A stretch of DNA of 54,668 nucleotides from a virus, in the IMG/VR virus record IMGVR_UViG_3300050026_000192, one strand, 5' to 3'. Both the position numbers and the translations under genes were made by a program. The notes beneath the pieces were generated by a model. The model saw only the letters and a program-made list of their open reading frames with translations. It searched no databases and was not told where the DNA came from. Positions 1-54,668 of the stretch are shown here, in pieces (the stretch's first letter is position 1; each line of letters starts with the position of its first letter).

Positions 1-222
1 TACAACGGCGCGGCCACGGCGAGCGGCGACAGAGGCGCGGCCACGGCGAGCGGCTACAACGGCGCGGCCACGGCGAGCGGCTACAACGGCGCGGCCACGG
101 CGAGCGGCGACAGAGGCAAGGCCACGGCGAGCGGCAACAGAGGCGCGGCCACGGCGAGCGGCAACAACGGCGCGGCCACGGCGAGCGGCAACAACGGCGC
201 GGCCACGGCGACAGGTTACGCG
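1..222 (+). repeat. 27-bp coding tandem repeat (ggcgcggccacggcgagcggc + 6 variable nt), 3' block
   Basis: About 8 consecutive 27-nt units are read directly. The variable hexamers encode YN, DR, NR, NN and YA. Confidence 0.9.
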
Positions 223-384
223 GGCCGCGTCAAGGGCGCCGAAGGTTGTGCGCTGTTCTCGGTCGAACGCGACGAGAAATTGAACATCGTCAGCGTCGCG
301 TGCGGCATCGTCGGGCGCGATGGGATCAAGGCCGACACTTTTTACGGCGCGAAGGACGGCAAGCTCGTCGAGGCCACACCATGA
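1..384 (+). CDS. C-terminal part of a tandem-repeat protein; it continues from 54058..54668 across the circular junction
   Basis: Frame 1 is open from nt 1. It encodes nine-residue units (GAATASG plus 2 variable residues), then [23 protein letters not shown]...[20 protein letters not shown], ending at TGA 382-384. The codon phase matches the 54058 ORF when the 35-nt ends are overlapped. Confidence 0.8.
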
Positions 385-641
385 AGCCCATGCGCACAGA
401 ATTGACGCCGACGCGCCTCGCTCGCTGCAAGGCGGTCATCGAAGGCTATGGCCCGGAAGTGACCTTCCGCGTGTTCCGCGATCTCTGCAATCGCCGCCCC
501 AACGCAATCTTCGACATGCTTACTGATGAGGCTGTCGAGTTGTGGGCGTTCAAACTCATGGAAGATCGCGTTTCAATCATTCGTAGGAGTGCGCGCAATC
601 GCGCCGTCTATGCCGCGCGCCGAGTTGAGGCCGCATCATGA
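381..641 (+). CDS. hypothetical protein (86 aa)
   Basis: ATG 381 overlaps the upstream TGA (ATGA). The ORF-track frame is 246..641; the TTG-246 start lies inside the upstream gene. Confidence 0.6.
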
Positions 642-859
642 ACGACCAACAGCGCGATTGTCGCACGTGTCTCTACAACAGCTATCGCGGTCTCAGCGAC
701 CCTGTCGGCTGGGTATCATGCAACCATCCAAAGACGCTCGCCAAAATGCCGCGATGGGAACCTGGCGACCCTCAGTGGGTCGCCATGCAAACCGGCGATG
801 TGCCGATCTCACGTATCGATGATCTCACGCATTGCTCCGCTTACGAGGTCGCATCATGA
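638..859 (+). CDS. hypothetical Cys-containing protein (73 aa)
   Basis: ORF track. ATGA overlap with the upstream stop. Confidence 0.6.
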   Translation: MNDQQRDCRTCLYNSYRGLSDPVGWVSCNHPKTLAKMPRWEPGDPQWVAMQTGDVPISRIDDLTHCSAYEVAS

Positions 860-1008
860 CCAGAAACTTCGGCTTTCACCCGCGCGTATCGCCCGAAGCC
901 CGCTCTCTAGCGCTCGACGTTAGCGAGGGGCTGGCGATTTTCATTGGCGGGTTGATGGTCGCGGGGGTCGTCACCGTCGCCGCGTTCTGTATCCTGATTG
1001 GAGGGTGA
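856..1008 (+). CDS. small membrane protein (50 aa)
   Basis: Hand translation gives MTRNFGFHPRVSPEARSLALDVSEGLAIFIGGLMVAGVVTVAAFCILIGG. ATGA overlap upstream and one hydrophobic helix. Confidence 0.45.
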   Translation: MTRNFGFHPRVSPEARSLALDVSEGLAIFIGGLMVAGVVTVAAFCILIGG

Positions 1009-1009
1009 A

Positions 1010-1351
1010 ATGGTTGAGCATACGTCAACGCCGTGGTTTGCATCCGTCCCCATTTATTCCAACGGCTATGCACATGTCAGTACGCGGGCTTCTTTCGATG
1101 GCGACATTGCGACGTGCTGGCACAAAGGCCCTGATGTGTCGACGACGGTAGTGTCTGCCGCCAACGCCGCATTCATCGTTCGCGCGGTCAACGTGCACGA
1201 CGAGTTGGTCGCGGCGCTCAAAGCCGTGATTGACGCGACGCAGGCCTATCTACCGCCGGACGGCATCCCCCAAGACGAACTGATCAATCGCGTCTTGGCC
1301 GCGACGGATAATCCGCGGATTAACGCCGCTCTCGCTAAGGCTGGAGGCTGA
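1010..1351 (+). CDS. hypothetical protein (113 aa)
   Basis: ATG 1010 is preceded by GGAGGG; same frame as track ORF 998..1351. Confidence 0.65.
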   Translation: MVEHTSTPWFASVPIYSNGYAHVSTRASFDGDIATCWHKGPDVSTTVVSAANAAFIVRAVNVHDELVAALKAVIDATQAYLPPDGIPQDELINRVLAATDNPRINAALAKAGG

Positions 1352-1353
1352 AC

Positions 1354-1707
1354 ATGGACGCCTATCTCACCATCGCCGGCGCTGAGTACATCGTCGGATA
1401 TGACTACAAAATAACGAGCCCTGGCGCGCCCGAGCAAGGGCCGAGTTATGCCAGCGGCGGCCAGCCTGCCGAGCCGTTTGAGTTTGAGGTCACGTTCGTC
1501 GATCTGCGCAAGGACGAAGGCGGCGGCAAAGAGACGCCTGTCGATTGTCCCGAATGGCTGAAGGTCGAGATCGAGACTTGGCTTTACGAGGACGCGACCG
1601 GCGGTATTTACGCGGCGATTGAGAAAGAGGAAGGCGAAATCTGGGATGACCAGCAAGACCGCCGTGATGACCGCGAGTCCGACCGCATGATGGGAGCCGA
1701 CGAATGA
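1354..1707 (+). CDS. hypothetical acidic protein (117 aa)
   Basis: ORF track. It starts 2 nt after the upstream stop, preceded by GGAGG. Confidence 0.65.
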   Translation: MDAYLTIAGAEYIVGYDYKITSPGAPEQGPSYASGGQPAEPFEFEVTFVDLRKDEGGGKETPVDCPEWLKVEIETWLYEDATGGIYAAIEKEEGEIWDDQQDRRDDRESDRMMGADE

Positions 1708-1967
1708 GTGACGATCCGCACCCTGACGATGACGAGAATTTCGACGCCTATGGCAATCCGAAAAACGGCGATCGCTTGATTTATTGCTGTTTCCCGGATT
1801 GCGGCTGTGACGGTGAGCGTCTTTGCGTGGCGGACAATGGGTCCAGTAAACGCGCCCAGCGCCAGAACGTCGAAGGCATGTACCAGCGGACAGACAAGCG
1901 CGCGATTAGGGCGCGAATGGAACTCGCGGCCGATGTCATACGCGAGAATAAGGAACGCGGCCAATGA
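1704..1967 (+). CDS. hypothetical Cys-rich protein (87 aa)
   Basis: ORF track. ATGA overlap; contains the CCFPDCGCDGERLC cluster. Confidence 0.6.
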   Translation: MSDDPHPDDDENFDAYGNPKNGDRLIYCCFPDCGCDGERLCVADNGSSKRAQRQNVEGMYQRTDKRAIRARMELAADVIRENKERGQ

Positions 1968-2059
1968 CCCTCATTATCATCGCCGTCACGTGGGCCGCGC
2001 TGAACTTCGGCTTTGTCGCCGGACTGCTCTACGCGGACTTGATGAGGAAATCATCATGA
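1964..2059 (+). CDS. small membrane peptide (31 aa)
   Basis: Hand translation gives MTLIIIAVTWAALNFGFVAGLLYADLMRKSS. ATGA overlaps at both ends. Confidence 0.4.
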   Translation: MTLIIIAVTWAALNFGFVAGLLYADLMRKSS

Positions 2060-2286
2060 CCCTCTCCCGCCGCGCCCGCGTCTCTCTCCGAAATTTCCTC
2101 GCCTTCTGGACCGGACGCAAGAGATACCGAACGCCGCACGCCGTTCTAGAGGCAATGCAGGCCGAGCGCGAGGCCCGCGCGCGCAATGACTGCCGCAAAG
2201 TCGGCGAGGCCCGTAGGCGCGTTCGGCAAGCGCGCCTGGATGGGCTCTCCCTCGAAACCTACGGTCGACACTGGAGGACGCAATGA
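2056..2286 (+). CDS. hypothetical basic protein (76 aa)
   Basis: Internal ATG of track ORF 1807..2286, overlapping the upstream TGA. Confidence 0.55.
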   Translation: MTLSRRARVSLRNFLAFWTGRKRYRTPHAVLEAMQAEREARARNDCRKVGEARRRVRQARLDGLSLETYGRHWRTQ

Positions 2287-2486
2287 CGCCTCGTGAACGC
2301 GCTGACATTTGGATTGAGGCAGCTAGACATGCCCGTGAGAACGCGCGTGATCATCGGCATACGGCCTCGACTTGGCCGTCCGAACATCCTGATTGGGTCG
2401 CCGACAATCTCGCCGAATCTCACCGCGCGTTTCAGCGCGCCTACGGCTATCTCCAGCAAGCCCGCTATCTGAGGTCATATCAATGA
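2283..2486 (+). CDS. hypothetical protein (67 aa)
   Basis: ORF track. ATGA overlap. Confidence 0.55.
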   Translation: MTPRERADIWIEAARHARENARDHRHTASTWPSEHPDWVADNLAESHRAFQRAYGYLQQARYLRSYQ

Positions 2487-2986
2487 CGTCCCCGCTTAGC
2501 AATTCCGTTCGCATCGTCGCCGAGCTTCGCGAGAGGCTGAAAACCGAGTTCGGTCTCGACGATGGCGATGAAGCCCTCGAAACGACAATCGAGGGCGAGA
2601 CCGACTTGCCAGAACAAATCGCCCGTCTCGCCCGCGCGGCGCTTCGCAGTGAGGCGTACGCGGAAGGGATGAAGGCGCTCATTCGCGAAAACGCCGAGCG
2701 CAAGGCGCGGCTGGAAACTAGAGCGGCCAAACTACGCGGCGTGATTGCGTGGGCAATGTCCGATAGCGGAATGACCAAGCTCCCATTGCCCGATATGAGC
2801 TTGTCGCTAAGCCAAGGCAAGCCGCCACTGATCGTGGACGAAGGCGCGGTCATTCCAGACGAACTCTGCCGCATCAAACGAGAGCCGGACAAGACGGCAA
2901 TCCGCAGCGCACTAGATCGCGGCGACAATCTGGCGTTCGCGCGCATTGGCAACGCTGGGCAAGTTCTCACGATTCGAAACAGGTAG
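2483..2986 (+). CDS. Gp157-like protein (recombination-module accessory)
   Basis: 167 aa with a coiled-coil N-terminal half, sitting directly upstream of the annealase as in siphovirus Gp157 family genes. ATGA overlap. Confidence 0.55.
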   Translation: MTSPLSNSVRIVAELRERLKTEFGLDDGDEALETTIEGETDLPEQIARLARAALRSEAYAEGMKALIRENAERKARLETRAAKLRGVIAWAMSDSGMTKLPLPDMSLSLSQGKPPLIVDEGAVIPDELCRIKREPDKTAIRSALDRGDNLAFARIGNAGQVLTIRNR

Positions 2987-2990
2987 CACC

Positions 2991-3710
2991 ATGACCGCAT
3001 TCACCCCCATGCAGCTCGCCATTCTCGACGGCCCGCTTGCTCGCGAACACGTCAAGCAGCGCACCCAGAGTGGACGTAATCTCTCCTATATCGAAAGCTG
3101 GAAGGCTATCGAGGAAGCTAATCGCATTTTTGGCTTTGACGCCTGGACGCGCGAGACATTGGAAACGAGAATGGTTTCCGAACATGCGCGCGCTATCGGC
3201 AAGCCGCCAAACACCCGTGATGGATGGGGCGTTTCCTACGTCGCCAAGGTTCGCATCGTCGTCAATGGGATTGTCCGCGAAGGGACTGGCGCCGGCCACG
3301 GCATTGATGTTGACCTCGGCTTGGCCCACGAAAGCGCAATCAAAGAGGCCGAATCCGACGCGATGAAACGCGCCCTGATGACATTTGGAAACCCCTTTGG
3401 CCTCGCCCTTTACGACAAGACGCAAGAGAATGTCGAGACTTCTTCGCCAAAGACGACATCCGAAAGAGCCGCGCCTATCGCATTGTCCGCGTCGATCGAC
3501 ACTAAGCGTCAGCGCTACGCCGACGAATTCACTCAATGGCTTTCGCAGGCCGATGACCTGGATACGGTTCGGTCAATTTGGCGGAACGAGCAGCCCTCGC
3601 GAGCCGATCTTGGAATTGGAGGGACGCCGCTTGAAAGGGAATTAAGGGTCGCCTGGACGGCGCGCGGCAATGAATTGGCTAAGGCAGCAGGGAGCCCACA
3701 CGCGCCATGA
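2991..3710 (+). CDS. Rad52/22-family single-strand annealing protein
   Basis: Motifs LSYIESWKAIEEANRIFGFDAWT and ESAIKEAESDAMKRALMTFGNPFGLALYDK are typical of Rad52/Sak-like annealases. Confidence 0.8.
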   Translation: MTAFTPMQLAILDGPLAREHVKQRTQSGRNLSYIESWKAIEEANRIFGFDAWTRETLETRMVSEHARAIGKPPNTRDGWGVSYVAKVRIVVNGIVREGTGAGHGIDVDLGLAHESAIKEAESDAMKRALMTFGNPFGLALYDKTQENVETSSPKTTSERAAPIALSASIDTKRQRYADEFTQWLSQADDLDTVRSIWRNEQPSRADLGIGGTPLERELRVAWTARGNELAKAAGSPHAP

Positions 3711-4201
3711 CTAAACATGCTGTCTTCCAGGGAACGTACAGCGATCTGAAATTTATTAAGACGCGCTCTGTCGCCGCGATCACGATTGAAATTCCGATCG
3801 AACAGGCGTCGGCATTTGTGGCGGCTTTCGGAGCCCCTACGCCGGGCTATGAATGTCCGGTAGCCATTGCTCGCCTAGATACAGCGAACGCCGCCAGCGA
3901 GCCTATCGCGAAAGAGCGGAGGCGGTTTGATAGACTGCCGTATTTTCAGCAGGCAGGTATGCGATGCAATGAGCCGGCGTTTTGGAAATTCCTCCATGAA
4001 AAAATGGATTATGCGTGTGAGGATGAGGAGGCCGCCGCCGAAACAGTCCGAGACATTTGCGGTGTGAAAAGCCGCGCCGAAATCCGCGACGCGGATATGT
4101 CGGGGAAGCGATGGACGCGCCTCAATTCCGATTACGAGTTCTGGCTTCGCAATCCCGGCGTCTCTGGCGATGATCTGGAGAAGGCGGGAGAGGCGGCGTG
4201 A
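3707..4201 (+). CDS. hypothetical protein (164 aa)
   Basis: ORF track. ATGA overlap. Confidence 0.65.
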   Translation: MTKHAVFQGTYSDLKFIKTRSVAAITIEIPIEQASAFVAAFGAPTPGYECPVAIARLDTANAASEPIAKERRRFDRLPYFQQAGMRCNEPAFWKFLHEKMDYACEDEEAAAETVRDICGVKSRAEIRDADMSGKRWTRLNSDYEFWLRNPGVSGDDLEKAGEAA

Positions 4202-4542
4202 ACATTCTTCGATGGTTGAGCGAAGGCGAGGTCGGCGCGTCGAGCAAGGCGATTGCTCTATCGGCCCTTGGCGAAATGCCGCGCCGTCCTGCGTGGCCGT
4301 CGGATGGACAGGATTTACGACGCTGCATGAAGCTTCTGGAAGTTTGCCCCGATGCGAAAGCTGGTCTGGACGAATTAGAGCGATGTGGAGGCCCCGTATG
4401 GGCCGCGCTCGTCAAGCGTTGGGACGAAATCGGAGAAGCGTGTCTGCATGACGAATTTCTATTTGCCGCAGGCGGTCACTCTCCGAGAGCGTATCGATGC
4501 TACGATCTGATGAAAAGCATCATCAACGCGGCTAATAAATGA
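4198..4542 (+). CDS. hypothetical protein (114 aa)
   Basis: ORF track. GTG start overlapping the upstream TGA (GTGA). Confidence 0.6.
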   Translation: MNILRWLSEGEVGASSKAIALSALGEMPRRPAWPSDGQDLRRCMKLLEVCPDAKAGLDELERCGGPVWAALVKRWDEIGEACLHDEFLFAAGGHSPRAYRCYDLMKSIINAANK

Positions 4543-4928
4543 ACCGCCGCAACTTCATTCGAGCCGTCAAGCTTGAAATCATCAAGCGCGCCACGCGCCC
4601 TGACCGCCAACCGGCGTGTGAGCGTTGCGGGGCGGTAGGTCTCAAGATGGATGTGCATCATAAAGTCATGGACGCGATGCAGATCGACAAGTCGCGCAAG
4701 CTGACGGCGGAAGACGGCGAACTTTTATGCGAGCCTTGCCACGATCCGATCACGGCGACGCAGCGCAGGCATTTGGCGAAGGCGCTCGCGCGCGAGGCAA
4801 AACACGTTGGCGCGACGCGGCCAGCCAGCAAGATCAAATCGGCCGGGTTCAAACCAGTGTCACGTGCGCACGTCGGACGAGAGCCGTCGAATGGAATGAG
4901 CGAGATTCAACGGAGGTTTGCGAGATGA
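4539..4928 (+). CDS. HNH endonuclease
   Basis: CERCG...DVHHKV...LCEPCHD gives a Cys-pair/His-His/Cys-pair HNH layout. Confidence 0.75.
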   Translation: MNRRNFIRAVKLEIIKRATRPDRQPACERCGAVGLKMDVHHKVMDAMQIDKSRKLTAEDGELLCEPCHDPITATQRRHLAKALAREAKHVGATRPASKIKSAGFKPVSRAHVGREPSNGMSEIQRRFAR

Positions 4929-5158
4929 CCACTATCACCCCCGCGCAGAAGCGCGCGATTGAATGGCTGCCGGCGGACGGTAGTTGGCGGACTGACGCAG
5001 GGAGGCTTGTTGGCGCTCTTAATAGCGCGAGCCTGGCTGGTCTTGCCGATGGTGTATGGGCCGATTGCGGCGCGCGCGGCGGTCGCAAGATGCGTTGGCG
5101 TCTAAGGCCAGCGGGGATCGTCACCAGGGCAGAATTAGATTTGGGAGTTGTGAAGTGA
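4925..5158 (+). CDS. hypothetical protein (77 aa)
   Basis: Internal ATG of track ORF 4727..5158, overlapping the upstream TGA. Confidence 0.55.
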   Translation: MTTITPAQKRAIEWLPADGSWRTDAGRLVGALNSASLAGLADGVWADCGARGGRKMRWRLRPAGIVTRAELDLGVVK

Positions 5159-5379
5159 CCATGCAGGCTGAGAGGCACGAAAGGCTCGCCGAAAACGTAG
5201 CGATTGCTGGCGACTGCTCGCTGACTGAAGCTCGCGCCATCCTCGCCCTGATCGCCTCGCGGCTTGCGGACGTGACGCCGGAGATGGTTGAGGCGTGGGG
5301 GTTCACTCCAATTGACGCCAAACGTGTTTGGCGCGCGATGCTCGCGGCGTCTGCGCTGGTGAAGGAAGGGAAGAAATGA
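5155..5379 (+). CDS. hypothetical protein (about 73 aa)
   Basis: GTG 5155 overlaps the upstream TGA; ATG 5161 is an alternative start. Frame of track ORF 5056..5379. Confidence 0.5.
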   Translation: MTMQAERHERLAENVAIAGDCSLTEARAILALIASRLADVTPEMVEAWGFTPIDAKRVWRAMLAASALVKEGKK

Positions 5380-5618
5380 AGTTGTCCGAGCTAATACTAG
5401 CGGTCGGTGACGAACACGTCATTTTCCAGAACCTACTCAACGACGCGCAGTCGATCGACAAGACGAAGCACGGCACCAAGATCACGTTCTACACCGGGGC
5501 GATTCAAGCCGAAGAACTGCTCGACGGCGGCGTACCGAAGAACACGGGCCTCGTGCTGTGGCTCCCCAAAGATCGCGTTGACGCTGCCATTGCATCTGAG
5601 AAGGCGAGTAAGCCATGA
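5376..5618 (+). CDS. hypothetical protein (80 aa)
   Basis: ATG 5376 overlaps the upstream TGA; frame of track ORF 5328..5618. Confidence 0.55.
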   Translation: MKLSELILAVGDEHVIFQNLLNDAQSIDKTKHGTKITFYTGAIQAEELLDGGVPKNTGLVLWLPKDRVDAAIASEKASKP

Positions 5619-5797
5619 CCTTCCATAAGATGTTTTACCTATCTCTAACGGCCACGTACGTCGTTTCTGCGTTTGTTGTTGACTACTTTTATGAGCAACC
5701 GAAGGACCTCGGTCTTAATATCCTGGGAGGCGTCTTCATGCTTATGGCCGTCGGTCTGGCATGGTTAAATTATTGGATAAGTAAAGAAGAGCCATGA
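5615..5797 (+). CDS. small two-helix membrane protein (60 aa)
   Basis: ORF track. Two hydrophobic stretches in an AT-richer islet. Confidence 0.55.
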   Translation: MTFHKMFYLSLTATYVVSAFVVDYFYEQPKDLGLNILGGVFMLMAVGLAWLNYWISKEEP

Positions 5798-5925
5798 CCG
5801 CTGGTGAAGGGAGAGAAGGAATGACAACTTTTGATAGAATTATCCTCGTAGCCATCTTTGCCATGATGGTTTCGAATACCTATTGTATACACCAAATTAT
5901 GGGCGCAATGGGGATGAAACCATGA
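5794..5925 (+). CDS. small membrane protein (43 aa)
   Basis: Hand translation gives MTAGEGREGMTTFDRIILVAIFAMMVSNTYCIHQIMGAMGMKP. ATGA overlaps at both ends; ATG 5821 is an alternative start. Confidence 0.4.
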   Translation: MTAGEGREGMTTFDRIILVAIFAMMVSNTYCIHQIMGAMGMKP

Positions 5926-6206
5926 CCCCTCTTTCCCCCGCCATCATCTTCGCCGCCGTCATTCTCGCTGCAACGCCGGGGATGGCGCAGACGACGTTTG
6001 ATGATCCTGGAACGGGATGCGTTCGTCATCCAGACGGTACAATTCAGTGTTTCCTTGAAAATTCTCGGCGGCTCGGCGTACTTAGCAATGACGGGACTAC
6101 GAGCAACTTCATATCAACGCCGACGTGCCCAGACGGGTACTCGCTTCTAGCTTACCCGGGGACAAACATACCAGTCTGCGCGCGAGATTTGAGGCCGCCA
6201 CAATGA
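5922..6206 (+). CDS. exported Cys-containing protein (94 aa)
   Basis: The N-terminus MTPLSPAIIFAAVILAATPGMAQ looks like a Sec signal. The mature part has four Cys. Confidence 0.6.
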   Translation: MTPLSPAIIFAAVILAATPGMAQTTFDDPGTGCVRHPDGTIQCFLENSRRLGVLSNDGTTSNFISTPTCPDGYSLLAYPGTNIPVCARDLRPPQ

Positions 6207-6565
6207 CCAACGCCCTTAACCCCGACATCGTCGAACGCGCAGCGGAGGCGATGTATGTGGCCCATGCCAAAAACGGTAACCGCCCATTGGTACCGTTTGT
6301 AGCGCTTCGCGACGACACAAGGGATTGGTACTGCAAACTCGCCCGCGCCGCCCTGGCATCCGCCATCCAGGAGGCGGTGAAGCCGTGTCCAATCTGCGAA
6401 GAGATTGTTGAGATTGACGATGAGCGCATCCGACAAGAACATGCGGGCTTCATCGATACTCCCGGTGGCTTTGAGCACATGGGCGATGTTTGGAATCAAA
6501 TCAGTAAATGGGCCGATCTAATCCGTGCCCGCGGTGCCGGGCAGAAGGGAGAGGGAAATGGCTGA
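6203..6565 (+). CDS. hypothetical protein (120 aa)
   Basis: ATG 6203 overlaps the upstream TGA. Ends with ...GQKGEGNG. Confidence 0.6.
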   Translation: MTNALNPDIVERAAEAMYVAHAKNGNRPLVPFVALRDDTRDWYCKLARAALASAIQEAVKPCPICEEIVEIDDERIRQEHAGFIDTPGGFEHMGDVWNQISKWADLIRARGAGQKGEGNG

Positions 6566-7019
6566 AATTGATACGAGTGCGAACGACGACCTTTTCGACG
6601 ACCAGATTGCCGATGCGGTCTGGGAAGCAGCAAGCAACGGAGAGGGACGGATTACCGCCACCGGCCTTCGCCGAGAATTGACCCTTATTGGGCTCCAAAT
6701 TATCTCAAAAGCGTACCATGATTCCGTTACCTCCGAGCGCGACCAACTTGCCGCCAAGCTTGCAGAAGTGGAGCGGAAGAGCGTCGCCGCATGGATGCTA
6801 GAACATTCGTTTCCGACTGGACACGGCGACACTGTTGCGGATTTGCTCGTTGAGCTTGTCGGCCATGAGCGAGGGGCATGTGCGAAGATCGCAAGAGACG
6901 GGTGCCTTGTCCCACCTGATGGCGGCTCACCAACTGAGGCAGAAGCCGATATGTGTGACCGAATAGCTACCTTGATCCTCGCCCGTAGCGACGAGAAGAA
7001 GGGAAATGAAAATGGCTGA
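6558..7019 (+). CDS. hypothetical protein (153 aa)
   Basis: Starts MAEIDTS at the ATGGCTGA junction. Ends with ...EKKGNENG. Confidence 0.6.
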   Translation: MAEIDTSANDDLFDDQIADAVWEAASNGEGRITATGLRRELTLIGLQIISKAYHDSVTSERDQLAAKLAEVERKSVAAWMLEHSFPTGHGDTVADLLVELVGHERGACAKIARDGCLVPPDGGSPTEAEADMCDRIATLILARSDEKKGNENG

Positions 7020-7596
7020 GATTGATGTAAGCCCCGAAGGCGTCGCACATATCGTCAAACACCTACGCGAAAGCGGCGTTATGAGTGCCATACGGGCAGT
7101 TGAACTATTCGAAGCCCTCTCCGCCGAGCGCGACGAACTTGCCTCTAAGCTCGTGGAGGCGACTGCATTGGCGAAGCATTATGAGAAATGCTGTGACAGC
7201 TATGCCGATGAGAACCAGAAGTTTCACGATCGGTTCACGGTGGCGGAAACTGCCCTTTCCGCCGCCAACGCCAAGCTCGTGGCGGTAGAAACCCCTTGGA
7301 TTGAACGTGTCGCAGAACTCAGAGCAACAATTAGCGATCTGATTGGCAGTCACGCTGATACTGTCGCTGCCCACTGCGCCGCTAACGCCAAACTCGCGTC
7401 CGCTAGGAAAAACAACGACGCCCTCGAACGCACAGCGGACGACCTGCACAAGCAGCTTGTCGCCGCCAACGCCGAGATAGCGCGGCTCAAGGCGGAGAAC
7501 GACGGCTTGCGAAAGGCGCTTAAACCTTGGACCGTGAAGCCCCCGACAGCTGGAATGTTCATTAGTCCCCCTCCGCCACAGGAGACGACGAAATGA
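7012..7596 (+). CDS. coiled-coil protein (194 aa)
   Basis: Starts MAEIDVS at a second ATGGCTGA junction (ATG 7006 is an alternative). Long heptad-like Ala/Leu/Glu-rich sequence. Confidence 0.6.
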   Translation: MAEIDVSPEGVAHIVKHLRESGVMSAIRAVELFEALSAERDELASKLVEATALAKHYEKCCDSYADENQKFHDRFTVAETALSAANAKLVAVETPWIERVAELRATISDLIGSHADTVAAHCAANAKLASARKNNDALERTADDLHKQLVAANAEIARLKAENDGLRKALKPWTVKPPTAGMFISPPPPQETTK

Positions 7597-7853
7597 GCAA
7601 CCTGAGCAACGTATTCTCTGAAGCCGTCGCCAATCTAAACGTTGTCGAGACCCTTATGCCATCGCCGAACCCGAGCCAAGGTCAGCGCATCATATATGGC
7701 GTTGCCTACTCGATGGCAGCCTTTTGTTGTGGTGCTATGTCCGTCACTTTGTTCGGCACATTCCATTCTTTCCTCCTTAAGTTGATTGGATTTGCCGGAT
7801 TATTTGCGACGTTCATCTTGTTGGCTGGAGCAGCGTCATGGCTTTTTGCCTAG
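7593..7853 (+). CDS. membrane protein (86 aa)
   Basis: ORF track. ATGA overlap; two or three hydrophobic helices. Confidence 0.55.
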   Translation: MSNLSNVFSEAVANLNVVETLMPSPNPSQGQRIIYGVAYSMAAFCCGAMSVTLFGTFHSFLLKLIGFAGLFATFILLAGAASWLFA

Positions 7854-7920
7854 CATTCGCTGATCGCCGTGTCATCGGGAATGGAGTACAATCTCCTGCG
7901 CGCTACGGGGGAGGATTATT

Positions 7921-8388
7921 ATGGCACGATACGCTCGCGTTGAGCCTGACACCCTTCGGACATGGGCGGTTCAATTCGGGGTCCTGGGGCTCGTTTTGGC
8001 GATTGGTTTAGCCATGACGGGCTACGCAAACTTATGGCTTGGCGTGGTGGTTATGACATTGGCCGTGGCCGCGCTGGCAACAGACTTCTTATTCAAACAC
8101 CCAGAAATGGCCACGGCAGCACGCGTGACTAAGTCTTCAATTGCTGACGTCGCACCTGACCCCCGCGACGCCGAACTCTCTGCCCTCCGCGCGGCGCTTG
8201 CAACGGTGATAGAGGTGCTGAAGGAATGCGCTGACGATTTGGAGAGTGAAGTTGAGGCCCACTACCCGCGTCCGAATCCCTACCCGATGGAAAAGCGTAG
8301 GTATGACCGCGACATGGAACCAGTCCGCCACGCTCGTTCCGCCCTTGCCGCTATCGACGCGGCAGGGAAGGGGGAAGGCAATGGTTGA
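7921..8388 (+). CDS. membrane-anchored protein (155 aa)
   Basis: ORF track. GGGGGAGG lies upstream; two N-terminal hydrophobic helices; ends with ...AGKGEGNG. Confidence 0.6.
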   Translation: MARYARVEPDTLRTWAVQFGVLGLVLAIGLAMTGYANLWLGVVVMTLAVAALATDFLFKHPEMATAARVTKSSIADVAPDPRDAELSALRAALATVIEVLKECADDLESEVEAHYPRPNPYPMEKRRYDRDMEPVRHARSALAAIDAAGKGEGNG

Positions 8389-8728
8389 GGCTCGCCCCGT
8401 CCGCCTGCAATTGAGCCGCAAGCGTGGGTTCAACTTGCAAGCACTCTCGCTCGCGACCAATGGCCTGCCGGCGGTCAACTGCGCGCGGCCTTGGACTTAC
8501 GGCAACTGGTACGTCGTAGGCCAGGATGGAACCTCCGAGGAGTGCGTTGCTAAATTCCGCGCGTGGTTGACAAACGCCATCAATAAGAAGTGGTGGCACT
8601 ACGATGAACTGCGCGGCAAAAATCTTGCCTGCTGGTGCAAACTGCCGATGTTTGGGGAACCTGACGTTTGCCATGCGGCGGTTATTTTGGAATTCGCAAA
8701 TATGCCGCTGTGTGAGGAAGTGAGATGA
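8381..8728 (+). CDS. DUF4326-like protein
   Basis: RPWTYGNWYVVG...LRGKNLACWC...VCHAAVILE resembles the DUF4326 signature. ATG 8381 lies at a third ATGGTTGA-type junction. Confidence 0.6.
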   Translation: MVEARPVRLQLSRKRGFNLQALSLATNGLPAVNCARPWTYGNWYVVGQDGTSEECVAKFRAWLTNAINKKWWHYDELRGKNLACWCKLPMFGEPDVCHAAVILEFANMPLCEEVR

Positions 8729-8832
8729 GCGACCGGCCCCAGGAACTGATTGACGATAGGCTCGGCGAAGAAGCCGGCGATTCGCACGCGCCACGAATTG
8801 TCCGGGGCATCACGGACGACGCCATTGGATGA
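8725..8832 (+). CDS. short ORF (35 aa), possibly the 5' part of a frame-disrupted gene
   Basis: ATG 8725 overlaps the upstream TGA, continuing the coupled chain. Translation: MSDRPQELIDDRLGEEAGDSHAPRIVRGITDDAIG. Confidence 0.3.
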   Translation: MSDRPQELIDDRLGEEAGDSHAPRIVRGITDDAIG

Positions 8833-9136
8833 AGACCTTTCCGTTCCTTTGGACAACCACCGCACGCTGTGGTTGACTGAAATTTCACGCGCGACTTTCG
8901 ACGATCAGGCGCTCGATGAGTTAGGGGGCGACGGGGGACTTTTTATAGTGTTGGAAGATTGTGCACAAGGGACGTTCGAAGTTCTCGCAAAAGCAGCGTC
9001 AACCTTTGCCGGCGCGTCTCTCTTGAATTTATTGGCGGCTTCCCTGCCAGGGGTGGCCGGCGAGGTCGAAGACGTGCACAACCCCAATCCGTCGGCCAAC
9101 CGACTCGGCCGACCATGTGTCGATCAAGATATATGA
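8825..9136 (+). CDS. hypothetical protein, start uncertain
   Basis: Frame of track ORF 8750..9136. Only TTG starts are available (8750 or 8825) and there is no clear RBS. The sequence looks protein-like from DEDLSVPLDNH onward. Confidence 0.35.
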   Translation: MDEDLSVPLDNHRTLWLTEISRATFDDQALDELGGDGGLFIVLEDCAQGTFEVLAKAASTFAGASLLNLLAASLPGVAGEVEDVHNPNPSANRLGRPCVDQDI

Positions 9137-9138
9137 GC

Positions 9139-9186
9139 GACATATTGTCTGTCAAGGTTTCTGGTAGACAATGTGTCTATCAAGGT
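9139..9186. repeat. two about-20-bp direct repeats, GACAWWKTGTCTRTCAAGGT
   Basis: gacatattgtctgtcaaggt (9139-9158) and gacaatgtgtctatcaaggt (9167-9186). The 13-mer cores differ at one base. Confidence 0.7.
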
Positions 9187-9260
9187 CACCTGTTGCCGCG
9201 GCGACAAAGAAATCACGCTGCGGTAGAAATTTCAAATTAGGACACTACCAAAAAGGGAAC

Positions 9261-9300
9261 GTGAGGTCCCGCACCATAAGGGGAAGGTGCGGGACCTCAC
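9261..9300. terminator. perfect 15-bp stem hairpin between the convergent operons
   Basis: gtgaggtcccgcacc / 10-nt loop / ggtgcgggacctcac. A T5 run follows on the minus-strand side. Confidence 0.55.
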
Positions 9301-9447
9301 TTACTGATTGCTCGCGTCTCGACGGACGGTGGTGGGCCGGGCAGATTTCCAACATTTCAGGGAATCTGCGTGATTCGCGGATGGTGAGGGAATTACGGGC
9401 CTCTTGATGCGTAATGGCTATTTTGAAAGTCCCGCACCCTAGAACGC

Positions 9448-9482
9448 AAAAAGCGCCCGCCGGCCATTGCTGGCGCGGCGGG
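9448..9482 (-). terminator. intrinsic terminator of the late (minus-strand) operon
   Basis: The minus strand reads cccgccgcgcc-agcaat-ggccggcggg, then cgcTTTTTgcg, about 20 nt downstream of the stop at 9504. Confidence 0.65.
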
Positions 9483-9487
9483 AAGGC

Positions 9488-9498
9488 GGGGGGGGGGG
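9488..9498. repeat. G11 homopolymer
   Basis: Read directly. It lies between the stop codon at 9504 and the terminator hairpin. Confidence 0.9.
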
Positions 9499-9503
9499 CG
9501 CGA

Positions 9504-9866
9504 TCATTCTTTTTGATGGAACGCGACCCCGAGTGCGGATAACGACGTTCGGAACGAGTTCATGATCATGGTTCCCATGCGATCGAGGTCGTGCTTGGTC
9601 GCCATGTCGGAACGGACAACATCCATCTTCGCATCCACAGCTGCAAATTGACGCTCGATCTTCGCATCTTGCACGTCAAATTTCTTATCGGTTGACGTTC
9701 GATAAGCATCGAGTTCGGTCTTTACGCCTGCGGCAATTACTTCGGTTTGAGCGCTCCTACGGATGAGCCCGACGAGCGCCGTGACCGAGATCGGCAGACT
9801 GCTACTTCCGAGGACCGTCACGAGAATTTCCCATGATGACCATGCCGTGTCGGGAACCCCAGCCAT
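9504..9866 (-). CDS. membrane-anchored coiled-coil protein (120 aa)
   Basis: ORF track. N-terminal hydrophobic helix, then a charged helical region. Last gene of the late operon. Confidence 0.6.
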   Translation of the reverse strand: MAGVPDTAWSSWEILVTVLGSSSLPISVTALVGLIRRSAQTEVIAAGVKTELDAYRTSTDKKFDVQDAKIERQFAAVDAKMDVVRSDMATKHDLDRMGTMIMNSFRTSLSALGVAFHQKE

Positions 9867-9904
9867 TTTTTGTTTTTACCTTCCGAGCCCTTAACGTAGG
9901 CCAC

Positions 9905-10609
9905 TTAAGTAACGCCATCGGTCATCAGCCGGAGAGAACCGTAAGCCGTCGTCACGCCGCCCCATGCCGCCGGGGTTGTCGGACCGCCGACGATGAGGAC
10001 GCCAGCTTGGTTAAAGCCGCCACTCCTAGATTCTACGGCAGTTATTCTAGCTTCCATCGGAGCAAACCGATCCTTAAGATCGGCATTCTTGCCTTCAACG
10101 GCCTGCTTTAATGTCTCGATCTTGTCGTCGGTGTTCTTGGCGGACGCCCGTTGGCTTTCGACGAGTTGGTCGATCTGTTTCGCCGTTGCTGTTTCGCTCT
10201 TGGCAATCGACAATGCGTTAGACTTATTTTGTTCGCCGACGGCCTCTTTCGCAGCCGCGAACGCCGCATCGACGGCGCTCTTGACATCGCGCGCTGCCTT
10301 CTCCGTCTGCACGTCGCCGAGTTGAAACCGTTCGTTCACGGTCTGCTTGAATACGGTAACGGCTTCTGTCAGGGCCTTAATCTTTTCTTCAGTGAGGGTT
10401 ATGCTTTGTTCGACGGCGATGTCCGTGTGCTTCGTAATCGTCGCGACCGAGTTGTTGACCCGCGCATCTATGGCGTCGATACGCGTTTCAATGACGTCGC
10501 GCAAAGACGAGATTGCGCGCGTAACCAACTCATTGGTAAGAGCGGTTGGGTCCGGGACTGGACGGCTCGTCCCATTATTCGGGACGTCGACATGTTCAAC
10601 TATTGCCAT
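9905..10609 (-). CDS. coiled-coil fibre-like protein with a mosaic C-terminus (234 aa)
   Basis: ORF track. Long helical Ala/Glu/Lys-rich region. The C-terminal GPTTPAAWGG and TTAYGSLRLMTDGV are shared at nucleotide level with the ORFs at 17099 and 16101. Confidence 0.65.
   Translation of the reverse strand: MAIVEHVDVPNNGTSRPVPDPTALTNELVTRAISSLRDVIETRIDAIDARVNNSVATITKHTDIAVEQSITLTEEKIKALTEAVTVFKQTVNERFQLGDVQTEKAARDVKSAVDAAFAAAKEAVGEQNKSNALSIAKSETATAKQIDQLVESQRASAKNTDDKIETLKQAVEGKNADLKDRFAPMEARITAVESRSGGFNQAGVLIVGGPTTPAAWGGVTTAYGSLRLMTDGVT
9911..9954. repeat. 44-bp perfect direct repeat, copy 1 (partner 16121..16164)
   Basis: aacgccatcggtcatcagccggagagaaccgtaagccgtcgtca is read at both sites. 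Confidence 0.9.
9955..9985. repeat. 31-bp perfect direct repeat, copy 1 (partner 17377..17407)
   Basis: cgccgccccatgccgccggggttgtcggacc is read at both sites. Confidence 0.9.
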
Positions 10610-10641
10610 TGAATTACCCTTTCGGCCCTTGAGTCAGGTCA

Positions 10642-10749
10642 GTTGCAATCTTGAGAATGTACAACACACGGCGCGAAATCGCGGACGACGCCACACCCCG
10701 CCGCCGAAGCGGCGAGGGCTAGGATGATGGCGAGCGCAAACATTTTCAT
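10642..10749 (-). CDS. small lipoprotein (35 aa), o-spanin-like
   Basis: Hand translation gives MKMFALAIILALAASAAGCGVVRDFAPCVVHSQDCN. Lipobox AAGC; GAGG RBS. Confidence 0.5.
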
Positions 10750-10757
10750 TTTGTACC

Positions 10758-11069
10758 TCACGCTGCCTTACCGGTTTGGCGGTCCGCTTCCGCATTTACG
10801 CGCCTGACTTCGCTTAAAAATTGCAGCATAAACTCATCAGCGTGAACACCGCTTTTATCTGGAACGTATCCAAATGGGATTTGGTGGCGATCAAGCCACG
10901 TCTCGCGGTTTAACTCGTACCACTGACGCACATAGTCGGCGATATCGTCACCCCGCGAAGTAGGGTCGCTACTGAACCGCATATCTGCGATGCAGACGCC
11001 CTCGCCCCAATAGCCCTCGCAGTACATGAGATGGCACTTCGGGCAGAACGTCTGATCCTTTTCACGCAT
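10758..11069 (-). CDS. hypothetical Cys-containing protein (103 aa)
   Basis: Internal ATG (MREKDQTFCPKCH...) of track ORF 10758..11117, just after the upstream stop. Confidence 0.55.
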   Translation of the reverse strand: MREKDQTFCPKCHLMYCEGYWGEGVCIADMRFSSDPTSRGDDIADYVRQWYELNRETWLDRHQIPFGYVPDKSGVHADEFMLQFLSEVRRVNAEADRQTGKAA

Positions 11070-11070
11070 C

Positions 11071-11370
11071 TCAGGGCGCCAACGGAGCTTCGCCGGCCGC
11101 AACCGCAGCGGCTTCAAAGGCGTCGTCGCATTGCTTGTCGAGTGTCGCGAGCGTTGCCATCTGTGCGGTTGTCGTCGCCGGGTTGGCGCTCAGCGCGGCG
11201 ATGACGTTCTTGATTGGCGCAATCAGATCCTCGGCTTCATGCACCACAACCGGGATAATCTGGACGAGCGCATTGATGACGGCGACGACCATGCTGGCCG
11301 CCGAGGTCGAGAGGACCGGGAGAAGCTGCGTCAGCAAAGCGACGACAGCGGCGGCGATAGAGGACATCAT
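11071..11370 (-). CDS. membrane protein (99 aa)
   Basis: Internal ATG (MMSSIAAAVVALLTQLLPVL...) of track ORF 11071..11436; hydrophobic N-terminal half. Confidence 0.55.
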   Translation of the reverse strand: MMSSIAAAVVALLTQLLPVLSTSAASMVVAVINALVQIIPVVVHEAEDLIAPIKNVIAALSANPATTTAQMATLATLDKQCDDAFEAAAVAAGEAPLAP

Positions 11371-11395
11371 GGGGGCATTCCTTGTGTTTGAGAAA

Positions 11396-11770
11396 TCACT
11401 TGACGTTGTATTGGGCGAGCGCCGATTCCAGTGCATTGATCGCCGTTATGGCCGTGTTGTAGAGGCTCACGGGGGCGGGTGATCCTGGATTGGCGTTTAC
11501 GTAGGCTTCCATTTGGCTGCGGGCAGTGCGAGCCGCGCGAACCGCCGGAACGATTGCCTTGGTCGCCGCGGCTGTGCGGCAGAGCGTTGCCGCAGGGCAG
11601 AGAGGCAGTCGGATATAGTTAGTCGCGGTTGCCTCGATGGCGTCGAACGAATTTCCAGCGACGATGACCTGAGTCGGCGATACCGTCGTTCCTTCTAGGG
11701 TTGAGACATACGCGCATCCGGAGAAGCCGAGCGCGCCGACGATGACGAGAGATGCGAGTTTGAGTTTCAT
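11396..11770 (-). CDS. lipoprotein (124 aa)
   Basis: MKLKLASLVIVGALGFSGC carries a lipobox. Its ATG overlaps the upstream TGA. Confidence 0.65.
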   Translation of the reverse strand: MKLKLASLVIVGALGFSGCAYVSTLEGTTVSPTQVIVAGNSFDAIEATATNYIRLPLCPAATLCRTAAATKAIVPAVRAARTARSQMEAYVNANPGSPAPVSLYNTAITAINALESALAQYNVK

Positions 11771-11895
11771 GGACGTTTTCCTGTCAGTTTGAGCCAGATT
11801 GAATATGGGACGCCCCACGCCACGATGAGAAAGATCACATACAGCAACGCAAGAACCCCAATCACCATGAGCGGGATGCTTAGCCAATGTGACAT
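11767..11895 (-). CDS. small membrane protein (42 aa)
   Basis: Hand translation gives MSHWLSIPLMVIGVLALLYVIFLIVAWGVPYSIWLKLTGKRP. TAATG and ATGA overlaps. Confidence 0.45.
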   Translation of the reverse strand: MSHWLSIPLMVIGVLALLYVIFLIVAWGVPYSIWLKLTGKRP

Positions 11896-12239
11896 TATTT
11901 TGCCGCCGGCGGGATGATCGGGGCGTTGATTTGCGGAGACGGCGACGTTTCGGAGACGACCTTGACGCCGTTGGTCTTGTCATCGTTGACAGCGGCAATC
12001 TGCGACTTCCGACTCGCCGTCCACGCGGCATAAGCTCCCGTCGCTAGGGCAATCAGCGGCGCGAGCCCAGTGGCGATCTGCGCGACGCCATTGCCAATTT
12101 GCGTGACGGAGGTAGTGATTGTCGAGGCTTGGTCGCCACTGATGACATGCAGCGCGGCGACGGCGGCAGTTGCGCCCATGCTGAATGTCAGGGCATGTCG
12201 CCCCGCCGCGGCAAATTGAGCTTGGGTAGGCATGTTCAT
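11895..12239 (-). CDS. holin-like membrane protein (114 aa)
   Basis: ORF track. Two or three hydrophobic helices, located in the lysis cassette. Confidence 0.55.
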   Translation of the reverse strand: MNMPTQAQFAAAGRHALTFSMGATAAVAALHVISGDQASTITTSVTQIGNGVAQIATGLAPLIALATGAYAAWTASRKSQIAAVNDDKTNGVKVVSETSPSPQINAPIIPPAAK

Positions 12240-12258
12240 TTTCGTTTTCCCTCAGACG

Positions 12259-12423
12259 TTAGAAGCGGCCCAACAGCATCAGCACGACAAGGATGATCAA
12301 CACCAATCCGACGACGCCAATGCCGCCGTGTCCGTAGCCGTAACCGTATCCCCACGGGGCGATGCTGCCACCAATCCCGCCGAACAGAATCAGGACGACG
12401 ACGATCAAAAGAATTAGTCCCAT
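12259..12423 (-). CDS. DUF3309-like small membrane protein (54 aa)
   Basis: Hand translation gives MGLILLIVVVLILFGGIGGSIAPWGYGYGYGHGGIGVVGLVLIILVVLMLLGRF. AGGAGAG RBS. Confidence 0.6.
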   Translation of the reverse strand: MGLILLIVVVLILFGGIGGSIAPWGYGYGYGHGGIGVVGLVLIILVVLMLLGRF

Positions 12424-12433
12424 TGCAACTCTC

Positions 12434-12544
12434 CTATTTTAGAAACTTGACGACCGCGGCGCCGACGAACGCGCCGACGAGGAAGATCGCGCCGGCGATC
12501 GCCCATAAGGTCACTTCCATCGTGACTAGGTCGCTGCCCATCAT
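12434..12544 (-). CDS. small membrane protein (36 aa)
   Basis: MMGSDLVTMEVTLWAIAGAIFLVGAFVGAAVVKFLK. TAATG overlap. Confidence 0.4.
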   Translation of the reverse strand: MMGSDLVTMEVTLWAIAGAIFLVGAFVGAAVVKFLK

Positions 12545-12627
12545 TACGGCATTCCCTTCACCAGCAGGACGATCGCCCAGATGACGATCGCGTCGACGAA
12601 TAGCTCGCCGAAGATGTCCGTGATCAT
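12544..12627 (-). CDS. small membrane protein (27 aa)
   Basis: MITDIFGELFVDAIVIWAIVLLVKGMP. ATGA overlap upstream. Confidence 0.35.
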   Translation of the reverse strand: MITDIFGELFVDAIVIWAIVLLVKGMP

Positions 12628-13124
12628 TGCGCGGGATTCGCCGCAACAAAGGCACTGTTGTCCGCGAACCACAAAGCCCAACGATTGGCGCCGAGTCCTC
12701 GACGCGCGGTGGCGTTCAGTGCGCCAGCACCTTCAAACAGGACACAGGCGGCGACCGACGCATCATATGGCGTCGTCGCGGCGGCGATCGCGTCGCGAGC
12801 CTTCTTCTCGACGGTGTTCAACTCCCACCAAGCCGCGGCGACGATGCGCTTGATGCTCTGTTCCTTGCGTACATCGATCCCAGTGTCGACTAGGATATCT
12901 ATTCCGCGCGGATTCCAGTGCCACTGATAGAAGCTGAACGCCTGGTCGTGGTCGCCTACGGCGTACCACGTGAACGCACTCTCGAACTCGGCCTGGGTCA
13001 CCATGGCGATTGCGAACGTGTCCGAGCGGACGAGCGACATCCATGCGTTGAACGTCTGGGCGGCGCGGTTGAAAAAAATGTTTCCGGCGGGCGGCCAGAC
13101 GGGGAGGGTGAGGGCGTCGGTCAT
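12624..13124 (-). CDS. hypothetical protein (166 aa)
   Basis: Internal ATG (MTDALTLPVWPP...) of track ORF 12624..13277. Confidence 0.6.
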   Translation of the reverse strand: MTDALTLPVWPPAGNIFFNRAAQTFNAWMSLVRSDTFAIAMVTQAEFESAFTWYAVGDHDQAFSFYQWHWNPRGIDILVDTGIDVRKEQSIKRIVAAAWWELNTVEKKARDAIAAATTPYDASVAACVLFEGAGALNATARRGLGANRWALWFADNSAFVAANPAQ

Positions 13125-13128
13125 GTTT

Positions 13129-13449
13129 TTAGCCGTCCTCGTTCCCGTATTCTCGGATATGAGCGAAGATTTTTGCTTCGGTCTCGTAATAGTCAACCGT
13201 CGCATTAATGTTGTTCTGCGCCGCTTGGCGTTCTCCATCGACATACGCCGCATCACGCATAGCGAGAAGCTGCGCATCGGTAAGCGTTAATCGATCTTCC
13301 CAACAAGCGAGATCAATCTTGCTTTTGGCAAGCCCCTTGTCGTAGGCGCTTGGCAAACCCAGTTTGACCAACCCATCATAAGCGCTCTGTTGAGGCGCTG
13401 GCGGCGCATAGACTAGGTTCATGTTGGTGGGCATCTCGGCATCAGTCAT
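13129..13449 (-). CDS. hypothetical protein (106 aa)
   Basis: ORF track. ATGA overlap with the amidase stop. Confidence 0.6.
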   Translation of the reverse strand: MTDAEMPTNMNLVYAPPAPQQSAYDGLVKLGLPSAYDKGLAKSKIDLACWEDRLTLTDAQLLAMRDAAYVDGERQAAQNNINATVDYYETEAKIFAHIREYGNEDG

Positions 13450-14126
13450 GGCGCAATACCCGCGGTCGCGTCGGCGGCGGCCTGTTCATCCGCGCATAGG
13501 CGAAGAGGTTCGGCGGGCGGCGTCCAGACCGGCGCGCCGCTCACGCTGGTCATCGCCGCCGCGCGCGCGAGGATCTTGCTCCACTGGAGCGCCCCTGGAT
13601 CCCAATGCGAGTCTGGCAACGGCACGTCGCCGTGGCCGTACCAGCCGCCGACGATGCCCCACTTGCCGGCGCTGCGGTGCGGGTTGTTCCCGTAGGCCCC
13701 GTAGTCGCCGTCCGCCCACGGGTGAGTGAGCGCGATCCCGTACTCGCGTTGGCAGACCGCCATCAGAGACGCAAGGGCATCCATCGTCTGATCGTCTGGG
13801 AGCCACGGCATCTGCTTTGAGAAGCCAATCATTTCAATTTGGATAATCGCTTGGTCGTTATGCGTGACCAACGCGGCGCCGATCGTCCCGACTTGGACAA
13901 GCTGCGCAATCCGAACCTTGTTCTGTGAATCGTCGAGCCCTAGCAGGAAGTGCGGTGCGTAGTGGGTCTTGAACACGGACAGACTGCTATTCCAGTTACC
14001 CTCGGTCGTGTGGAGAACGCCAGTGCGTGGGGTGATCAGATTGACGGGGATGCTGAAGTGAGGACAGGGGATTTGCTCGATGGTGAATTTCCCGGCCGTC
14101 TCTAGGAACGGCTTAACTTGGTTCAT
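13446..14126 (-). CDS. N-acetylmuramoyl-L-alanine amidase (Amidase_2-type endolysin)
   Basis: VLHTTEG and HGDVPLPDSHWDPG motifs. ATG 14126 follows GAGGATG; ATG 14207 is an in-frame alternative. Confidence 0.75.
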   Translation of the reverse strand: MNQVKPFLETAGKFTIEQIPCPHFSIPVNLITPRTGVLHTTEGNWNSSLSVFKTHYAPHFLLGLDDSQNKVRIAQLVQVGTIGAALVTHNDQAIIQIEMIGFSKQMPWLPDDQTMDALASLMAVCQREYGIALTHPWADGDYGAYGNNPHRSAGKWGIVGGWYGHGDVPLPDSHWDPGALQWSKILARAAAMTSVSGAPVWTPPAEPLRLCADEQAAADATAGIAP

Positions 14127-14203
14127 GGTCACATCCTCAACGTGGCGGCATAAAAAAGGAACAATGCAATCGCGAGAAGGGCCCAATCCATCCAAGACAC
14201 GGC

Positions 14204-14812
14204 TCATGTCCTGACGAAGACCAGCGACCGGCGCGACACGATGGCGCGGCCGACGCGATGGCCCCAATTTCCACTGACAACCTCAACCCGGTCGCCGAGC
14301 GACGCGACGACAACGCCGACGTGATAGGCGCCACGGCGGCCCATGAACACGGCGAGATCGCCCGGTCGCCCGACACTACGCGGCCCGTAAGAGAGTGCCG
14401 CGCCAGCCATGCGGTTTGCCAGCGGCGGTCGGCCGGTTGCGCGAAGCCATGCAGAGGTTCCGTCAGCGCACCATGGCCCAGGATAAGGCGTGAACTTGCC
14501 TGAGCCGACATAGTGCGCCGCCTCGGCGACCAAGTCCGAGCCGGTTCGCCAGGTCGCCACACCAGCGCCCCACGCCGCCTGAACCGCGATCGTCGGCGCG
14601 CCATGCCGCCAGTCAGGGGCATATTGCCTCGGCGCCCACGCGAGCCTCATTCGGGTGTGACGGCTCGTTCGCGCTGCCGTCTGCTGATGCAAGACCGGCG
14701 CAGCGAAGGATTGGACTGCAGGGCCAGCTCGCCCGTTGGCCTCGGCGGGGGCGGTGAGGCAAAGACATATGAGAGCGGCGACGGCCGCCAGCGAGGCGCT
14801 GAGAAGCTTCAT
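14204..14812 (-). CDS. exported CHAP/NlpC-P60-like peptidoglycan hydrolase (TIGR02594-like)
   Basis: Signal-like MKLLSASLAAVAALICLCLTAPAEA, then PWCADG...RPGDLAVF...AYHVGVV...VSGNWG. Confidence 0.7.
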   Translation of the reverse strand: MKLLSASLAAVAALICLCLTAPAEANGRAGPAVQSFAAPVLHQQTAARTSRHTRMRLAWAPRQYAPDWRHGAPTIAVQAAWGAGVATWRTGSDLVAEAAHYVGSGKFTPYPGPWCADGTSAWLRATGRPPLANRMAGAALSYGPRSVGRPGDLAVFMGRRGAYHVGVVVASLGDRVEVVSGNWGHRVGRAIVSRRSLVFVRT

Positions 14813-14816
14813 GGGG

Positions 14817-15131
14817 CTAGAACTCCATGGGGGCAAAAAAACAATAGATAGAGGCGTCGGGACCATTGGCTTCGATCCAAAAGCCCCAGAACTGGCCGTC
14901 TTGGCTGGGCAGCACATGATCGGGAGGGACGACGGTGTTCATCCCTTGGATATGCCAGCCATCGTCTTGAAGGCTTACGGCGTCGAGCGAGAGCAGGTGT
15001 GCATCGGCCTGCCCGCAGCAAGCGTCTTTAACCCATGCCGGAACCGGAACGCCGTTCGCCCAGTAGTCGTGAGCCTGAGCGGGGCGACCAGCCGCGGCAA
15101 GTGCGAGGATGAGCGCAGCGAGGATTCTCAT
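14817..15131 (-). CDS. small exported Cys-containing protein (104 aa)
   Basis: Signal peptide MRILAALILALAAAGRPAQA. TGATG overlap upstream. Confidence 0.6.
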   Translation of the reverse strand: MRILAALILALAAAGRPAQAHDYWANGVPVPAWVKDACCGQADAHLLSLDAVSLQDDGWHIQGMNTVVPPDHVLPSQDGQFWGFWIEANGPDASIYCFFAPMEF

Positions 15132-16099
15132 CAATATGCCCTGCACAGGAAGCCGATCTTGTCGGCTGAGACCCAAGTCGCGGCGCCGGCGATGTCCGAA
15201 TAGTCCGTCACGGTGACGGAGCTGGCCGAGCTGGCGATTTGGAGCACCTGGAAATTCGCCGTGGTGTGCGTTGTGATGTCGTTGGCCGAGCAGATCCATC
15301 CCGTCGTCGCCGTCGGCATAGCGACCACGCAAGTCGAACCGCTGGCCGTGCCGATGGTGACGACGAAGGCGTCCGTTCCATTCGGCGCGCTGATGCTCGG
15401 CGAGCCGCCGCCGCAGCCGGAGGAAATCGTCGGCGCCGTCGCCGAATCGGCGAGATTGGCGAATTTTAGGGAAGAGGTGAAGATCGACGCCGCCGGCGTC
15501 CCGCCGCCGATCGTTCCGGGCGCTGAGAACGTTGCGCCGTTCAGCTGTGATGCGTTGACGCCGGTGATATTGGTCCCGACGCCGGCGGAGGGTGTCCCAA
15601 GCGCCCCGCCGTTGATCACAGGCGACCCGGCCGTTCCGACGTTGAGTTGCAGCGCGGTCTCGACGCCGGCCCCGGCAGGAAAATGCTGGCTGACCCCGGC
15701 CACGCCGGCTCCGCCATAGAGTTGCACGGTCGTCAGGTTTGGCAACGCCAGAATTAGCTTGGCGTTAACAAATCCGTCCGTGGCGATGGCGGTCGAAGTG
15801 TCGGATGTGGTTTGCGTGGTCGCCGTGGGCATTCCGGTCAATGCCGGAGAGCTGGCGAACACCAGCGACCCCGTCCCCGTCTCATCCGTTATCGCGGCGG
15901 CGAGATTGGCGGAGGTGGGGGTGAGAAGCCACGCGGGAACATTCGTTCCAAGCACAAACGGGCTTGGGATTGCCGAACCCCCGCCAAAGTTTGCGCATAC
16001 GGCACCGGGAAGGAAGACACCCGAGCAAGACGCCAGCGCCGGCCCCGCAAACAGACCAAAAAGCGCTAGGGAGCCAAAGAGACTGAGAAGCTTCCTCAT
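15131..16099 (-). CDS. fibre-like protein with a lipoprotein/Sec signal (322 aa)
   Basis: The N-terminus MRKLLSLFGSLALFGLFAGPALASC carries an LASC lipobox. The ITDETGTGSLVFASSPALTG motif is common in tail fibres. There are seven Cys. Confidence 0.65.
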   Translation of the reverse strand: MRKLLSLFGSLALFGLFAGPALASCSGVFLPGAVCANFGGGSAIPSPFVLGTNVPAWLLTPTSANLAAAITDETGTGSLVFASSPALTGMPTATTQTTSDTSTAIATDGFVNAKLILALPNLTTVQLYGGAGVAGVSQHFPAGAGVETALQLNVGTAGSPVINGGALGTPSAGVGTNITGVNASQLNGATFSAPGTIGGGTPAASIFTSSLKFANLADSATAPTISSGCGGGSPSISAPNGTDAFVVTIGTASGSTCVVAMPTATTGWICSANDITTHTTANFQVLQIASSASSVTVTDYSDIAGAATWVSADKIGFLCRAY

Positions 16100-16100
16100 C

Positions 16101-16634
16101 TTAAATCACCGTCCACTTGGAAACGCCATCGGTCATCAGCCGGAGAGAACCGTAAGCCGTCGTCAGGACCTGTGTCGTGGAGCCGCTGATTTTGTCGGTC
16201 CCGTTTGCCGCCGCCGTAATCGTCTTTGTTGCCGAACAAGACCCACTTTCATCAACGATCACGAGTTGTGACCCGGCGCTATAATTTCCGGCCGGCAGAA
16301 GAGACACGACCCTCGCGGCTGTCAGTGACGTATAGGCGATCAGACCTTCGGAAACCGCCGCCGCGTGGTCTGCATCGGCGACCGCGATGCGCTGAGAATT
16401 GAGAACGTAGGCGGTGAGTTGGGAGAACGTGATATTGCTGTACGTCTTGGAGACCGTGTCGAACACCGGCCATTCGTGCGTCGCCAGGATTGACGGCGCA
16501 GTGGCGAAAGCCGCGTAATTCAGACCGACCGTCCAAATTCCGTTGGACTTCGCAACCGTGACGCCTGGACCTGAAGAGACGCGCGAGGGGAAGGGCGACC
16601 GGCAGTTAACGCGGATGTTGCTCGGCAGTGTCAT
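16101..16634 (-). CDS. tail-fibre-associated protein (177 aa)
   Basis: Internal ATG (MTLPSNIRV...) with TAATG overlap. C-terminal TTAYGSLRLMTDGVSKWTVI is shared with ORF 9905. Confidence 0.6.
   Translation of the reverse strand: MTLPSNIRVNCRSPFPSRVSSGPGVTVAKSNGIWTVGLNYAAFATAPSILATHEWPVFDTVSKTYSNITFSQLTAYVLNSQRIAVADADHAAAVSEGLIAYTSLTAARVVSLLPAGNYSAGSQLVIVDESGSCSATKTITAAANGTDKISGSTTQVLTTAYGSLRLMTDGVSKWTVI
16121..16164. repeat. 44-bp perfect direct repeat, copy 2
   Basis: Identical to 9911..9954. Confidence 0.9.
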
Positions 16635-17086
16635 TATGTTGATCTCCCGCCACTGAACACCGGAAGGCGACCGATGAGCAACTGCCTCCCGTCGTCGCCG
16701 GCCGTGTCTTCGATGGTCAAATAGACATCGTATGTTGCGGCTCCGTGAAGCGTCTTCATGATCGACTTCGGAATTTGGATGTCGATCACGCCGACATCGA
16801 CAATCGCGATGTAGGCTCCCGCCGAGATCGCCGGAGCGCCCTGCGCGAGTGTTGAATGAATGACCGCATCGCATCCGCCGTTGTCGTAATACGGTGACGG
16901 GCCAGAATATCCGTGGCCTCCGTCATGATGCGAGCGGAGGATTTCCAATGAGATGGCGTAGAGCGCATTGCCATTGTCATCTAGAAGACTAATCAGGTCG
17001 CCGGTTTCGTCGTCGGAAACTTGGACCGACTGCGACCACGACTCGCGATTCGTTATTTGCGGAAATAGAACGGGATTCTGATAAAT
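16634..17086 (-). CDS. hypothetical virion-module protein; non-canonical (ATT?) start
   Basis: The frame is open from the TAA of the fibre gene. GGGAGG lies 5 nt before ATT 17086. The first canonical start (TTG 16948) would drop about 46 protein-like codons. Confidence 0.45.
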   Translation of the reverse strand: MYQNPVLFPQITNRESWSQSVQVSDDETGDLISLLDDNGNALYAISLEILRSHHDGGHGYSGPSPYYDNGGCDAVIHSTLAQGAPAISAGAYIAIVDVGVIDIQIPKSIMKTLHGAATYDVYLTIEDTAGDDGRQLLIGRLPVFSGGRST

Positions 17087-17098
17087 GGCAGCCTCCCA

Positions 17099-18079
17099 TT
17101 ACATCTTGATATAGAATGTACCGAGAACAAATGGCGGCATGTTGTTGTGAGACCCGCCGCCAGCGTTGGTCGATAGTGTAATCCCGGTCCTAGCTGTTGC
17201 GGTTGAATTACGGAGTGTTTGCGGGGCCGATTCGCCAGTTGGGTAGGAGTAGGCAGAGGTATTATGCCAATTTGAACCAAATTGGGTTGAATCCGCAGGG
17301 GCGTGCGAGTGGCCTGGATCAGTGAGCGTATAAGTGAGTGCCACCGATTCTGCCGCCGTAAGCGTATGATTGGCCTCGCCGCCCCATGCCGCCGGGGTTG
17401 TCGGACCATCCCCGCCGCCGCTCGTGACATTGGACGCAAGCAGAATGCCCGCAGCAGACGCCCCCATGTCGTCGAGGCCGAGCGGCGCGCGCGCACGCCA
17501 GTCCGGCAACGCAATCGTCTTTCCAGCCGTGGAATCCGCCAGCGCCGTTGCTCCGCGCCCGCCAGATACCACACAATGAGCATTGCTGAAATTCTGCCAC
17601 AGATAGACGAACAGGCTCTGCGTATCCGCGTTGGCGCGCTGCGTCGCCCCGGATGTCGCATTGCCGATGGTCTGGCCGTTCATCTTCAGCCAGCCGGACA
17701 GCGTCTCCGAGGTGGCTCGGAACTTGATGTCGCCGGTCGAGAGGACGGTCGTCGGATCGACCGCCGAACCGCCACCACCGCCCCCGCCGCCAGACGATGG
17801 GCCGACAACTTGAAGCGTTGGGTAATCGAACAAAACCACGCCGTTAGAATCTGTTAAACGAACATGGACCTGTCCGTCAGCGAGGTACAGCATTGGAATT
17901 CTGCCGTACTGATCAGCTTGAACCGGCCAGGGATTCTTTATCGATAACCCAAAATCCTGAAATGAATCCTGCGGCGTGGCAACGGTTGACACGGCGTAGA
18001 TATACAACAGACATCCAGCGAGCGGCTGTCCGTTAAGATCAACCTGTTGGACGAGTGAGACGGGAATTGTCCCGGCCAT
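17099..18079 (-). CDS. tail fibre with a C-terminal phage tail-collar domain
   Basis: GWLKMNGQTIG...LFVYLW...TIALPDWRARAPLG...HTLTAAE...GGGSHNNMPPFVLGTFYIKM matches the Collar-domain (PF07484) pattern. Confidence 0.8.
   Translation of the reverse strand: MAGTIPVSLVQQVDLNGQPLAGCLLYIYAVSTVATPQDSFQDFGLSIKNPWPVQADQYGRIPMLYLADGQVHVRLTDSNGVVLFDYPTLQVVGPSSGGGGGGGGSAVDPTTVLSTGDIKFRATSETLSGWLKMNGQTIGNATSGATQRANADTQSLFVYLWQNFSNAHCVVSGGRGATALADSTAGKTIALPDWRARAPLGLDDMGASAAGILLASNVTSGGGDGPTTPAAWGGEANHTLTAAESVALTYTLTDPGHSHAPADSTQFGSNWHNTSAYSYPTGESAPQTLRNSTATARTGITLSTNAGGGSHNNMPPFVLGTFYIKM
17377..17407. repeat. 31-bp perfect direct repeat, copy 2
   Basis: Identical to 9955..9985. Confidence 0.9.
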
Positions 18080-18597
18080 TATGCCGCCCTCGCGAATTCA
18101 CCAAAATAACGCTCGGCCGCAGAGAAATAAGCAGAGTGAGCGTCTTTCGGATCGTCAAAGTAACCAAGGAATATCAGCCTATTGTTTACTTTTATTCTTG
18201 CCATCCATCTCTGATCGCGTTTGTACCAAATCACGCCCTTAAGTCCGCTCCTGCTTATTTTTATTCTTGGACGATTGGCGGCATTCTGCTGATCTGTCGC
18301 CGCACGGAGGTTGCCCCATTTATTATTGTCTCTATTCAAGTTACGATGATCCGTGTCGTGCTCTGGCCACTCACCATTCATGTACAGCATGGCGAGACGG
18401 TGAGCGTAGTAGCTCACTCCCTCAATCGTGATAATTCGATAGCCATCCGGCCCGACAACGCCCGCCACATCTCCCGCTCGAACGCGAGAACGAGGGCTAG
18501 GCCGAACGCGCCACGTAAACACACCCGTCTCCGGGTCGTAGGAAGGAACCTCGCGCAACCGGTCGGCGGTCAGCGCAATGGGTTTGGCGTCGGCCAT
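18079..18597 (-). CDS. HNH homing endonuclease with AP2-type DNA-binding domain
   Basis: YAHRLAM...DTDHRNLNRDNNKWGNLRAAT (HNH_3-like) plus GVIWYKRDQRWMARIKVNNRLIFLGYFDDPKDAHSAY (AP2-like). AT-richer DNA. Confidence 0.75.
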   Translation of the reverse strand: MADAKPIALTADRLREVPSYDPETGVFTWRVRPSPRSRVRAGDVAGVVGPDGYRIITIEGVSYYAHRLAMLYMNGEWPEHDTDHRNLNRDNNKWGNLRAATDQQNAANRPRIKISRSGLKGVIWYKRDQRWMARIKVNNRLIFLGYFDDPKDAHSAYFSAAERYFGEFARAA

Positions 18598-18647
18598 TTG
18601 GCGGGTTCCTGAATTGGTGCTAAATTGTCGCCCTTGGAGGGCGGCGC

Positions 18648-18851
18648 ATGAACTGGCGTTCTGGTTTTTTCAGGTTTTGGCTTGTGTCGTCGGCGCTATG
18701 GGGCGCCTTCTTCTGCTGGGAGGCCGGCATTGAGCCGGACCACTCCGCTGAGTTTTACAAGATCGGATTCATCGCCCCATTAGTCTTTGGTGGGGCGATA
18801 ATGGCGCTCAGGTGGATTTTCTCGGGATTCCGCGCGCGGTCGTCCGATTAA
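18648..18851 (+). CDS. small membrane protein on the opposite strand (67 aa)
   Basis: ORF track. GGAGGG RBS and two hydrophobic helices. Its stop overlaps the convergent stop at TTAA. Confidence 0.55.
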   Translation: MNWRSGFFRFWLVSSALWGAFFCWEAGIEPDHSAEFYKIGFIAPLVFGGAIMALRWIFSGFRARSSD

Positions 18852-20854
18852 GGCGAAATCCAGACTTCCCCCTTATCCGGCAGCGCTGACGCCGTGCCGC
18901 GGACGCCAATTGCGCCTATGGCGGCTGCGGGCTGCCTGATTGCGCTCATCAGAGACTTATTGCTGGAGATCATCCGCAGGGCTTTGGCGTATTCGCTACC
19001 ATCCCCAGACGTGAGCATTTGGCCAATCTTGGCCGCGACGCGCTCGTCAATCCCTCGTCCCAATTTTTCGCCGGCCTTGGTGAGGAAGTCTTCCACCATC
19101 CCGCTTAGGCTCAATCGCATTTTCGGAATGACTGACCCTTCGGCCATGTCCCCGAGTTGACGTGCGGTCGTCGAGTTGCCCATGGCGGTCCTGAACCTAT
19201 CCATCATGGATTCGACGCGCAGATAGGCGTCAAGACGGTTGTATTTCTCAGGCCCCAAGATGGTGAGCATCCGCTCCTTGGCCTTCGGGGTATTGTTGAT
19301 CGACGTGAGAATGTTTTGGCTGTCCGGCTTGCCGAGAAGCGTCTGCGCCATTTGGTCTACCGTGCCTTCCCTGAACAGCTTTCGTTCGCCGGGGGTCAGT
19401 TTGCTCAGCGCGTCGCGAAGAACGCGGTTGTCGGCGCGAGACGCGACAGTACCGGGCATGACGGCGTCGCGCCCGGCCTGTAGGGCGTCTTTCGCTCCGA
19501 AGAACTGCGCGGCGCCCTTGCGCGCCTCGGCATAGCTCGGATGAAGGTCGTCAACCTGCTGGCGAAGAATACGCGACCAATCCTGCGCTTCTCGCGTTCC
19601 CGTCTTGTCAAGGGCGCGTTTCACGATGTCCCAAAACTGGCCGCTCGGGAGCATTCGATTGCCGTTCTCATCGGTCTTGAGCGTATATCTCCCGCGCGCG
19701 TCCTCGGCGAACGGAATTTTTGGCGGCGTGAGGCCCATCTTCGCCGCCTCGTTCTTAGCCGAGACCATCGCCTTGCGGATTGCATCTTGAACAACCGGCG
19801 CCTGAGAGATTTGCTCAAACCCCTCGTTCCACACGCCGTTGGCGCTATCGGAATAGAACTTGGCATAGGCGGGTCGGTTCACGCGCTTCGCGGATTCGGT
19901 CAGCGCCTTGTCAAGTTCGTGTGCGTCGCCAAATTCCGACATGCCTTGGACGAATTCGGCCGTTCGACTGTTCTGTTCTCTGAAACGACCGAAGATCGTG
20001 TTGTCAAACGCCTCTTGCGCTTCTGGCGAGACATTGGAGGCGCGGCGGGCGAGGCGTTGCGTTGCCCTCGACCCGCCCTGATCCATCAGAGCGATGGGCT
20101 GGCCGCGAGACTGGGCGTCTGCAATTTCTTGCGTGCTGAGGCCTTTCCCGGTGTCTTTCCCAAATGCTTTGGAAATCTGGAGCGCGGCCTCGCCGCCCGG
20201 ATCAATAGCCGCCTTACCCGCGCGCAACCACGGCGACGCCAGCTTGCCGATTCCAGCGCCGATTACTGGCCCGGCCAGGCCGGCGCCAGCGCCAACCGCG
20301 CCGCCAACCAACGGGTCGCCACCGCGCGCCGCAGAATCAAGCGCTCCGATCGTCCCACCACTGACGGCGCCCGCCCCCATCATGCCAGGCAACGTCTTGG
20401 CGGTTAGGCCAAGCAACTTTGCCCCCGCGCCGGTCAGACCAGCCGCGCCGAGTGACGCGATGCTTCCGGTCGCTTCCGCGACAGGCTCGGCGACGGGGTG
20501 CTCTTTAGCAAAGGACTGGTCCATCCCCTCTTGGATGCCCAGCGCCTTGCCGTAACGCTCGCCGAACGTCGGCGCGTTGATGCGTTGGCCTGGCTGACCA
20601 ACGCCGAGCGTATCCAGAAGCGGCTCGACGTACGGCGCCGCAGCGGCTTCCGTTGCGGCCTCAGCCTTATTAACCAGACCGCCGAGGATAGGCACGCCTT
20701 CGGCAAACGACCGCCCAAGGCCCGTCGTCATGCTCGGCGCCGCCTGCTGCTTCGGTCCGACGTGCTGCTGCAACGCCGTCGAGGCCGATTGAATATCCGG
20801 CGCGTCGACCTGGAACTTTCGGCCGTCTGGCGTCTGGACGTCAAAGACGGGCAT
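18848..20854 (-). CDS. internal virion / ejection protein (668 aa)
   Basis: ORF track. Gly/Ala-rich membrane-like segment (GAGAVSGGTIGALD...GAGAGLAGPVIGAGIG). Position in the ejection-protein block. Confidence 0.6.
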   Translation of the reverse strand: MPVFDVQTPDGRKFQVDAPDIQSASTALQQHVGPKQQAAPSMTTGLGRSFAEGVPILGGLVNKAEAATEAAAAPYVEPLLDTLGVGQPGQRINAPTFGERYGKALGIQEGMDQSFAKEHPVAEPVAEATGSIASLGAAGLTGAGAKLLGLTAKTLPGMMGAGAVSGGTIGALDSAARGGDPLVGGAVGAGAGLAGPVIGAGIGKLASPWLRAGKAAIDPGGEAALQISKAFGKDTGKGLSTQEIADAQSRGQPIALMDQGGSRATQRLARRASNVSPEAQEAFDNTIFGRFREQNSRTAEFVQGMSEFGDAHELDKALTESAKRVNRPAYAKFYSDSANGVWNEGFEQISQAPVVQDAIRKAMVSAKNEAAKMGLTPPKIPFAEDARGRYTLKTDENGNRMLPSGQFWDIVKRALDKTGTREAQDWSRILRQQVDDLHPSYAEARKGAAQFFGAKDALQAGRDAVMPGTVASRADNRVLRDALSKLTPGERKLFREGTVDQMAQTLLGKPDSQNILTSINNTPKAKERMLTILGPEKYNRLDAYLRVESMMDRFRTAMGNSTTARQLGDMAEGSVIPKMRLSLSGMVEDFLTKAGEKLGRGIDERVAAKIGQMLTSGDGSEYAKALRMISSNKSLMSAIRQPAAAIGAIGVRGTASALPDKGEVWISP

Positions 20855-23172
20855 TACTGTGCCTCACGGATGCGAATGCCGCCAGGGAGCGTGACCCAGC
20901 CGTCCTTGTCGGGCTGCGGAGCCGCGCCAGCGGGAGCGCCGGGTTGAGGCGGCGCGGCACCGGGGTTAGAGCCGCCCTGCTGCGGCAGATAAGTGTTTGG
21001 CGCTCCTGGCCCCATTGTCGAAAGACCGGGCATGGCCTTCAACCGATAATTGATTAGGCGCTGAACCTCGTCGAGCGAGGCGCCGAGTTGCTTGACGCCG
21101 TAGTCGCCATTGATCTGGCCATTTGCCAGTGCCCAAGCCGCCTCGGTCGGCGCATATCCGCCGTTGGCCAAGTTGGCGAATTCTTCCTTGAGCGTGTTGA
21201 CGGCGGCAATGTAGCGCGCCGTCAACTGGCCGTTCGCCGTGTTGCCCTGCGTCTGAGCGTAAGTCGCCATTTCGGCTCGGTTAGCGATTGGGACGCCAGA
21301 CAATTTCATTTGCTCGCTGAGGTCGCGAACTTCGTCGATCGTGTTGACGACGCTACTCGCCAAGCCGACGAAGCGCACCTGTTGCGGGCCGTTGAGCGAA
21401 GTGATCTGTTTCTGAGCGCGCTGCCATTCGAGCTGCGCCTTGGATAGATCAAACCCGTCTTTTTCGAGCCTCTGACGGATCGGACCGGACAGCCCATAAA
21501 GTCCCGTCAAGACAGGCGGCTGATCACCTTTCTTGATCGCCTCGGACAGATCGGCGACTTGGCCGGTAAAGCCCTTTTCGGTTTTGAATTGGGCTTGACG
21601 CTCTGGCCAGTTCTCAACCGGATCGTCTTGATGAATTTCGGCGGCGCGCGTAATGATGGCGTTCAAACCCGCCGCGCCTTGAACACCGCGGCCAAGATTC
21701 GGCGGCGGTTTGCCGGTCTGGTAATAAGTCTCGGCGGCCTGATCGAGCGCCGGGCCGCTGAGCATTCCGGCACTTCCAGCCCACGCGCCTTGATAGACAG
21801 GCTTACCTGACGGGTTGCTCGGGTTGACGAAAGTATCAGATGGACTAACCTTCATCGGGGTTATGGACGAGATAATGCGATCTTGTTCGTTTTGAAGAAC
21901 CTTTATCCGCTCGGTGGCAAAGCGATTGCCGGTCAAATTCTTCATCTCGTCGTCAAGACCAAGAATGGCCGTTTTCGGATCGGTATACCGTTGGCCGGTT
22001 CTCGGATCGACCGGAAGAGGATATTGCGGGACGAGCGGCTGCGCGCCGTTGTCCGCGACCTGATTGGGGTCCGGTCGAGCCGCCGGGGCGCGTGTCGGGA
22101 TGCCAGCCGCAGCGGACGCGGGGGGAAGATTGCCGCCGCCAGGGGCAGCAATTGCGCCGGGGCTTTCAACCCGAGACATTGCCGTAGCAATAGCGCGTCG
22201 CGCGTCCGGGTTGCTGAGATCGATCGGCTGATTGGGATCAACGCCGAGCGATTTGGCGACCGTCTCGGCATAGGCGGTAGGATCGTTACCCTTCTCTTTT
22301 GCCGGCGCCCATGTCGCGGTTATCCCCGCAATCGTGTTGATCCCCTTCCGGCCATAGACGCCGAGCAGATTGGCCGCGGCGTCAAGCCCGGCGTCCGGCG
22401 TATCGAACTTGGCGAACCGTCCACCTTCACCCGCGCCGGCATAACCCGGCTGCCCTGCAGCGTACTGGCCATTCTCAATGTTGTCGGGGTTGTTGTTCCT
22501 CGCGCCCAACGTCGCGCCGCCAGAATTTCCGAGCCCATTGCGCTGCATATAGGCGGCGAGGATGCGTTGCGCCTGCGCGGCCTGGTCTTGCGCCATCGGA
22601 GCGCTGGGATCGACCTTCAACGCCTTGGCGAGATTGGTCGCGACTGCGCTCGCCTTCGCCGGATCCTGGACCGCGGACGAAACGAGCGCCTGGACCGAGG
22701 GAAACGCCGACGATGCCCCGGGCAGATCGCCAAGTTGAGCGCCGCCGGGCGCGGGCACATTTGTGACCGGCGCGGCGGCCTGTGGAGCCGGCGGCAACGG
22801 ACTCGATGCAACGGGCGCGACCGGGGCTAGAGGCTGTCCTACGGGCGCGTTAGGCCCGCCAGTGGGCAATCCAGCAACCGGAGGGCTTCCCTGCGCTTGC
22901 TGCAACTGCCGCTGATCAAGCGACGGGCCGAGGAGCGACATGGCTTGATTGATGCCGCCCTTCTGGGCAAGAATCTGCATCATTTTGTTGATGTCGGGCT
23001 GGCCGGTAGCCGGATCGGTCGGGATGCCGTCCTTGAACGCCGTCGAGATGTCGCGCTGCTGGTTCTGCTGCTGGCCCGAACGGAACGTGTTCGCCAAGTT
23101 GCCGATCGTGTCGCCAAACTGCGACCAGTTGGGCGTCGGGTAGCTCGGAGAATTTACGGTTTCGTAATCCAT
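20854..23172 (-). CDS. internal virion / ejection protein (772 aa)
   Basis: ORF track. Pro/Gln/Ala-rich linkers plus a domain with NNNPDNIENG...FAKFDTPDAGLDAAANLL, a pattern seen in phage internal proteins. Confidence 0.6.
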   Translation of the reverse strand: MDYETVNSPSYPTPNWSQFGDTIGNLANTFRSGQQQNQQRDISTAFKDGIPTDPATGQPDINKMMQILAQKGGINQAMSLLGPSLDQRQLQQAQGSPPVAGLPTGGPNAPVGQPLAPVAPVASSPLPPAPQAAAPVTNVPAPGGAQLGDLPGASSAFPSVQALVSSAVQDPAKASAVATNLAKALKVDPSAPMAQDQAAQAQRILAAYMQRNGLGNSGGATLGARNNNPDNIENGQYAAGQPGYAGAGEGGRFAKFDTPDAGLDAAANLLGVYGRKGINTIAGITATWAPAKEKGNDPTAYAETVAKSLGVDPNQPIDLSNPDARRAIATAMSRVESPGAIAAPGGGNLPPASAAAGIPTRAPAARPDPNQVADNGAQPLVPQYPLPVDPRTGQRYTDPKTAILGLDDEMKNLTGNRFATERIKVLQNEQDRIISSITPMKVSPSDTFVNPSNPSGKPVYQGAWAGSAGMLSGPALDQAAETYYQTGKPPPNLGRGVQGAAGLNAIITRAAEIHQDDPVENWPERQAQFKTEKGFTGQVADLSEAIKKGDQPPVLTGLYGLSGPIRQRLEKDGFDLSKAQLEWQRAQKQITSLNGPQQVRFVGLASSVVNTIDEVRDLSEQMKLSGVPIANRAEMATYAQTQGNTANGQLTARYIAAVNTLKEEFANLANGGYAPTEAAWALANGQINGDYGVKQLGASLDEVQRLINYRLKAMPGLSTMGPGAPNTYLPQQGGSNPGAAPPQPGAPAGAAPQPDKDGWVTLPGGIRIREAQ

Positions 23173-23187
23173 AATAAGGACCGCCCG

Positions 23188-23472
23188 TCAGTACAAAAGT
23201 TGGCCGCCACCGCCGATACCGCTAGACATTTGTCCGGATGATCCGGGCCCAAGCTGCATCGGCGCGCCGCCGCCATTGCCGTAGCCAGATCCTTGAAGGA
23301 ATTGCATAAGCTGGCTTATGAACGAGCCCTGCTGTTGCTGCCCAGAATTTGCGCCACCGCCTTGCTGTTGCTGAGGCTGCTGCTTATTGAGGCCGAAGAT
23401 ACTCGCAAGTGTGGACGCCGGTCCGGAATAGTTCGGGGAGCTGACGACTTGGTATTGATTTGCATCGCTCAT
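23188..23472 (-). CDS. Gln/Gly-rich low-complexity protein (94 aa)
   Basis: ORF track. Contains QQPQQQQGGGANSGQQQQG and GGGG runs. Confidence 0.5.
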   Translation of the reverse strand: MSDANQYQVVSSPNYSGPASTLASIFGLNKQQPQQQQGGGANSGQQQQGSFISQLMQFLQGSGYGNGGGAPMQLGPGSSGQMSSGIGGGGQLLY

Positions 23473-23474
23473 GG

Positions 23475-24335
23475 TCAGGCCGCCTCAAGGAATTTTGCGA
23501 GCGCGGCGGAGAGGTCGGTCGCTCGACCGTACTGAACCGCCTTATAGCCGCCATGCTCGGAAACCGCGTCCGGATTGGTCCGCTCGACTTCCTGCGCGAG
23601 AACGCCGATGCGCGGCGTGTCGTCGCCCTTGTAACGATAGCGATAGACGTTGGTGCCGTCGTAAAGTGCGCCGACAGGCTCGACATCGTCTTTGAGCCGC
23701 TCGTCGGAAAAGATCGACCCCGCCAGATTGAGGCCACCGCTCAACAGGTTCATATCCATACTCTGATTGGCCAGCGCTGCGCTTGCATTAGCGTTGCCGA
23801 TGCTTGTATCGGCACCGTAATTCAGATTGGCAAGATTGGTGTAATTTGCATTGGTCTGATTGCCGAGTCCGGTATTGACCCCCGCGATGCCGCCCGCCGC
23901 TGCGTTGCTGGCGCCGAGATATGGCTGCAATTGCGAGGCATAGTTGTTGTAATTTTGCGAGGCTAGCCCTTGGTTTTCCTTGCTCAAGGCAAGAAGTTGA
24001 TTGCCGGAACCCAGCGTCCCATTCGCCGCGGCGGCGGCGTTAACCGAGGCATCTCCAGCTTTAATTGCGGCCTGATAACCCGGCATGGTTTGGAGGTTTG
24101 CTTGCGCCGATTGGCTACCGGCAGCGCCATTAAGGCCCAACAGATTGCCGAGTTGCGTCGTGCCTTGCTGGGCTTGCGAATAGTTTTGCGTGTATGGCGC
24201 GAGCGCAGCGGCGTAATCGGTATTGAGTGCCGTTTGCCCTTGTTGGATTTGTCCAGTCGCCGCAGTGAGACCTTTGTTGATCCCGGCGATTTGATCCGCC
24301 GCTGCGTTGCTGGCGCCGCCAAATAGGTCAGACAT
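23475..24335 (-). CDS. fibre/needle-like protein with a C-terminal Peptidase_S74 intramolecular-chaperone domain
   Basis: The C-terminus SDERLKDDVEPVGALYDGTNVYRYRYKGDDTPRIGVLAQEVE matches the PF13884 pattern. The N-terminal part is Ala/Asn/Gln/Gly-rich. Confidence 0.7.
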   Translation of the reverse strand: MSDLFGGASNAAADQIAGINKGLTAATGQIQQGQTALNTDYAAALAPYTQNYSQAQQGTTQLGNLLGLNGAAGSQSAQANLQTMPGYQAAIKAGDASVNAAAAANGTLGSGNQLLALSKENQGLASQNYNNYASQLQPYLGASNAAAGGIAGVNTGLGNQTNANYTNLANLNYGADTSIGNANASAALANQSMDMNLLSGGLNLAGSIFSDERLKDDVEPVGALYDGTNVYRYRYKGDDTPRIGVLAQEVERTNPDAVSEHGGYKAVQYGRATDLSAALAKFLEAA

Positions 24336-24344
24336 AACTTAACC

Positions 24345-24566
24345 TCACGATTTCCTAATCTTCACCACGCCAGAGGTCTCATAGAGACCACCGATACGAA
24401 CGCCCAATTGCGCCGCAGCAGCGTCTGTCGCCGCAGCAGGAAGTGGTCCAACGTTCTGCGATAGAGACAGCGCCAATATAAATTGATAGAATGTCGGCAT
24501 CGGCTTCCCGTCCTTATCGACGAAAAGGACTGAAGCCGATGGTAGCGGAGCAAACTTGCTCGCCAT
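24345..24566 (-). CDS. hypothetical protein (73 aa)
   Basis: ORF track. Confidence 0.5.
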   Translation of the reverse strand: MASKFAPLPSASVLFVDKDGKPMPTFYQFILALSLSQNVGPLPAAATDAAAAQLGVRIGGLYETSGVVKIRKS

Positions 24567-24569
24567 ACT

Positions 24570-26834
24570 TCAGCCTCCGACCGCGCGAATATCGCTTGAC
24601 TGCGTTCCGCCCATGAATGAGGCGTAGACTGGATCGGTGATGTCGAGCCGCCAACGGTCGCCTTGGGCGCTAGAGAGTCCCATGTTCGTTACCGACACGC
24701 GCGTCCGCTTCGTATTCTGCTGTTTTTCCAACTGGCGAACGAGCGGATTGCCGTAGGTCTGGCCGCCATCCTTACTATTCGATACCGCCACTGTCGGATT
24801 GACCACATTATTTGGAACTGTGAGATCGACGACTGATCCGCCAGAGACGTAGGCGTTGGCGAACACCGAACTCTGCAATTCGACATGCGTGGTATCAACA
24901 ATGGTCAGCGTCCAGTTACCGTTGGCTTCCGTTGTGCCTGTTACGCCAGACACCGCGCCGACATCTCCGGTCGCTACTTGAGATGTCGAATCTACAGCCA
25001 GTCTAACAACGCCGTTTGTTCCTAATGCCGCGCCAGTTACCGTCATCTTGCGTGAGCCGACCGTCCGGCCGACGCCAATAACGAAATTAAAATCGCCGCG
25101 CGCAACCCTAATCTGTTCTGGGAAGTTCTGAACCGGCCCTGATTCCATGCGCCAGAGTTGGACCGCGCCGACCTCACTGGCGTTTGTGTCGTCAAGATAT
25201 AGAATGTTTCCCGACAACGTATCGCCAGTCAGCCACTTGCCAAATGCTGGGTGGCTCCCTGTAGCGCGCCAGCGACCAAATATACCGGTCGAGGCCAGCG
25301 ACCATCGCTCATTCCATCTCAGCGTTTTTAGGTTGAACTCCCACGTCCAATTAGGTGACGACAGAACCCAGAATTTCTTTCCCTGCGCAACGTAGCAACT
25401 GGCCTCTAGCGTGTTGCCTGCCTTGATCTCAGTCTCGATAAGGCGATCAAGATCGGGCGTCGACACCTTCTGGGCGGCCAACTGGCCAACTGTCATCCAA
25501 TAGACGCCGTTGTCCTGACCAACCCAGAGAAGCTCTGAGAACCCAGTTTCCCAACCCGCAATGGCGCTCGCCTGGGCGAGGCTGAATTCCAACACCGCAA
25601 TGCGCGAGTACGGAAAAGCCGGAGCCGGATTGGCGGCGTCTTGCCATACCTCTAGCGAGCCCGTCGTGAATGCGAGAAGGAACCCGCTGAATGCAATGAC
25701 CAGAAGCAGGGTGACATCGGACTTCGCCTCTGCCATGACAAACGTCAAGGCGTTCATGGTGAGGCCGTTCAACTGCGAGGCGTAGATAAAATTTGCCGAA
25801 GTGGAAAAGAAGAAATAGCCGTCTTGGAAGCACACTGAGTTTGGTTGCGGAAGATTGCTTTGTCCAGTGTATGCGGTCGGCGCTCCGGTAAACGCGCCGT
25901 AGGTTCCGCTCCCGCCAGCCAGGTTGCCTGATGCGGGACTAAACGTGATGGTCTCGCCACCACTTGCCGTGGCACTATAGACCCAAACGGCTCCGCCGTC
26001 GTTGATGTTTCCGGTTCCGGTTCCGCTCGGACCGCCTGATGTCGCAGACGTCCCAGGAGTGACAAGCTTGTAGTAATTTCCTCCGTTTGAAACCAATTCG
26101 CCAATTGGCGAATATGCGTGGGACGCTACCCAATTGCCAATAACGGCGCCAGTCGCAGCATACGTCATGGACGTTGAATTGCCAATTGCGCCGGTATGGA
26201 CGATCGTGATGACAGCGCCGCTTGATGTTGCAGTTACTTTATTGGCGATCAGCACTGTATTTGCGTTGGTATTGGTTTTAAGTGCCGTCGCAATCGTTGT
26301 CGCTGTATCGCCCCCGACGACCGTATATGATATCGTAATCGGAAAGTCGTCAATCAAATCGTTGAGAATAATTAGATTGACAATATCCCCAACGACAAAT
26401 GATGTTCCAGCGACAGTCGCGGTCGCGGTGGCATTAGCTACTGTCGCGCTTTCCAACACATAGGCGCCATTATCGACGTCAACTGCGACCACATCGGGAA
26501 CTGGCGACGCCTGATTTCTGGCGATCGATACTTTCTTGGTCCCAGGCAAGACGCCAAGCGAAATCACAGTTCCGGTCGCATCGATCGTTGATGCGTTGCC
26601 GGACCATGCCTCAAACGAAAGATTATTGACCAGCAGGCCGCCACGATATCCGCTCTGCGCTGTGGACGCGAATAGCGAAAGCCCCGCGCTCCTGATCCAT
26701 TTGATTTTTGCCGGGCCGCCGTCGCCAAGTGGTTCGGCATAACAATTGATCAGCCGACCGGCGCCTTCTTGCGGACTATTGCCTGGCGAGGTCGAGGTCG
26801 GGAATGGGATTGGCTGCGGACCTTGAGTGGACAT
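24570..26834 (-). CDS. P22 gp10-like tail hub / DNA-stabilisation protein with a large insertion (754 aa)
   Basis: GRLINCYAEP near the N-terminus and SNSKDGGQTYGNP...RWRLDITDPV near the C-terminus resemble the gp10 family. It follows the gp4-like gene. Confidence 0.55.
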   Translation of the reverse strand: MSTQGPQPIPFPTSTSPGNSPQEGAGRLINCYAEPLGDGGPAKIKWIRSAGLSLFASTAQSGYRGGLLVNNLSFEAWSGNASTIDATGTVISLGVLPGTKKVSIARNQASPVPDVVAVDVDNGAYVLESATVANATATATVAGTSFVVGDIVNLIILNDLIDDFPITISYTVVGGDTATTIATALKTNTNANTVLIANKVTATSSGAVITIVHTGAIGNSTSMTYAATGAVIGNWVASHAYSPIGELVSNGGNYYKLVTPGTSATSGGPSGTGTGNINDGGAVWVYSATASGGETITFSPASGNLAGGSGTYGAFTGAPTAYTGQSNLPQPNSVCFQDGYFFFSTSANFIYASQLNGLTMNALTFVMAEAKSDVTLLLVIAFSGFLLAFTTGSLEVWQDAANPAPAFPYSRIAVLEFSLAQASAIAGWETGFSELLWVGQDNGVYWMTVGQLAAQKVSTPDLDRLIETEIKAGNTLEASCYVAQGKKFWVLSSPNWTWEFNLKTLRWNERWSLASTGIFGRWRATGSHPAFGKWLTGDTLSGNILYLDDTNASEVGAVQLWRMESGPVQNFPEQIRVARGDFNFVIGVGRTVGSRKMTVTGAALGTNGVVRLAVDSTSQVATGDVGAVSGVTGTTEANGNWTLTIVDTTHVELQSSVFANAYVSGGSVVDLTVPNNVVNPTVAVSNSKDGGQTYGNPLVRQLEKQQNTKRTRVSVTNMGLSSAQGDRWRLDITDPVYASFMGGTQSSDIRAVGG

Positions 26835-27235
26835 CAGAAAGACTCAGTCCTCAAAATCTCGTAAGTCGGTTTTCCGCGCTGCATAATCTTGAGAGACATT
26901 GCAGCAGTCCCGGCTCCAATCGGAACACCCCCAGCGCCGCCGAGACCGCGATTGACGAGTTTGACGTAATCGTCATTGGTGACGCCGAATTTTACCGCAC
27001 TCTCACCTGCTAAGATGTCGGCGAGATCAGAGAACCATTCTGGCTGAATATTGTCCTCATCAGGTACATAGCAGATTTCCAGCGCCGCTAGCTTGCGAAG
27101 CAAAGCGTCGAGTTCGTCCGATACGGTCTGATAATCCTCGACGTCAATTGACTGCCCAGAGGCGAGCACACCAAGCCTAGAGAGCGCCGCGGCAATCAAA
27201 TCGGCTGAGGTTCGGAACGGGGGCGAGTTGGTCAT
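26834..27235 (-). CDS. P22 gp4-like head-to-tail adaptor
   Basis: DLIAAALSRLGVLASGQSIDVEDYQTVSDELDALLRKL parallels the gp4 N-terminal region. Confidence 0.55.
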   Translation of the reverse strand: MTNSPPFRTSADLIAAALSRLGVLASGQSIDVEDYQTVSDELDALLRKLAALEICYVPDEDNIQPEWFSDLADILAGESAVKFGVTNDDYVKLVNRGLGGAGGVPIGAGTAAMSLKIMQRGKPTYEILRTESF

Positions 27236-27789
27236 CAGCTACGCCACGGGATCTCTAAAATGCCGTGCTTGACGAAGACGCCGGCGACGTCGAGTTCGCT
27301 CAGTTGCTCCTCAATCCGCATGTGACGAAGCTTTGGCTCGAACAGCCGACCGAGCCAATCGATATCATCGTGGCCTACTTCGCAAGCGCGGCGGAGATCA
27401 CGATCGGCGGACCATTTCACGACAAGATCGTCAACGGTGTTGACCTCCTTCATCCACGCCACAACATGGGCGCGATATTGTGTCGCATTCTTCGGCGGAT
27501 CATTGTCGCCCGGTTCCGGACCTTGGTCGCCAACACGAAAGAAACGATTGGTCCGCGCAGATTCGATCAAGCCTTTATCCCGGACCCGCATCGGTACATT
27601 GGCTTTGAACTCTCGACCCTGCCATTTGCAAATCGTCGGGTCATCAGCGCCGGGAACGTAAGTGACATCCTCGCCGTCGTATTCAGCTACGACGATCGGT
27701 TCATTGACTTCTTCTGGCATCTGAACAATCTTCGGCGGCCGACCAGGGCCGCGCTTGACTTGCTGTTCGGCCACGAATGAATCAGTCAT
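27235..27789 (-). CDS. hypothetical head/tail-module protein (184 aa)
   Basis: ORF track. TGATG overlap downstream. Confidence 0.6.
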   Translation of the reverse strand: MTDSFVAEQQVKRGPGRPPKIVQMPEEVNEPIVVAEYDGEDVTYVPGADDPTICKWQGREFKANVPMRVRDKGLIESARTNRFFRVGDQGPEPGDNDPPKNATQYRAHVVAWMKEVNTVDDLVVKWSADRDLRRACEVGHDDIDWLGRLFEPKLRHMRIEEQLSELDVAGVFVKHGILEIPWRS

Positions 27790-27849
27790 TCTTTAATGTC
27801 CCTCAGAGTGGCCGGCGGCGGGTTTCAGCCGCCGGTAGTTTGCATGGGG

Positions 27850-28542
27850 TCAATACGCGATTGTGGTGGTCTGATAAGCGATCGACCTGATCCAAGGATG
27901 GCCAAGACCAACCGCGGCATAGCCGGGCCGTGTCGTTTCGCCAACAGTCGGCGGCATAACGTCAAAGCCGGTGTCATGGACGAGTTTGGCCCGTTCGGCT
28001 TCGTGCCTGACGTGGATCAGCCCGACATCGCGGCCGCCAGCGGCGGTCAGTTCGTCGGTCTGGCGATGCCACATCTCGGCGTACAGCTTCACTGCGTCAG
28101 CCTCGCCTTTGAGACGCGCACGGTCATCCTCGACCGCCTTGTCTTCATAGGCGTGCCTCTTCGCCATGGCGTCGGATTCGGCTACATGGCGAACCTTAAG
28201 CGCCTCCGCTCGGACATCCAAGGCTGCCGCTCTCTCTTCGTTGACCCTCGTGGCGTAATCGTCAGGGCTCATCGTCACGAATGACAGCGGAGGATTCGGC
28301 GGGTTGGGCGACTTGGCGTCGACGGCGCGCTTTTCGTCCTCGGCGCGCAGCCGAGCGGCATCGGCATCGCGGGAGACGCGCGCCGCGGCCACATAAGCCG
28401 GGTCCGGGGGTACCGGCGAGGGTTGAACGGGCGCGGGGTTCGGCTGCTCGGGCGCCCCGGGGTTGGCCCATTCATGATCGCCTAACTGGCCAGACGTGTC
28501 GGCCGTCGCCTGGCCTCCCTCATAGTTCGTTTCCATGGTCAT
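27850..28542 (-). CDS. hypothetical head-module protein (230 aa)
   Basis: ORF track. Pro-rich N-terminus and a charged helical middle. Confidence 0.6.
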   Translation of the reverse strand: MTMETNYEGGQATADTSGQLGDHEWANPGAPEQPNPAPVQPSPVPPDPAYVAAARVSRDADAARLRAEDEKRAVDAKSPNPPNPPLSFVTMSPDDYATRVNEERAAALDVRAEALKVRHVAESDAMAKRHAYEDKAVEDDRARLKGEADAVKLYAEMWHRQTDELTAAGGRDVGLIHVRHEAERAKLVHDTGFDVMPPTVGETTRPGYAAVGLGHPWIRSIAYQTTTIAY

Positions 28543-28565
28543 CTCCTTGACTGCGCTGATGAAGC

Positions 28566-28587
28566 GGCAGGGGCATTATCCCCTGCC
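28566..28587 (-). terminator. 8-bp GC hairpin after the 28598 gene
   Basis: ggcagggg / cattat / cccctgcc. No strong T tract. Confidence 0.35.
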
Positions 28588-28597
28588 GTTGTTGGCT

Positions 28598-29152
28598 TCA
28601 TTGGTCGTTATTCTCAACAAACGCCAGAATAACCGTGATCGCACCGGTCGTCGCCGCGGTCCCGGTCTGCGTGTACTTGGCGAAGATAGGGACGCCGCCA
28701 TTGAGTGCGGTCTGATAGGTCGCGTTGGATGTAACGGTCAGACCAATGCCAGCCGCAGCGGTCAGGTGGAACATGCCGGCGCCAATCGACGTGGTGCTGT
28801 TGCTGATGTTTGTCGTCGCCCCCGAACCGCCGTCAGCAACGATTTCGTTTGAACTCGCCGAAGTCGCGCCGATGGTAAACACGTTGGTCGTCGCGGCGTT
28901 GAACGCCGTCGTGACCTGCGCATCGATCGACAGGATGTAGGCGCTCTTCGGCAAGGTGCAGAACCACTGCCCGGTCTTGATGTTCGGGTCGTTGTAATTG
29001 ACCGTCACCCGGCAATACTGGACGACCTGGCCGGGCTGCGTCCTGGCCGGGATATTACGTTTCTGATCGACATTGAGCGCATAAGCCGAGCCGATCGTGA
29101 CGGCGGCCAAAGCGCACGCGAGAACCGCACTTTTCAGGATATTGCGAAACAT
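28598..29152 (-). CDS. exported protein directly downstream of the capsid gene (184 aa)
   Basis: Internal ATG. Signal peptide MFRNILKSAVLACALAAVTIGSAYA; Thr/Ala/Gly-rich beta-type sequence. Confidence 0.6.
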   Translation of the reverse strand: MFRNILKSAVLACALAAVTIGSAYALNVDQKRNIPARTQPGQVVQYCRVTVNYNDPNIKTGQWFCTLPKSAYILSIDAQVTTAFNAATTNVFTIGATSASSNEIVADGGSGATTNISNSTTSIGAGMFHLTAAAGIGLTVTSNATYQTALNGGVPIFAKYTQTGTAATTGAITVILAFVENNDQ

Positions 29153-29183
29153 GAGAGTTGCCTTTGCGAATTGAGAGACGAAA

Positions 29184-29208
29184 CCGCCGCCCAGATTATG
29201 AGCGGCGG
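29184..29208 (-). terminator. hairpin plus T-rich tail after the capsid gene (attenuator candidate)
   Basis: The minus strand reads ccgccgc-tcataatctgg-gcggcgg, then tttcgtctctc. Confidence 0.45.
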
Positions 29209-29220
29209 CGCGAGATGCGA

Positions 29221-30381
29221 TCAAGCGTCGGCGACGGCTGCTTCAAACATCGTGAAGATGCCCCACTCACGCAAGCTTCCCGAGGCCGTCTTCTTGAACA
29301 TCTTGGAGATGCCATAGGCCATCTCAATGCCGGCGCCGCGGATAAAGCCGTAGTCGTCTTCCTTGCGGAAGCGCGGGATAGGCAGTTGGCCCCACGCCCA
29401 CGCCTGAGCGGACTGGCCGCACATAAACGCAGGCGCAACTCGGGTCGTCGCGCTGGCGCCGGCGGTCAGATAGAACGTCGGCAGACGCAACGACAGTTCG
29501 GGGATTTCGCGGATGATCACGCCGTTGTAGAGCAGATCGCCATCGACGAAGATCGGGTTTTTCAGATAGCCCTGCTGCTCCCTCGCACGGCTGTTCTGGT
29601 TCGCGGTCTTGATGTCGCTGTCATTGCCCGCATCGCGGAATTGTTCTTGACCGACGAACAGGACGAACCATTCCGTGCCGTTCTCCTTGAGCTTGAACGG
29701 GCGAATGCGCGGGTTAGCGACCTTGGCCTGCCGTTTCGCTCTCATGATTAAGGCGCCGGACATCGTCATCGCTGTCGTGATGTTTGACATCGACGTCGCG
29801 AAGTTGCCGGCCGACAGGTACGCTGTGTTGGACGTGCCGATCAGAATGCGATCGGCGTTGTCCGTGATCCAGGTGTTGCGCTGGGTGACGGTCGCGGCGT
29901 CGAACAAGATGCCGTTGACCCGCTGTCCGGCGCTGCTGCCGAGGCCAGCAGGCGCCGACTCGCTCGGCAACGCATAGAAGGCGTCGCAGATCTCGTCGCG
30001 CTGGAGTTCCTTACCCCAGTCGGCGAGTGCCGGCTTTGCTTCGGCGAAGAGATCAATCGACGACTTATGCTCGTCGCTGTTCTTGATCGCTACAGCCTTA
30101 CGAGCCCAGTCGATCCAAGCGCGCATGCCGTAGTTGTCGATCGCCTCTTCGTTGCCGACCAACGGGCCAGAGCCGATGGCTTGGCCGTTGAGACGGTCGC
30201 GCAACGGAATATTGACCTGCTCGCCGCCATTCTTGCCTTCAAGGTCAGCATAGACGCGAATGATCGACGTGATGTCGGCGCCCATGTACGGCGAGAACAG
30301 GTTCTCGCGCACATATTCGCGGATCATATCCTTGCGGAATTTGATGAGTTTGTTGTTGTCTTGCGGGATTGTATTGGACAT
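29221..30381 (-). CDS. major capsid protein (DUF4043 / N4-gp56-like family)
   Basis: 386 aa directly after the scaffold-like gene. The N-terminal FRKDMIREYVRENLFSPYMG and EGKNGGEQVNIPL...GNEEAIDNYG match my memory of that family. Confidence 0.75.
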   Translation of the reverse strand: MSNTIPQDNNKLIKFRKDMIREYVRENLFSPYMGADITSIIRVYADLEGKNGGEQVNIPLRDRLNGQAIGSGPLVGNEEAIDNYGMRAWIDWARKAVAIKNSDEHKSSIDLFAEAKPALADWGKELQRDEICDAFYALPSESAPAGLGSSAGQRVNGILFDAATVTQRNTWITDNADRILIGTSNTAYLSAGNFATSMSNITTAMTMSGALIMRAKRQAKVANPRIRPFKLKENGTEWFVLFVGQEQFRDAGNDSDIKTANQNSRAREQQGYLKNPIFVDGDLLYNGVIIREIPELSLRLPTFYLTAGASATTRVAPAFMCGQSAQAWAWGQLPIPRFRKEDDYGFIRGAGIEMAYGISKMFKKTASGSLREWGIFTMFEAAVADA

Positions 30382-30442
30382 TGCGGTCGTCTTTCAGGTT
30401 ACAGCCGCGTAATCCAAGACCCCGCGAGGGGAACTGGATACG

Positions 30443-31522
30443 TCATGCTGATTTGAACACCGAGTCAAAGATCGCAGCGTTGGAATCGTCTCGATCCGCG
30501 CCGTCCGATCTCAGGTGATTGCCCCCCGACGCTCGGTTGAGCGATGCGGGAAGGCGAGTTAGGTTACGAGGCCTTCCTTCGTCCCCGGTCGCCGCTTCAT
30601 CACGCAGACTTTCGAGAAGCTGCTTGCGAAATTCGGGATCGGAGGCGAGAGATTTGCGAGTTTCCTCAGCGATCTTGGCTTTGTAGGCCGAAGGATCGTC
30701 GCCGACCTCGCGGAGCGCCTCGTTGCGTTTGTGCCATTGGACAAGGGCTTCGCCGGGGTTCGGCGATTTCCACATCCGCTGAACAAGTTCTTTGTTCTCC
30801 TGAACGTAGGGGTCAAGTTTAGTGACGGTTTCAAACGCCTTCGTAAACGCGTCCCCATGTTTCTGATGCGCTAGATTAAGACTGAACTCGACGCGCTGCT
30901 GATCCATTTGCGAGCGCATTTGCTCAATCTGAGCCTTAGGCGCGTTGGCGACATAGTCGGCGAACGCTTTGGGATCTTCAAAGAGATCAGGAGGACCAGC
31001 GGGTTTATCGGCGTCCGCTTTCTGAGGCGGAGCGGCTTGCTGCTGTTTGTTGAGAGCGGCCAGAACACCATCGAACCGCGCAGTGAGCGTATCGATGTCT
31101 TTCTTGCGGGCAACTTCGGCCTCGGCGATCTTGCCTTTGGCTTCGGCCAGTGCGGCTTCCGCCGCCTGCGCGCGCTTCGTTTCCTCTCTCAGACGCCCGG
31201 CAGGAACGCGGCCTTTGGGTTCGTTTGCTTTGGTTTCGGCTTCCGCCTTTGCAGCAGATTCCGCCTCCTCGGCTTTCTTGCCCTCGTCGCCTTCCTTGGC
31301 TTCGACCTCAGCGGCCTCTGCCTCTTCGCCAGTTACCTCGGCTTCGGGTTCCTCGTCCTCGTCGGGCTCGATTTGCCCTTCAAGACCGGTTCCCATTTCC
31401 TCAAGCGATCGGTCTCCGGTCTCGTCTAGGACCGGCTCATCGTTGCCGAACGCCTCGCCGAAAATCTCACGATCCGTTGCCCTCATTGCTGCTTTGATGA
31501 TGTCGTTTTCGCTGTTCGCCAT
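30443..31522 (-). CDS. scaffolding protein
   Basis: Internal ATG (MANSENDIIK...). Strongly acidic and Ala/Glu/Lys-rich, helical. Sits immediately upstream of the capsid gene. Confidence 0.65.
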   Translation of the reverse strand: MANSENDIIKAAMRATDREIFGEAFGNDEPVLDETGDRSLEEMGTGLEGQIEPDEDEEPEAEVTGEEAEAAEVEAKEGDEGKKAEEAESAAKAEAETKANEPKGRVPAGRLREETKRAQAAEAALAEAKGKIAEAEVARKKDIDTLTARFDGVLAALNKQQQAAPPQKADADKPAGPPDLFEDPKAFADYVANAPKAQIEQMRSQMDQQRVEFSLNLAHQKHGDAFTKAFETVTKLDPYVQENKELVQRMWKSPNPGEALVQWHKRNEALREVGDDPSAYKAKIAEETRKSLASDPEFRKQLLESLRDEAATGDEGRPRNLTRLPASLNRASGGNHLRSDGADRDDSNAAIFDSVFKSA

Positions 31523-31672
31523 TTCAGGTTCTCTCTGTCGCGTGAGAAAGCGGCGGCGCGCGTAGAGATGTCCGCGCCGAGATGACATTGCGCCGTGTCG
31601 TGGACGCCTACGATTGGGCTAAGACGAGCGGCGCCCAGAGCCGCGGCCTCGTATCGTGAGGCTAGACGAAAC

Positions 31673-31996
31673 TTATTGCATCGCTTTGAGACGACGCTCT
31701 AGGGCTTCGGCCGGCGAGGCCGCGAGATCGACATCAGACGATCCCTGGCCCGTCATGCCGAGCGCCTTGTCGCATGCCTCGCGAAGGCTCTTGATCGCTG
31801 CTGGCGAGCCGCGCAGATGAGCTACGCAGGCACCGTCCGCGACGACCTGACCATCGTTCATCGGCGTCAATGACATGGCCGAGAGGACAATGGCCACGAC
31901 CCCGTTGGACTGCCCTAGCGCCGGCGCAGCATCGAAATAGATAACGGGCGCTGAGTTGGCGTTCTTCAACGCAGGGCGCGCAGGCTTGTCGGTCAT
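31673..31996 (-). CDS. hypothetical protein (107 aa)
   Basis: ORF track. ATGA overlap upstream. Confidence 0.55.
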   Translation of the reverse strand: MTDKPARPALKNANSAPVIYFDAAPALGQSNGVVAIVLSAMSLTPMNDGQVVADGACVAHLRGSPAAIKSLREACDKALGMTGQGSSDVDLAASPAEALERRLKAMQ

Positions 31997-32091
31997 GCGT
32001 TCATTGCCTGTTGGTTATCCATCACCGTCGCGCTCTCGCACATCTCTAGGAAGACTGCGAGGGCAATAAGCCAGAGGGTGGCGAGGGTCAT
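31993..32091 (-). CDS. small membrane peptide (32 aa)
   Basis: MTLATLWLIALAVFLEMCESATVMDNQQAMNA. ATGA overlaps at both ends. Confidence 0.4.
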   Translation of the reverse strand: MTLATLWLIALAVFLEMCESATVMDNQQAMNA

Positions 32092-32867
32092 GGCCCGATG
32101 TTTGCCGTGTTGATTGGGACGAAGCCGATGTTGTCGTTGGCGTAGGTGCCGGTGAACGAGTAGTCGTGCGCCGCCGCGTTGGTAAACTGCGGACTGCCGA
32201 AGAATGGCGCAGTGTCCGTGACCGTGAACGTGGAACCAGCCAGCATGTTGGGATTGGTGAATGCCGTACCGGATGCGGCGTAATAGATGTTCTTTGAGAC
32301 AATTGGTGGCGCGGTTACATATGCACTGGAAGTCTGCCACACCGGCACAGGCTGACTGTTGTTACCGGAATATATGATGTTATCCATTATGTTGTTATAG
32401 TTCATACCAAAATTTGTGCCAGAATTACCAGATACATCTTGATATAGGAACGCTACAGTCGGGTTGGCCCCAATAGCTGCAAAGTTCGTTGTGTCGCAGA
32501 TGTTATTCTTAAATAAATCGTGATCTCCGCCATGAATTATCCAGCAAAACTGATTTGTCCCGTATATGATATTGTTTACCAGCGTCACAAATGACGTGTT
32601 GTTGTCGAGATAAATTCCCTTGCCCAAGCAGTTATAGACAATGTTATTTGTAATCCCGACGCCTAGATTAACGTGGTTATCAGTATTGTAGATACACCCA
32701 GAATCACCTAAGGGGGCCTGGTTTGTGTCGTGTACTATGTTGCTGTCCACTAACACATTAGAGCCGGCAAGCGGGGTGACGGTCTCGAGAACTGCAATGC
32801 CAGGCGCAGCGGCATTGGAAGTCCGAGCGCTGGCTGCGCATGGTCGAGAACGACGCCATGCGTCCAT
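32088..32867 (-). CDS. right-handed beta-helix (pectate-lyase-fold) protein, apparently N-terminally truncated or chimeric
   Basis: Repeats NNIVYNCLGKGIYLDNNTS / VNNIIYGTNQ / KNNICDTTN in low-GC DNA. The first about 20 codons are the antisense of a portal-gene fragment. ATG 32960 is the alternative start. Confidence 0.6.
   Translation of the reverse strand: MDAWRRSRPCAASARTSNAAAPGIAVLETVTPLAGSNVLVDSNIVHDTNQAPLGDSGCIYNTDNHVNLGVGITNNIVYNCLGKGIYLDNNTSFVTLVNNIIYGTNQFCWIIHGGDHDLFKNNICDTTNFAAIGANPTVAFLYQDVSGNSGTNFGMNYNNIMDNIIYSGNNSQPVPVWQTSSAYVTAPPIVSKNIYYAASGTAFTNPNMLAGSTFTVTDTAPFFGSPQFTNAAAHDYSFTGTYANDNIGFVPINTANIGP
32803..32856. repeat. 54-bp perfect inverted repeat, left copy (portal-gene fragment)
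   Basis: It is the reverse complement of 35930..35983, checked base by base. Confidence 0.9.
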
Positions 32868-32907
32868 GCACCGAGACACAGTGCAGGGAGTATCAGTCCA
32901 ATGCGTT

Positions 32908-33546
32908 TCAACGAAGGTCGAGCCCCCAAACATCAAGAGTCGACGACCCATCGCCAGCATATGAGTTTGTACTCGGAGGAGACAACATTTTAACCCGCAT
33001 ATAGTAGGCTGACGATACTACGCCTATCGCACTAGTCGAAATCTTGCACCACGACCCAACCACTGTGGCTGAACTGGTAATGCTACTAAATCCATTCAAC
33101 CCGTATGATCCAGTGAGAGCTGTGCAATCCGACAAACTAAAGTTCCAGAAGAAATAATATGTGAAACTATTATCATATGTCTGAATAGTTATGTTTCTAG
33201 CGCCAACCCCATATTTTGCATATACCGATGTCGTATAAGTTGTTGCCGTGAAACTGTGCGTTACAGCAAATTGACTTTGATGATCTCCCGTATTGCTATT
33301 TTCGGCAATTGTGGAAGCGTCTACGGTGCAATCTGGCGAAGTAACTTGGTTGATTGCTACCGATGCGTTGATCGTTGAGCCGCCCGCAAGCGTCGCATTG
33401 TCATAAATTCCGCCTGTTGGGGCGGAAATCGGGGTGCAAGATGCCCCGAGGACAGCTAAGCCAGCGCCCGTCAACGGTACTTGCGCCGAGGCCGCGCCAA
33501 ACCACAGCGAGGCGATTAGGAGTGAGAGAGCGGCAATTCGGCGCAT
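32908..33546 (-). CDS. exported Cys-containing protein, lectin/CBM-like (212 aa)
   Basis: Signal peptide MRRIAALSLLIASLWFGAASA. Four Cys; C-terminal ...YAGDGSSTLDVWGLDLR. Low-GC DNA. Confidence 0.65.
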   Translation of the reverse strand: MRRIAALSLLIASLWFGAASAQVPLTGAGLAVLGASCTPISAPTGGIYDNATLAGGSTINASVAINQVTSPDCTVDASTIAENSNTGDHQSQFAVTHSFTATTYTTSVYAKYGVGARNITIQTYDNSFTYYFFWNFSLSDCTALTGSYGLNGFSSITSSATVVGSWCKISTSAIGVVSSAYYMRVKMLSPPSTNSYAGDGSSTLDVWGLDLR

Positions 33547-33547
33547 G

Positions 33548-35392
33548 TCAGTACTGATCGTAATAGACGGTTACGTCAGCGCCGCTTGTCGTGCTGCCAT
33601 GAAGACATAGCTGAGAACTAGCCGCTGTATGCAGACCGCGATAGAATGCGTTCGATCCGGCCCTACCAGCGTTCGCCACCCCGAACCATGTTTGCGTAAG
33701 CTGCGTCAGCGTCGCGCAGGTGCCGCTTGTCGCCTGTTCTAGATATACGTTGACGGTCCCGCTAAATGATATGTCATAATCGCAGACATAGATTGACGTG
33801 GTACCACTTACGTTGACAATTTGCGTGTCTGCCGCCGCCAGGGTCGCGTGGGCTGTAGACCCGCAAATGTGAGGTGTTGCCGCAGAATTGCCGGTCGAGA
33901 CTTGAGCCGTAACAGTGCCGCTAACCGGGATGGCCTGCCCACTGGTGACGCCCTGCACAGTCACAATCGCACCGGTCGGGGAACCCGCTGTCGCCGTACC
34001 GGGATTGAGACCAACGACCAAAGTCTTGTCGGCCGCCACCGGCAGCGTCGAAGCCGCCTTGACCGTCGCGACATTCGTCCCGGCCGAGTCAATGATGCCA
34101 ACGCCGCCGATCGAGACGGTCGGGGCTTGGGTGGGGATGGCTCCTTTGATGTCGGCATCAATCTGCTTGAGGCACGGATTGACGCCAGTCCCACTGCCAC
34201 AACCGGCGGCTGCCGTTGTGGTTTGGACACCGAGGTCCCATCCGTCAACGCCCGCGCCAGTGGCGAGAGATCCGGCTGCAAAAGCGCCGGACGCGACTTG
34301 CGCCGATGCCAGACTGGCCGGCTGCGTCGTCTGATAGAACGTCCCCGTCACAGCACGCGAGGCGGGGGCTTGTTCCTTGGCGCTGATTTCTTTCAGCACC
34401 TGCATCACCGTAACCGGCGTCGTGTCCGTTGCCGTTGAAGCAGCATCTGCTTTAGCGCCGAGCGTGACCTCAGCGCCGTCGCTGATCGCGCCGGAAGCGA
34501 AGGCGCCAGAGGCATAAGCCCCCGAGGCCACCGACCCGCTGGCAAACGCACCAGAAGCAACCTGCGCCGACGCGAGGCTCACTGGCTGCGTTGTTTGCCA
34601 GAAGGTGCCCGTGATAGAGCCACTAATCACCCAGGGCGAAGTGCCTTGATTGACTTCGCCAATGACCTTTGACGTTTCGGCATTCAGCACAGTTCGGAGA
34701 TTGCCGCCTGTGTCGGTCGAGAGCGGGTTGCTCTTCGCTGTCGTGTATGTCGGCGCGCTGGTCGTCGTCGCCGTCAACGGCAGGTTGCCGACTTCACCCG
34801 CGGTCGTGCTGTTTTGGGCCAACGCCAAATCGGCGATAGCGCCAGAAACAAACGCCCCGGAGATAGCCGTGACCGCGCCGCCGCCGCTACCGCCGCCGCC
34901 GGACCCGCCACCCGAACCTGTCGGGATACCAGAACCGCCGACCATGTTGACGGTCGTCGTCGAGGTCGAAGTGATACAGGTTAGCTGCGTCGCCACGCCG
35001 ACCGTGAAGGCGAACCAGCCGCCAGGGGGGATCGGCTGCTGGGCCGTGGTCGAGGACGCGCCAAGAGCGCAATACGCCGTGTTGGTCGCGCCGGCATTCG
35101 ATGCGACGACGACCGTACCGGCGGGAAGAGTGCCCGTAACGCCGCCCGTGGTGACGCTGATCGGTGTGCCCACAGAGGCGGGCGCGAAACCGCTAATCGA
35201 CGCCGTGACGCTGGCGCTGACCGGCAGTGGCGTGGCGGCAGTACAGGGAACCGCTTGGCCAGACACATCAAGGAACATGCAGACCTTGCCGTCCGCCCAA
35301 CCACCACCAGGCGACGGCCAACTGACTTGGGCAATAGCGTTCGCCCCGCCAAGCCATAACAGCGCGGCGGCTAGAGCAAGGATTCTCTTCAT
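33548..35392 (-). CDS. exported fibre-like repeat protein (614 aa)
   Basis: Signal peptide MKRILALAAALLWLGGANA. Internal duplication GTF(W/Y)QTTQP(V/A)SLASAQVASGAFA; Gly-rich linker; Cys-rich C-terminal domain. Confidence 0.7.
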   Translation of the reverse strand: MKRILALAAALLWLGGANAIAQVSWPSPGGGWADGKVCMFLDVSGQAVPCTAATPLPVSASVTASISGFAPASVGTPISVTTGGVTGTLPAGTVVVASNAGATNTAYCALGASSTTAQQPIPPGGWFAFTVGVATQLTCITSTSTTTVNMVGGSGIPTGSGGGSGGGGSGGGAVTAISGAFVSGAIADLALAQNSTTAGEVGNLPLTATTTSAPTYTTAKSNPLSTDTGGNLRTVLNAETSKVIGEVNQGTSPWVISGSITGTFWQTTQPVSLASAQVASGAFASGSVASGAYASGAFASGAISDGAEVTLGAKADAASTATDTTPVTVMQVLKEISAKEQAPASRAVTGTFYQTTQPASLASAQVASGAFAAGSLATGAGVDGWDLGVQTTTAAAGCGSGTGVNPCLKQIDADIKGAIPTQAPTVSIGGVGIIDSAGTNVATVKAASTLPVAADKTLVVGLNPGTATAGSPTGAIVTVQGVTSGQAIPVSGTVTAQVSTGNSAATPHICGSTAHATLAAADTQIVNVSGTTSIYVCDYDISFSGTVNVYLEQATSGTCATLTQLTQTWFGVANAGRAGSNAFYRGLHTAASSQLCLHGSTTSGADVTVYYDQY

Positions 35393-35394
35393 GG

Positions 35395-37338
35395 TTACAT
35401 TCCCGGTATCGTAGGCGCTACGGGCTGGGCGCCTTGGGGATTGGGTTGCTGCAGCTGGGGCTGAGGCGCGAGCAAGCCCATGGCCTCTTTCCAGAGTTGC
35501 GTCTGGAATGCGATGGCCTGCTGCTGCGTCTCATTGGCGGCTTGACCCGCCTCTACGCCAGCCTTCTGCGCCTGCGCATCGCTCTTGCGCGCGTCTGCCG
35601 CAGTCTTGGCGTTCTTCGCGGCGGCGCCCTCCATCTGGAGCTTTGCTGCCATGAGTTGCGGCGGTCCCGGAGGCTTCGGCGCCATCATTTGCAGGATCTT
35701 GTTCTTGATCTCACGCGGCCACGGCGCAATCTCGATCAGGACTTGCGGCGGGAATGTGCCGGGCGGGTAGCCCTTCAAGACATCAAACGCTTCCTGGCCA
35801 AGGCTGGCGCTGTCCGAGCCTTCCTCAAGGATGATATCAACGTCCAGCGCGCCAAGCGCATTGACCATAGCCGGACGGCCAAATTGATCTAGGCTCAACC
35901 CATTCAGTTGGATAAAAGCAGCCTTCTGCGCGTCGTTCTCGACCATGCGCAGCCAGCGCTCGGACTTCCAATGCCGCTGCGCCGTCGCCCAGATCGCGCG
36001 ATATATTTGCAGTTTCCATTGCCGGATCGCGAGGACGAATGGGCCGAGTTCCGCCATGCCTGGCTGGCGCAGCAGCTCGATCGCTCGGCCTGACAGATTG
36101 GTGAGACCAGGGCCAGAGATCGCGGCAACGTTCAAATTGGCAAACTGATCAATCTCGTCCTTGGCCTCTTGGCTCATCGAAGTGAACGCGGCAAAATCCT
36201 GCGTGCGATCCTCGGGGGTAACGTCAAACCCCTTGTTCTTTTCAATCACGCCGTCCGGCCGCGCCCATTGGATACGCGTTATCTCGACGTCGTCGACCGC
36301 GCCCTTGTCCATAATCAGCTTGCGCGAGTTCGCGATGTGCAGCGCCTTGGACTTCGACTGATTGAGTGAGTCCTGCGGTCCCTTGAGATTTCGGACGAAG
36401 CCGTAGCGGTCGCCGACGTGATCCACTGCAACAGAGAACATCTTGAATGAGGATATCGTCTTATTCTTTTCGTTAAAGAACGGAGAGATTCCCTCATCCA
36501 GCAACGTGTTGGCGACATAAAAAGCCCAGCACCACTTGCCGCGGCGCTTATACCAATGCTCAATCAGCCTGATACTGCGCGTCGCGGCGTTGACCCACTT
36601 GACCTCGCGATCAGGATTGGTGGTAAGATCGGCGTCACCCTGCGTGAGACCCTTAAGCTCTTCCTCTTTATCCGGGAACATCTGGATCGCTTCATCAACA
36701 TCGATCCATTTTGAGATGCCCTCGTACAGACCATCGGCGAAATCAAGACGATAGGAAGTCGGGTCATAGAAGTATTCATCGCCGACGACCCACGGCAGCG
36801 CGATGTCAGGATCGCCTTGATCGCCTTCGACCAACACCATTTGAACGCCGGCGACGCCATCGATGCATGATTGCAACAGGCACCATGGATCAATGCCCTT
36901 CCAATCGTTTTCGTCGAGGACGTAGCGGATGACTTGCGTCGCGATATCAGCGCCGGCCTCGCTCTTGATGTGTCTCGGGAGGGCCTTCGGGTCGGATCGA
37001 CCGCGCTCAACAAGCCCAACGATTGCATTAATCTTGCGCGCAATGCGATTGAAAGTTAGCTTCGGCTGATGGCGCTTGCGTAGGATTTTGATCTGGTCTG
37101 CGGTCCAGTGCGCGCCGTGATAATAGCGGCGGGCCTCTTTCTGCTCTTCGATCTCATCCGTCTTTGAATACAGGTAGTTGAGGTATTGCTCCTGCAACTT
37201 GCGGACGTCGAGAAATTGCGACTTGTCCTCGTCGCCGCCAGATAAGTCCGGCTTTCGACGCACGGCTTGAGCGCGCGGGTCAACGGTCTGCGACCGCGCG
37301 GCGCCCGACGCGAGCAACTGGCCGGCGATGTCAACCAC
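35395..37338 (-). CDS. portal protein
   Basis: 647 aa with a GTG start overlapping the upstream gene. EARRYYHGAHWTADQIKILRKRHQP is a portal-type N-terminal motif. Position between terminase and capsid. Confidence 0.75.
   Translation of the reverse strand: MVDIAGQLLASGAARSQTVDPRAQAVRRKPDLSGGDEDKSQFLDVRKLQEQYLNYLYSKTDEIEEQKEARRYYHGAHWTADQIKILRKRHQPKLTFNRIARKINAIVGLVERGRSDPKALPRHIKSEAGADIATQVIRYVLDENDWKGIDPWCLLQSCIDGVAGVQMVLVEGDQGDPDIALPWVVGDEYFYDPTSYRLDFADGLYEGISKWIDVDEAIQMFPDKEEELKGLTQGDADLTTNPDREVKWVNAATRSIRLIEHWYKRRGKWCWAFYVANTLLDEGISPFFNEKNKTISSFKMFSVAVDHVGDRYGFVRNLKGPQDSLNQSKSKALHIANSRKLIMDKGAVDDVEITRIQWARPDGVIEKNKGFDVTPEDRTQDFAAFTSMSQEAKDEIDQFANLNVAAISGPGLTNLSGRAIELLRQPGMAELGPFVLAIRQWKLQIYRAIWATAQRHWKSERWLRMVENDAQKAAFIQLNGLSLDQFGRPAMVNALGALDVDIILEEGSDSASLGQEAFDVLKGYPPGTFPPQVLIEIAPWPREIKNKILQMMAPKPPGPPQLMAAKLQMEGAAAKNAKTAADARKSDAQAQKAGVEAGQAANETQQQAIAFQTQLWKEAMGLLAPQPQLQQPNPQGAQPVAPTIPGM
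35930..35983. repeat. 54-bp perfect inverted repeat, right copy (inside the portal gene)
   Basis: Encodes AQRHWKSERWLRMVENDA of the portal protein. Partner at 32803..32856. Confidence 0.9.
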
Positions 37339-37627
37339 GCGTTTTCGCCTTCATCTTATCAAGCTGCGTGCTGGACACGCGGCCTGATTTCGCCAGCATG
37401 TCCATCGTGCGCGCGGACGCATGCTTTTCCTCGGCTTCGGCCTCCATGTGCTTCTTGATCGCCTCCATGTATTTCTTATTCTTGGAGATCTTGTGGACGT
37501 GGTGGACATGGCGCGCGGCGTCGGCGAGTTCATGATCCTCCCACGGTCCATTAGGACGTTCGTGAGGCTCGGTGTACCGGTCCTTGGCCGGACTGTCCGT
37601 CGAGGTTCGAATATCTTCTCTCGGCAT
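37331..37627 (-). CDS. hypothetical His-rich protein (98 aa) with a C-terminal KSGRVSSTQLDKM motif
   Basis: Internal ATG (MPREDIRT...) of track ORF 37331..37657. Confidence 0.55.
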   Translation of the reverse strand: MPREDIRTSTDSPAKDRYTEPHERPNGPWEDHELADAARHVHHVHKISKNKKYMEAIKKHMEAEAEEKHASARTMDMLAKSGRVSSTQLDKMKAKTRG

Positions 37628-37629
37628 GG

Positions 37630-37854
37630 CTATGGCCTCCAATGACGAACTTCCCACCCGATCCTATCAGAGGCATATGGGTCTATGTAACCTAGCCCGC
37701 CGCCGGCCTTATGCTCGGAAAGAAACTTGTCCGCATCGGCTTTTGATTTGAATGTCGTCGAATCCACCACTTGGGCAACCCTTTTAGCCTTAGCTTGGGC
37801 AAGGGCGTTCTCAGACAAGCGCCCACTCTTAACGAGGTCAGCCTCTCTGCTCAT
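37630..37854 (-). CDS. hypothetical protein (74 aa) with an N-terminal KSGRLSENALAQA motif
   Basis: ORF track. Confidence 0.55.
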   Translation of the reverse strand: MSREADLVKSGRLSENALAQAKAKRVAQVVDSTTFKSKADADKFLSEHKAGGGLGYIDPYASDRIGWEVRHWRP

Positions 37855-37857
37855 GGC

Positions 37858-39213
37858 TCAAATCCATCCTTCTCGCGCGGCGATTTTGTCATACTGCTTC
37901 GACGAAATCTTGCCGGCGCGCATTGCTTCCTCAGCGGCAGATTGTTCTTTGGAGATTGGCTTGTCCGCCTTTTCGCCAAGCGCTTTTTTGAGGTTTTCGT
38001 AAGCCTCATCGATGGCTTCCAGCGGCTTCTCGACCGAGTAGCCGTCAACTAAAGCCGCAATGCGCTTGCATTCCGAGATCGCTTCCTCGGCGGTATTCCC
38101 TGTCGCAACCACGGCGCCGATTTCCGGCATGCCCGACCATTGTGGAATCACGTAGTACTCGCCGTCGATCACGGTGAAATTGCGCAGCTTGACGTTCTCT
38201 CGGATTTCTTCCGGGAACCGGACCTGCTGCCAGTTCTTGTCCGCCCAGTCCGACAGAAGCAGAACCTCGGCGCCCCATTTGTGTGTATATTCCGGCTCAA
38301 TGACGATGCCCTCAGCGCCCCACCAGATGACCTCGGCTAGGTTACCTATCATTTCCTGGTAAAGCTCGCTGGGCGGGCTCCCAGCCCGCGAACATGGATC
38401 GATGAGGTACGCCTTGTCTTTGGTCTCCCTGATCTCGGTTGAGATAAATCCGCGGTAGCCGACGCGCTTCAATTCGGGGGCGAGCTTCTCGTTGACATCA
38501 CGCACGTTCGGCGGCAGTTGATTGTACCGCATCGTGCGGCCGATATAGGCCTTGTCCTTGACCTCGACGCCGACGATGGCGCCGCGAGCAAACTGCCCGT
38601 CGATCGTAAACCCATCGTAGCCGATCTCGATCGCGTCGTTGATCCCCTCTTCGACGACAAACTCCATGATCTTTTTCTTGGCGCCGAGATTGTGTTCAAG
38701 CTCGTCAAGGCGGGGCTCGACTTCTTCATAGGTAGGAGCCCCAAACGTCTCCATGTCGCCGCGCGTGGCGCTGATCTTGACATATTGATCGTCGTTGGCC
38801 TTCAAGTGCCGGCGCAGCGCGTCTAAGCCGATGATCCGCTTGTACGGCCCGATGTCGATCCCGAGCCGCTTGCTGGTCTCCTTCGATTTTACGCGGTCAA
38901 GTTCCAACTCGGCTCCACCGGAGCGGCAACCCCAGACCCGATGCCCATGGCTGACGAGGTAATCCTGCATCGCGCCTTCGTAGACATCGGGGAAAACCCA
39001 GACGTCAACGTCGTCGATATGAGACCACGGATCCTCGACGCGCTCGATGTTATCAATACCCTTGCCGATCATTAGGGCATTGGATTTTGGGTAGCCGTTC
39101 GTCCAAGGCGCGAAGTAAAGGACGCGGCCAAACTCTTTCGATAGACGGATGGCAATTTCTAGGAACAAGCCGTTGTCGACGACCATGGCCGTGCGCTTAC
39201 GAAGATCAGACAT
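37858..39213 (-). CDS. ATP-grasp-fold ligase-like protein (451 aa)
   Basis: Internal ATG (MSDLRKRTAMVVDNG...) sharing 1 nt with the upstream TGA. The layout LELDRVKSKETSKRLGI / YVKISATRGDMETF / MEFVVEEGINDAIEIGYDGF / GFISTEIRETKDKAYLIDPCSRAGSP fits ATP-grasp. Confidence 0.6.
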   Translation of the reverse strand: MSDLRKRTAMVVDNGLFLEIAIRLSKEFGRVLYFAPWTNGYPKSNALMIGKGIDNIERVEDPWSHIDDVDVWVFPDVYEGAMQDYLVSHGHRVWGCRSGGAELELDRVKSKETSKRLGIDIGPYKRIIGLDALRRHLKANDDQYVKISATRGDMETFGAPTYEEVEPRLDELEHNLGAKKKIMEFVVEEGINDAIEIGYDGFTIDGQFARGAIVGVEVKDKAYIGRTMRYNQLPPNVRDVNEKLAPELKRVGYRGFISTEIRETKDKAYLIDPCSRAGSPPSELYQEMIGNLAEVIWWGAEGIVIEPEYTHKWGAEVLLLSDWADKNWQQVRFPEEIRENVKLRNFTVIDGEYYVIPQWSGMPEIGAVVATGNTAEEAISECKRIAALVDGYSVEKPLEAIDEAYENLKKALGEKADKPISKEQSAAEEAMRAGKISSKQYDKIAAREGWI

Positions 39214-39602
39214 CACAGCCTCAGCGTCGTCGTTCCGCTCATGTCGTCGAGGCCAAGCGAAAAACGCTTGATCGGAGAGATGAGCTGAGTGGCGTCGAAT
39301 TTTCGACAGGAACAAATGAACAGATAAGCGCCGTCATGATCTGGCCACGTGTCGGCAACAAGGAAGGATTCTGTTATGGGTTGCAGAATCGTTTTTCCAA
39401 ACCCTCCCTTACCTTCGACCGGATAAGACCAAACGGCCGGATTGCCTGCTGGCGACATATCCATCGCTTCGGCGCATGCGACTAGAAACAGCCGCCAGTC
39501 ACCATCACTTAGCCGGCCACGCAGCGTGAACGCCTGCGAATACATCCTTTTTCCAAGGGTTAAATCATCGTGAGAAGGGGCGATCTCCGCCAGGTCGTCC
39601 AC
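39213..39602 (-). CDS. S-adenosylmethionine-decarboxylase-like pyruvoyl proenzyme (SpeD/SpeH fold)
   Basis: TILQPITESFLVADTWPDHDGAYLFICSC aligns with the AdoMetDC core xxxxxxESHxxxHTWPExxxxxxDxFTC, including the Glu-Ser self-cleavage site. Confidence 0.6.
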   Translation of the reverse strand: MDDLAEIAPSHDDLTLGKRMYSQAFTLRGRLSDGDWRLFLVACAEAMDMSPAGNPAVWSYPVEGKGGFGKTILQPITESFLVADTWPDHDGAYLFICSCRKFDATQLISPIKRFSLGLDDMSGTTTLRL

Positions 39603-39605
39603 TCG

Positions 39606-39884
39606 TCAGCCCTCCATCTTCTTCATTTGCTTGTCTGAGATCATGCCAGCGCGGGCTAGACGCTTGGCCTTGTGTCTGATGTGCTTGGGAAGCTTGCCGA
39701 TCTTGCGGCCAGCATCGGCTTTGACGAAGTCTTCGCCGACCGATTTCGGGGTTCCCTTGACCTTGCCTTCAGCGACGGCGTGAGCCCATCGGTTTTGGGC
39801 CTGCGAACTTGACGGCACTTCTCTCTCCACATTCTTGCCAAAAGCTACGGCCTTGTTGTTTTGCTGCGCTTCGGTGCCGGCCAA
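39606..39884 (-). CDS. DUF3008-like small basic protein (92 aa) with a C-terminal RAGMISDKQMKKM motif
   Basis: ORF track. SQAQNRWAHAVAEGKVKG ... RKIGKLPKH resembles DUF3008. Confidence 0.55.
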   Translation of the reverse strand: MAGTEAQQNNKAVAFGKNVEREVPSSSQAQNRWAHAVAEGKVKGTPKSVGEDFVKADAGRKIGKLPKHIRHKAKRLARAGMISDKQMKKMEG

Positions 39885-39888
39885 CTCT

Positions 39889-40092
39889 TCAGTCCTCTAG
39901 AATCGTCTGGACCGGCCGCCAATGACACTCGCCGGTGATACGCTCCCACATCTGCTCAAGGGCAATATCAGCATCGCCGCCGCCCTTTGGGCGATGCCAC
40001 CGCAGTTGAGGCGTCGGCTTCCATGCCCACGACTCGAACAAGAAAGCATCCATGTCGATGTCTGGATACTTATCTTGTGGCTGCTCATTCAT
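39889..40092 (-). CDS. hypothetical protein (67 aa)
   Basis: ORF track. Confidence 0.5.
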   Translation of the reverse strand: MNEQPQDKYPDIDMDAFLFESWAWKPTPQLRWHRPKGGGDADIALEQMWERITGECHWRPVQTILED

Positions 40093-40258
40093 TTAGTTCT
40101 TCGGCCTCGATAAACGCCGGCTCGCCCGGGTTTAGGTCTTCCTCATCGGCGTAGTCGCGCCAGTCATCCGGTTCGTCGGGTTCGTCCTCGGCGCCAACAG
40201 CCGCGCAATCCTCGTCGTCGGGATTGCCTTCGGGGATGTGGCGAATGAGGCCACGCAT
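40085..40258 (-). CDS. small acidic protein (57 aa)
   Basis: Internal ATG (MRGLIRHIPEGNPDDEDC...) of track ORF 40085..40399, 4 nt after the upstream stop. Weak RBS. Confidence 0.4.
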   Translation of the reverse strand: MRGLIRHIPEGNPDDEDCAAVGAEDEPDEPDDWRDYADEEDLNPGEPAFIEAEELNE

Positions 40259-40262
40259 CCGT

Positions 40263-40538
40263 TCAAGTGCCGACGTACGCGCTGATGTTGATACCCGCGC
40301 CGACAAACACCCTGGCCGGCGTGTCGTTCCACTGTACCGAGCCGGAGACTGAAACCGTGATGCTTTCATTGGCGGCAGGATCTCGCACGACGCCAACAAA
40401 CGCCGTGACGGCGTCTTCGGCCGCCTTTCGGTCGGCGACGTGCGGCGGCTGAGATGCGACGACTTTGTCGAACTCCGCTTTGACCAGCGCTGGCAGTTCG
40501 GCCTTGGTGGATGCCTTAACTGAGAATGAATAACTCAT
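40263..40538 (-). CDS. hypothetical protein (91 aa)
   Basis: ORF track. Confidence 0.55.
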   Translation of the reverse strand: MSYSFSVKASTKAELPALVKAEFDKVVASQPPHVADRKAAEDAVTAFVGVVRDPAANESITVSVSGSVQWNDTPARVFVGAGINISAYVGT

Positions 40539-40568
40539 TGGGGGTTCCTTTCACGGAAGAGACGCGCA

Positions 40569-41339
40569 TCACATTGCAGCGCTCACAGCATTGATTTGGC
40601 CGGTTGCCGCGCCAGCCGACGTCGTGACCAGCATGACGACCTCAATTGCGATGCGCTGGCCGGCGACAAGGCCCGCCGCGCCGGGAATGGTGAACGTGTA
40701 GTTCGTCGCTGTTCCGGTGAATTGCTGCGCTGCGGTAATGCCGGCAATCGCGGTCTCGACGCCGTTGACCTCGGTATAAGCCGCGAGCGTGAGTGTGGTC
40801 GTCGCGGCCGTGACGGTCCCAGTGCCGGTATAATTCGCGTTGACGACAACCGGAATGGCCTGTCCAGTCACGTAGCTGTCCGCGACGTTCAGCTCCCAGA
40901 GCGCCTTGTCAGTCTTGGCGCTGGCCGACGTGGCCTCGCCGACCAAGACAAGGCTTGTCCCTGCCGTGCGGGAAACGCCGACCGTGCCCGCGGGTGTGCC
41001 AGCCGCAGCGGTCATGGGAACGCCGAGATCGCTCTTGGCGTCGGTCAGCTTGAGGTTGCGCGCCAAGCCTCCCTGGGAGGTCGGGACAAAGGTTTCGGAT
41101 GTCGAGACCGGCTGGCCCATGCCGCCGTTGGCCCGGCCCTGATACAGCGTCGTGATATACAGCGTGCCGCCGGTGACCGCGACGCTCTGCGTCAACATTT
41201 CCGAGTTGTCGATAACCTGCGTCGAACTGGGGACCGGCGCCGGGGACTGGTCGAGCACGGTTGACGGCGTGACGGCAAACGCTGCCCCGCCCAGAGCAAG
41301 GACAGCGACCGCGGCCAGAAGCAAGCGATTGAGTTTCAT
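40569..41339 (-). CDS. exported Thr/Ala/Gly-rich protein (256 aa)
   Basis: Signal peptide MKLNRLLLAAVAVLALGGAAFA. ATGA overlap with the GNAT stop. Confidence 0.65.
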   Translation of the reverse strand: MKLNRLLLAAVAVLALGGAAFAVTPSTVLDQSPAPVPSSTQVIDNSEMLTQSVAVTGGTLYITTLYQGRANGGMGQPVSTSETFVPTSQGGLARNLKLTDAKSDLGVPMTAAAGTPAGTVGVSRTAGTSLVLVGEATSASAKTDKALWELNVADSYVTGQAIPVVVNANYTGTGTVTAATTTLTLAAYTEVNGVETAIAGITAAQQFTGTATNYTFTIPGAAGLVAGQRIAIEVVMLVTTSAGAATGQINAVSAAM

Positions 41340-41887
41340 TTTATTTGTCCTTCCAACGGCGTCACCATCGCGTAAAGGATGTGGTCCCGCCAGCATCCGT
41401 CTATCTTCCCGTAGGACTTCGCTAAGCCCTCAATCTGAAACCCGACGAACTCGAGCAGGTGGTTCGAATTCCGGTTCTCGGGCAGCGTCGCGGCCTCAAC
41501 CCTGTGAAGGCGGAGTTTATCGAAGGCGAATGCCAAGCCGACACGCAAGGCACGCAAGGCCAGGCCAGACCCGGAATACTGCTGACCAACCCATCCGGCG
41601 AGAATGGCGCTCTGACCGGCGCCGCGCTTCACCTGGTCGAAAGATAATTGGCCAAACATTCGAGCATCGGCCGAGCGGAAAAGCAGGAACGCGTACCCTC
41701 GATCGCTCTCGATCTCGGCCGCCTGCTTTGCTAGCCTTTGCCGGAACCCAGTCAACGACATGTCGTCGGCGGTCCAAGTCGGCTCCCATGGCGCGATGAA
41801 TTCTTGGCTTGACCGGCGAAGCTCTGACCATTCCTCAAAGTCGCCGATCGACGCGGGGCGGAGATAGACGCCGTGGCCTGAGATCAA
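41336..41887 (-). CDS. GNAT N-acetyltransferase (RimJ/RimL-like)
   Basis: LRPASIGDFEEW...APWEP...QSAILAGWVGQQYSGSGLALRAL...LRLHRVEAATLPENRNSNHLLEFVGFQIEG matches the Acetyltransf_3 pattern. Confidence 0.8.
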   Translation of the reverse strand: MISGHGVYLRPASIGDFEEWSELRRSSQEFIAPWEPTWTADDMSLTGFRQRLAKQAAEIESDRGYAFLLFRSADARMFGQLSFDQVKRGAGQSAILAGWVGQQYSGSGLALRALRVGLAFAFDKLRLHRVEAATLPENRNSNHLLEFVGFQIEGLAKSYGKIDGCWRDHILYAMVTPLEGQIK

Positions 41888-42531
41888 ACGAGAAATCCTC
41901 GCGACTGCACAAACTCAATAGGATCGCGCGCACTCTTTGACTGGTTGCATGGGCGGCATAACAATTGAAGATTGCGCGCGGCGTTTGATCCGCCCTTCGA
42001 TAGGGCTTTTATGTGATCTATCTCACCGGCTCGCTTAAGCCAAGCCCCACAGTAGGCGCAACGATCTTTTTGTGCTTTGCGGATGCGGGAAATATCGGCC
42101 GCACAATACGATCCGCCAGCGCCGTGTTTTAAAGCGCGCCTTTTATGCTTATGAATTTTCGCTCTCTGCGGGTTTTTCTTTCGATACGCGAGATTGTAAC
42201 AGCGAATTTTCTCAATATTTTCGGCACGCCATTTTCGGGTTGCCTCAAGCCGCTTCTTCCGATTATTCAGCCGATACAGTCGCGCAGATGCCAGTTCCTT
42301 ATCGCGATACCCTTGGCGTCTAATCTGCTTATCATCGCGCGCCTTTTGCGGATTCTCAGTGCGCCATTTTCTTTCGTTTTCTTTCAGGCATTCGGAGCAC
42401 TGACCGGTCGACGCGTATCTCGTCGCCACATGGCCGCGCCTGCACTTTTCGCCTGTAAAGAACCGCTTCGCCCCACTCGCTATTGCCTCTTTACGAGTGG
42501 GCGGAAATTGCTCTAGTCTGTCGTCAGCCAT
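41884..42531 (-). CDS. HNH endonuclease
   Basis: C-terminal CAYCG...EIDHIKALSKGGSNAARNLQLLCRPCNQSK. AT-richer DNA, immediately downstream of terL. Confidence 0.8.
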   Translation of the reverse strand: MADDRLEQFPPTRKEAIASGAKRFFTGEKCRRGHVATRYASTGQCSECLKENERKWRTENPQKARDDKQIRRQGYRDKELASARLYRLNNRKKRLEATRKWRAENIEKIRCYNLAYRKKNPQRAKIHKHKRRALKHGAGGSYCAADISRIRKAQKDRCAYCGAWLKRAGEIDHIKALSKGGSNAARNLQLLCRPCNQSKSARDPIEFVQSRGFLV

Positions 42532-42605
42532 CGGCCCGCTCCATCGGGTTGCCGGTTAGAGGGCCGTTGCGGTTGACGCCGCTGCGGCCTTCGCTTTTAT
42601 ACTCC

Positions 42606-44102
42606 CTAAATGGTTAGAACGCCATACTCGTCGGCGCCGCGCCGGCTTCCCAAACCGCCATAGTCTCCCAAATTATCGGGCTTCTCTGGCACGGGAACGG
42701 ATGGGACAATCATTTTGTCGATGAGCTGGAAACACAAACCAAGGCTATCTGTGATATCGTCATGGACGCCGGCAGGGAACCGAAGAATCTCTGATTCAAA
42801 CTCGGTACGCCACACCGACGATGCAAGATATCTTAACCCCCGAGACGCGATGTAAGCGCGAAATGACTGCGCTCTCACCGCCTTGTCGCCCCTAGTCGGG
42901 AATGTCTCTTGCGCAACGTAAGCGCGGCGCTCGTTCATCGTTCTGCTAAGAAATGGGCCGATGCCAGCCGTTATCTGCCCTTTTTCAGATGCCCACCCCA
43001 TCGGCTTCCACTTCAGAACTAAGTCGCATAGCGCAGCTACCCACTCGTCAGACGCCGCTTGCTTGCGCCACAGATCGACCAGCCACGGGTCGCCGTTAGT
43101 ATCAAGCCCAATCACTACGTGGACCGTGTAGTCGCCGCCGCCGCCGGTCACAGCGTAGTCGGAACCGCCATAGAGCCTGAGGCTTTCCTTGGGCGGTACA
43201 ACATCAACGGGAATCAGCCATTCTCGTTTGAAATAGTTACCGGTGTCAGGAACCGGCTCTTGCTGGTAAAGCGCTGACCACGTTCTCGGATCGCCTGCGG
43301 TTTCGGCCTTGCGATCTCTGAGAAACCGCCCGTAATCGTAGCCGTTTGGCTCATCCCAAAGCATGACGCCAGCAGGGCGGCCAAGCGGATCATCATCGGG
43401 TCCAAGAGATTCAGCCCGGATCTTAAGCCGCCGATAAGGCTTGCCGATATCTTCCATTTGCTTGACTATTCGGCCAGCTAAATCATCCTCATGAAAGCGC
43501 TGGTGCATGATGACCCGCTTGGCGCCGGGCCGCAGACGAGACGAGAAATCGTTGATATACCAATCCCATACGCGATCGCGAATGCGCTTGGACTCCGCGT
43601 CCTCTCGCGAACCAAACGGATCGTCAATGATCCCTAGAACTGCCCTGAAGCCAAGAATGCCGACGCCAACGCCAACCGCGTAATACTCGCCGCCGCCGAC
43701 CGTCGCCCAGCGATTGGCCGCCGTGCTGTCCGAGCTAAGCGAGACGCCCAACAACGGGCCAGCCTCGCCGACCAGATTGCGGGTCTTTCGTCCCCAACGC
43801 TCGGCTAATTCAGACGAATGCGAGGCGGTCAGAACATCCGCGTCAATCGCTCGCGCTAAATACCACGCTGGAAACAAATAGTTAACGTAGGTTGACTTCG
43901 CGCTACCTGGCGGCTGCTCAATTAAAAGCAGGTCTTCCTCGCCGCCTATCAGTGCCTCAAGTTCGGCAATCAGAAGCAGATGATGCGGAGCTGGCTCAAA
44001 GCCGCGCGTGCGACAGAATTCAGTTAAGGACCGCCTTGCGCGCCTGCGCCTCAGCAACTCCGTCGCGGCCTGTGCGGGCGATATCCGCGAGTTCGCCATC
44101 AT
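42606..44102 (-). CDS. terL: terminase large subunit
   Basis: 498 aa. N-terminal AATELLRRRRARRSLTEF, Walker A-like QPPGSAKS, and IIDDPFGSREDAES. Overlaps terS by 83 nt. Confidence 0.9.
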   Translation of the reverse strand: MMANSRISPAQAATELLRRRRARRSLTEFCRTRGFEPAPHHLLLIAELEALIGGEEDLLLIEQPPGSAKSTYVNYLFPAWYLARAIDADVLTASHSSELAERWGRKTRNLVGEAGPLLGVSLSSDSTAANRWATVGGGEYYAVGVGVGILGFRAVLGIIDDPFGSREDAESKRIRDRVWDWYINDFSSRLRPGAKRVIMHQRFHEDDLAGRIVKQMEDIGKPYRRLKIRAESLGPDDDPLGRPAGVMLWDEPNGYDYGRFLRDRKAETAGDPRTWSALYQQEPVPDTGNYFKREWLIPVDVVPPKESLRLYGGSDYAVTGGGGDYTVHVVIGLDTNGDPWLVDLWRKQAASDEWVAALCDLVLKWKPMGWASEKGQITAGIGPFLSRTMNERRAYVAQETFPTRGDKAVRAQSFRAYIASRGLRYLASSVWRTEFESEILRFPAGVHDDITDSLGLCFQLIDKMIVPSVPVPEKPDNLGDYGGLGSRRGADEYGVLTI

Positions 44103-44457
44103 CCATTTCCGCCGGGTCGTTTATGTTCTTGCGTTCTGATCTCTCAATCCTTAAGCCTGTTAGAACGCCCTTTTCCTTCAAGGCGGAAATGGCTGGCGCA
44201 AATTGCCCGGCCGCGAACGCCGCGTTCCCAATCTTCACTGCTTCGTCAATCAGACTTTGGAGAGTCACTTCGGCTCTAATAGCGCCACGATCAATGATTT
44301 CAGCCACTCTGGCCGAGATGCTTTCATGGGCTTTCAACCGGGAGGCGTTGTCCTTGTTTCGTTTATAGCCAGCAAGCACATAGGCTTCGTCGCCGGTTCT
44401 GCCCTTTGACAGCTCTTGAGCGAATCGCTCGTGCTTTGGATTGGCGAGCGCTGGCAA
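44020..44457 (-). CDS. terS: terminase small subunit (Terminase_2-like)
   Basis: NPKHERFAQELSKGRTGDEAYVLAGY...SRLKAHESISARVAEI. TTG start after GGGGAG. Confidence 0.75.
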   Translation of the reverse strand: MPALANPKHERFAQELSKGRTGDEAYVLAGYKRNKDNASRLKAHESISARVAEIIDRGAIRAEVTLQSLIDEAVKIGNAAFAAGQFAPAISALKEKGVLTGLRIERSERKNINDPAEMDDGELADIARTGRDGVAEAQARKAVLN

Positions 44458-44625
44458 TTACGTCTCCCCTTCTGGGATTGAGTGGCGGTCGCGGATGGGC
44501 TTACGGCGAGCGTGACGACCTGGGCGCTCTTTTGGCTTGATGGGACTGTCAATATCAGCCTGAACGCGAGCTATGTGCCGTTCAAACTCGGCAGCGTTTC
44601 GGTAGGGGATCATAGTCTTAGGCAT
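44458..44625 (-). CDS. small basic protein (55 aa)
   Basis: Hand translation gives MPKTMIPYRNAAEFERHIARVQADIDSPIKPKERPGRHARRKPIRDRHSIPEGET. GGGAG RBS. Its stop abuts the terS start. Confidence 0.5.
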   Translation of the reverse strand: MPKTMIPYRNAAEFERHIARVQADIDSPIKPKERPGRHARRKPIRDRHSIPEGET

Positions 44626-44739
44626 ATTAGCTCCCGCGCGAAAACGGCCGAGACCTAGCCTGATACGGTACAGGTGCAGTTTCGGAGATGCAGGGTGATC
44701 GTCGGCGCTTGGTCAAGAGCCGCCGCGCGGAATGGGGAA

Positions 44740-44949
44740 TTAAATCAAGCGGGCCGGATTGATTACCTCGAGCCGTCGGAAAGGGACAAATCTCTCGAGC
44801 ACTAAGTCCTTGTTTATAAAGTGCTCAAGCGATTTTACGGCTATATATTTCTCGAGCGCCCCGCCTCCCTTAATCCGGCGCATCAGCACGCGGGTTTCGG
44901 CCTTTTCAAACGAAACGCGGGCCCATTTTTCAATGGCCCGCGCTCGCAT
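44740..44949 (-). CDS. hypothetical protein (69 aa)
   Basis: ORF track. AT-richer DNA; a TTGACA lies 27 nt upstream of the ATG. Coding status uncertain. Confidence 0.35.
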   Translation of the reverse strand: MRARAIEKWARVSFEKAETRVLMRRIKGGGALEKYIAVKSLEHFINKDLVLERFVPFRRLEVINPARLI

Positions 44950-44978
44950 TCTAGTAATGGCACATTCAATTTAGGTTG

Positions 44979-45554
44979 TCAACGCCTTCCACGCCGGTGG
45001 CGTGACGACAATCCGCGATGTTTCCACAGAGCCTCTGCAACATCGAGAATTGCCGTCTTGGTTGACCCTAGCGGCGCGGCGTCATCTAGGACAACCGCGC
45101 AGAATTGTTTGTATCGATCTCGCCCACAGGCTAACGCGGCAAGCTCGGCGGATTCAAATTCAGCAATTACTTTTTGCTCCGCCTTGGCCTTCCGCAAACA
45201 AACCTCAGAAAATGGGTCCGGCGGCTCGGATTTAGACGTTAGCTCAAAAGATGGCGACTTGATTGTCTTAGCATCCACCGCCTCTAAATACTTGACATGT
45301 CTCTCAAAAAACCACATACAGGTGCGGAATAAAGCTTCCGAATGGGGCAATTTCCCTAGGTCACCGCGCTTAGCCATAAACCCGATTTGCATCCCTCGCT
45401 CTTGCGACCCCGCCTCGCTCAACATGGCGTCTAGCCGCTTCATAATTGTTTCAGGAGCCCGCTCGGCAACCGACATGAACTCAGGTTCGGCCTTCGGCTT
45501 ACGAACCGCCAACGAAGTAGTTAGATTGATTGGAATCCTAGCACTCTCGTTCAT
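44979..45554 (-). CDS. hypothetical protein (191 aa)
   Basis: ORF track. Confidence 0.6.
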   Translation of the reverse strand: MNESARIPINLTTSLAVRKPKAEPEFMSVAERAPETIMKRLDAMLSEAGSQERGMQIGFMAKRGDLGKLPHSEALFRTCMWFFERHVKYLEAVDAKTIKSPSFELTSKSEPPDPFSEVCLRKAKAEQKVIAEFESAELAALACGRDRYKQFCAVVLDDAAPLGSTKTAILDVAEALWKHRGLSSRHRRGRR

Positions 45555-45596
45555 ACTGCCCGCCTCAGTTTATGGGTGATTGCCAAAAGGGGCGTT

Positions 45597-45773
45597 TCAC
45601 GGCGCCTCGACCACGACAAACGGCCACGACTGGCAGGCCACGATTTTGGCTGCCGCCCGATAGGCATCTTCCTCGCTAGCATAAATAGCAGTCGCATCAG
45701 CCTCATCGTCCTGCATGATTAGGAATATACGGCCTGAGGACGGATTGCGGACTAGGATTACCCACATGCTCAT
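45597..45773 (-). CDS. hypothetical protein (58 aa)
   Basis: Internal ATG (MSMWVILVRNP...) with ATGA overlap upstream. Confidence 0.5.
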   Translation of the reverse strand: MSMWVILVRNPSSGRIFLIMQDDEADATAIYASEEDAYRAAAKIVACQSWPFVVVEAP

Positions 45774-46312
45774 TCGCCCTTTCCCATAATTGCCAACGCC
45801 TGCGGCGAAAGCGTGCATGGCTTGTCGGAATAGTCGGTCGGCTTTGGCGGATATCTTGCCGCATCAAACTTGGAGCCGATAACCAGGTCCGGGTATCTCG
45901 CCATCAGTTCCTCGCGCGTCGGTCGCGTTGACTTGTCGGCCGGAGGTGGAATGGCTTCGCGCTCGCGGCGGCGCTCCTCGGCCCGCATTTCGGCAAAGAT
46001 CGGCGCCATCTCGGCTTCGCAAGCGTGTCGAACCTCAGCAACGGTAGGAAGCCATTGCGACCGGCCAGCTATGCCAATGCGAGGGTCAGAGACCCGGCGG
46101 ACGACTGCCTCAGGATATGAGCTTAGGATCGCCGCCAGTGCCCGAACGTAAATTTCAGCGTCCTCAGCCTCGCCCTTGCGGTAGCAGCCGAGGAGAATCT
46201 TCGCGCTCTCGCTCGCGATTTCTGGCGAGCAATTCGCCGATTGACGGCGGGATTGGTCCGATTGTGACCTTTCCGCTGGCAACATCTTCGCAAAGTTTCT
46301 TAGCGGCTTCAT
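45770..46312 (-). CDS. hypothetical replication-module protein (180 aa; start uncertain)
   Basis: ORF track. Overlaps the 3' end of the upstream gene by 149 nt in another frame. ATG 46285 is an alternative start. Confidence 0.5.
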   Translation of the reverse strand: MKPLRNFAKMLPAERSQSDQSRRQSANCSPEIASESAKILLGCYRKGEAEDAEIYVRALAAILSSYPEAVVRRVSDPRIGIAGRSQWLPTVAEVRHACEAEMAPIFAEMRAEERRREREAIPPPADKSTRPTREELMARYPDLVIGSKFDAARYPPKPTDYSDKPCTLSPQALAIMGKGE

Positions 46313-46949
46313 GGACGGATTTCTCTGGGTTTGATTGACGATTGGATGAATGGATTATCGTCGGCCCTGCGCGCGCCTCCGGCCGATCTTCGCTGTCCCT
46401 AGCAAACCACTCGGGCTTGAAACCCTGCCAACCGCGTTCAACCATCATTCGCGCCGCAGCGTCTGGCTTTCCCGTCTCGGCAAACCCTTTGGCAAGGCCA
46501 TCGGCGGCCATCGCCGTCAGGGGTTTTCGGAGCTTTTGGCGGAACTCAACGACACCAGCCGCGACCTCCGGCGAGAGAACGGTTTCCAGGATTGCTGCCG
46601 GGTCGCGCTTCGCTGACGGCGATTTCTTTGAACTTACGTTAGTAAGTTCTTCTTTTCTTTCTATAATATCTTCTTCTATCGCATTAAGAACACGCGCACG
46701 CGAGGGAAGATCCCCTACCGGGGCGTCATTCGTTACGGTTGTTACGTTAGTGACGCTCGTTACGTCTGTTACGTCACTATCCGTAACAGTTACGGCTTTG
46801 GATATGGTCATGGCTTGTTTACGGACGCGATAGCGCGCCTGCCGCTGAGCACCAGACGACTTGGTTTTAAGGCGGCAAAGCACAGCGGCAACTTGATCAG
46901 CCGTGAATCCTTCGCCCGCCATCGCGGTTGCGACGTCAGCAGCGTCCAT
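46164..46949 (-). CDS. putative replication initiator / replisome organiser carrying internal iterons
   Basis: ORF track. The VTVTDSDVTDVTSVTNVTTVTN linker is encoded by GTTACG repeats next to an AT-rich tract, a layout like lambda O. Confidence 0.55.
   Translation of the reverse strand: MDAADVATAMAGEGFTADQVAAVLCRLKTKSSGAQRQARYRVRKQAMTISKAVTVTDSDVTDVTSVTNVTTVTNDAPVGDLPSRARVLNAIEEDIIERKEELTNVSSKKSPSAKRDPAAILETVLSPEVAAGVVEFRQKLRKPLTAMAADGLAKGFAETGKPDAAARMMVERGWQGFKPEWFARDSEDRPEARAGPTIIHSSNRQSNPEKSVHEAAKKLCEDVASGKVTIGPIPPSIGELLARNREREREDSPRLLPQGRG
46621..46823. promoter_or_regulatory. candidate origin of replication (AT-rich tract plus GTTACG iterons)
   Basis: The AT-rich tract 46621-46690 contains the palindrome gaacttac-gtta-gtaagttc. 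GTTACG occurs at 46732, 46741, 46759, 46768 and 46789, inverted at 46782, and as the variant TTTACG at 46818. Confidence 0.6.
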
Positions 46950-47143
46950 TATGCCTTCGCCTCAATCTTTGCCTTAGCGACCTGTCGCTGGCCGTAGCAC
47001 TCGCTGAGATCGATGATGGCGGCTCTCACGCGCTCAACCAGCAAGTCCATCTCAGCGGGGCGCGGCTTGCGTTGGAACCCTCGCGCGATTGAGAGCGTTA
47101 TCTTGATAGCGTTGATGCGCGAAAGTTCGGCGGCGGTTGTCAT
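46949..47143 (-). CDS. hypothetical protein (64 aa)
   Basis: Internal ATG (MTTAAELSR...) with ATGA overlap upstream and TAATG downstream. Confidence 0.5.
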   Translation of the reverse strand: MTTAAELSRINAIKITLSIARGFQRKPRPAEMDLLVERVRAAIIDLSECYGQRQVAKAKIEAKA

Positions 47144-47391
47144 GCGATCTCCTCGCCAAAGAGCGCTAACTGCTCGCCGCATTTCGGATAGTTGATCGTT
47201 CCGGGAAAAGGGCCGCCGGAGTGATGGAATGGAAACCCAGGCTCGCCAGCGCGCACCCAGGCGATCATCGGCGGCATGGAGGGACCAATGAATTCTGGAA
47301 AAGGTCGCAAGAGCGCGTCAAACATCATCGGCCACTCGGATGGATCGACCTTGAGAAAAAGCCTGGTATCAAACGTCTGGTGACGATTCAT
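47140..47391 (-). CDS. hypothetical protein (83 aa)
   Basis: ORF track. ATGA overlap. Confidence 0.55.
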   Translation of the reverse strand: MNRHQTFDTRLFLKVDPSEWPMMFDALLRPFPEFIGPSMPPMIAWVRAGEPGFPFHHSGGPFPGTINYPKCGEQLALFGEEIA

Positions 47392-47864
47392 TCGGCGGCC
47401 TGTGCTGGCGCCTCGGCCGCCTCTTCATGCGGGAATCCGTCCGGCCACAGCCGCGTCTTGACCGCCTCGAAGGCGACCGAAAACTCAGGATCGGTCATCA
47501 CTAGAAAGTCGGCGCGCATGACGGCGTTGCGGATTGTCGTCGGGTCACGGTCGCCGAGGCGACGGCCGATCTCGGGCGTGGACATGCCGAGGCCCTTGCG
47601 CATAAGGCGCGCGGCGGCGAATCGCGCATTGCAAAGGTGCCACACCTGACAATGGCCGGTCAGCTCAGGCAGCGTGATTCGGAATTGTTCGGAGACGGCG
47701 ATGAGAATCGCACGTGGCGTGACGCGGCCGTAGAAGCGCATCACGCCTTCGACTGTGTTGGTTCGCGCTTCCTTGCGGCTTCGCAATTCTCGGACATAGT
47801 TCAAGCGCCAGCTTGAATATCCCGCCGTCCTGTTTCGCTTCGGTTCGATCTCGCAGACGCTCAT
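47388..47864 (-). CDS. DnaA domain-IV-like DNA-binding protein
   Basis: AILIAVSEQFRITLPELTG...ARFAAARLMRKGLGMSTPEIGRRLGDRDPTTIRNAV parallels the DnaA C-terminal domain (Bac_DnaA_C). ATG 47864 follows GGAG. Confidence 0.7.
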   Translation of the reverse strand: MSVCEIEPKRNRTAGYSSWRLNYVRELRSRKEARTNTVEGVMRFYGRVTPRAILIAVSEQFRITLPELTGHCQVWHLCNARFAAARLMRKGLGMSTPEIGRRLGDRDPTTIRNAVMRADFLVMTDPEFSVAFEAVKTRLWPDGFPHEEAAEAPAQAAE

Positions 47865-47879
47865 GATCTCCACTCCGTT

Positions 47880-48923
47880 TCACGACGCAAAAGTCAGAAG
47901 ATCGGCTTTTCTCTCCGGCTTGGCCGAAAGCATGTTTTTCACGGCCTGCTGGAAATAGGACGGCTTTAGCTCGAATCCGACGCCCCTGCGGCCCATGTGA
48001 ACTGCGCACCAAGTCTCTGATGCGATGCCAAGGAATGGTGTCAGCACCACGTCGCCGGGATTGCTCCATAGATCGATGCATCGCTCGATGACGTCGAGCT
48101 GCAGCGGCGAGATGTGCGCCTCGTCCTTTTCATCACGGGCGTTGCGATATTGCAGCGTCCTAGTCTGGTTGATATCCATCCAAACCGGGCTGGCGTATCG
48201 CTGCCAGACTAAGACGGAAACCCACATATCAAAGGGCCACGCCTTACGGCCTTCGGCCTCAACTTGACGCCGGTGACGATCGTAAGCCTCGCGCGACACG
48301 TCGATCCCGGTAGAGGACCGAGCATCGGCCCATTTTCCACTACCGTCCGGCGCAGCGCCGATCCATTCCTCAAACATGCCGTCGATCGGTTCAGGGTTCT
48401 CGCCATGCTTGCGGAACGTGACGATGTAGTCGGCCAGCCCTTGCCCGCTCATCGAACTGTCTTTTTGAATTTGCTTGTGGAGCAAGCGAAGGCTCTTGGT
48501 GCGCTGCTGCGCGATCACCGGGTCTTTCCAAATGCAGACCTCGGAGTGAAAAATCCATCCCGCATCCTCATAGGCGCGGATGATTTCGCCGCGGAAATCG
48601 CGCATGCCAATGAACCCGTCCCGCGTTTTAGAGCGGGGCAACTGCATACAATGAACGCTGTGAAGGCGCCCAGGCTTCGTGACGCGCAACAATTCAGCGA
48701 TGAGAAAGGAATAGTGTTCCCAAAATTGCGCGCCTTCGTTGTTGGAAATATCGCGATCGAAGTTGCTGAATTTATAAAGCCCGATGAACGGCGGCGAGTG
48801 GATGCCAAAATGTACGCTCTCACTCGGGACGGCGCGGATCAGTTCGCACGCATCGCCCTGATAGATTGCGTAATCGTCATTGACAACCTGATCGACGGCC
48901 TTGATCTCCGCCACAACATTCAT
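47880..48923 (-). CDS. DNA methyltransferase (N6_N4_Mtase family, SPPF motif IV)
   Basis: HSPPF catalytic motif precedes the AdoMet motif VVLTPFLGIASE (beta-class order). ATG 48923 follows GGAGAA. Confidence 0.85.
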   Translation of the reverse strand: MNVVAEIKAVDQVVNDDYAIYQGDACELIRAVPSESVHFGIHSPPFIGLYKFSNFDRDISNNEGAQFWEHYSFLIAELLRVTKPGRLHSVHCMQLPRSKTRDGFIGMRDFRGEIIRAYEDAGWIFHSEVCIWKDPVIAQQRTKSLRLLHKQIQKDSSMSGQGLADYIVTFRKHGENPEPIDGMFEEWIGAAPDGSGKWADARSSTGIDVSREAYDRHRRQVEAEGRKAWPFDMWVSVLVWQRYASPVWMDINQTRTLQYRNARDEKDEAHISPLQLDVIERCIDLWSNPGDVVLTPFLGIASETWCAVHMGRRGVGFELKPSYFQQAVKNMLSAKPERKADLLTFAS

Positions 48924-48928
48924 GTGTT

Positions 48929-50323
48929 TCACGCGGCTTCTCCAAGCCAAGAGGGGATGACAAGCGGTTCGGTCGGCGAGTAATCAGGGCGATCGCGAGC
49001 CATGCCGCGCACGCTCTGGCTAGACAAATCAGCCATGTGCATGACGAGAGCCGCCGCCATGCGTTCCGCATCGGCCTCTTTGCGGCGATAGTTGGCGACA
49101 ACGGCACCCTCAGTCTCCGCAGCGATGAAATGGACGTTGACTTGCTTGCTCTGCCCGAAGCGCCAGAAACGGCGAATGGCCTGGTAGGTTTGCTCGAAAC
49201 TATCGCTGGCGCCGACAAAACCCGTATCAGCGCAGTGCTGCCAATTCATCCCGTGGCCCGCGATCGATGGCTTGGTGACAAGAACGCGAATGCGCCCCTC
49301 GCTGAAATCAATCAGCTTGCGCTCTTTGTCCGCGTCGTCATCAGAGCCCCGAACCTCGACAGCGCCGGAAATGCCAGACGTGATTGCGGCGCTCTCGTCG
49401 TTGAGATTGCACCACCAGACGAACGGGCGATCCTTCGGGGTGAGGGAAATCGCTGTCTCAACGCGATTGGCGATTGACGCCCGCCGCGCCTTGATCCTCT
49501 CGCCGAGACCTTGCGCCTCCATCGGGAACAAAAGCCCGGTGTCCATCGATGGCTCATAGGCTACGCCGACCGTGTGCTGAATTTCCCTGAGCGGCGGCAG
49601 ATCATAGCCTGCGTCGTCGTATCCAAGGTCTGACGGCTTGCGCAGCATGACCGACCACGACGCCATCCATTTCCAAAACGCATCCTCGGCGTGACCTTTG
49701 AGCCGCCATTTTTGCGTCTCACCGCCATCGTGCGTGAAGAACGTCGCCAGCATATCGGTGTAGGACATGACGCCAAGAAATTCAGAGTGGTTGCCAAGCT
49801 CCATGAAATCGTTGGGCGCTGGCGTCGCCGTAGCTGCTAGGCGAAATGGAATTTGCGCGCATTCCTCAATCAATTTCGTACGATAGTGGCCGTCCTGAGC
49901 CTTCAAGATCGAGGATTCATCCAAGACCACGCCGCCAAATTGAGAGAGATCGAAATGCGGCAATTTCTGATAGTTTGTGACGCACGTTCCGGTCTGCACG
50001 TCGCCCTGCGTCGTCACGATTGACGCCTGCTCGCCGAACTTATCGGCTTCGCGAATGTGCTGTTTGGAAACCGCGAGCGGCGCAAAACACAATACGGGCT
50101 TGCCAGTGTGCTTCGCGACCTGGCGCGACCATTCTAGTTCGATGAGCGTCTTGCCTAGCCCAGTGCCCGCGAAAACGGCCGCGCGGCCCCTTCTGAGCGC
50201 CCAACGGGTTATGTCGGCTTGGTGGGGCTTGAAGCAATCCGGCATAGGCGCGGGGTGCGCCAGACCTGTCATCGGATCGACGACGCGCTTGCGAGCGAGA
50301 AACTCCTGATAAGCGGCGCTCAA
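48929..50323 (-). CDS. SNF2/DEAD-like helicase
   Basis: AGTGLGKT (Walker A), VVLDESS (DExx), LAATATP and HGMNWQ motifs. Confidence 0.85.
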   Translation of the reverse strand: MSAAYQEFLARKRVVDPMTGLAHPAPMPDCFKPHQADITRWALRRGRAAVFAGTGLGKTLIELEWSRQVAKHTGKPVLCFAPLAVSKQHIREADKFGEQASIVTTQGDVQTGTCVTNYQKLPHFDLSQFGGVVLDESSILKAQDGHYRTKLIEECAQIPFRLAATATPAPNDFMELGNHSEFLGVMSYTDMLATFFTHDGGETQKWRLKGHAEDAFWKWMASWSVMLRKPSDLGYDDAGYDLPPLREIQHTVGVAYEPSMDTGLLFPMEAQGLGERIKARRASIANRVETAISLTPKDRPFVWWCNLNDESAAITSGISGAVEVRGSDDDADKERKLIDFSEGRIRVLVTKPSIAGHGMNWQHCADTGFVGASDSFEQTYQAIRRFWRFGQSKQVNVHFIAAETEGAVVANYRRKEADAERMAAALVMHMADLSSQSVRGMARDRPDYSPTEPLVIPSWLGEAA

Positions 50324-50538
50324 TTCTTCGCCTCCACACTCTCGACAGGATGGCCTTCGTGTTGCTCGAGCGCAGGAGGGCTAGGAGGTTCGCCGGGACC
50401 AGGCCAGTTGAGCCAAACCGAATACTCACCATGCGGCGCGTGAAGCGGCCCCTTGCCATCCGGGAGCCATCCTTGGGCCAGATAGGCGTCTATGAGATGG
50501 AGGCGGACGAAGCGCGACCATGAAATGTGGCCGGTCAC
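50320..50538 (-). CDS. hypothetical protein (72 aa)
   Basis: ORF track. ATGA overlaps. Confidence 0.5.
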   Translation of the reverse strand: MTGHISWSRFVRLHLIDAYLAQGWLPDGKGPLHAPHGEYSVWLNWPGPGEPPSPPALEQHEGHPVESVEAKN

Positions 50539-50903
50539 CGAATTACCTCCGTCACATTAATCCCATGCGCTAGTTCGGCCGCCTTTTTGCGCAGACGATA
50601 TGCGGCTTCTTTCGCGGTTCCCGTCGATTTGACATCTTCGATGACTGGGCCGAGCCGGCGATCGAGATACGAAAAGTCGGCGGTAAACCGACAGAAGTGC
50701 TTTCCGTTGATCTCGACGTTCCAAGTGGGCTGAACCTCTAGGCGGTCGATCTCGCCTATGCGCTGCAGGAGCTTCAATTCGGCGTAGCGGAAAGCCTCTT
50801 TCTTGCTGTCGAAAACGATGCCATCCAAAGTGCGATCAACCTTCGCAGACACGGCAAAGCGGCCAGGCGCGCGGCCCATCGCTGTTTTGAAGAAGGCGTT
50901 CAC
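50535..50903 (-). CDS. DUF1064-like protein (putative nuclease/resolvase)
   Basis: FDSKKEAFRYAELKLLQRIGEI...FTADFSY...IEDVKS pattern. Confidence 0.65.
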   Translation of the reverse strand: MNAFFKTAMGRAPGRFAVSAKVDRTLDGIVFDSKKEAFRYAELKLLQRIGEIDRLEVQPTWNVEINGKHFCRFTADFSYLDRRLGPVIEDVKSTGTAKEAAYRLRKKAAELAHGINVTEVIR

Positions 50904-51196
50904 TCCGGCGCCTCGAAGTGTTCAATTGCGGCTTTCCCAAGCGGGAGATCGGCGAGCATTCCGAGCGCGCCCATGTAAACCGCGAGCAATTCCTGTTCCT
51001 CGCGCTGCTTGCTCGCGTCCTTCTTGCGAATAGCGACGAGCTTGCGGAGAATCTTGGCGTCGAAGCCGTTTGATTTGGACTCGGAGTAGACCTCTTTGAT
51101 ATCCTCGGAGAGCGTGGCCTTCTCGGTTTCCAGTCGCTCAATTCTTTCGACGTAGGAGCGCAGTTGTCCGTTGTCGCCAATTGATGCTTCGCTCAT
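50900..51196 (-). CDS. gapR: GapR/DUF2312-family nucleoid-associated protein
   Basis: GQLRSYVERIERLETEKATLSEDIKEVYSESKSNGFDAKILRKLVAIRKKD closely parallels Caulobacter GapR. Confidence 0.85.
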   Translation of the reverse strand: MSEASIGDNGQLRSYVERIERLETEKATLSEDIKEVYSESKSNGFDAKILRKLVAIRKKDASKQREEQELLAVYMGALGMLADLPLGKAAIEHFEAPE

Positions 51197-51297
51197 TTTT
51201 GCCCTCTTTCCTTCGCGACCCGCTCGCGGGTTACGTCTGCAATCGCACCGGCAATCTCATCGGCGACGCGTAATTCAGGATCGCTAAGCGATTTCAT
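51193..51297 (-). CDS. small ORF (34 aa) coupled between gcrA-like and gapR-like
   Basis: MKSLSDPELRVADEIAGAIADVTRERVAKERGQK. ATGA overlaps at both ends. Confidence 0.4.
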   Translation of the reverse strand: MKSLSDPELRVADEIAGAIADVTRERVAKERGQK

Positions 51298-51704
51298 GAT
51301 CCAAAACGTCTTTCGTATCGCAGACGTCCCTCTGGACTGAGCCCCAACAAAGTGTGCTGTCGGCAATAGCTAGACGACGGCGAACTTTTGGCACCGCAGA
51401 ATAGGTATGGCGATTTCCCAAACGGCCACTTGCACATTCCCTGGTGCAGATCGGCGATCGTCACGCACAGCGACGTCGGCAGGATGATCTCGTCCTCGAC
51501 CAAGGGCTGATCGGGTGCGCGCTGCACGATAGGCCGCGGCCTTGGAGCGCGGGGCGTGGGGTTCGCGAGGCGATAAATTCGCCCTATTACGGCGTTTCGA
51601 GACGTCCCGTCTCTCATCGCTGCGGCGATGCGCGAGGCGCTGAGGCCTTCCATGAGCAATTCAGCCAGTCGCTTGTCCCTGTCGTGGGTCCATCTCGCGA
51701 TCAT
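51294..51704 (-). CDS. gcrA: GcrA-family cell-cycle regulator homologue
   Basis: WTHDRDKRLAELLMEGLSASRIAAAM...SRNAVIGRIYRL plus C-terminal MCKWPFG...FCG...YCRQH. Confidence 0.85.
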   Translation of the reverse strand: MIARWTHDRDKRLAELLMEGLSASRIAAAMRDGTSRNAVIGRIYRLANPTPRAPRPRPIVQRAPDQPLVEDEIILPTSLCVTIADLHQGMCKWPFGKSPYLFCGAKSSPSSSYCRQHTLLGLSPEGRLRYERRFGS

Positions 51705-51731
51705 GGCAGCCTCGCAATTGTCGACTGCTCG

Positions 51732-52169
51732 TCACTTCCCATTAGTTTGAGCGCGCAGCGCGCGCACCAGATCGAAAAGCGCAGCAATATCATCCCAATG
51801 AAATTCCGCATCAGTGGCCTCAAGGCGTCTCGCAAGAGCGGCGAACACAGCCGCCGCTTTCTCGCTTTCCGATTCAGCGCGCGCGGACTGACGGGCTCGC
51901 CAAATAGCATATCGAGCGCGAAGGTCTTCGAACGCACGGGCTGACCATGAATCGGCCTCTCCGTACCAAGCGGCCCGAATGCGCCAGTCGCCATCGCAGT
52001 AGCCGAGCGCTCTCGCAGCGCGACGTAGCTGACCCTTGACAGTGTGTCCTGGCGGAACGGGCTGCGCAGCATCCCGAACGATCCTCTGAGCTTCGGCGGC
52101 GATCGACGAACTCACGGAACCCTCACGCGAACGAACTCGGAACGACTGACTGTCGGACATTGGCGACAA
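51732..52169 (-). CDS. hypothetical protein (145 aa)
   Basis: ORF track. Confidence 0.55.
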   Translation of the reverse strand: MSPMSDSQSFRVRSREGSVSSSIAAEAQRIVRDAAQPVPPGHTVKGQLRRAARALGYCDGDWRIRAAWYGEADSWSARAFEDLRARYAIWRARQSARAESESEKAAAVFAALARRLEATDAEFHWDDIAALFDLVRALRAQTNGK

Positions 52170-52288
52170 CTCCCGTGCTTTGATGGCGCATGGGAGACGA
52201 TGAGAAAGACGAACCGAATGTTTGGACGGACTTGGCGTCGAGCGCCTTGCGCGTCCTGAAACGACTACGAAATCAAGCTCCCGAAAGA

Positions 52289-52316
52289 GGCGCGGCGCGT
52301 CTGACCTCGCCGCGCC
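52289..52316 (-). terminator. GC hairpin directly after the LexA-N-like gene (terminator/attenuator candidate)
   Basis: The minus strand reads TAG-ggcgcggcg-aggtcagacg-cgccgcgcc-tctttcggg. Confidence 0.5.
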
Positions 52317-52643
52317 CTAAGTCTGGGAGAAAATGCCCAAGGTGGGCATATCCGCGCCGCTTTGGGGGCGGCGCGAATTGGAATTGGAAGGGACCACCAA
52401 AGCCGCTGCGAAGCCGTCGCGGTAGCCGCGCGCGTAGTCGTCGATTCCGACGACAGCGATGGAACGAGTCCGCCGGTACAGGCGCGTAATGGCGCCCGCC
52501 GCTTCAAGCTGAGCAACGATGCGTGCAATGTATGACCTACCGACGCCGAGGCACGCCTCCATTTCGTCGTAGTTCGGCGAAATGTCGCCGGCGAGTTCGC
52601 GCTGGCGCAGGAAGGCGAGCAGTTCGGCCTGGCGGGGCGTCAT
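52317..52643 (-). CDS. winged-helix DNA-binding protein (LexA N-terminal-domain-like)
   Basis: MTPRQAELLAFLRQRELAGDISPNYDEMEACLGVGRSYIARIVAQLEAAGAITRL. No peptidase domain. Confidence 0.6.
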   Translation of the reverse strand: MTPRQAELLAFLRQRELAGDISPNYDEMEACLGVGRSYIARIVAQLEAAGAITRLYRRTRSIAVVGIDDYARGYRDGFAAALVVPSNSNSRRPQSGADMPTLGIFSQT

Positions 52644-52891
52644 GCAGCGCTCGCTTCATCGCGATCGTTGGCGACTGCCACTGGGAGTACCCAGAGATCG
52701 GGCCGCAGCCTATGAAGAGGGATGTCTGTTTCGGCAGCGATCTTAATGGCCATCTCGGCCGGGACCGTCGTGCCGTTTTCGTATTTCCAAACGGTCGCCT
52801 TGCGCACGCCGATCCGTTTGCCGAGCTGTTCGAGCGTCAGACCGTGGACACCGCGATAGGACTTGATCGGGTTCATGTTCATAGTTTCCAT
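52640..52891 (-). CDS. Cro/CI-type HTH regulator (83 aa)
   Basis: HGLTLEQLGKRIGVRKATVWKYENG helix-turn-helix. ATG 52891 follows AAGGCGG. The longer TTG-53062 start lies inside the promoter. Confidence 0.75.
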   Translation of the reverse strand: METMNMNPIKSYRGVHGLTLEQLGKRIGVRKATVWKYENGTTVPAEMAIKIAAETDIPLHRLRPDLWVLPVAVANDRDEASAA

Positions 52892-52930
52892 GACAGATAC
52901 CGCCTTGCGCACGCCGATCCGTTTGCCGAG
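52796..52930. repeat. 30-bp perfect direct repeat pair (52796-52825 and 52901-52930)
   Basis: cgccttgcgcacgccgatccgtttgccgag occurs twice, 105 bp apart: once in the HTH coding region and once in its leader/RBS region. Confidence 0.9.
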
Positions 52931-53033
52931 TGCAGGCGCGGGAGCGCTCCAAAGAGGGCTTCGGCTGGTGATTTCATTCACAATTCCAGGGGCACCCGTT
53001 CCCTTCGCGCGCGCTGGATCATTCGGCACCCGT

Positions 53034-53158
53034 AGGTTCACCCCCACCAAGCCGCTTGTCAAGCGAAAGTTTCCTTCACAGGAGACGACAGTTTCCTAAA
53101 CAGATACTAAAATAAGCGGAAACTTTCGCTTGACAAGGCGGTTTCCTAGACGGACACT
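53034..53158. promoter_or_regulatory. divergent promoter/operator region (genetic switch)
   Basis: A 20-bp perfect inverted repeat, cttgtcaagcgaaagtttcc (53055-74) / ggaaactttcgcttgacaag (53118-37), holds an outward TTGACA in each arm. GACACT and GAACCT lie 17 nt downstream. GTTTCC is repeated at 53069, 53091 and 53141. Confidence 0.6.
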
Positions 53159-53175
53159 CCCCTCATCGAAACCTG

Positions 53176-53397
53176 ATGAGACCGCCGATGCAAACCCTCC
53201 TCGCCCGCTTCGAGCCCGACTATTTCATCGGCAGCGAAGATGACAACGACGACTTTTATTCGGACCACCTCGAAAATTGTCCGCACATTGGGATCGTCTC
53301 GATTTCGGAAACCGAATGCCAATGCATGGATTGCCTTCGCGTCTGGCCTAAGGAACCCAATTTCAAATCCGACTGGCCAGAGTTCGACAGAGGATAA
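53176..53397 (+). CDS. hypothetical Cys/His-containing early protein (73 aa)
   Basis: ORF track. First ORF after the plus-strand promoter; CPH...CQCMDC cluster. Confidence 0.55.
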   Translation: MRPPMQTLLARFEPDYFIGSEDDNDDFYSDHLENCPHIGIVSISETECQCMDCLRVWPKEPNFKSDWPEFDRG

Positions 53398-53403
53398 TCC
53401 ACA

Positions 53404-53799
53404 ATGTTCGCCCGCCCTTCCCCCTTTCTGCCGCGCACCGGCATCCAGGCCGAGATTGACGCGACGATAGCGCGTCTGCTCGAGATGCGCTCTTGGGACG
53501 CCTGCACGCGGGCGCTGTGCGACGACGAGCCGCGTGAGTTGAGGGCGCTGGCCGATCTGGCGAGGGCCGTCGCCGACACCTTCGATCCCCTGCTGCAAAG
53601 AATTGCGTATGCCGCGGGCGTTTCCTCGCTCTCCGGCGCCAGCGAGCACACGCGAATCACCTTCATCGCGATCGACGGGAATTTGCTCGCTGAGATCACG
53701 TCGCGCGCCGATCGCATCGAGGAAGATCGCGCGCCCCGCGAAGATCAGCGCGCCGAGCATTCGACGCTCAATGCACACCAGCAGGGAATCGGACGATGA
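53404..53799 (+). CDS. hypothetical early protein (131 aa)
   Basis: ORF track. Confidence 0.6.
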   Translation: MFARPSPFLPRTGIQAEIDATIARLLEMRSWDACTRALCDDEPRELRALADLARAVADTFDPLLQRIAYAAGVSSLSGASEHTRITFIAIDGNLLAEITSRADRIEEDRAPREDQRAEHSTLNAHQQGIGR

Positions 53800-53990
53800 G
53801 AAACACGAAAGCCACGCCCGTTGAGCCAGGGTTCAAGCGCATCTATTGGAGCATCTCAATGTCTCTGGTCGGCTGTCGAAAGGAAGGATGGTTCGACCTC
53901 CCGGAAGATGCTGATGATGAGGACATTGAAGAGATGGTGAAAGACGCAGCATTCGAGGAAGTCGAATGGAATTGGAGCCTTGAGCCATGA
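53796..53990 (+). CDS. hypothetical acidic early protein (64 aa)
   Basis: ORF track. ATGA overlap. Confidence 0.55.
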   Translation: MRNTKATPVEPGFKRIYWSISMSLVGCRKEGWFDLPEDADDEDIEEMVKDAAFEEVEWNWSLEP

Positions 53991-54055
53991 CCCCGATGCG
54001 CACGCTCGCAGAGCAATTCGGAGTGCATCTTCTCAACAACGATCTGGGACTTTGA
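53987..54055 (+). CDS. very small ORF (22 aa)
   Basis: MTPMRTLAEQFGVHLLNNDLGL. ATGA overlap upstream. Confidence 0.3.
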   Translation: MTPMRTLAEQFGVHLLNNDLGL

Positions 54056-54057
54056 AC

Positions 54058-54668
54058 ATGGCAACGCGCAAGAAGAAGATCACCAAACCTACAGCCACTG
54101 TCGAGGCCGCCACTCCGCCCGCGCCCGTCATCACGTCCATCAAAGGGTTCGACTCCGATCTGTCCTGTCGCGGTTTCAAGTTCGAAATCGGCAAGACGTA
54201 TGAGGTCGGCGGCGAGATCGAGGCGTGCACGAACGGTTTTCACGCCTGCCCGACCGACGAGCATCCCCTCTCCGTTTTTGAGTTCTATCCTCCGGCTGGC
54301 GCTCGCTTCGCCGAGGTCACACAGACCGGCGCGAGTTACCGCGAAGGGACGAAACTCGCCAGCGCGTCAATCACCATCGGTGTCGAGCTTTCGCTCGGCG
54401 ATCTCGCAGCGCGAGCGGTCAAATGGGTTTTTGACCGCGCGAAATGGAAAGATGGACCCGTTGCGACGGGCGCCAATGAAGGCGCGGCGGCGAGCGGCGA
54501 CAGAGGCGCGGCCACGGCGACAGGTTACGACGGCGCGGCCACGGCGAGCGGCGACAGCGGCGCGGCCACGGCGAGCGGCGACAGAGGCGCGGCCACGGCG
54601 AGCGGCTACAACGGCGCGGCCACGGCGAGCGGCTACAACGGCGCGGCCACGGCGAGCGGCGACAGAGG
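54058..54668 (+). CDS. N-terminal part of the tandem-repeat protein (DUF7666-like N-domain); runs off the window end and continues at 1..384
   Basis: ATG 54058, with no stop before the window end. KGFDSDLSCRGFKFEIGKTYEV...ACTNGFHACP, then GAATASG-type repeats. Confidence 0.8.
   Translation, partial: MATRKKKITKPTATVEAATPPAPVITSIKGFDSDLSCRGFKFEIGKTYEVGGEIEACTNGFHACPTDEHPLSVFEFYPPAGARFAEVTQTGASYREGTKLASASITIGVELSLGDLAARAVKWVFDRAKWKDGPVATGANEGAAASGDRGAATATGYDGAATASGDSGAATASGDRGAATASGYNGAATASGYNGAATASGDR
54481..54668 (+). repeat. 27-bp coding tandem repeat, 5' block
   Basis: One 24-nt unit and then 27-nt units are read directly. The last 35 nt are identical to nt 1-35. Confidence 0.9.

Follow-up and report, generated by a model that had tools for sequence, protein, structure and literature searches.

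Predicted export signals on a capsid cement homologue and on fibre-like and lysis proteins in the late genes of a tailed phage

Why would proteins encoded within the structural modules of a tailed phage carry export signals? The question is raised by IMG/VR record IMGVR_UViG_3300050026_000192, a phage of a soil bacterium, whose 54,668-nucleotide stretch was analysed as a whole and is called the window here. An earlier note on this DNA had listed about ten ORFs with Sec or lipoprotein signals. By ORF and six-frame reading, we located all ten at or adjoining the places where they had been reported (Table 1). A rule-based caller, which on phage lambda recovers Lom, Bor and Rz, assigned Sec or lipobox N-termini of the classical type to nine of them, and nine agree with the genes called publicly for this phage, which was seen on >20 contigs. 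The mature parts of the predicted signal proteins hold 10, 4, 2, 6, 3, 1 and 0 cysteines, and each lipoprotein holds 1 + 2.

Table 1. Signal-bearing ORFs of the window and neighbouring landmarks; a slash marks the predicted cut.
Feature	Coordinates	Strand	Details
sp94, signal-like early ORF	5922..6206	+	coding status doubtful
lp36, 36-aa lipoprotein with Cys pair	10639..10749	-	MKMFALAIILALAASAAG/C (…SAAG/C); six-frame reading
lp124, lipoprotein in lysis region	11396..11770	-	…GALGFSG/C; called as 124-aa gene
Amidase_2 endolysin, no signal	13446..14126	-	Pfam PF01510 E 5.5e-8
sp202, CHAP/NlpC-P60-like peptidoglycan peptidase, predicted Sec-exported	14204..14812	-	…CLCLTAPAEA/NGRA
sp105, small exported protein (predicted)	14817..15131	-	MRILAALILALAAAGRPAQA/HDYW (…GRPAQA/HDYW); 3 Cys
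lp322, 322 aa	15131..16099	-	…FAGPALA/SC, or lipobox LAS/C; tail-fibre module, conserved Cys-rich C-domain
p326 tailspike, 326 aa, N-terminal head-binding domain	17099..18079	-	PHROG 8763 'tail protein' E 9e-45
sp184, cement-protein homologue	28598..29152	-	predicted signal MFRNILKSAVLACALAAVTIGSAYA/LNVD; 25-aa Sec signal (…GSAYA/LNVDQKR)
Major capsid protein	29221..30381	-	PHROG 334 E 1e-64; Pfam PF13252
p290, beta-helix-like, no signal peptide	32088..32960	-	weak Pfam Beta_helix match
sp212	32908..33546	-	predicted signal MRRIAALSLLIASLWFGAASA/QVPL; mature N-terminus QVPLTGAGL, 4 Cys
sp614	33548..35392	-	predicted signal MKRILALAAALLWLGGANA/IAQV; 614 aa, mature part 10 Cys
P22-like portal	35395..37338	-	PF16510 E 6e-89; upstream boundary of variable cassette
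sp256	40569..41339	-	predicted signal MKLNRLLLAAVAVLALGGAAFA/VTPS; 0 Cys

It is very improbable that this set arose by chance or from annotation, that is, from wrong start codons or non-coding ORFs. Some room for such an origin comes from the caller itself, whose rate of positives in control loci was about 2-5% and which made two false calls on lambda, and from the early ORF sp94, which looks non-coding: it has no basic n-region, its GC is flat over the codon positions (0.56/0.57/0.57), and neither a public gene call nor, among the loci fetched, a homologue was found for it. sp94 is therefore doubtful as a gene, and nine rather than ten of the reported ORFs stand. For these nine, the matching public calls argue against an artefact, as does the excess of signals: of the roughly 48 late ORFs in the window that reach 100 aa, 8 bear one, against a baseline of 4.9% (binomial P = 0.002) drawn from loci of the structural module in related phages with a signal-less cement protein. 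Moreover, the signal is kept in hundreds of homologues. These retain the n-h-c pattern despite sequence drift, so that the predicted signals look functional; by the conservation data the artefact explanation is largely refuted. Across loci, other late ORFs were predicted to be exported by a strict criterion in 9.5% of cases where the cement protein bore a signal and in 2.0% otherwise (P = 5e-7, shared ancestry being ignored).

The signal set is mixed, comprising a lysis and envelope group, a variable cassette and a capsid cement homologue. The first group, sp202 and the two small lipoproteins lp36 and lp124, is ordinary, as the earlier note had expected of one exported lysin and spanins. sp202 scores 20.8 bits against Pfam CHAP, below the cut-off of 26, and its orthologue in locus L015 (44% identity) carries PF05257 and a signal. 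It resembles Sec-dependent and SAR endolysins as a predicted exported peptidoglycan peptidase adjoining lysis genes; unlike those systems, the window also encodes a Phage_lysozyme2 protein and the Amidase_2 endolysin, whose lack of a signal points to the canonical large-hole holin route. Both lipoproteins are candidate spanins: lp36, called as a gene of 36 aa in locus L019, could be o-spanin-like or entericidin-like, and a lipoprotein of 133 aa is encoded in the lysis region of a relative, as lp124 is in the window. Next to them, sp105 appears as a called gene of 104 aa on six public contigs; its slot in the relative holds a gene that is also signal-bearing, with no detectable homology.

The neighbouring lp322 is of another kind. 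Residues 72-81 are DETGTGSLVF, one of two fibre hallmarks reported earlier and both present (the other, the TQPVS repeats, lies in sp614). This motif belongs to a common tail-fibre module, found mostly in signal-less fibres, and a signal was seen in 19 of the 98 classifiable lp322 homologues among 120 listed. The C-domain is 85% identical in a Beijerinckiaceae-MAG phage, whose protein likewise bears a signal. Although lipoboxes had been proposed for three ORFs, only those of lp124 and lp36 hold; that of lp322 is ambiguous, and its cleavage site is more probably an SPase I site, as cleavage by SPase I would leave all 18 Cys-containing signal-bearing relatives with an even number of cysteines.

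Another member of the set is sp184, of 184 aa, whose gene follows immediately on that of the major capsid protein and is the sole copy of this homologue in the window. Its AF2 model (pLDDT 83.7) gave as best Foldseek matches the Pam1 capsid chain 7eel_H (E 1.3e-5), the GP4 cement protein 8h89_J and the KHP30/KHP40 cement proteins. A beta-sandwich fold is common to the model and to the cement proteins of Pam1 (Pam1_06, 7eel), GP4 (gp1, 8h89) and KHP30/KHP40 (7dn2, 7dou), as is the position immediately after the major capsid protein gene, and the gene order around sp184 is that of Pam1. The portal matches those phages, which places the window phage in the same lineage. Profile comparison of sp184 with the Pam1 cement protein gave no significant similarity; by modelled fold and gene order, sp184 is a homologue of the Pam1/GP4/KHP30-type cement. 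A conserved N-terminal arm is also shared, which in Pam1 contacts the capsid E-loop (PMC9698820). However, the known cement proteins are cytoplasmic, signal-less and 126-157 aa long, whereas a Sec signal of 23-34 aa and paired cysteines are found in sp184 and in several hundred relatives. Indeed, the signal was present in 102/120 sp184 homologues, with an invariant Ala at -1, a small residue at -3 and an h-region free to vary. When aligned, signal-bearing forms would begin, once mature, at Met1 of the signal-less ones (64/70 and 48/70 share the start column). The codon at +1 after the signal is mostly CTC, leaving no internal start from which a cytoplasmic cement isoform could be made.

The cysteines point in the same direction. 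Even and odd mature counts stood at 91:5 in signal-bearing and 9:8 in signal-less members of the sp614 family, at 18:0 and 27:31 in the lp322 family, and at 90:8 and 28:40 in the sp184 family (P from 4e-5 to 1e-12); for the tailspike family they were 29:3 and 12:14 (P = 3e-4). Since the bias towards even counts is confined to signal-bearing members of these four families, disulfides would form after export, as had been suggested from the cysteine-rich mature parts, and an oxidising compartment would be needed. This bears on the possibility, which we consider unlikely, that the hydrophobic N-termini are uncleaved membrane anchors or assembly helices, the proteins either never leaving the cytoplasmic side or remaining fixed to the inner membrane, where they would join particles. 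Some uncharged stretches do approach transmembrane-helix length (about 21 residues in sp184), and AF2 models the N-terminal segment of sp184 and sp614 as a helix. Such anchors would account neither for the cysteine bias nor for a fixed -1/-3 pattern beside a drifting h-region, nor for a cut that falls where signal-less orthologues start.

This last feature recurs in the tailspike. p326 matches PDB entries 9vyg and 7eeq_A by sequence and the Pam1 tail spike by hhalign (probability 97%), and it shares with its relatives the head-binding domain of P22/Pam1-type tailspikes, present once per locus among the loci compared. In the window it is signal-less (M/AGTIPVSL…). Unlike the P22 and Pam1 proteins, half of its relatives (35/64 unique homologues) carry a Sec signal directly before this domain, an arrangement for which we found no described tailspike in the literature. 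In 31/33 rule-called cases the first residue after the predicted cut corresponds exactly to residue 2 of signal-less forms; signal-less orthologues, p326 included, thus begin where their relatives would be cut. Mean identity of the domain was 0.56 in signal-bearing and 0.51 in signal-less forms, with the same consensus. A tailspike signal was seen only in loci whose cement also has one (13/5/5/0, P = 0.007, kinship ignored). Because p326 and the 286-aa Peptidase_S74 fibre of the window are both signal-less, only the cement bears directly on virion assembly in the window itself.

From the conserved signals, the cysteine parity, the fold and position of the cement, and the way families switch between forms with and without a signal while keeping one mature N-terminus, we infer export, cleavage and presence on the virion after export. 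The explanation we tentatively favour, while giving it somewhat less than an even chance, is that export carries outer parts of the virion to the periplasm, where they are oxidised, and that they join filled particles once the holin has opened the inner membrane. The N-termini would be cleaved Sec signals, two of them lipoprotein signals, and the proteins would be exported versions of normally external virion parts, most clearly the cement in the window and also the tailspike in related phages; the fibre-like sp614 and lp322 are built from tail-fibre modules. While these parts fold and form disulfides in the periplasm, DNA-filled particles devoid of spike or cement would build up in the cytoplasm. 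Opening of the inner membrane would then mix the two pools and allow the last steps, namely cement binding to expanded heads and docking of spikes or fibres. Addition of the P22 tailspike and binding of gpD, Dec or Soc are terminal steps, reproducible in vitro for P22, lambda and phage L, and P22 spike addition, the last assembly step, is possible outside the cell by in-vitro 'tailing' of heads. Virion proteins with Sec signals are also known in Ff phages, whose pIII and pVIII join the particle outside the cytoplasm, pIII having periplasmic disulfides; yet Ff is extruded through the envelope without lysis, whereas the window phage is a tailed, HK97-fold, DNA-packaging podophage with a holin-endolysin cassette. 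We found no cultured phage with the signal-bearing forms and, in the literature searched, no precedent for export-dependent assembly in tailed phages. If the explanation is true, this phage group may complete its particles outside the cytoplasm, which is undescribed for tailed phages. Counted against it are the heavy Sec load of about 400 cement copies per particle and the need for heads to retain packaged DNA without cement until lysis.

The earlier note is thus partly supported. It rightly singled out exported fibre-like proteins in structural modules as out of the ordinary, and of its three ideas export-dependent assembly is the best supported, through evidence it had not identified: the identity of the signal-bearing cement and the tailspike signal of relatives. 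Its other two ideas, receptor-masking or decoy factors and envelope remodelling, fit best the cassette between portal and scaffold, which is mobile and variable. Its genes here are sp614, the partner gene sp212 and the signal-less p290. sp614 consists of a signal, a conserved beta-rich N-domain of ~140 aa, a Gly-rich linker, fibre repeats (two, TQPVS/TQPAS) and a Cys-rich jelly-roll C-domain. Its homologues number >700, with a signal in 96 of 120 listed; their N-domain is conserved and their C-terminal part variable. AF2 was confident for the two end domains only, and fold matches were weak (TNF-like lectins, CBMs, the KHP40 cement protein). The pair of sp614-like and sp212-like genes, with the same mature N-terminal motif, is also found in loci L001, L028 and L029, and has moved among unrelated podophage backbones as well as from one position to another. 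The slot itself holds GH5-like, SGNH-like and beta-helix enzymes in relatives: four signal-bearing proteins in L008 (one of them GH5-like, another with a Tat-like signal), three in L001, and an SGNH-like 588-aa protein in a Bradyrhizobium betae prophage. No signal-bearing proteins were seen there in distant relatives. GC of the sp212/sp614 region is low (0.517). Being variable, mobile and atypical in GC, the cassette proteins fit accessory cargo better than core virion parts.

It is accordingly quite possible, if less probable than late assembly, that copied or converted structural modules (cement jelly-roll, tail-fibre repeats, spike-like enzymes) are exported and stay off the virion, as periplasmic, surface or released factors. 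They might mask or destroy receptor polysaccharide, exclude superinfection, prevent progeny from adhering to debris, or aid release by remodelling envelope or EPS, functionally like T5 Llp, lambda Lom/Bor, Pantoea WceF or the MAT fibres of Bdellovibrio. Besides the traits of the cassette, the window's own signal-less receptor-binding proteins and a dispensable sp256 speak for such factors. So do two cellular systems. MAT fibres have a signal peptide, a conserved ~130-aa beta-rich N-domain and variable tips, TNF-like ones included, and WceF of Pantoea stewartii is an exported tailspike-fold enzyme acting on EPS; sp614, in contrast, lies inside a phage structural operon, and its likeness to MAT fibres is one of layout. 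Morons such as Lom, Bor, Llp and Cor are also signal- or lipobox-bearing genes within late operons; unlike the window set, they are small envelope proteins unrelated to virion parts. We detected no homology of window proteins to these four or to any other known exclusion or masking protein. Non-virion factors would also leave unexplained the signal on a sole cement homologue and on the relatives' sole tailspike, the coincidence of mature N-termini with signal-less orthologues, and the equal conservation of the tail-docking domain.

Two smaller observations concern p290 and sp256. Public assemblies give p290 a length of either 290 or 259 aa, although the sequence is identical. sp256, an accessory gene, lies downstream of a gene for a GNAT acetyltransferase; among close relatives it is 69% identical in L007, reduced to a 41-aa signal-only remnant in L001 and absent from L008.

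The window, 54.7 kb at ~58% GC, is the genome of a divergent podophage, with early genes on the plus strand (1-9400) and late genes on the minus strand, from 54264 down to 9504. No DNA-level match to any cultured phage was found, and no integrase was detected among ~40 ORFs screened against Pfam or PHROGs. The portal was closest to that of Pseudanabaena phages, at 32% identity; next came Ralstonia GP4-like, Bcep22-like and Helicobacter phages. The same phage is present on >20 metagenome contigs. Among its relatives are a prophage residing in the chromosome of Bradyrhizobium betae (CP044543.1) and a contig from the bin of a Beijerinckiaceae MAG.

Features of the window, in order of position (sp, predicted Sec signal bearer; lp, lipobox candidate)
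Feature	Position	Strand	Remark
Rad52/22-family recombinase, early region	2946-3710	+	PF04098, E 4e-37
lp36	10639-10749	-	
lp124	11396-11770	-	
sp202	14204-14812	-	
sp105	14817-15131	-	
lp322	15131-16099	-	
p326, tail protein	17099-18079	-	profile match
HNH endonuclease	18079-18597	-	
Internal protein bearing transglycosylase	20854-23172		profile match
Peptidase_S74 fibre	23475-24335		profile match
Phage_stabilise/Hc3-like protein	24570-26834		profile match
sp184	28598-29152	-	directly after major capsid protein gene
Major capsid protein, PF13252	29221-30381		profile match
p290	32088-32960	-	
sp212	32908-33546	-	
sp614	33548-35392	-	
P22-like portal	35395-37338		profile match
sp256	40569-41339	-	
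GNAT acetyltransferase	41336-41887	-	
HNH endonuclease	41884-42531	-	
Large terminase	42606-44102		profile match
DNA methylase and SNF2/DEAD-like helicase genes	47880-50323		
Amidase_2 endolysin and Phage_lysozyme2 protein			profile matches

The earlier note had described about ten ORFs with Sec or lipoprotein signals. All ten exist and, with start codons chosen to fit upstream stop codons and public gene calls, nine have textbook N-termini, with a basic n-region, a hydrophobic core and either small residues at -3/-1 (counted from the predicted cleavage site, or cut, marked by a slash below) or a lipobox. The tenth, ORF 5922-6206, may be no gene: its supposed signal has no basic n-region residue, and the ORF lacks codon-position GC bias, is absent from the public gene calls and has no homologue. 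Seven ORFs combine a charged n-region and an h-region of roughly 7-15 residues with a cut that follows the AxA rule, namely sp256 (AFA), sp614 (ANA), sp212 (ASA), sp184 (AYA), lp322 (ALA), sp105 (AQA) and sp202 (AEA). As for the three proposed lipoboxes, those of lp124 (FSG/C) and lp36 (AAG/C) could be read, both with an unusual -3 residue compared with the pattern [LVI][ASTVI][GAS]C, and we assume that they fit the looser PROSITE-type pattern. The LAS/C of lp322 does fit the stricter pattern, but cysteine parity (see below) favours SPase I cleavage, so that this site is probably not a lipobox. The DETGTGSLVF motif and TQPVS repeats, also pointed out previously, were both found in window proteins. 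Using a rule-based caller, which on phage lambda recovered Lom, Bor and Rz together with two false calls, we found a signal on 8 of the ~48 late ORFs with 100 aa or more, against a baseline of 4.9% in structural loci of related phages with a signal-less cement protein (P = 0.002).

Signals were present in 96 of 120 homologues of sp614 and in 102 of 120 homologues of sp184, most of the remainder in the latter case being mis-called starts. In 56 aligned sp184 homologues, the Ala at -1 was invariant and the h-region variable. An orthologous trio in the Beijerinckiaceae-MAG phage (a fibre-like protein of 337 aa, a 141-aa protein and a CHAP protein of 175 aa) kept its signals with differing sequences. 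We also compared the parity of cysteine numbers, counted in the predicted mature part of signal-bearing members.

Members with even and odd cysteine numbers in four protein families (even:odd)
Family	Signal-bearing	Signal-less	P
sp614	91:5	9:8	4e-5
lp322	18:0	27:31	1.6e-5
sp184	90:8	28:40	1e-12
Tailspike	29:3	12:14	3e-4

Even counts in signal-bearing members are as expected if disulfides form in an oxidising compartment. These two independent lines, a signal form conserved without its sequence and cysteine parity, suggest that the signals are functional, and the proteins bearing them are predicted to be exported and cleaved. Another reading takes the hydrophobic N-termini for membrane anchors. 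It conflicts both with the invariant Ala at -1 and with cysteine parity, and we consider it improbable. Incidentally, the N-terminal part of the sp184-family profile aligned weakly (E 0.6, non-significant) with the start of PmoB, a methane monooxygenase subunit (3rfr_A), in a region that is presumably PmoB's cleaved signal peptide; this shows a signal that looks ordinary for an alphaproteobacterial host.

In Foldseek, the AF2 model of sp184 (pLDDT 83.7) matched 7eel_H, a Pam1 capsid chain (E 1.3e-5), 8h89_J, the cement protein of GP4 (2e-3), and 7dn2_1 (9e-3), each with probability 1.0; the KHP30/KHP40 cement proteins were among the matches. The phage lineages with this cement fold are those matched by the window portal, and Pam1 has the same gene order, that is, portal, scaffold, major capsid protein, cement and adaptor, with the tail spike further on. 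The fold is common to many phage proteins of 128-170 aa, including the 'structural protein' of phage KPP25. Comparison of a profile of the signal-less family with Pam1_06 by hhalign revealed no significant sequence homology (probability 3%, E 0.013), and a PDB profile search with the sp184 family gave no significant match. Fold and gene order together identify sp184 as a predicted capsid cement protein of the Pam1/GP4/KHP30 type. Known proteins of this type are cytoplasmic and signal-less and form trimers on the capsid surface, whereas sp184 has a Sec signal, and we therefore class it as a signal-bearing variant rather than as a typical member.

An exhaustive family search indicated that the signal-less cement form (130-145 aa) is widespread, occurring also in Firmicutes phages; one homologue was found in Rhizobium phage RHph_Y1_10. 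The signal-bearing form (165-200 aa) was confined to Hyphomicrobiales among the genome records examined. Both forms have the N-arm and core motifs in common, and the predicted mature N-terminus of 64/70 signal-bearing proteins shares an alignment column with Met1 of 48/70 signal-less ones. On the tree (140 tips, 5 parsimony changes), the signal-bearing members fell into clusters, and the window contains a single copy of the family. A cytoplasmic isoform initiated internally, at the cut, was considered and discarded: CTC is the predominant +1 codon in cement genes with a signal (17/32), which provides no internal start, and the +1 residue of tailspikes is Ala or Gln. Signal-less cement homologues also matched PHROG 20969 (E down to 1.6e-9), which is labelled 'Rz-like spanin'. 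Judging by fold and gene position, this is probably a mis-annotation, which may go back to signal-bearing members resembling membrane-anchored i-spanins.

The tailspike tells a parallel story. The window protein p326 starts with M/AGTIPVSLVQQ…, without a signal, and its N-terminus is a tailspike head-binding domain (phmmer: 9vyg, E 5e-4; 7eeq_A, the Pam1 domain, E 0.01); hhalign aligned p326 with the Pam1 tail spike Pam1_17 at a probability of 97% (E 1e-10). A classical signal was present in 35 of 64 unique p326 homologues from IMG/VR. In 31 of the 33 signal-bearing tailspikes called by rule, the cut fell directly before the residue next to Met1 of signal-less forms, for example VQA/AGT, AFA/AGT or ASA/QGT, with VHA, AHS and AHG also seen at -3 to -1. 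Each tailspike locus had one head-binding domain, whose mean identity was 0.56 in signal-bearing and 0.51 in signal-less forms, with an identical consensus. Tailspike signals were seen only where the cement protein bore one, the three apparent exceptions ending at a locus edge. Indeed, 13 genomes had both signals, 5 the cement signal only, 5 neither and none the tailspike signal only (P = 0.007, kinship ignored). Other late ORFs predicted to be exported amounted, under a strict criterion, to 9.5% in loci with a signal-bearing cement protein versus 2.0% elsewhere (P = 5e-7, uncorrected for relatedness).

Tailed-phage virions are taken to assemble wholly in the cytoplasm. Last-step binding of outer parts works in vitro in P22, lambda, phage L and T4, and the structural proteins that acquired signals, cement and tailspike, are those that bind last, outside the finished particle. 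Because the copy is single, the mature N-termini match and the docking domain is conserved, we infer that the exported forms may be present in the virion. Our hypothesis is an extracytoplasmic assembly step. The cement protein, in relatives the tailspike as well, and accessory fibres or enzymes would be exported by Sec and disulfide-bonded in the periplasm by oxidative folding. Since the window endolysin has no signal, a large-hole holin is implied, whose hole would let cytoplasm and periplasm mix while the outer membrane is still intact. Exported parts would join DNA-filled particles no earlier than the breach of the inner membrane by the holin; until then, their periplasmic pool may also act on receptor polysaccharide of the cell itself. 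We regard export, oxidative folding and post-holin addition as the most likely mechanism, at close to an even call. That in a clade of temperate Hyphomicrobiales podophages (Bradyrhizobium, Pseudolabrys, Beijerinckiaceae) virions are finished in this manner, outside the cytoplasm, is credible, if somewhat short of even.

The slot between portal and scaffold, hereafter the cassette, holds in the window sp614, sp212 and the signal-less, beta-helix-like p290. Close relatives have different signal-bearing, Cys-rich proteins there: 410, 315, 524 and 587 aa in locus L008 (one is GH5-like, another has a Tat-like signal, RRKIL), 362, 471 and 569 aa in L001, and a 143-aa protein with an SGNH-like 588-aa protein in the B. 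betae prophage. In distant relatives, the portal directly adjoins the scaffold and the cassette is absent. An sp614-like protein paired with an sp212-like one, the latter with the mature N-terminus QVPLTGAGL, was found again at different positions in further podophage backbones. In the sp614 family, an N-domain of ~140 aa is conserved right after the signal and the distal parts vary. The sp614 model was confident in its two end domains alone, both jelly-rolls, the middle 300 residues lying outside the model; fold searches gave weak jelly-roll/TNF-like lectin/CBM/cement-protein matches (E at least 0.015), and PDB sequence searches with sp614 and lp322 returned nothing meaningful. A promoter and terminator scan around the cassette for an independently transcribed accessory gene gave no informative sign.

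This variable, enzyme-bearing cassette is what best fits the main rival explanation, in which virion modules have given rise to exported factors that mask or destroy the receptor or remodel the envelope. Such factors have cellular parallels. The trimeric Bdellovibrio MAT fibres have a signal, a conserved N-domain of ~130 aa and variable tips (PMC10769870), a layout that the sp614 family matches with its signal, conserved beta-rich N-domain and variable distal part. WceF is a cellular, Tat-exported enzyme of tailspike fold (PMC7949094). We consider this explanation possible, on the doubtful side, and it can hold together with extracytoplasmic assembly, each for different proteins.

Several details of the cassette deserve mention. 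Short motifs right after the cut recur in proteins with unrelated downstream domains, FWQS/FWHG in three and QVPLTGAGL-like in four (L008 13170-17564, L028 12112-13419, L001 6964-8379, L029 11808-12752); they could be docking peptides. The Tat-like signal of L008 (14111-15685) reads MLTRRKILLGG…AAA/W, and thus some cassette members may be exported already folded. In the window, GC drops to 0.517 at 32001-34000, across sp212 and p290, versus 0.59-0.64 on the flanks, consistent with a recent acquisition of that part. The beta-helix-like p290 contains Cys without having a signal; its ORF shares 53 nt with the end of sp212. The two were rejected as a single frameshifted or mis-sequenced gene, the sequence being identical on >20 contigs from different samples and p290 being called separately; nor did the 471-aa protein of L001 align to the window. 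As for sp256, it is an accessory gene, present in one relative, reduced to a 41-aa signal-only remnant in another and absent from a third; as a second decoration protein akin to the post-capsid gene of L011 it was dismissed, since no significant similarity was found.

Pfam and PHROG searches with all candidates were essentially empty, and none had a PHROG or Pfam match pointing to T5 Llp, Cor or Bor. In tblastn against cultured phages, sp614, sp184 and a divergent signal-bearing cement protein had no match, and lp322 gave two short motif matches only. The open-access full-text literature yielded no report of cement, decoration or tailspike proteins with a signal in tailed phages, and to our knowledge none is known. 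What is new, at the level of sequence, is thus a signal-bearing variant of two known structural families, cement and tailspike, and a family of putatively exported chimeric fibres. Cement and tailspike proteins with classical secretion signals occur in hundreds of uncultured phages, with a predicted cut that reproduces the signal-less N-terminus. If true, the proposed step would be the first extracytoplasmic one described for tailed phage assembly. Should the exported forms reach particles, the last assembly step would be compartmentalised and tied to lysis, lysis timing would become part of morphogenesis, infectivity would depend on the host Sec and Dsb systems, and disulfides could stabilise phage surface proteins. 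Should they be decoys or enzymes, they would constitute a large new class of phage envelope effectors derived from virion modules. Signal peptides serve as a filter against structural annotation, and cytoplasmic expression of such receptor-binding proteins may yield misfolded protein. The B. betae CP044543.1 prophage offers a cultured entry point.

Among the other signal-bearing late proteins, lp322 carries the DETG[TS]G.LVF module, common in ordinary signal-less tail fibres, and 19 of its 98 classifiable homologues had a signal, among 120 matches listed. sp202, lp124 and lp36, with small membrane proteins, form an ordinary lysis/envelope group that adjoins the signal-less Amidase_2 endolysin. 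sp202, a putative peptidase of CHAP/NlpC-P60 type, scored 20.8 bits against Pfam CHAP (PF05257; gathering cut-off 26), and PF05257 is annotated in an orthologue that is 44% identical. The possible spanin lipoproteins lp36 and lp124 are neighbours of membrane and coiled-coil ORFs (9504-12239) and had no Pfam or PHROG family match. In L028, from a related phage, a signal-bearing ORF of 250 aa (17160-17912) follows the lysis genes; we take its N-terminus to resemble an alphaproteobacterial outer-membrane protein and, if this likeness holds, it would be a classical accessory 'moron' gene.

Finally, the two HNH endonuclease genes sit within the packaging and tail modules, and the GNAT acetyltransferase gene is directly upstream of sp256, an acetyltransferase being also found among the Pam1 tail genes. 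Both window ends (1-120 and 54549-54668) lie inside one 27-nt tandem repeat with GGCGCGGCCACGGCGAGCGGCTACAAC-like units, which indicates an assembly that is circular or permuted and broken inside the repeat; the last 111 bases are found again within the first 2 kb.
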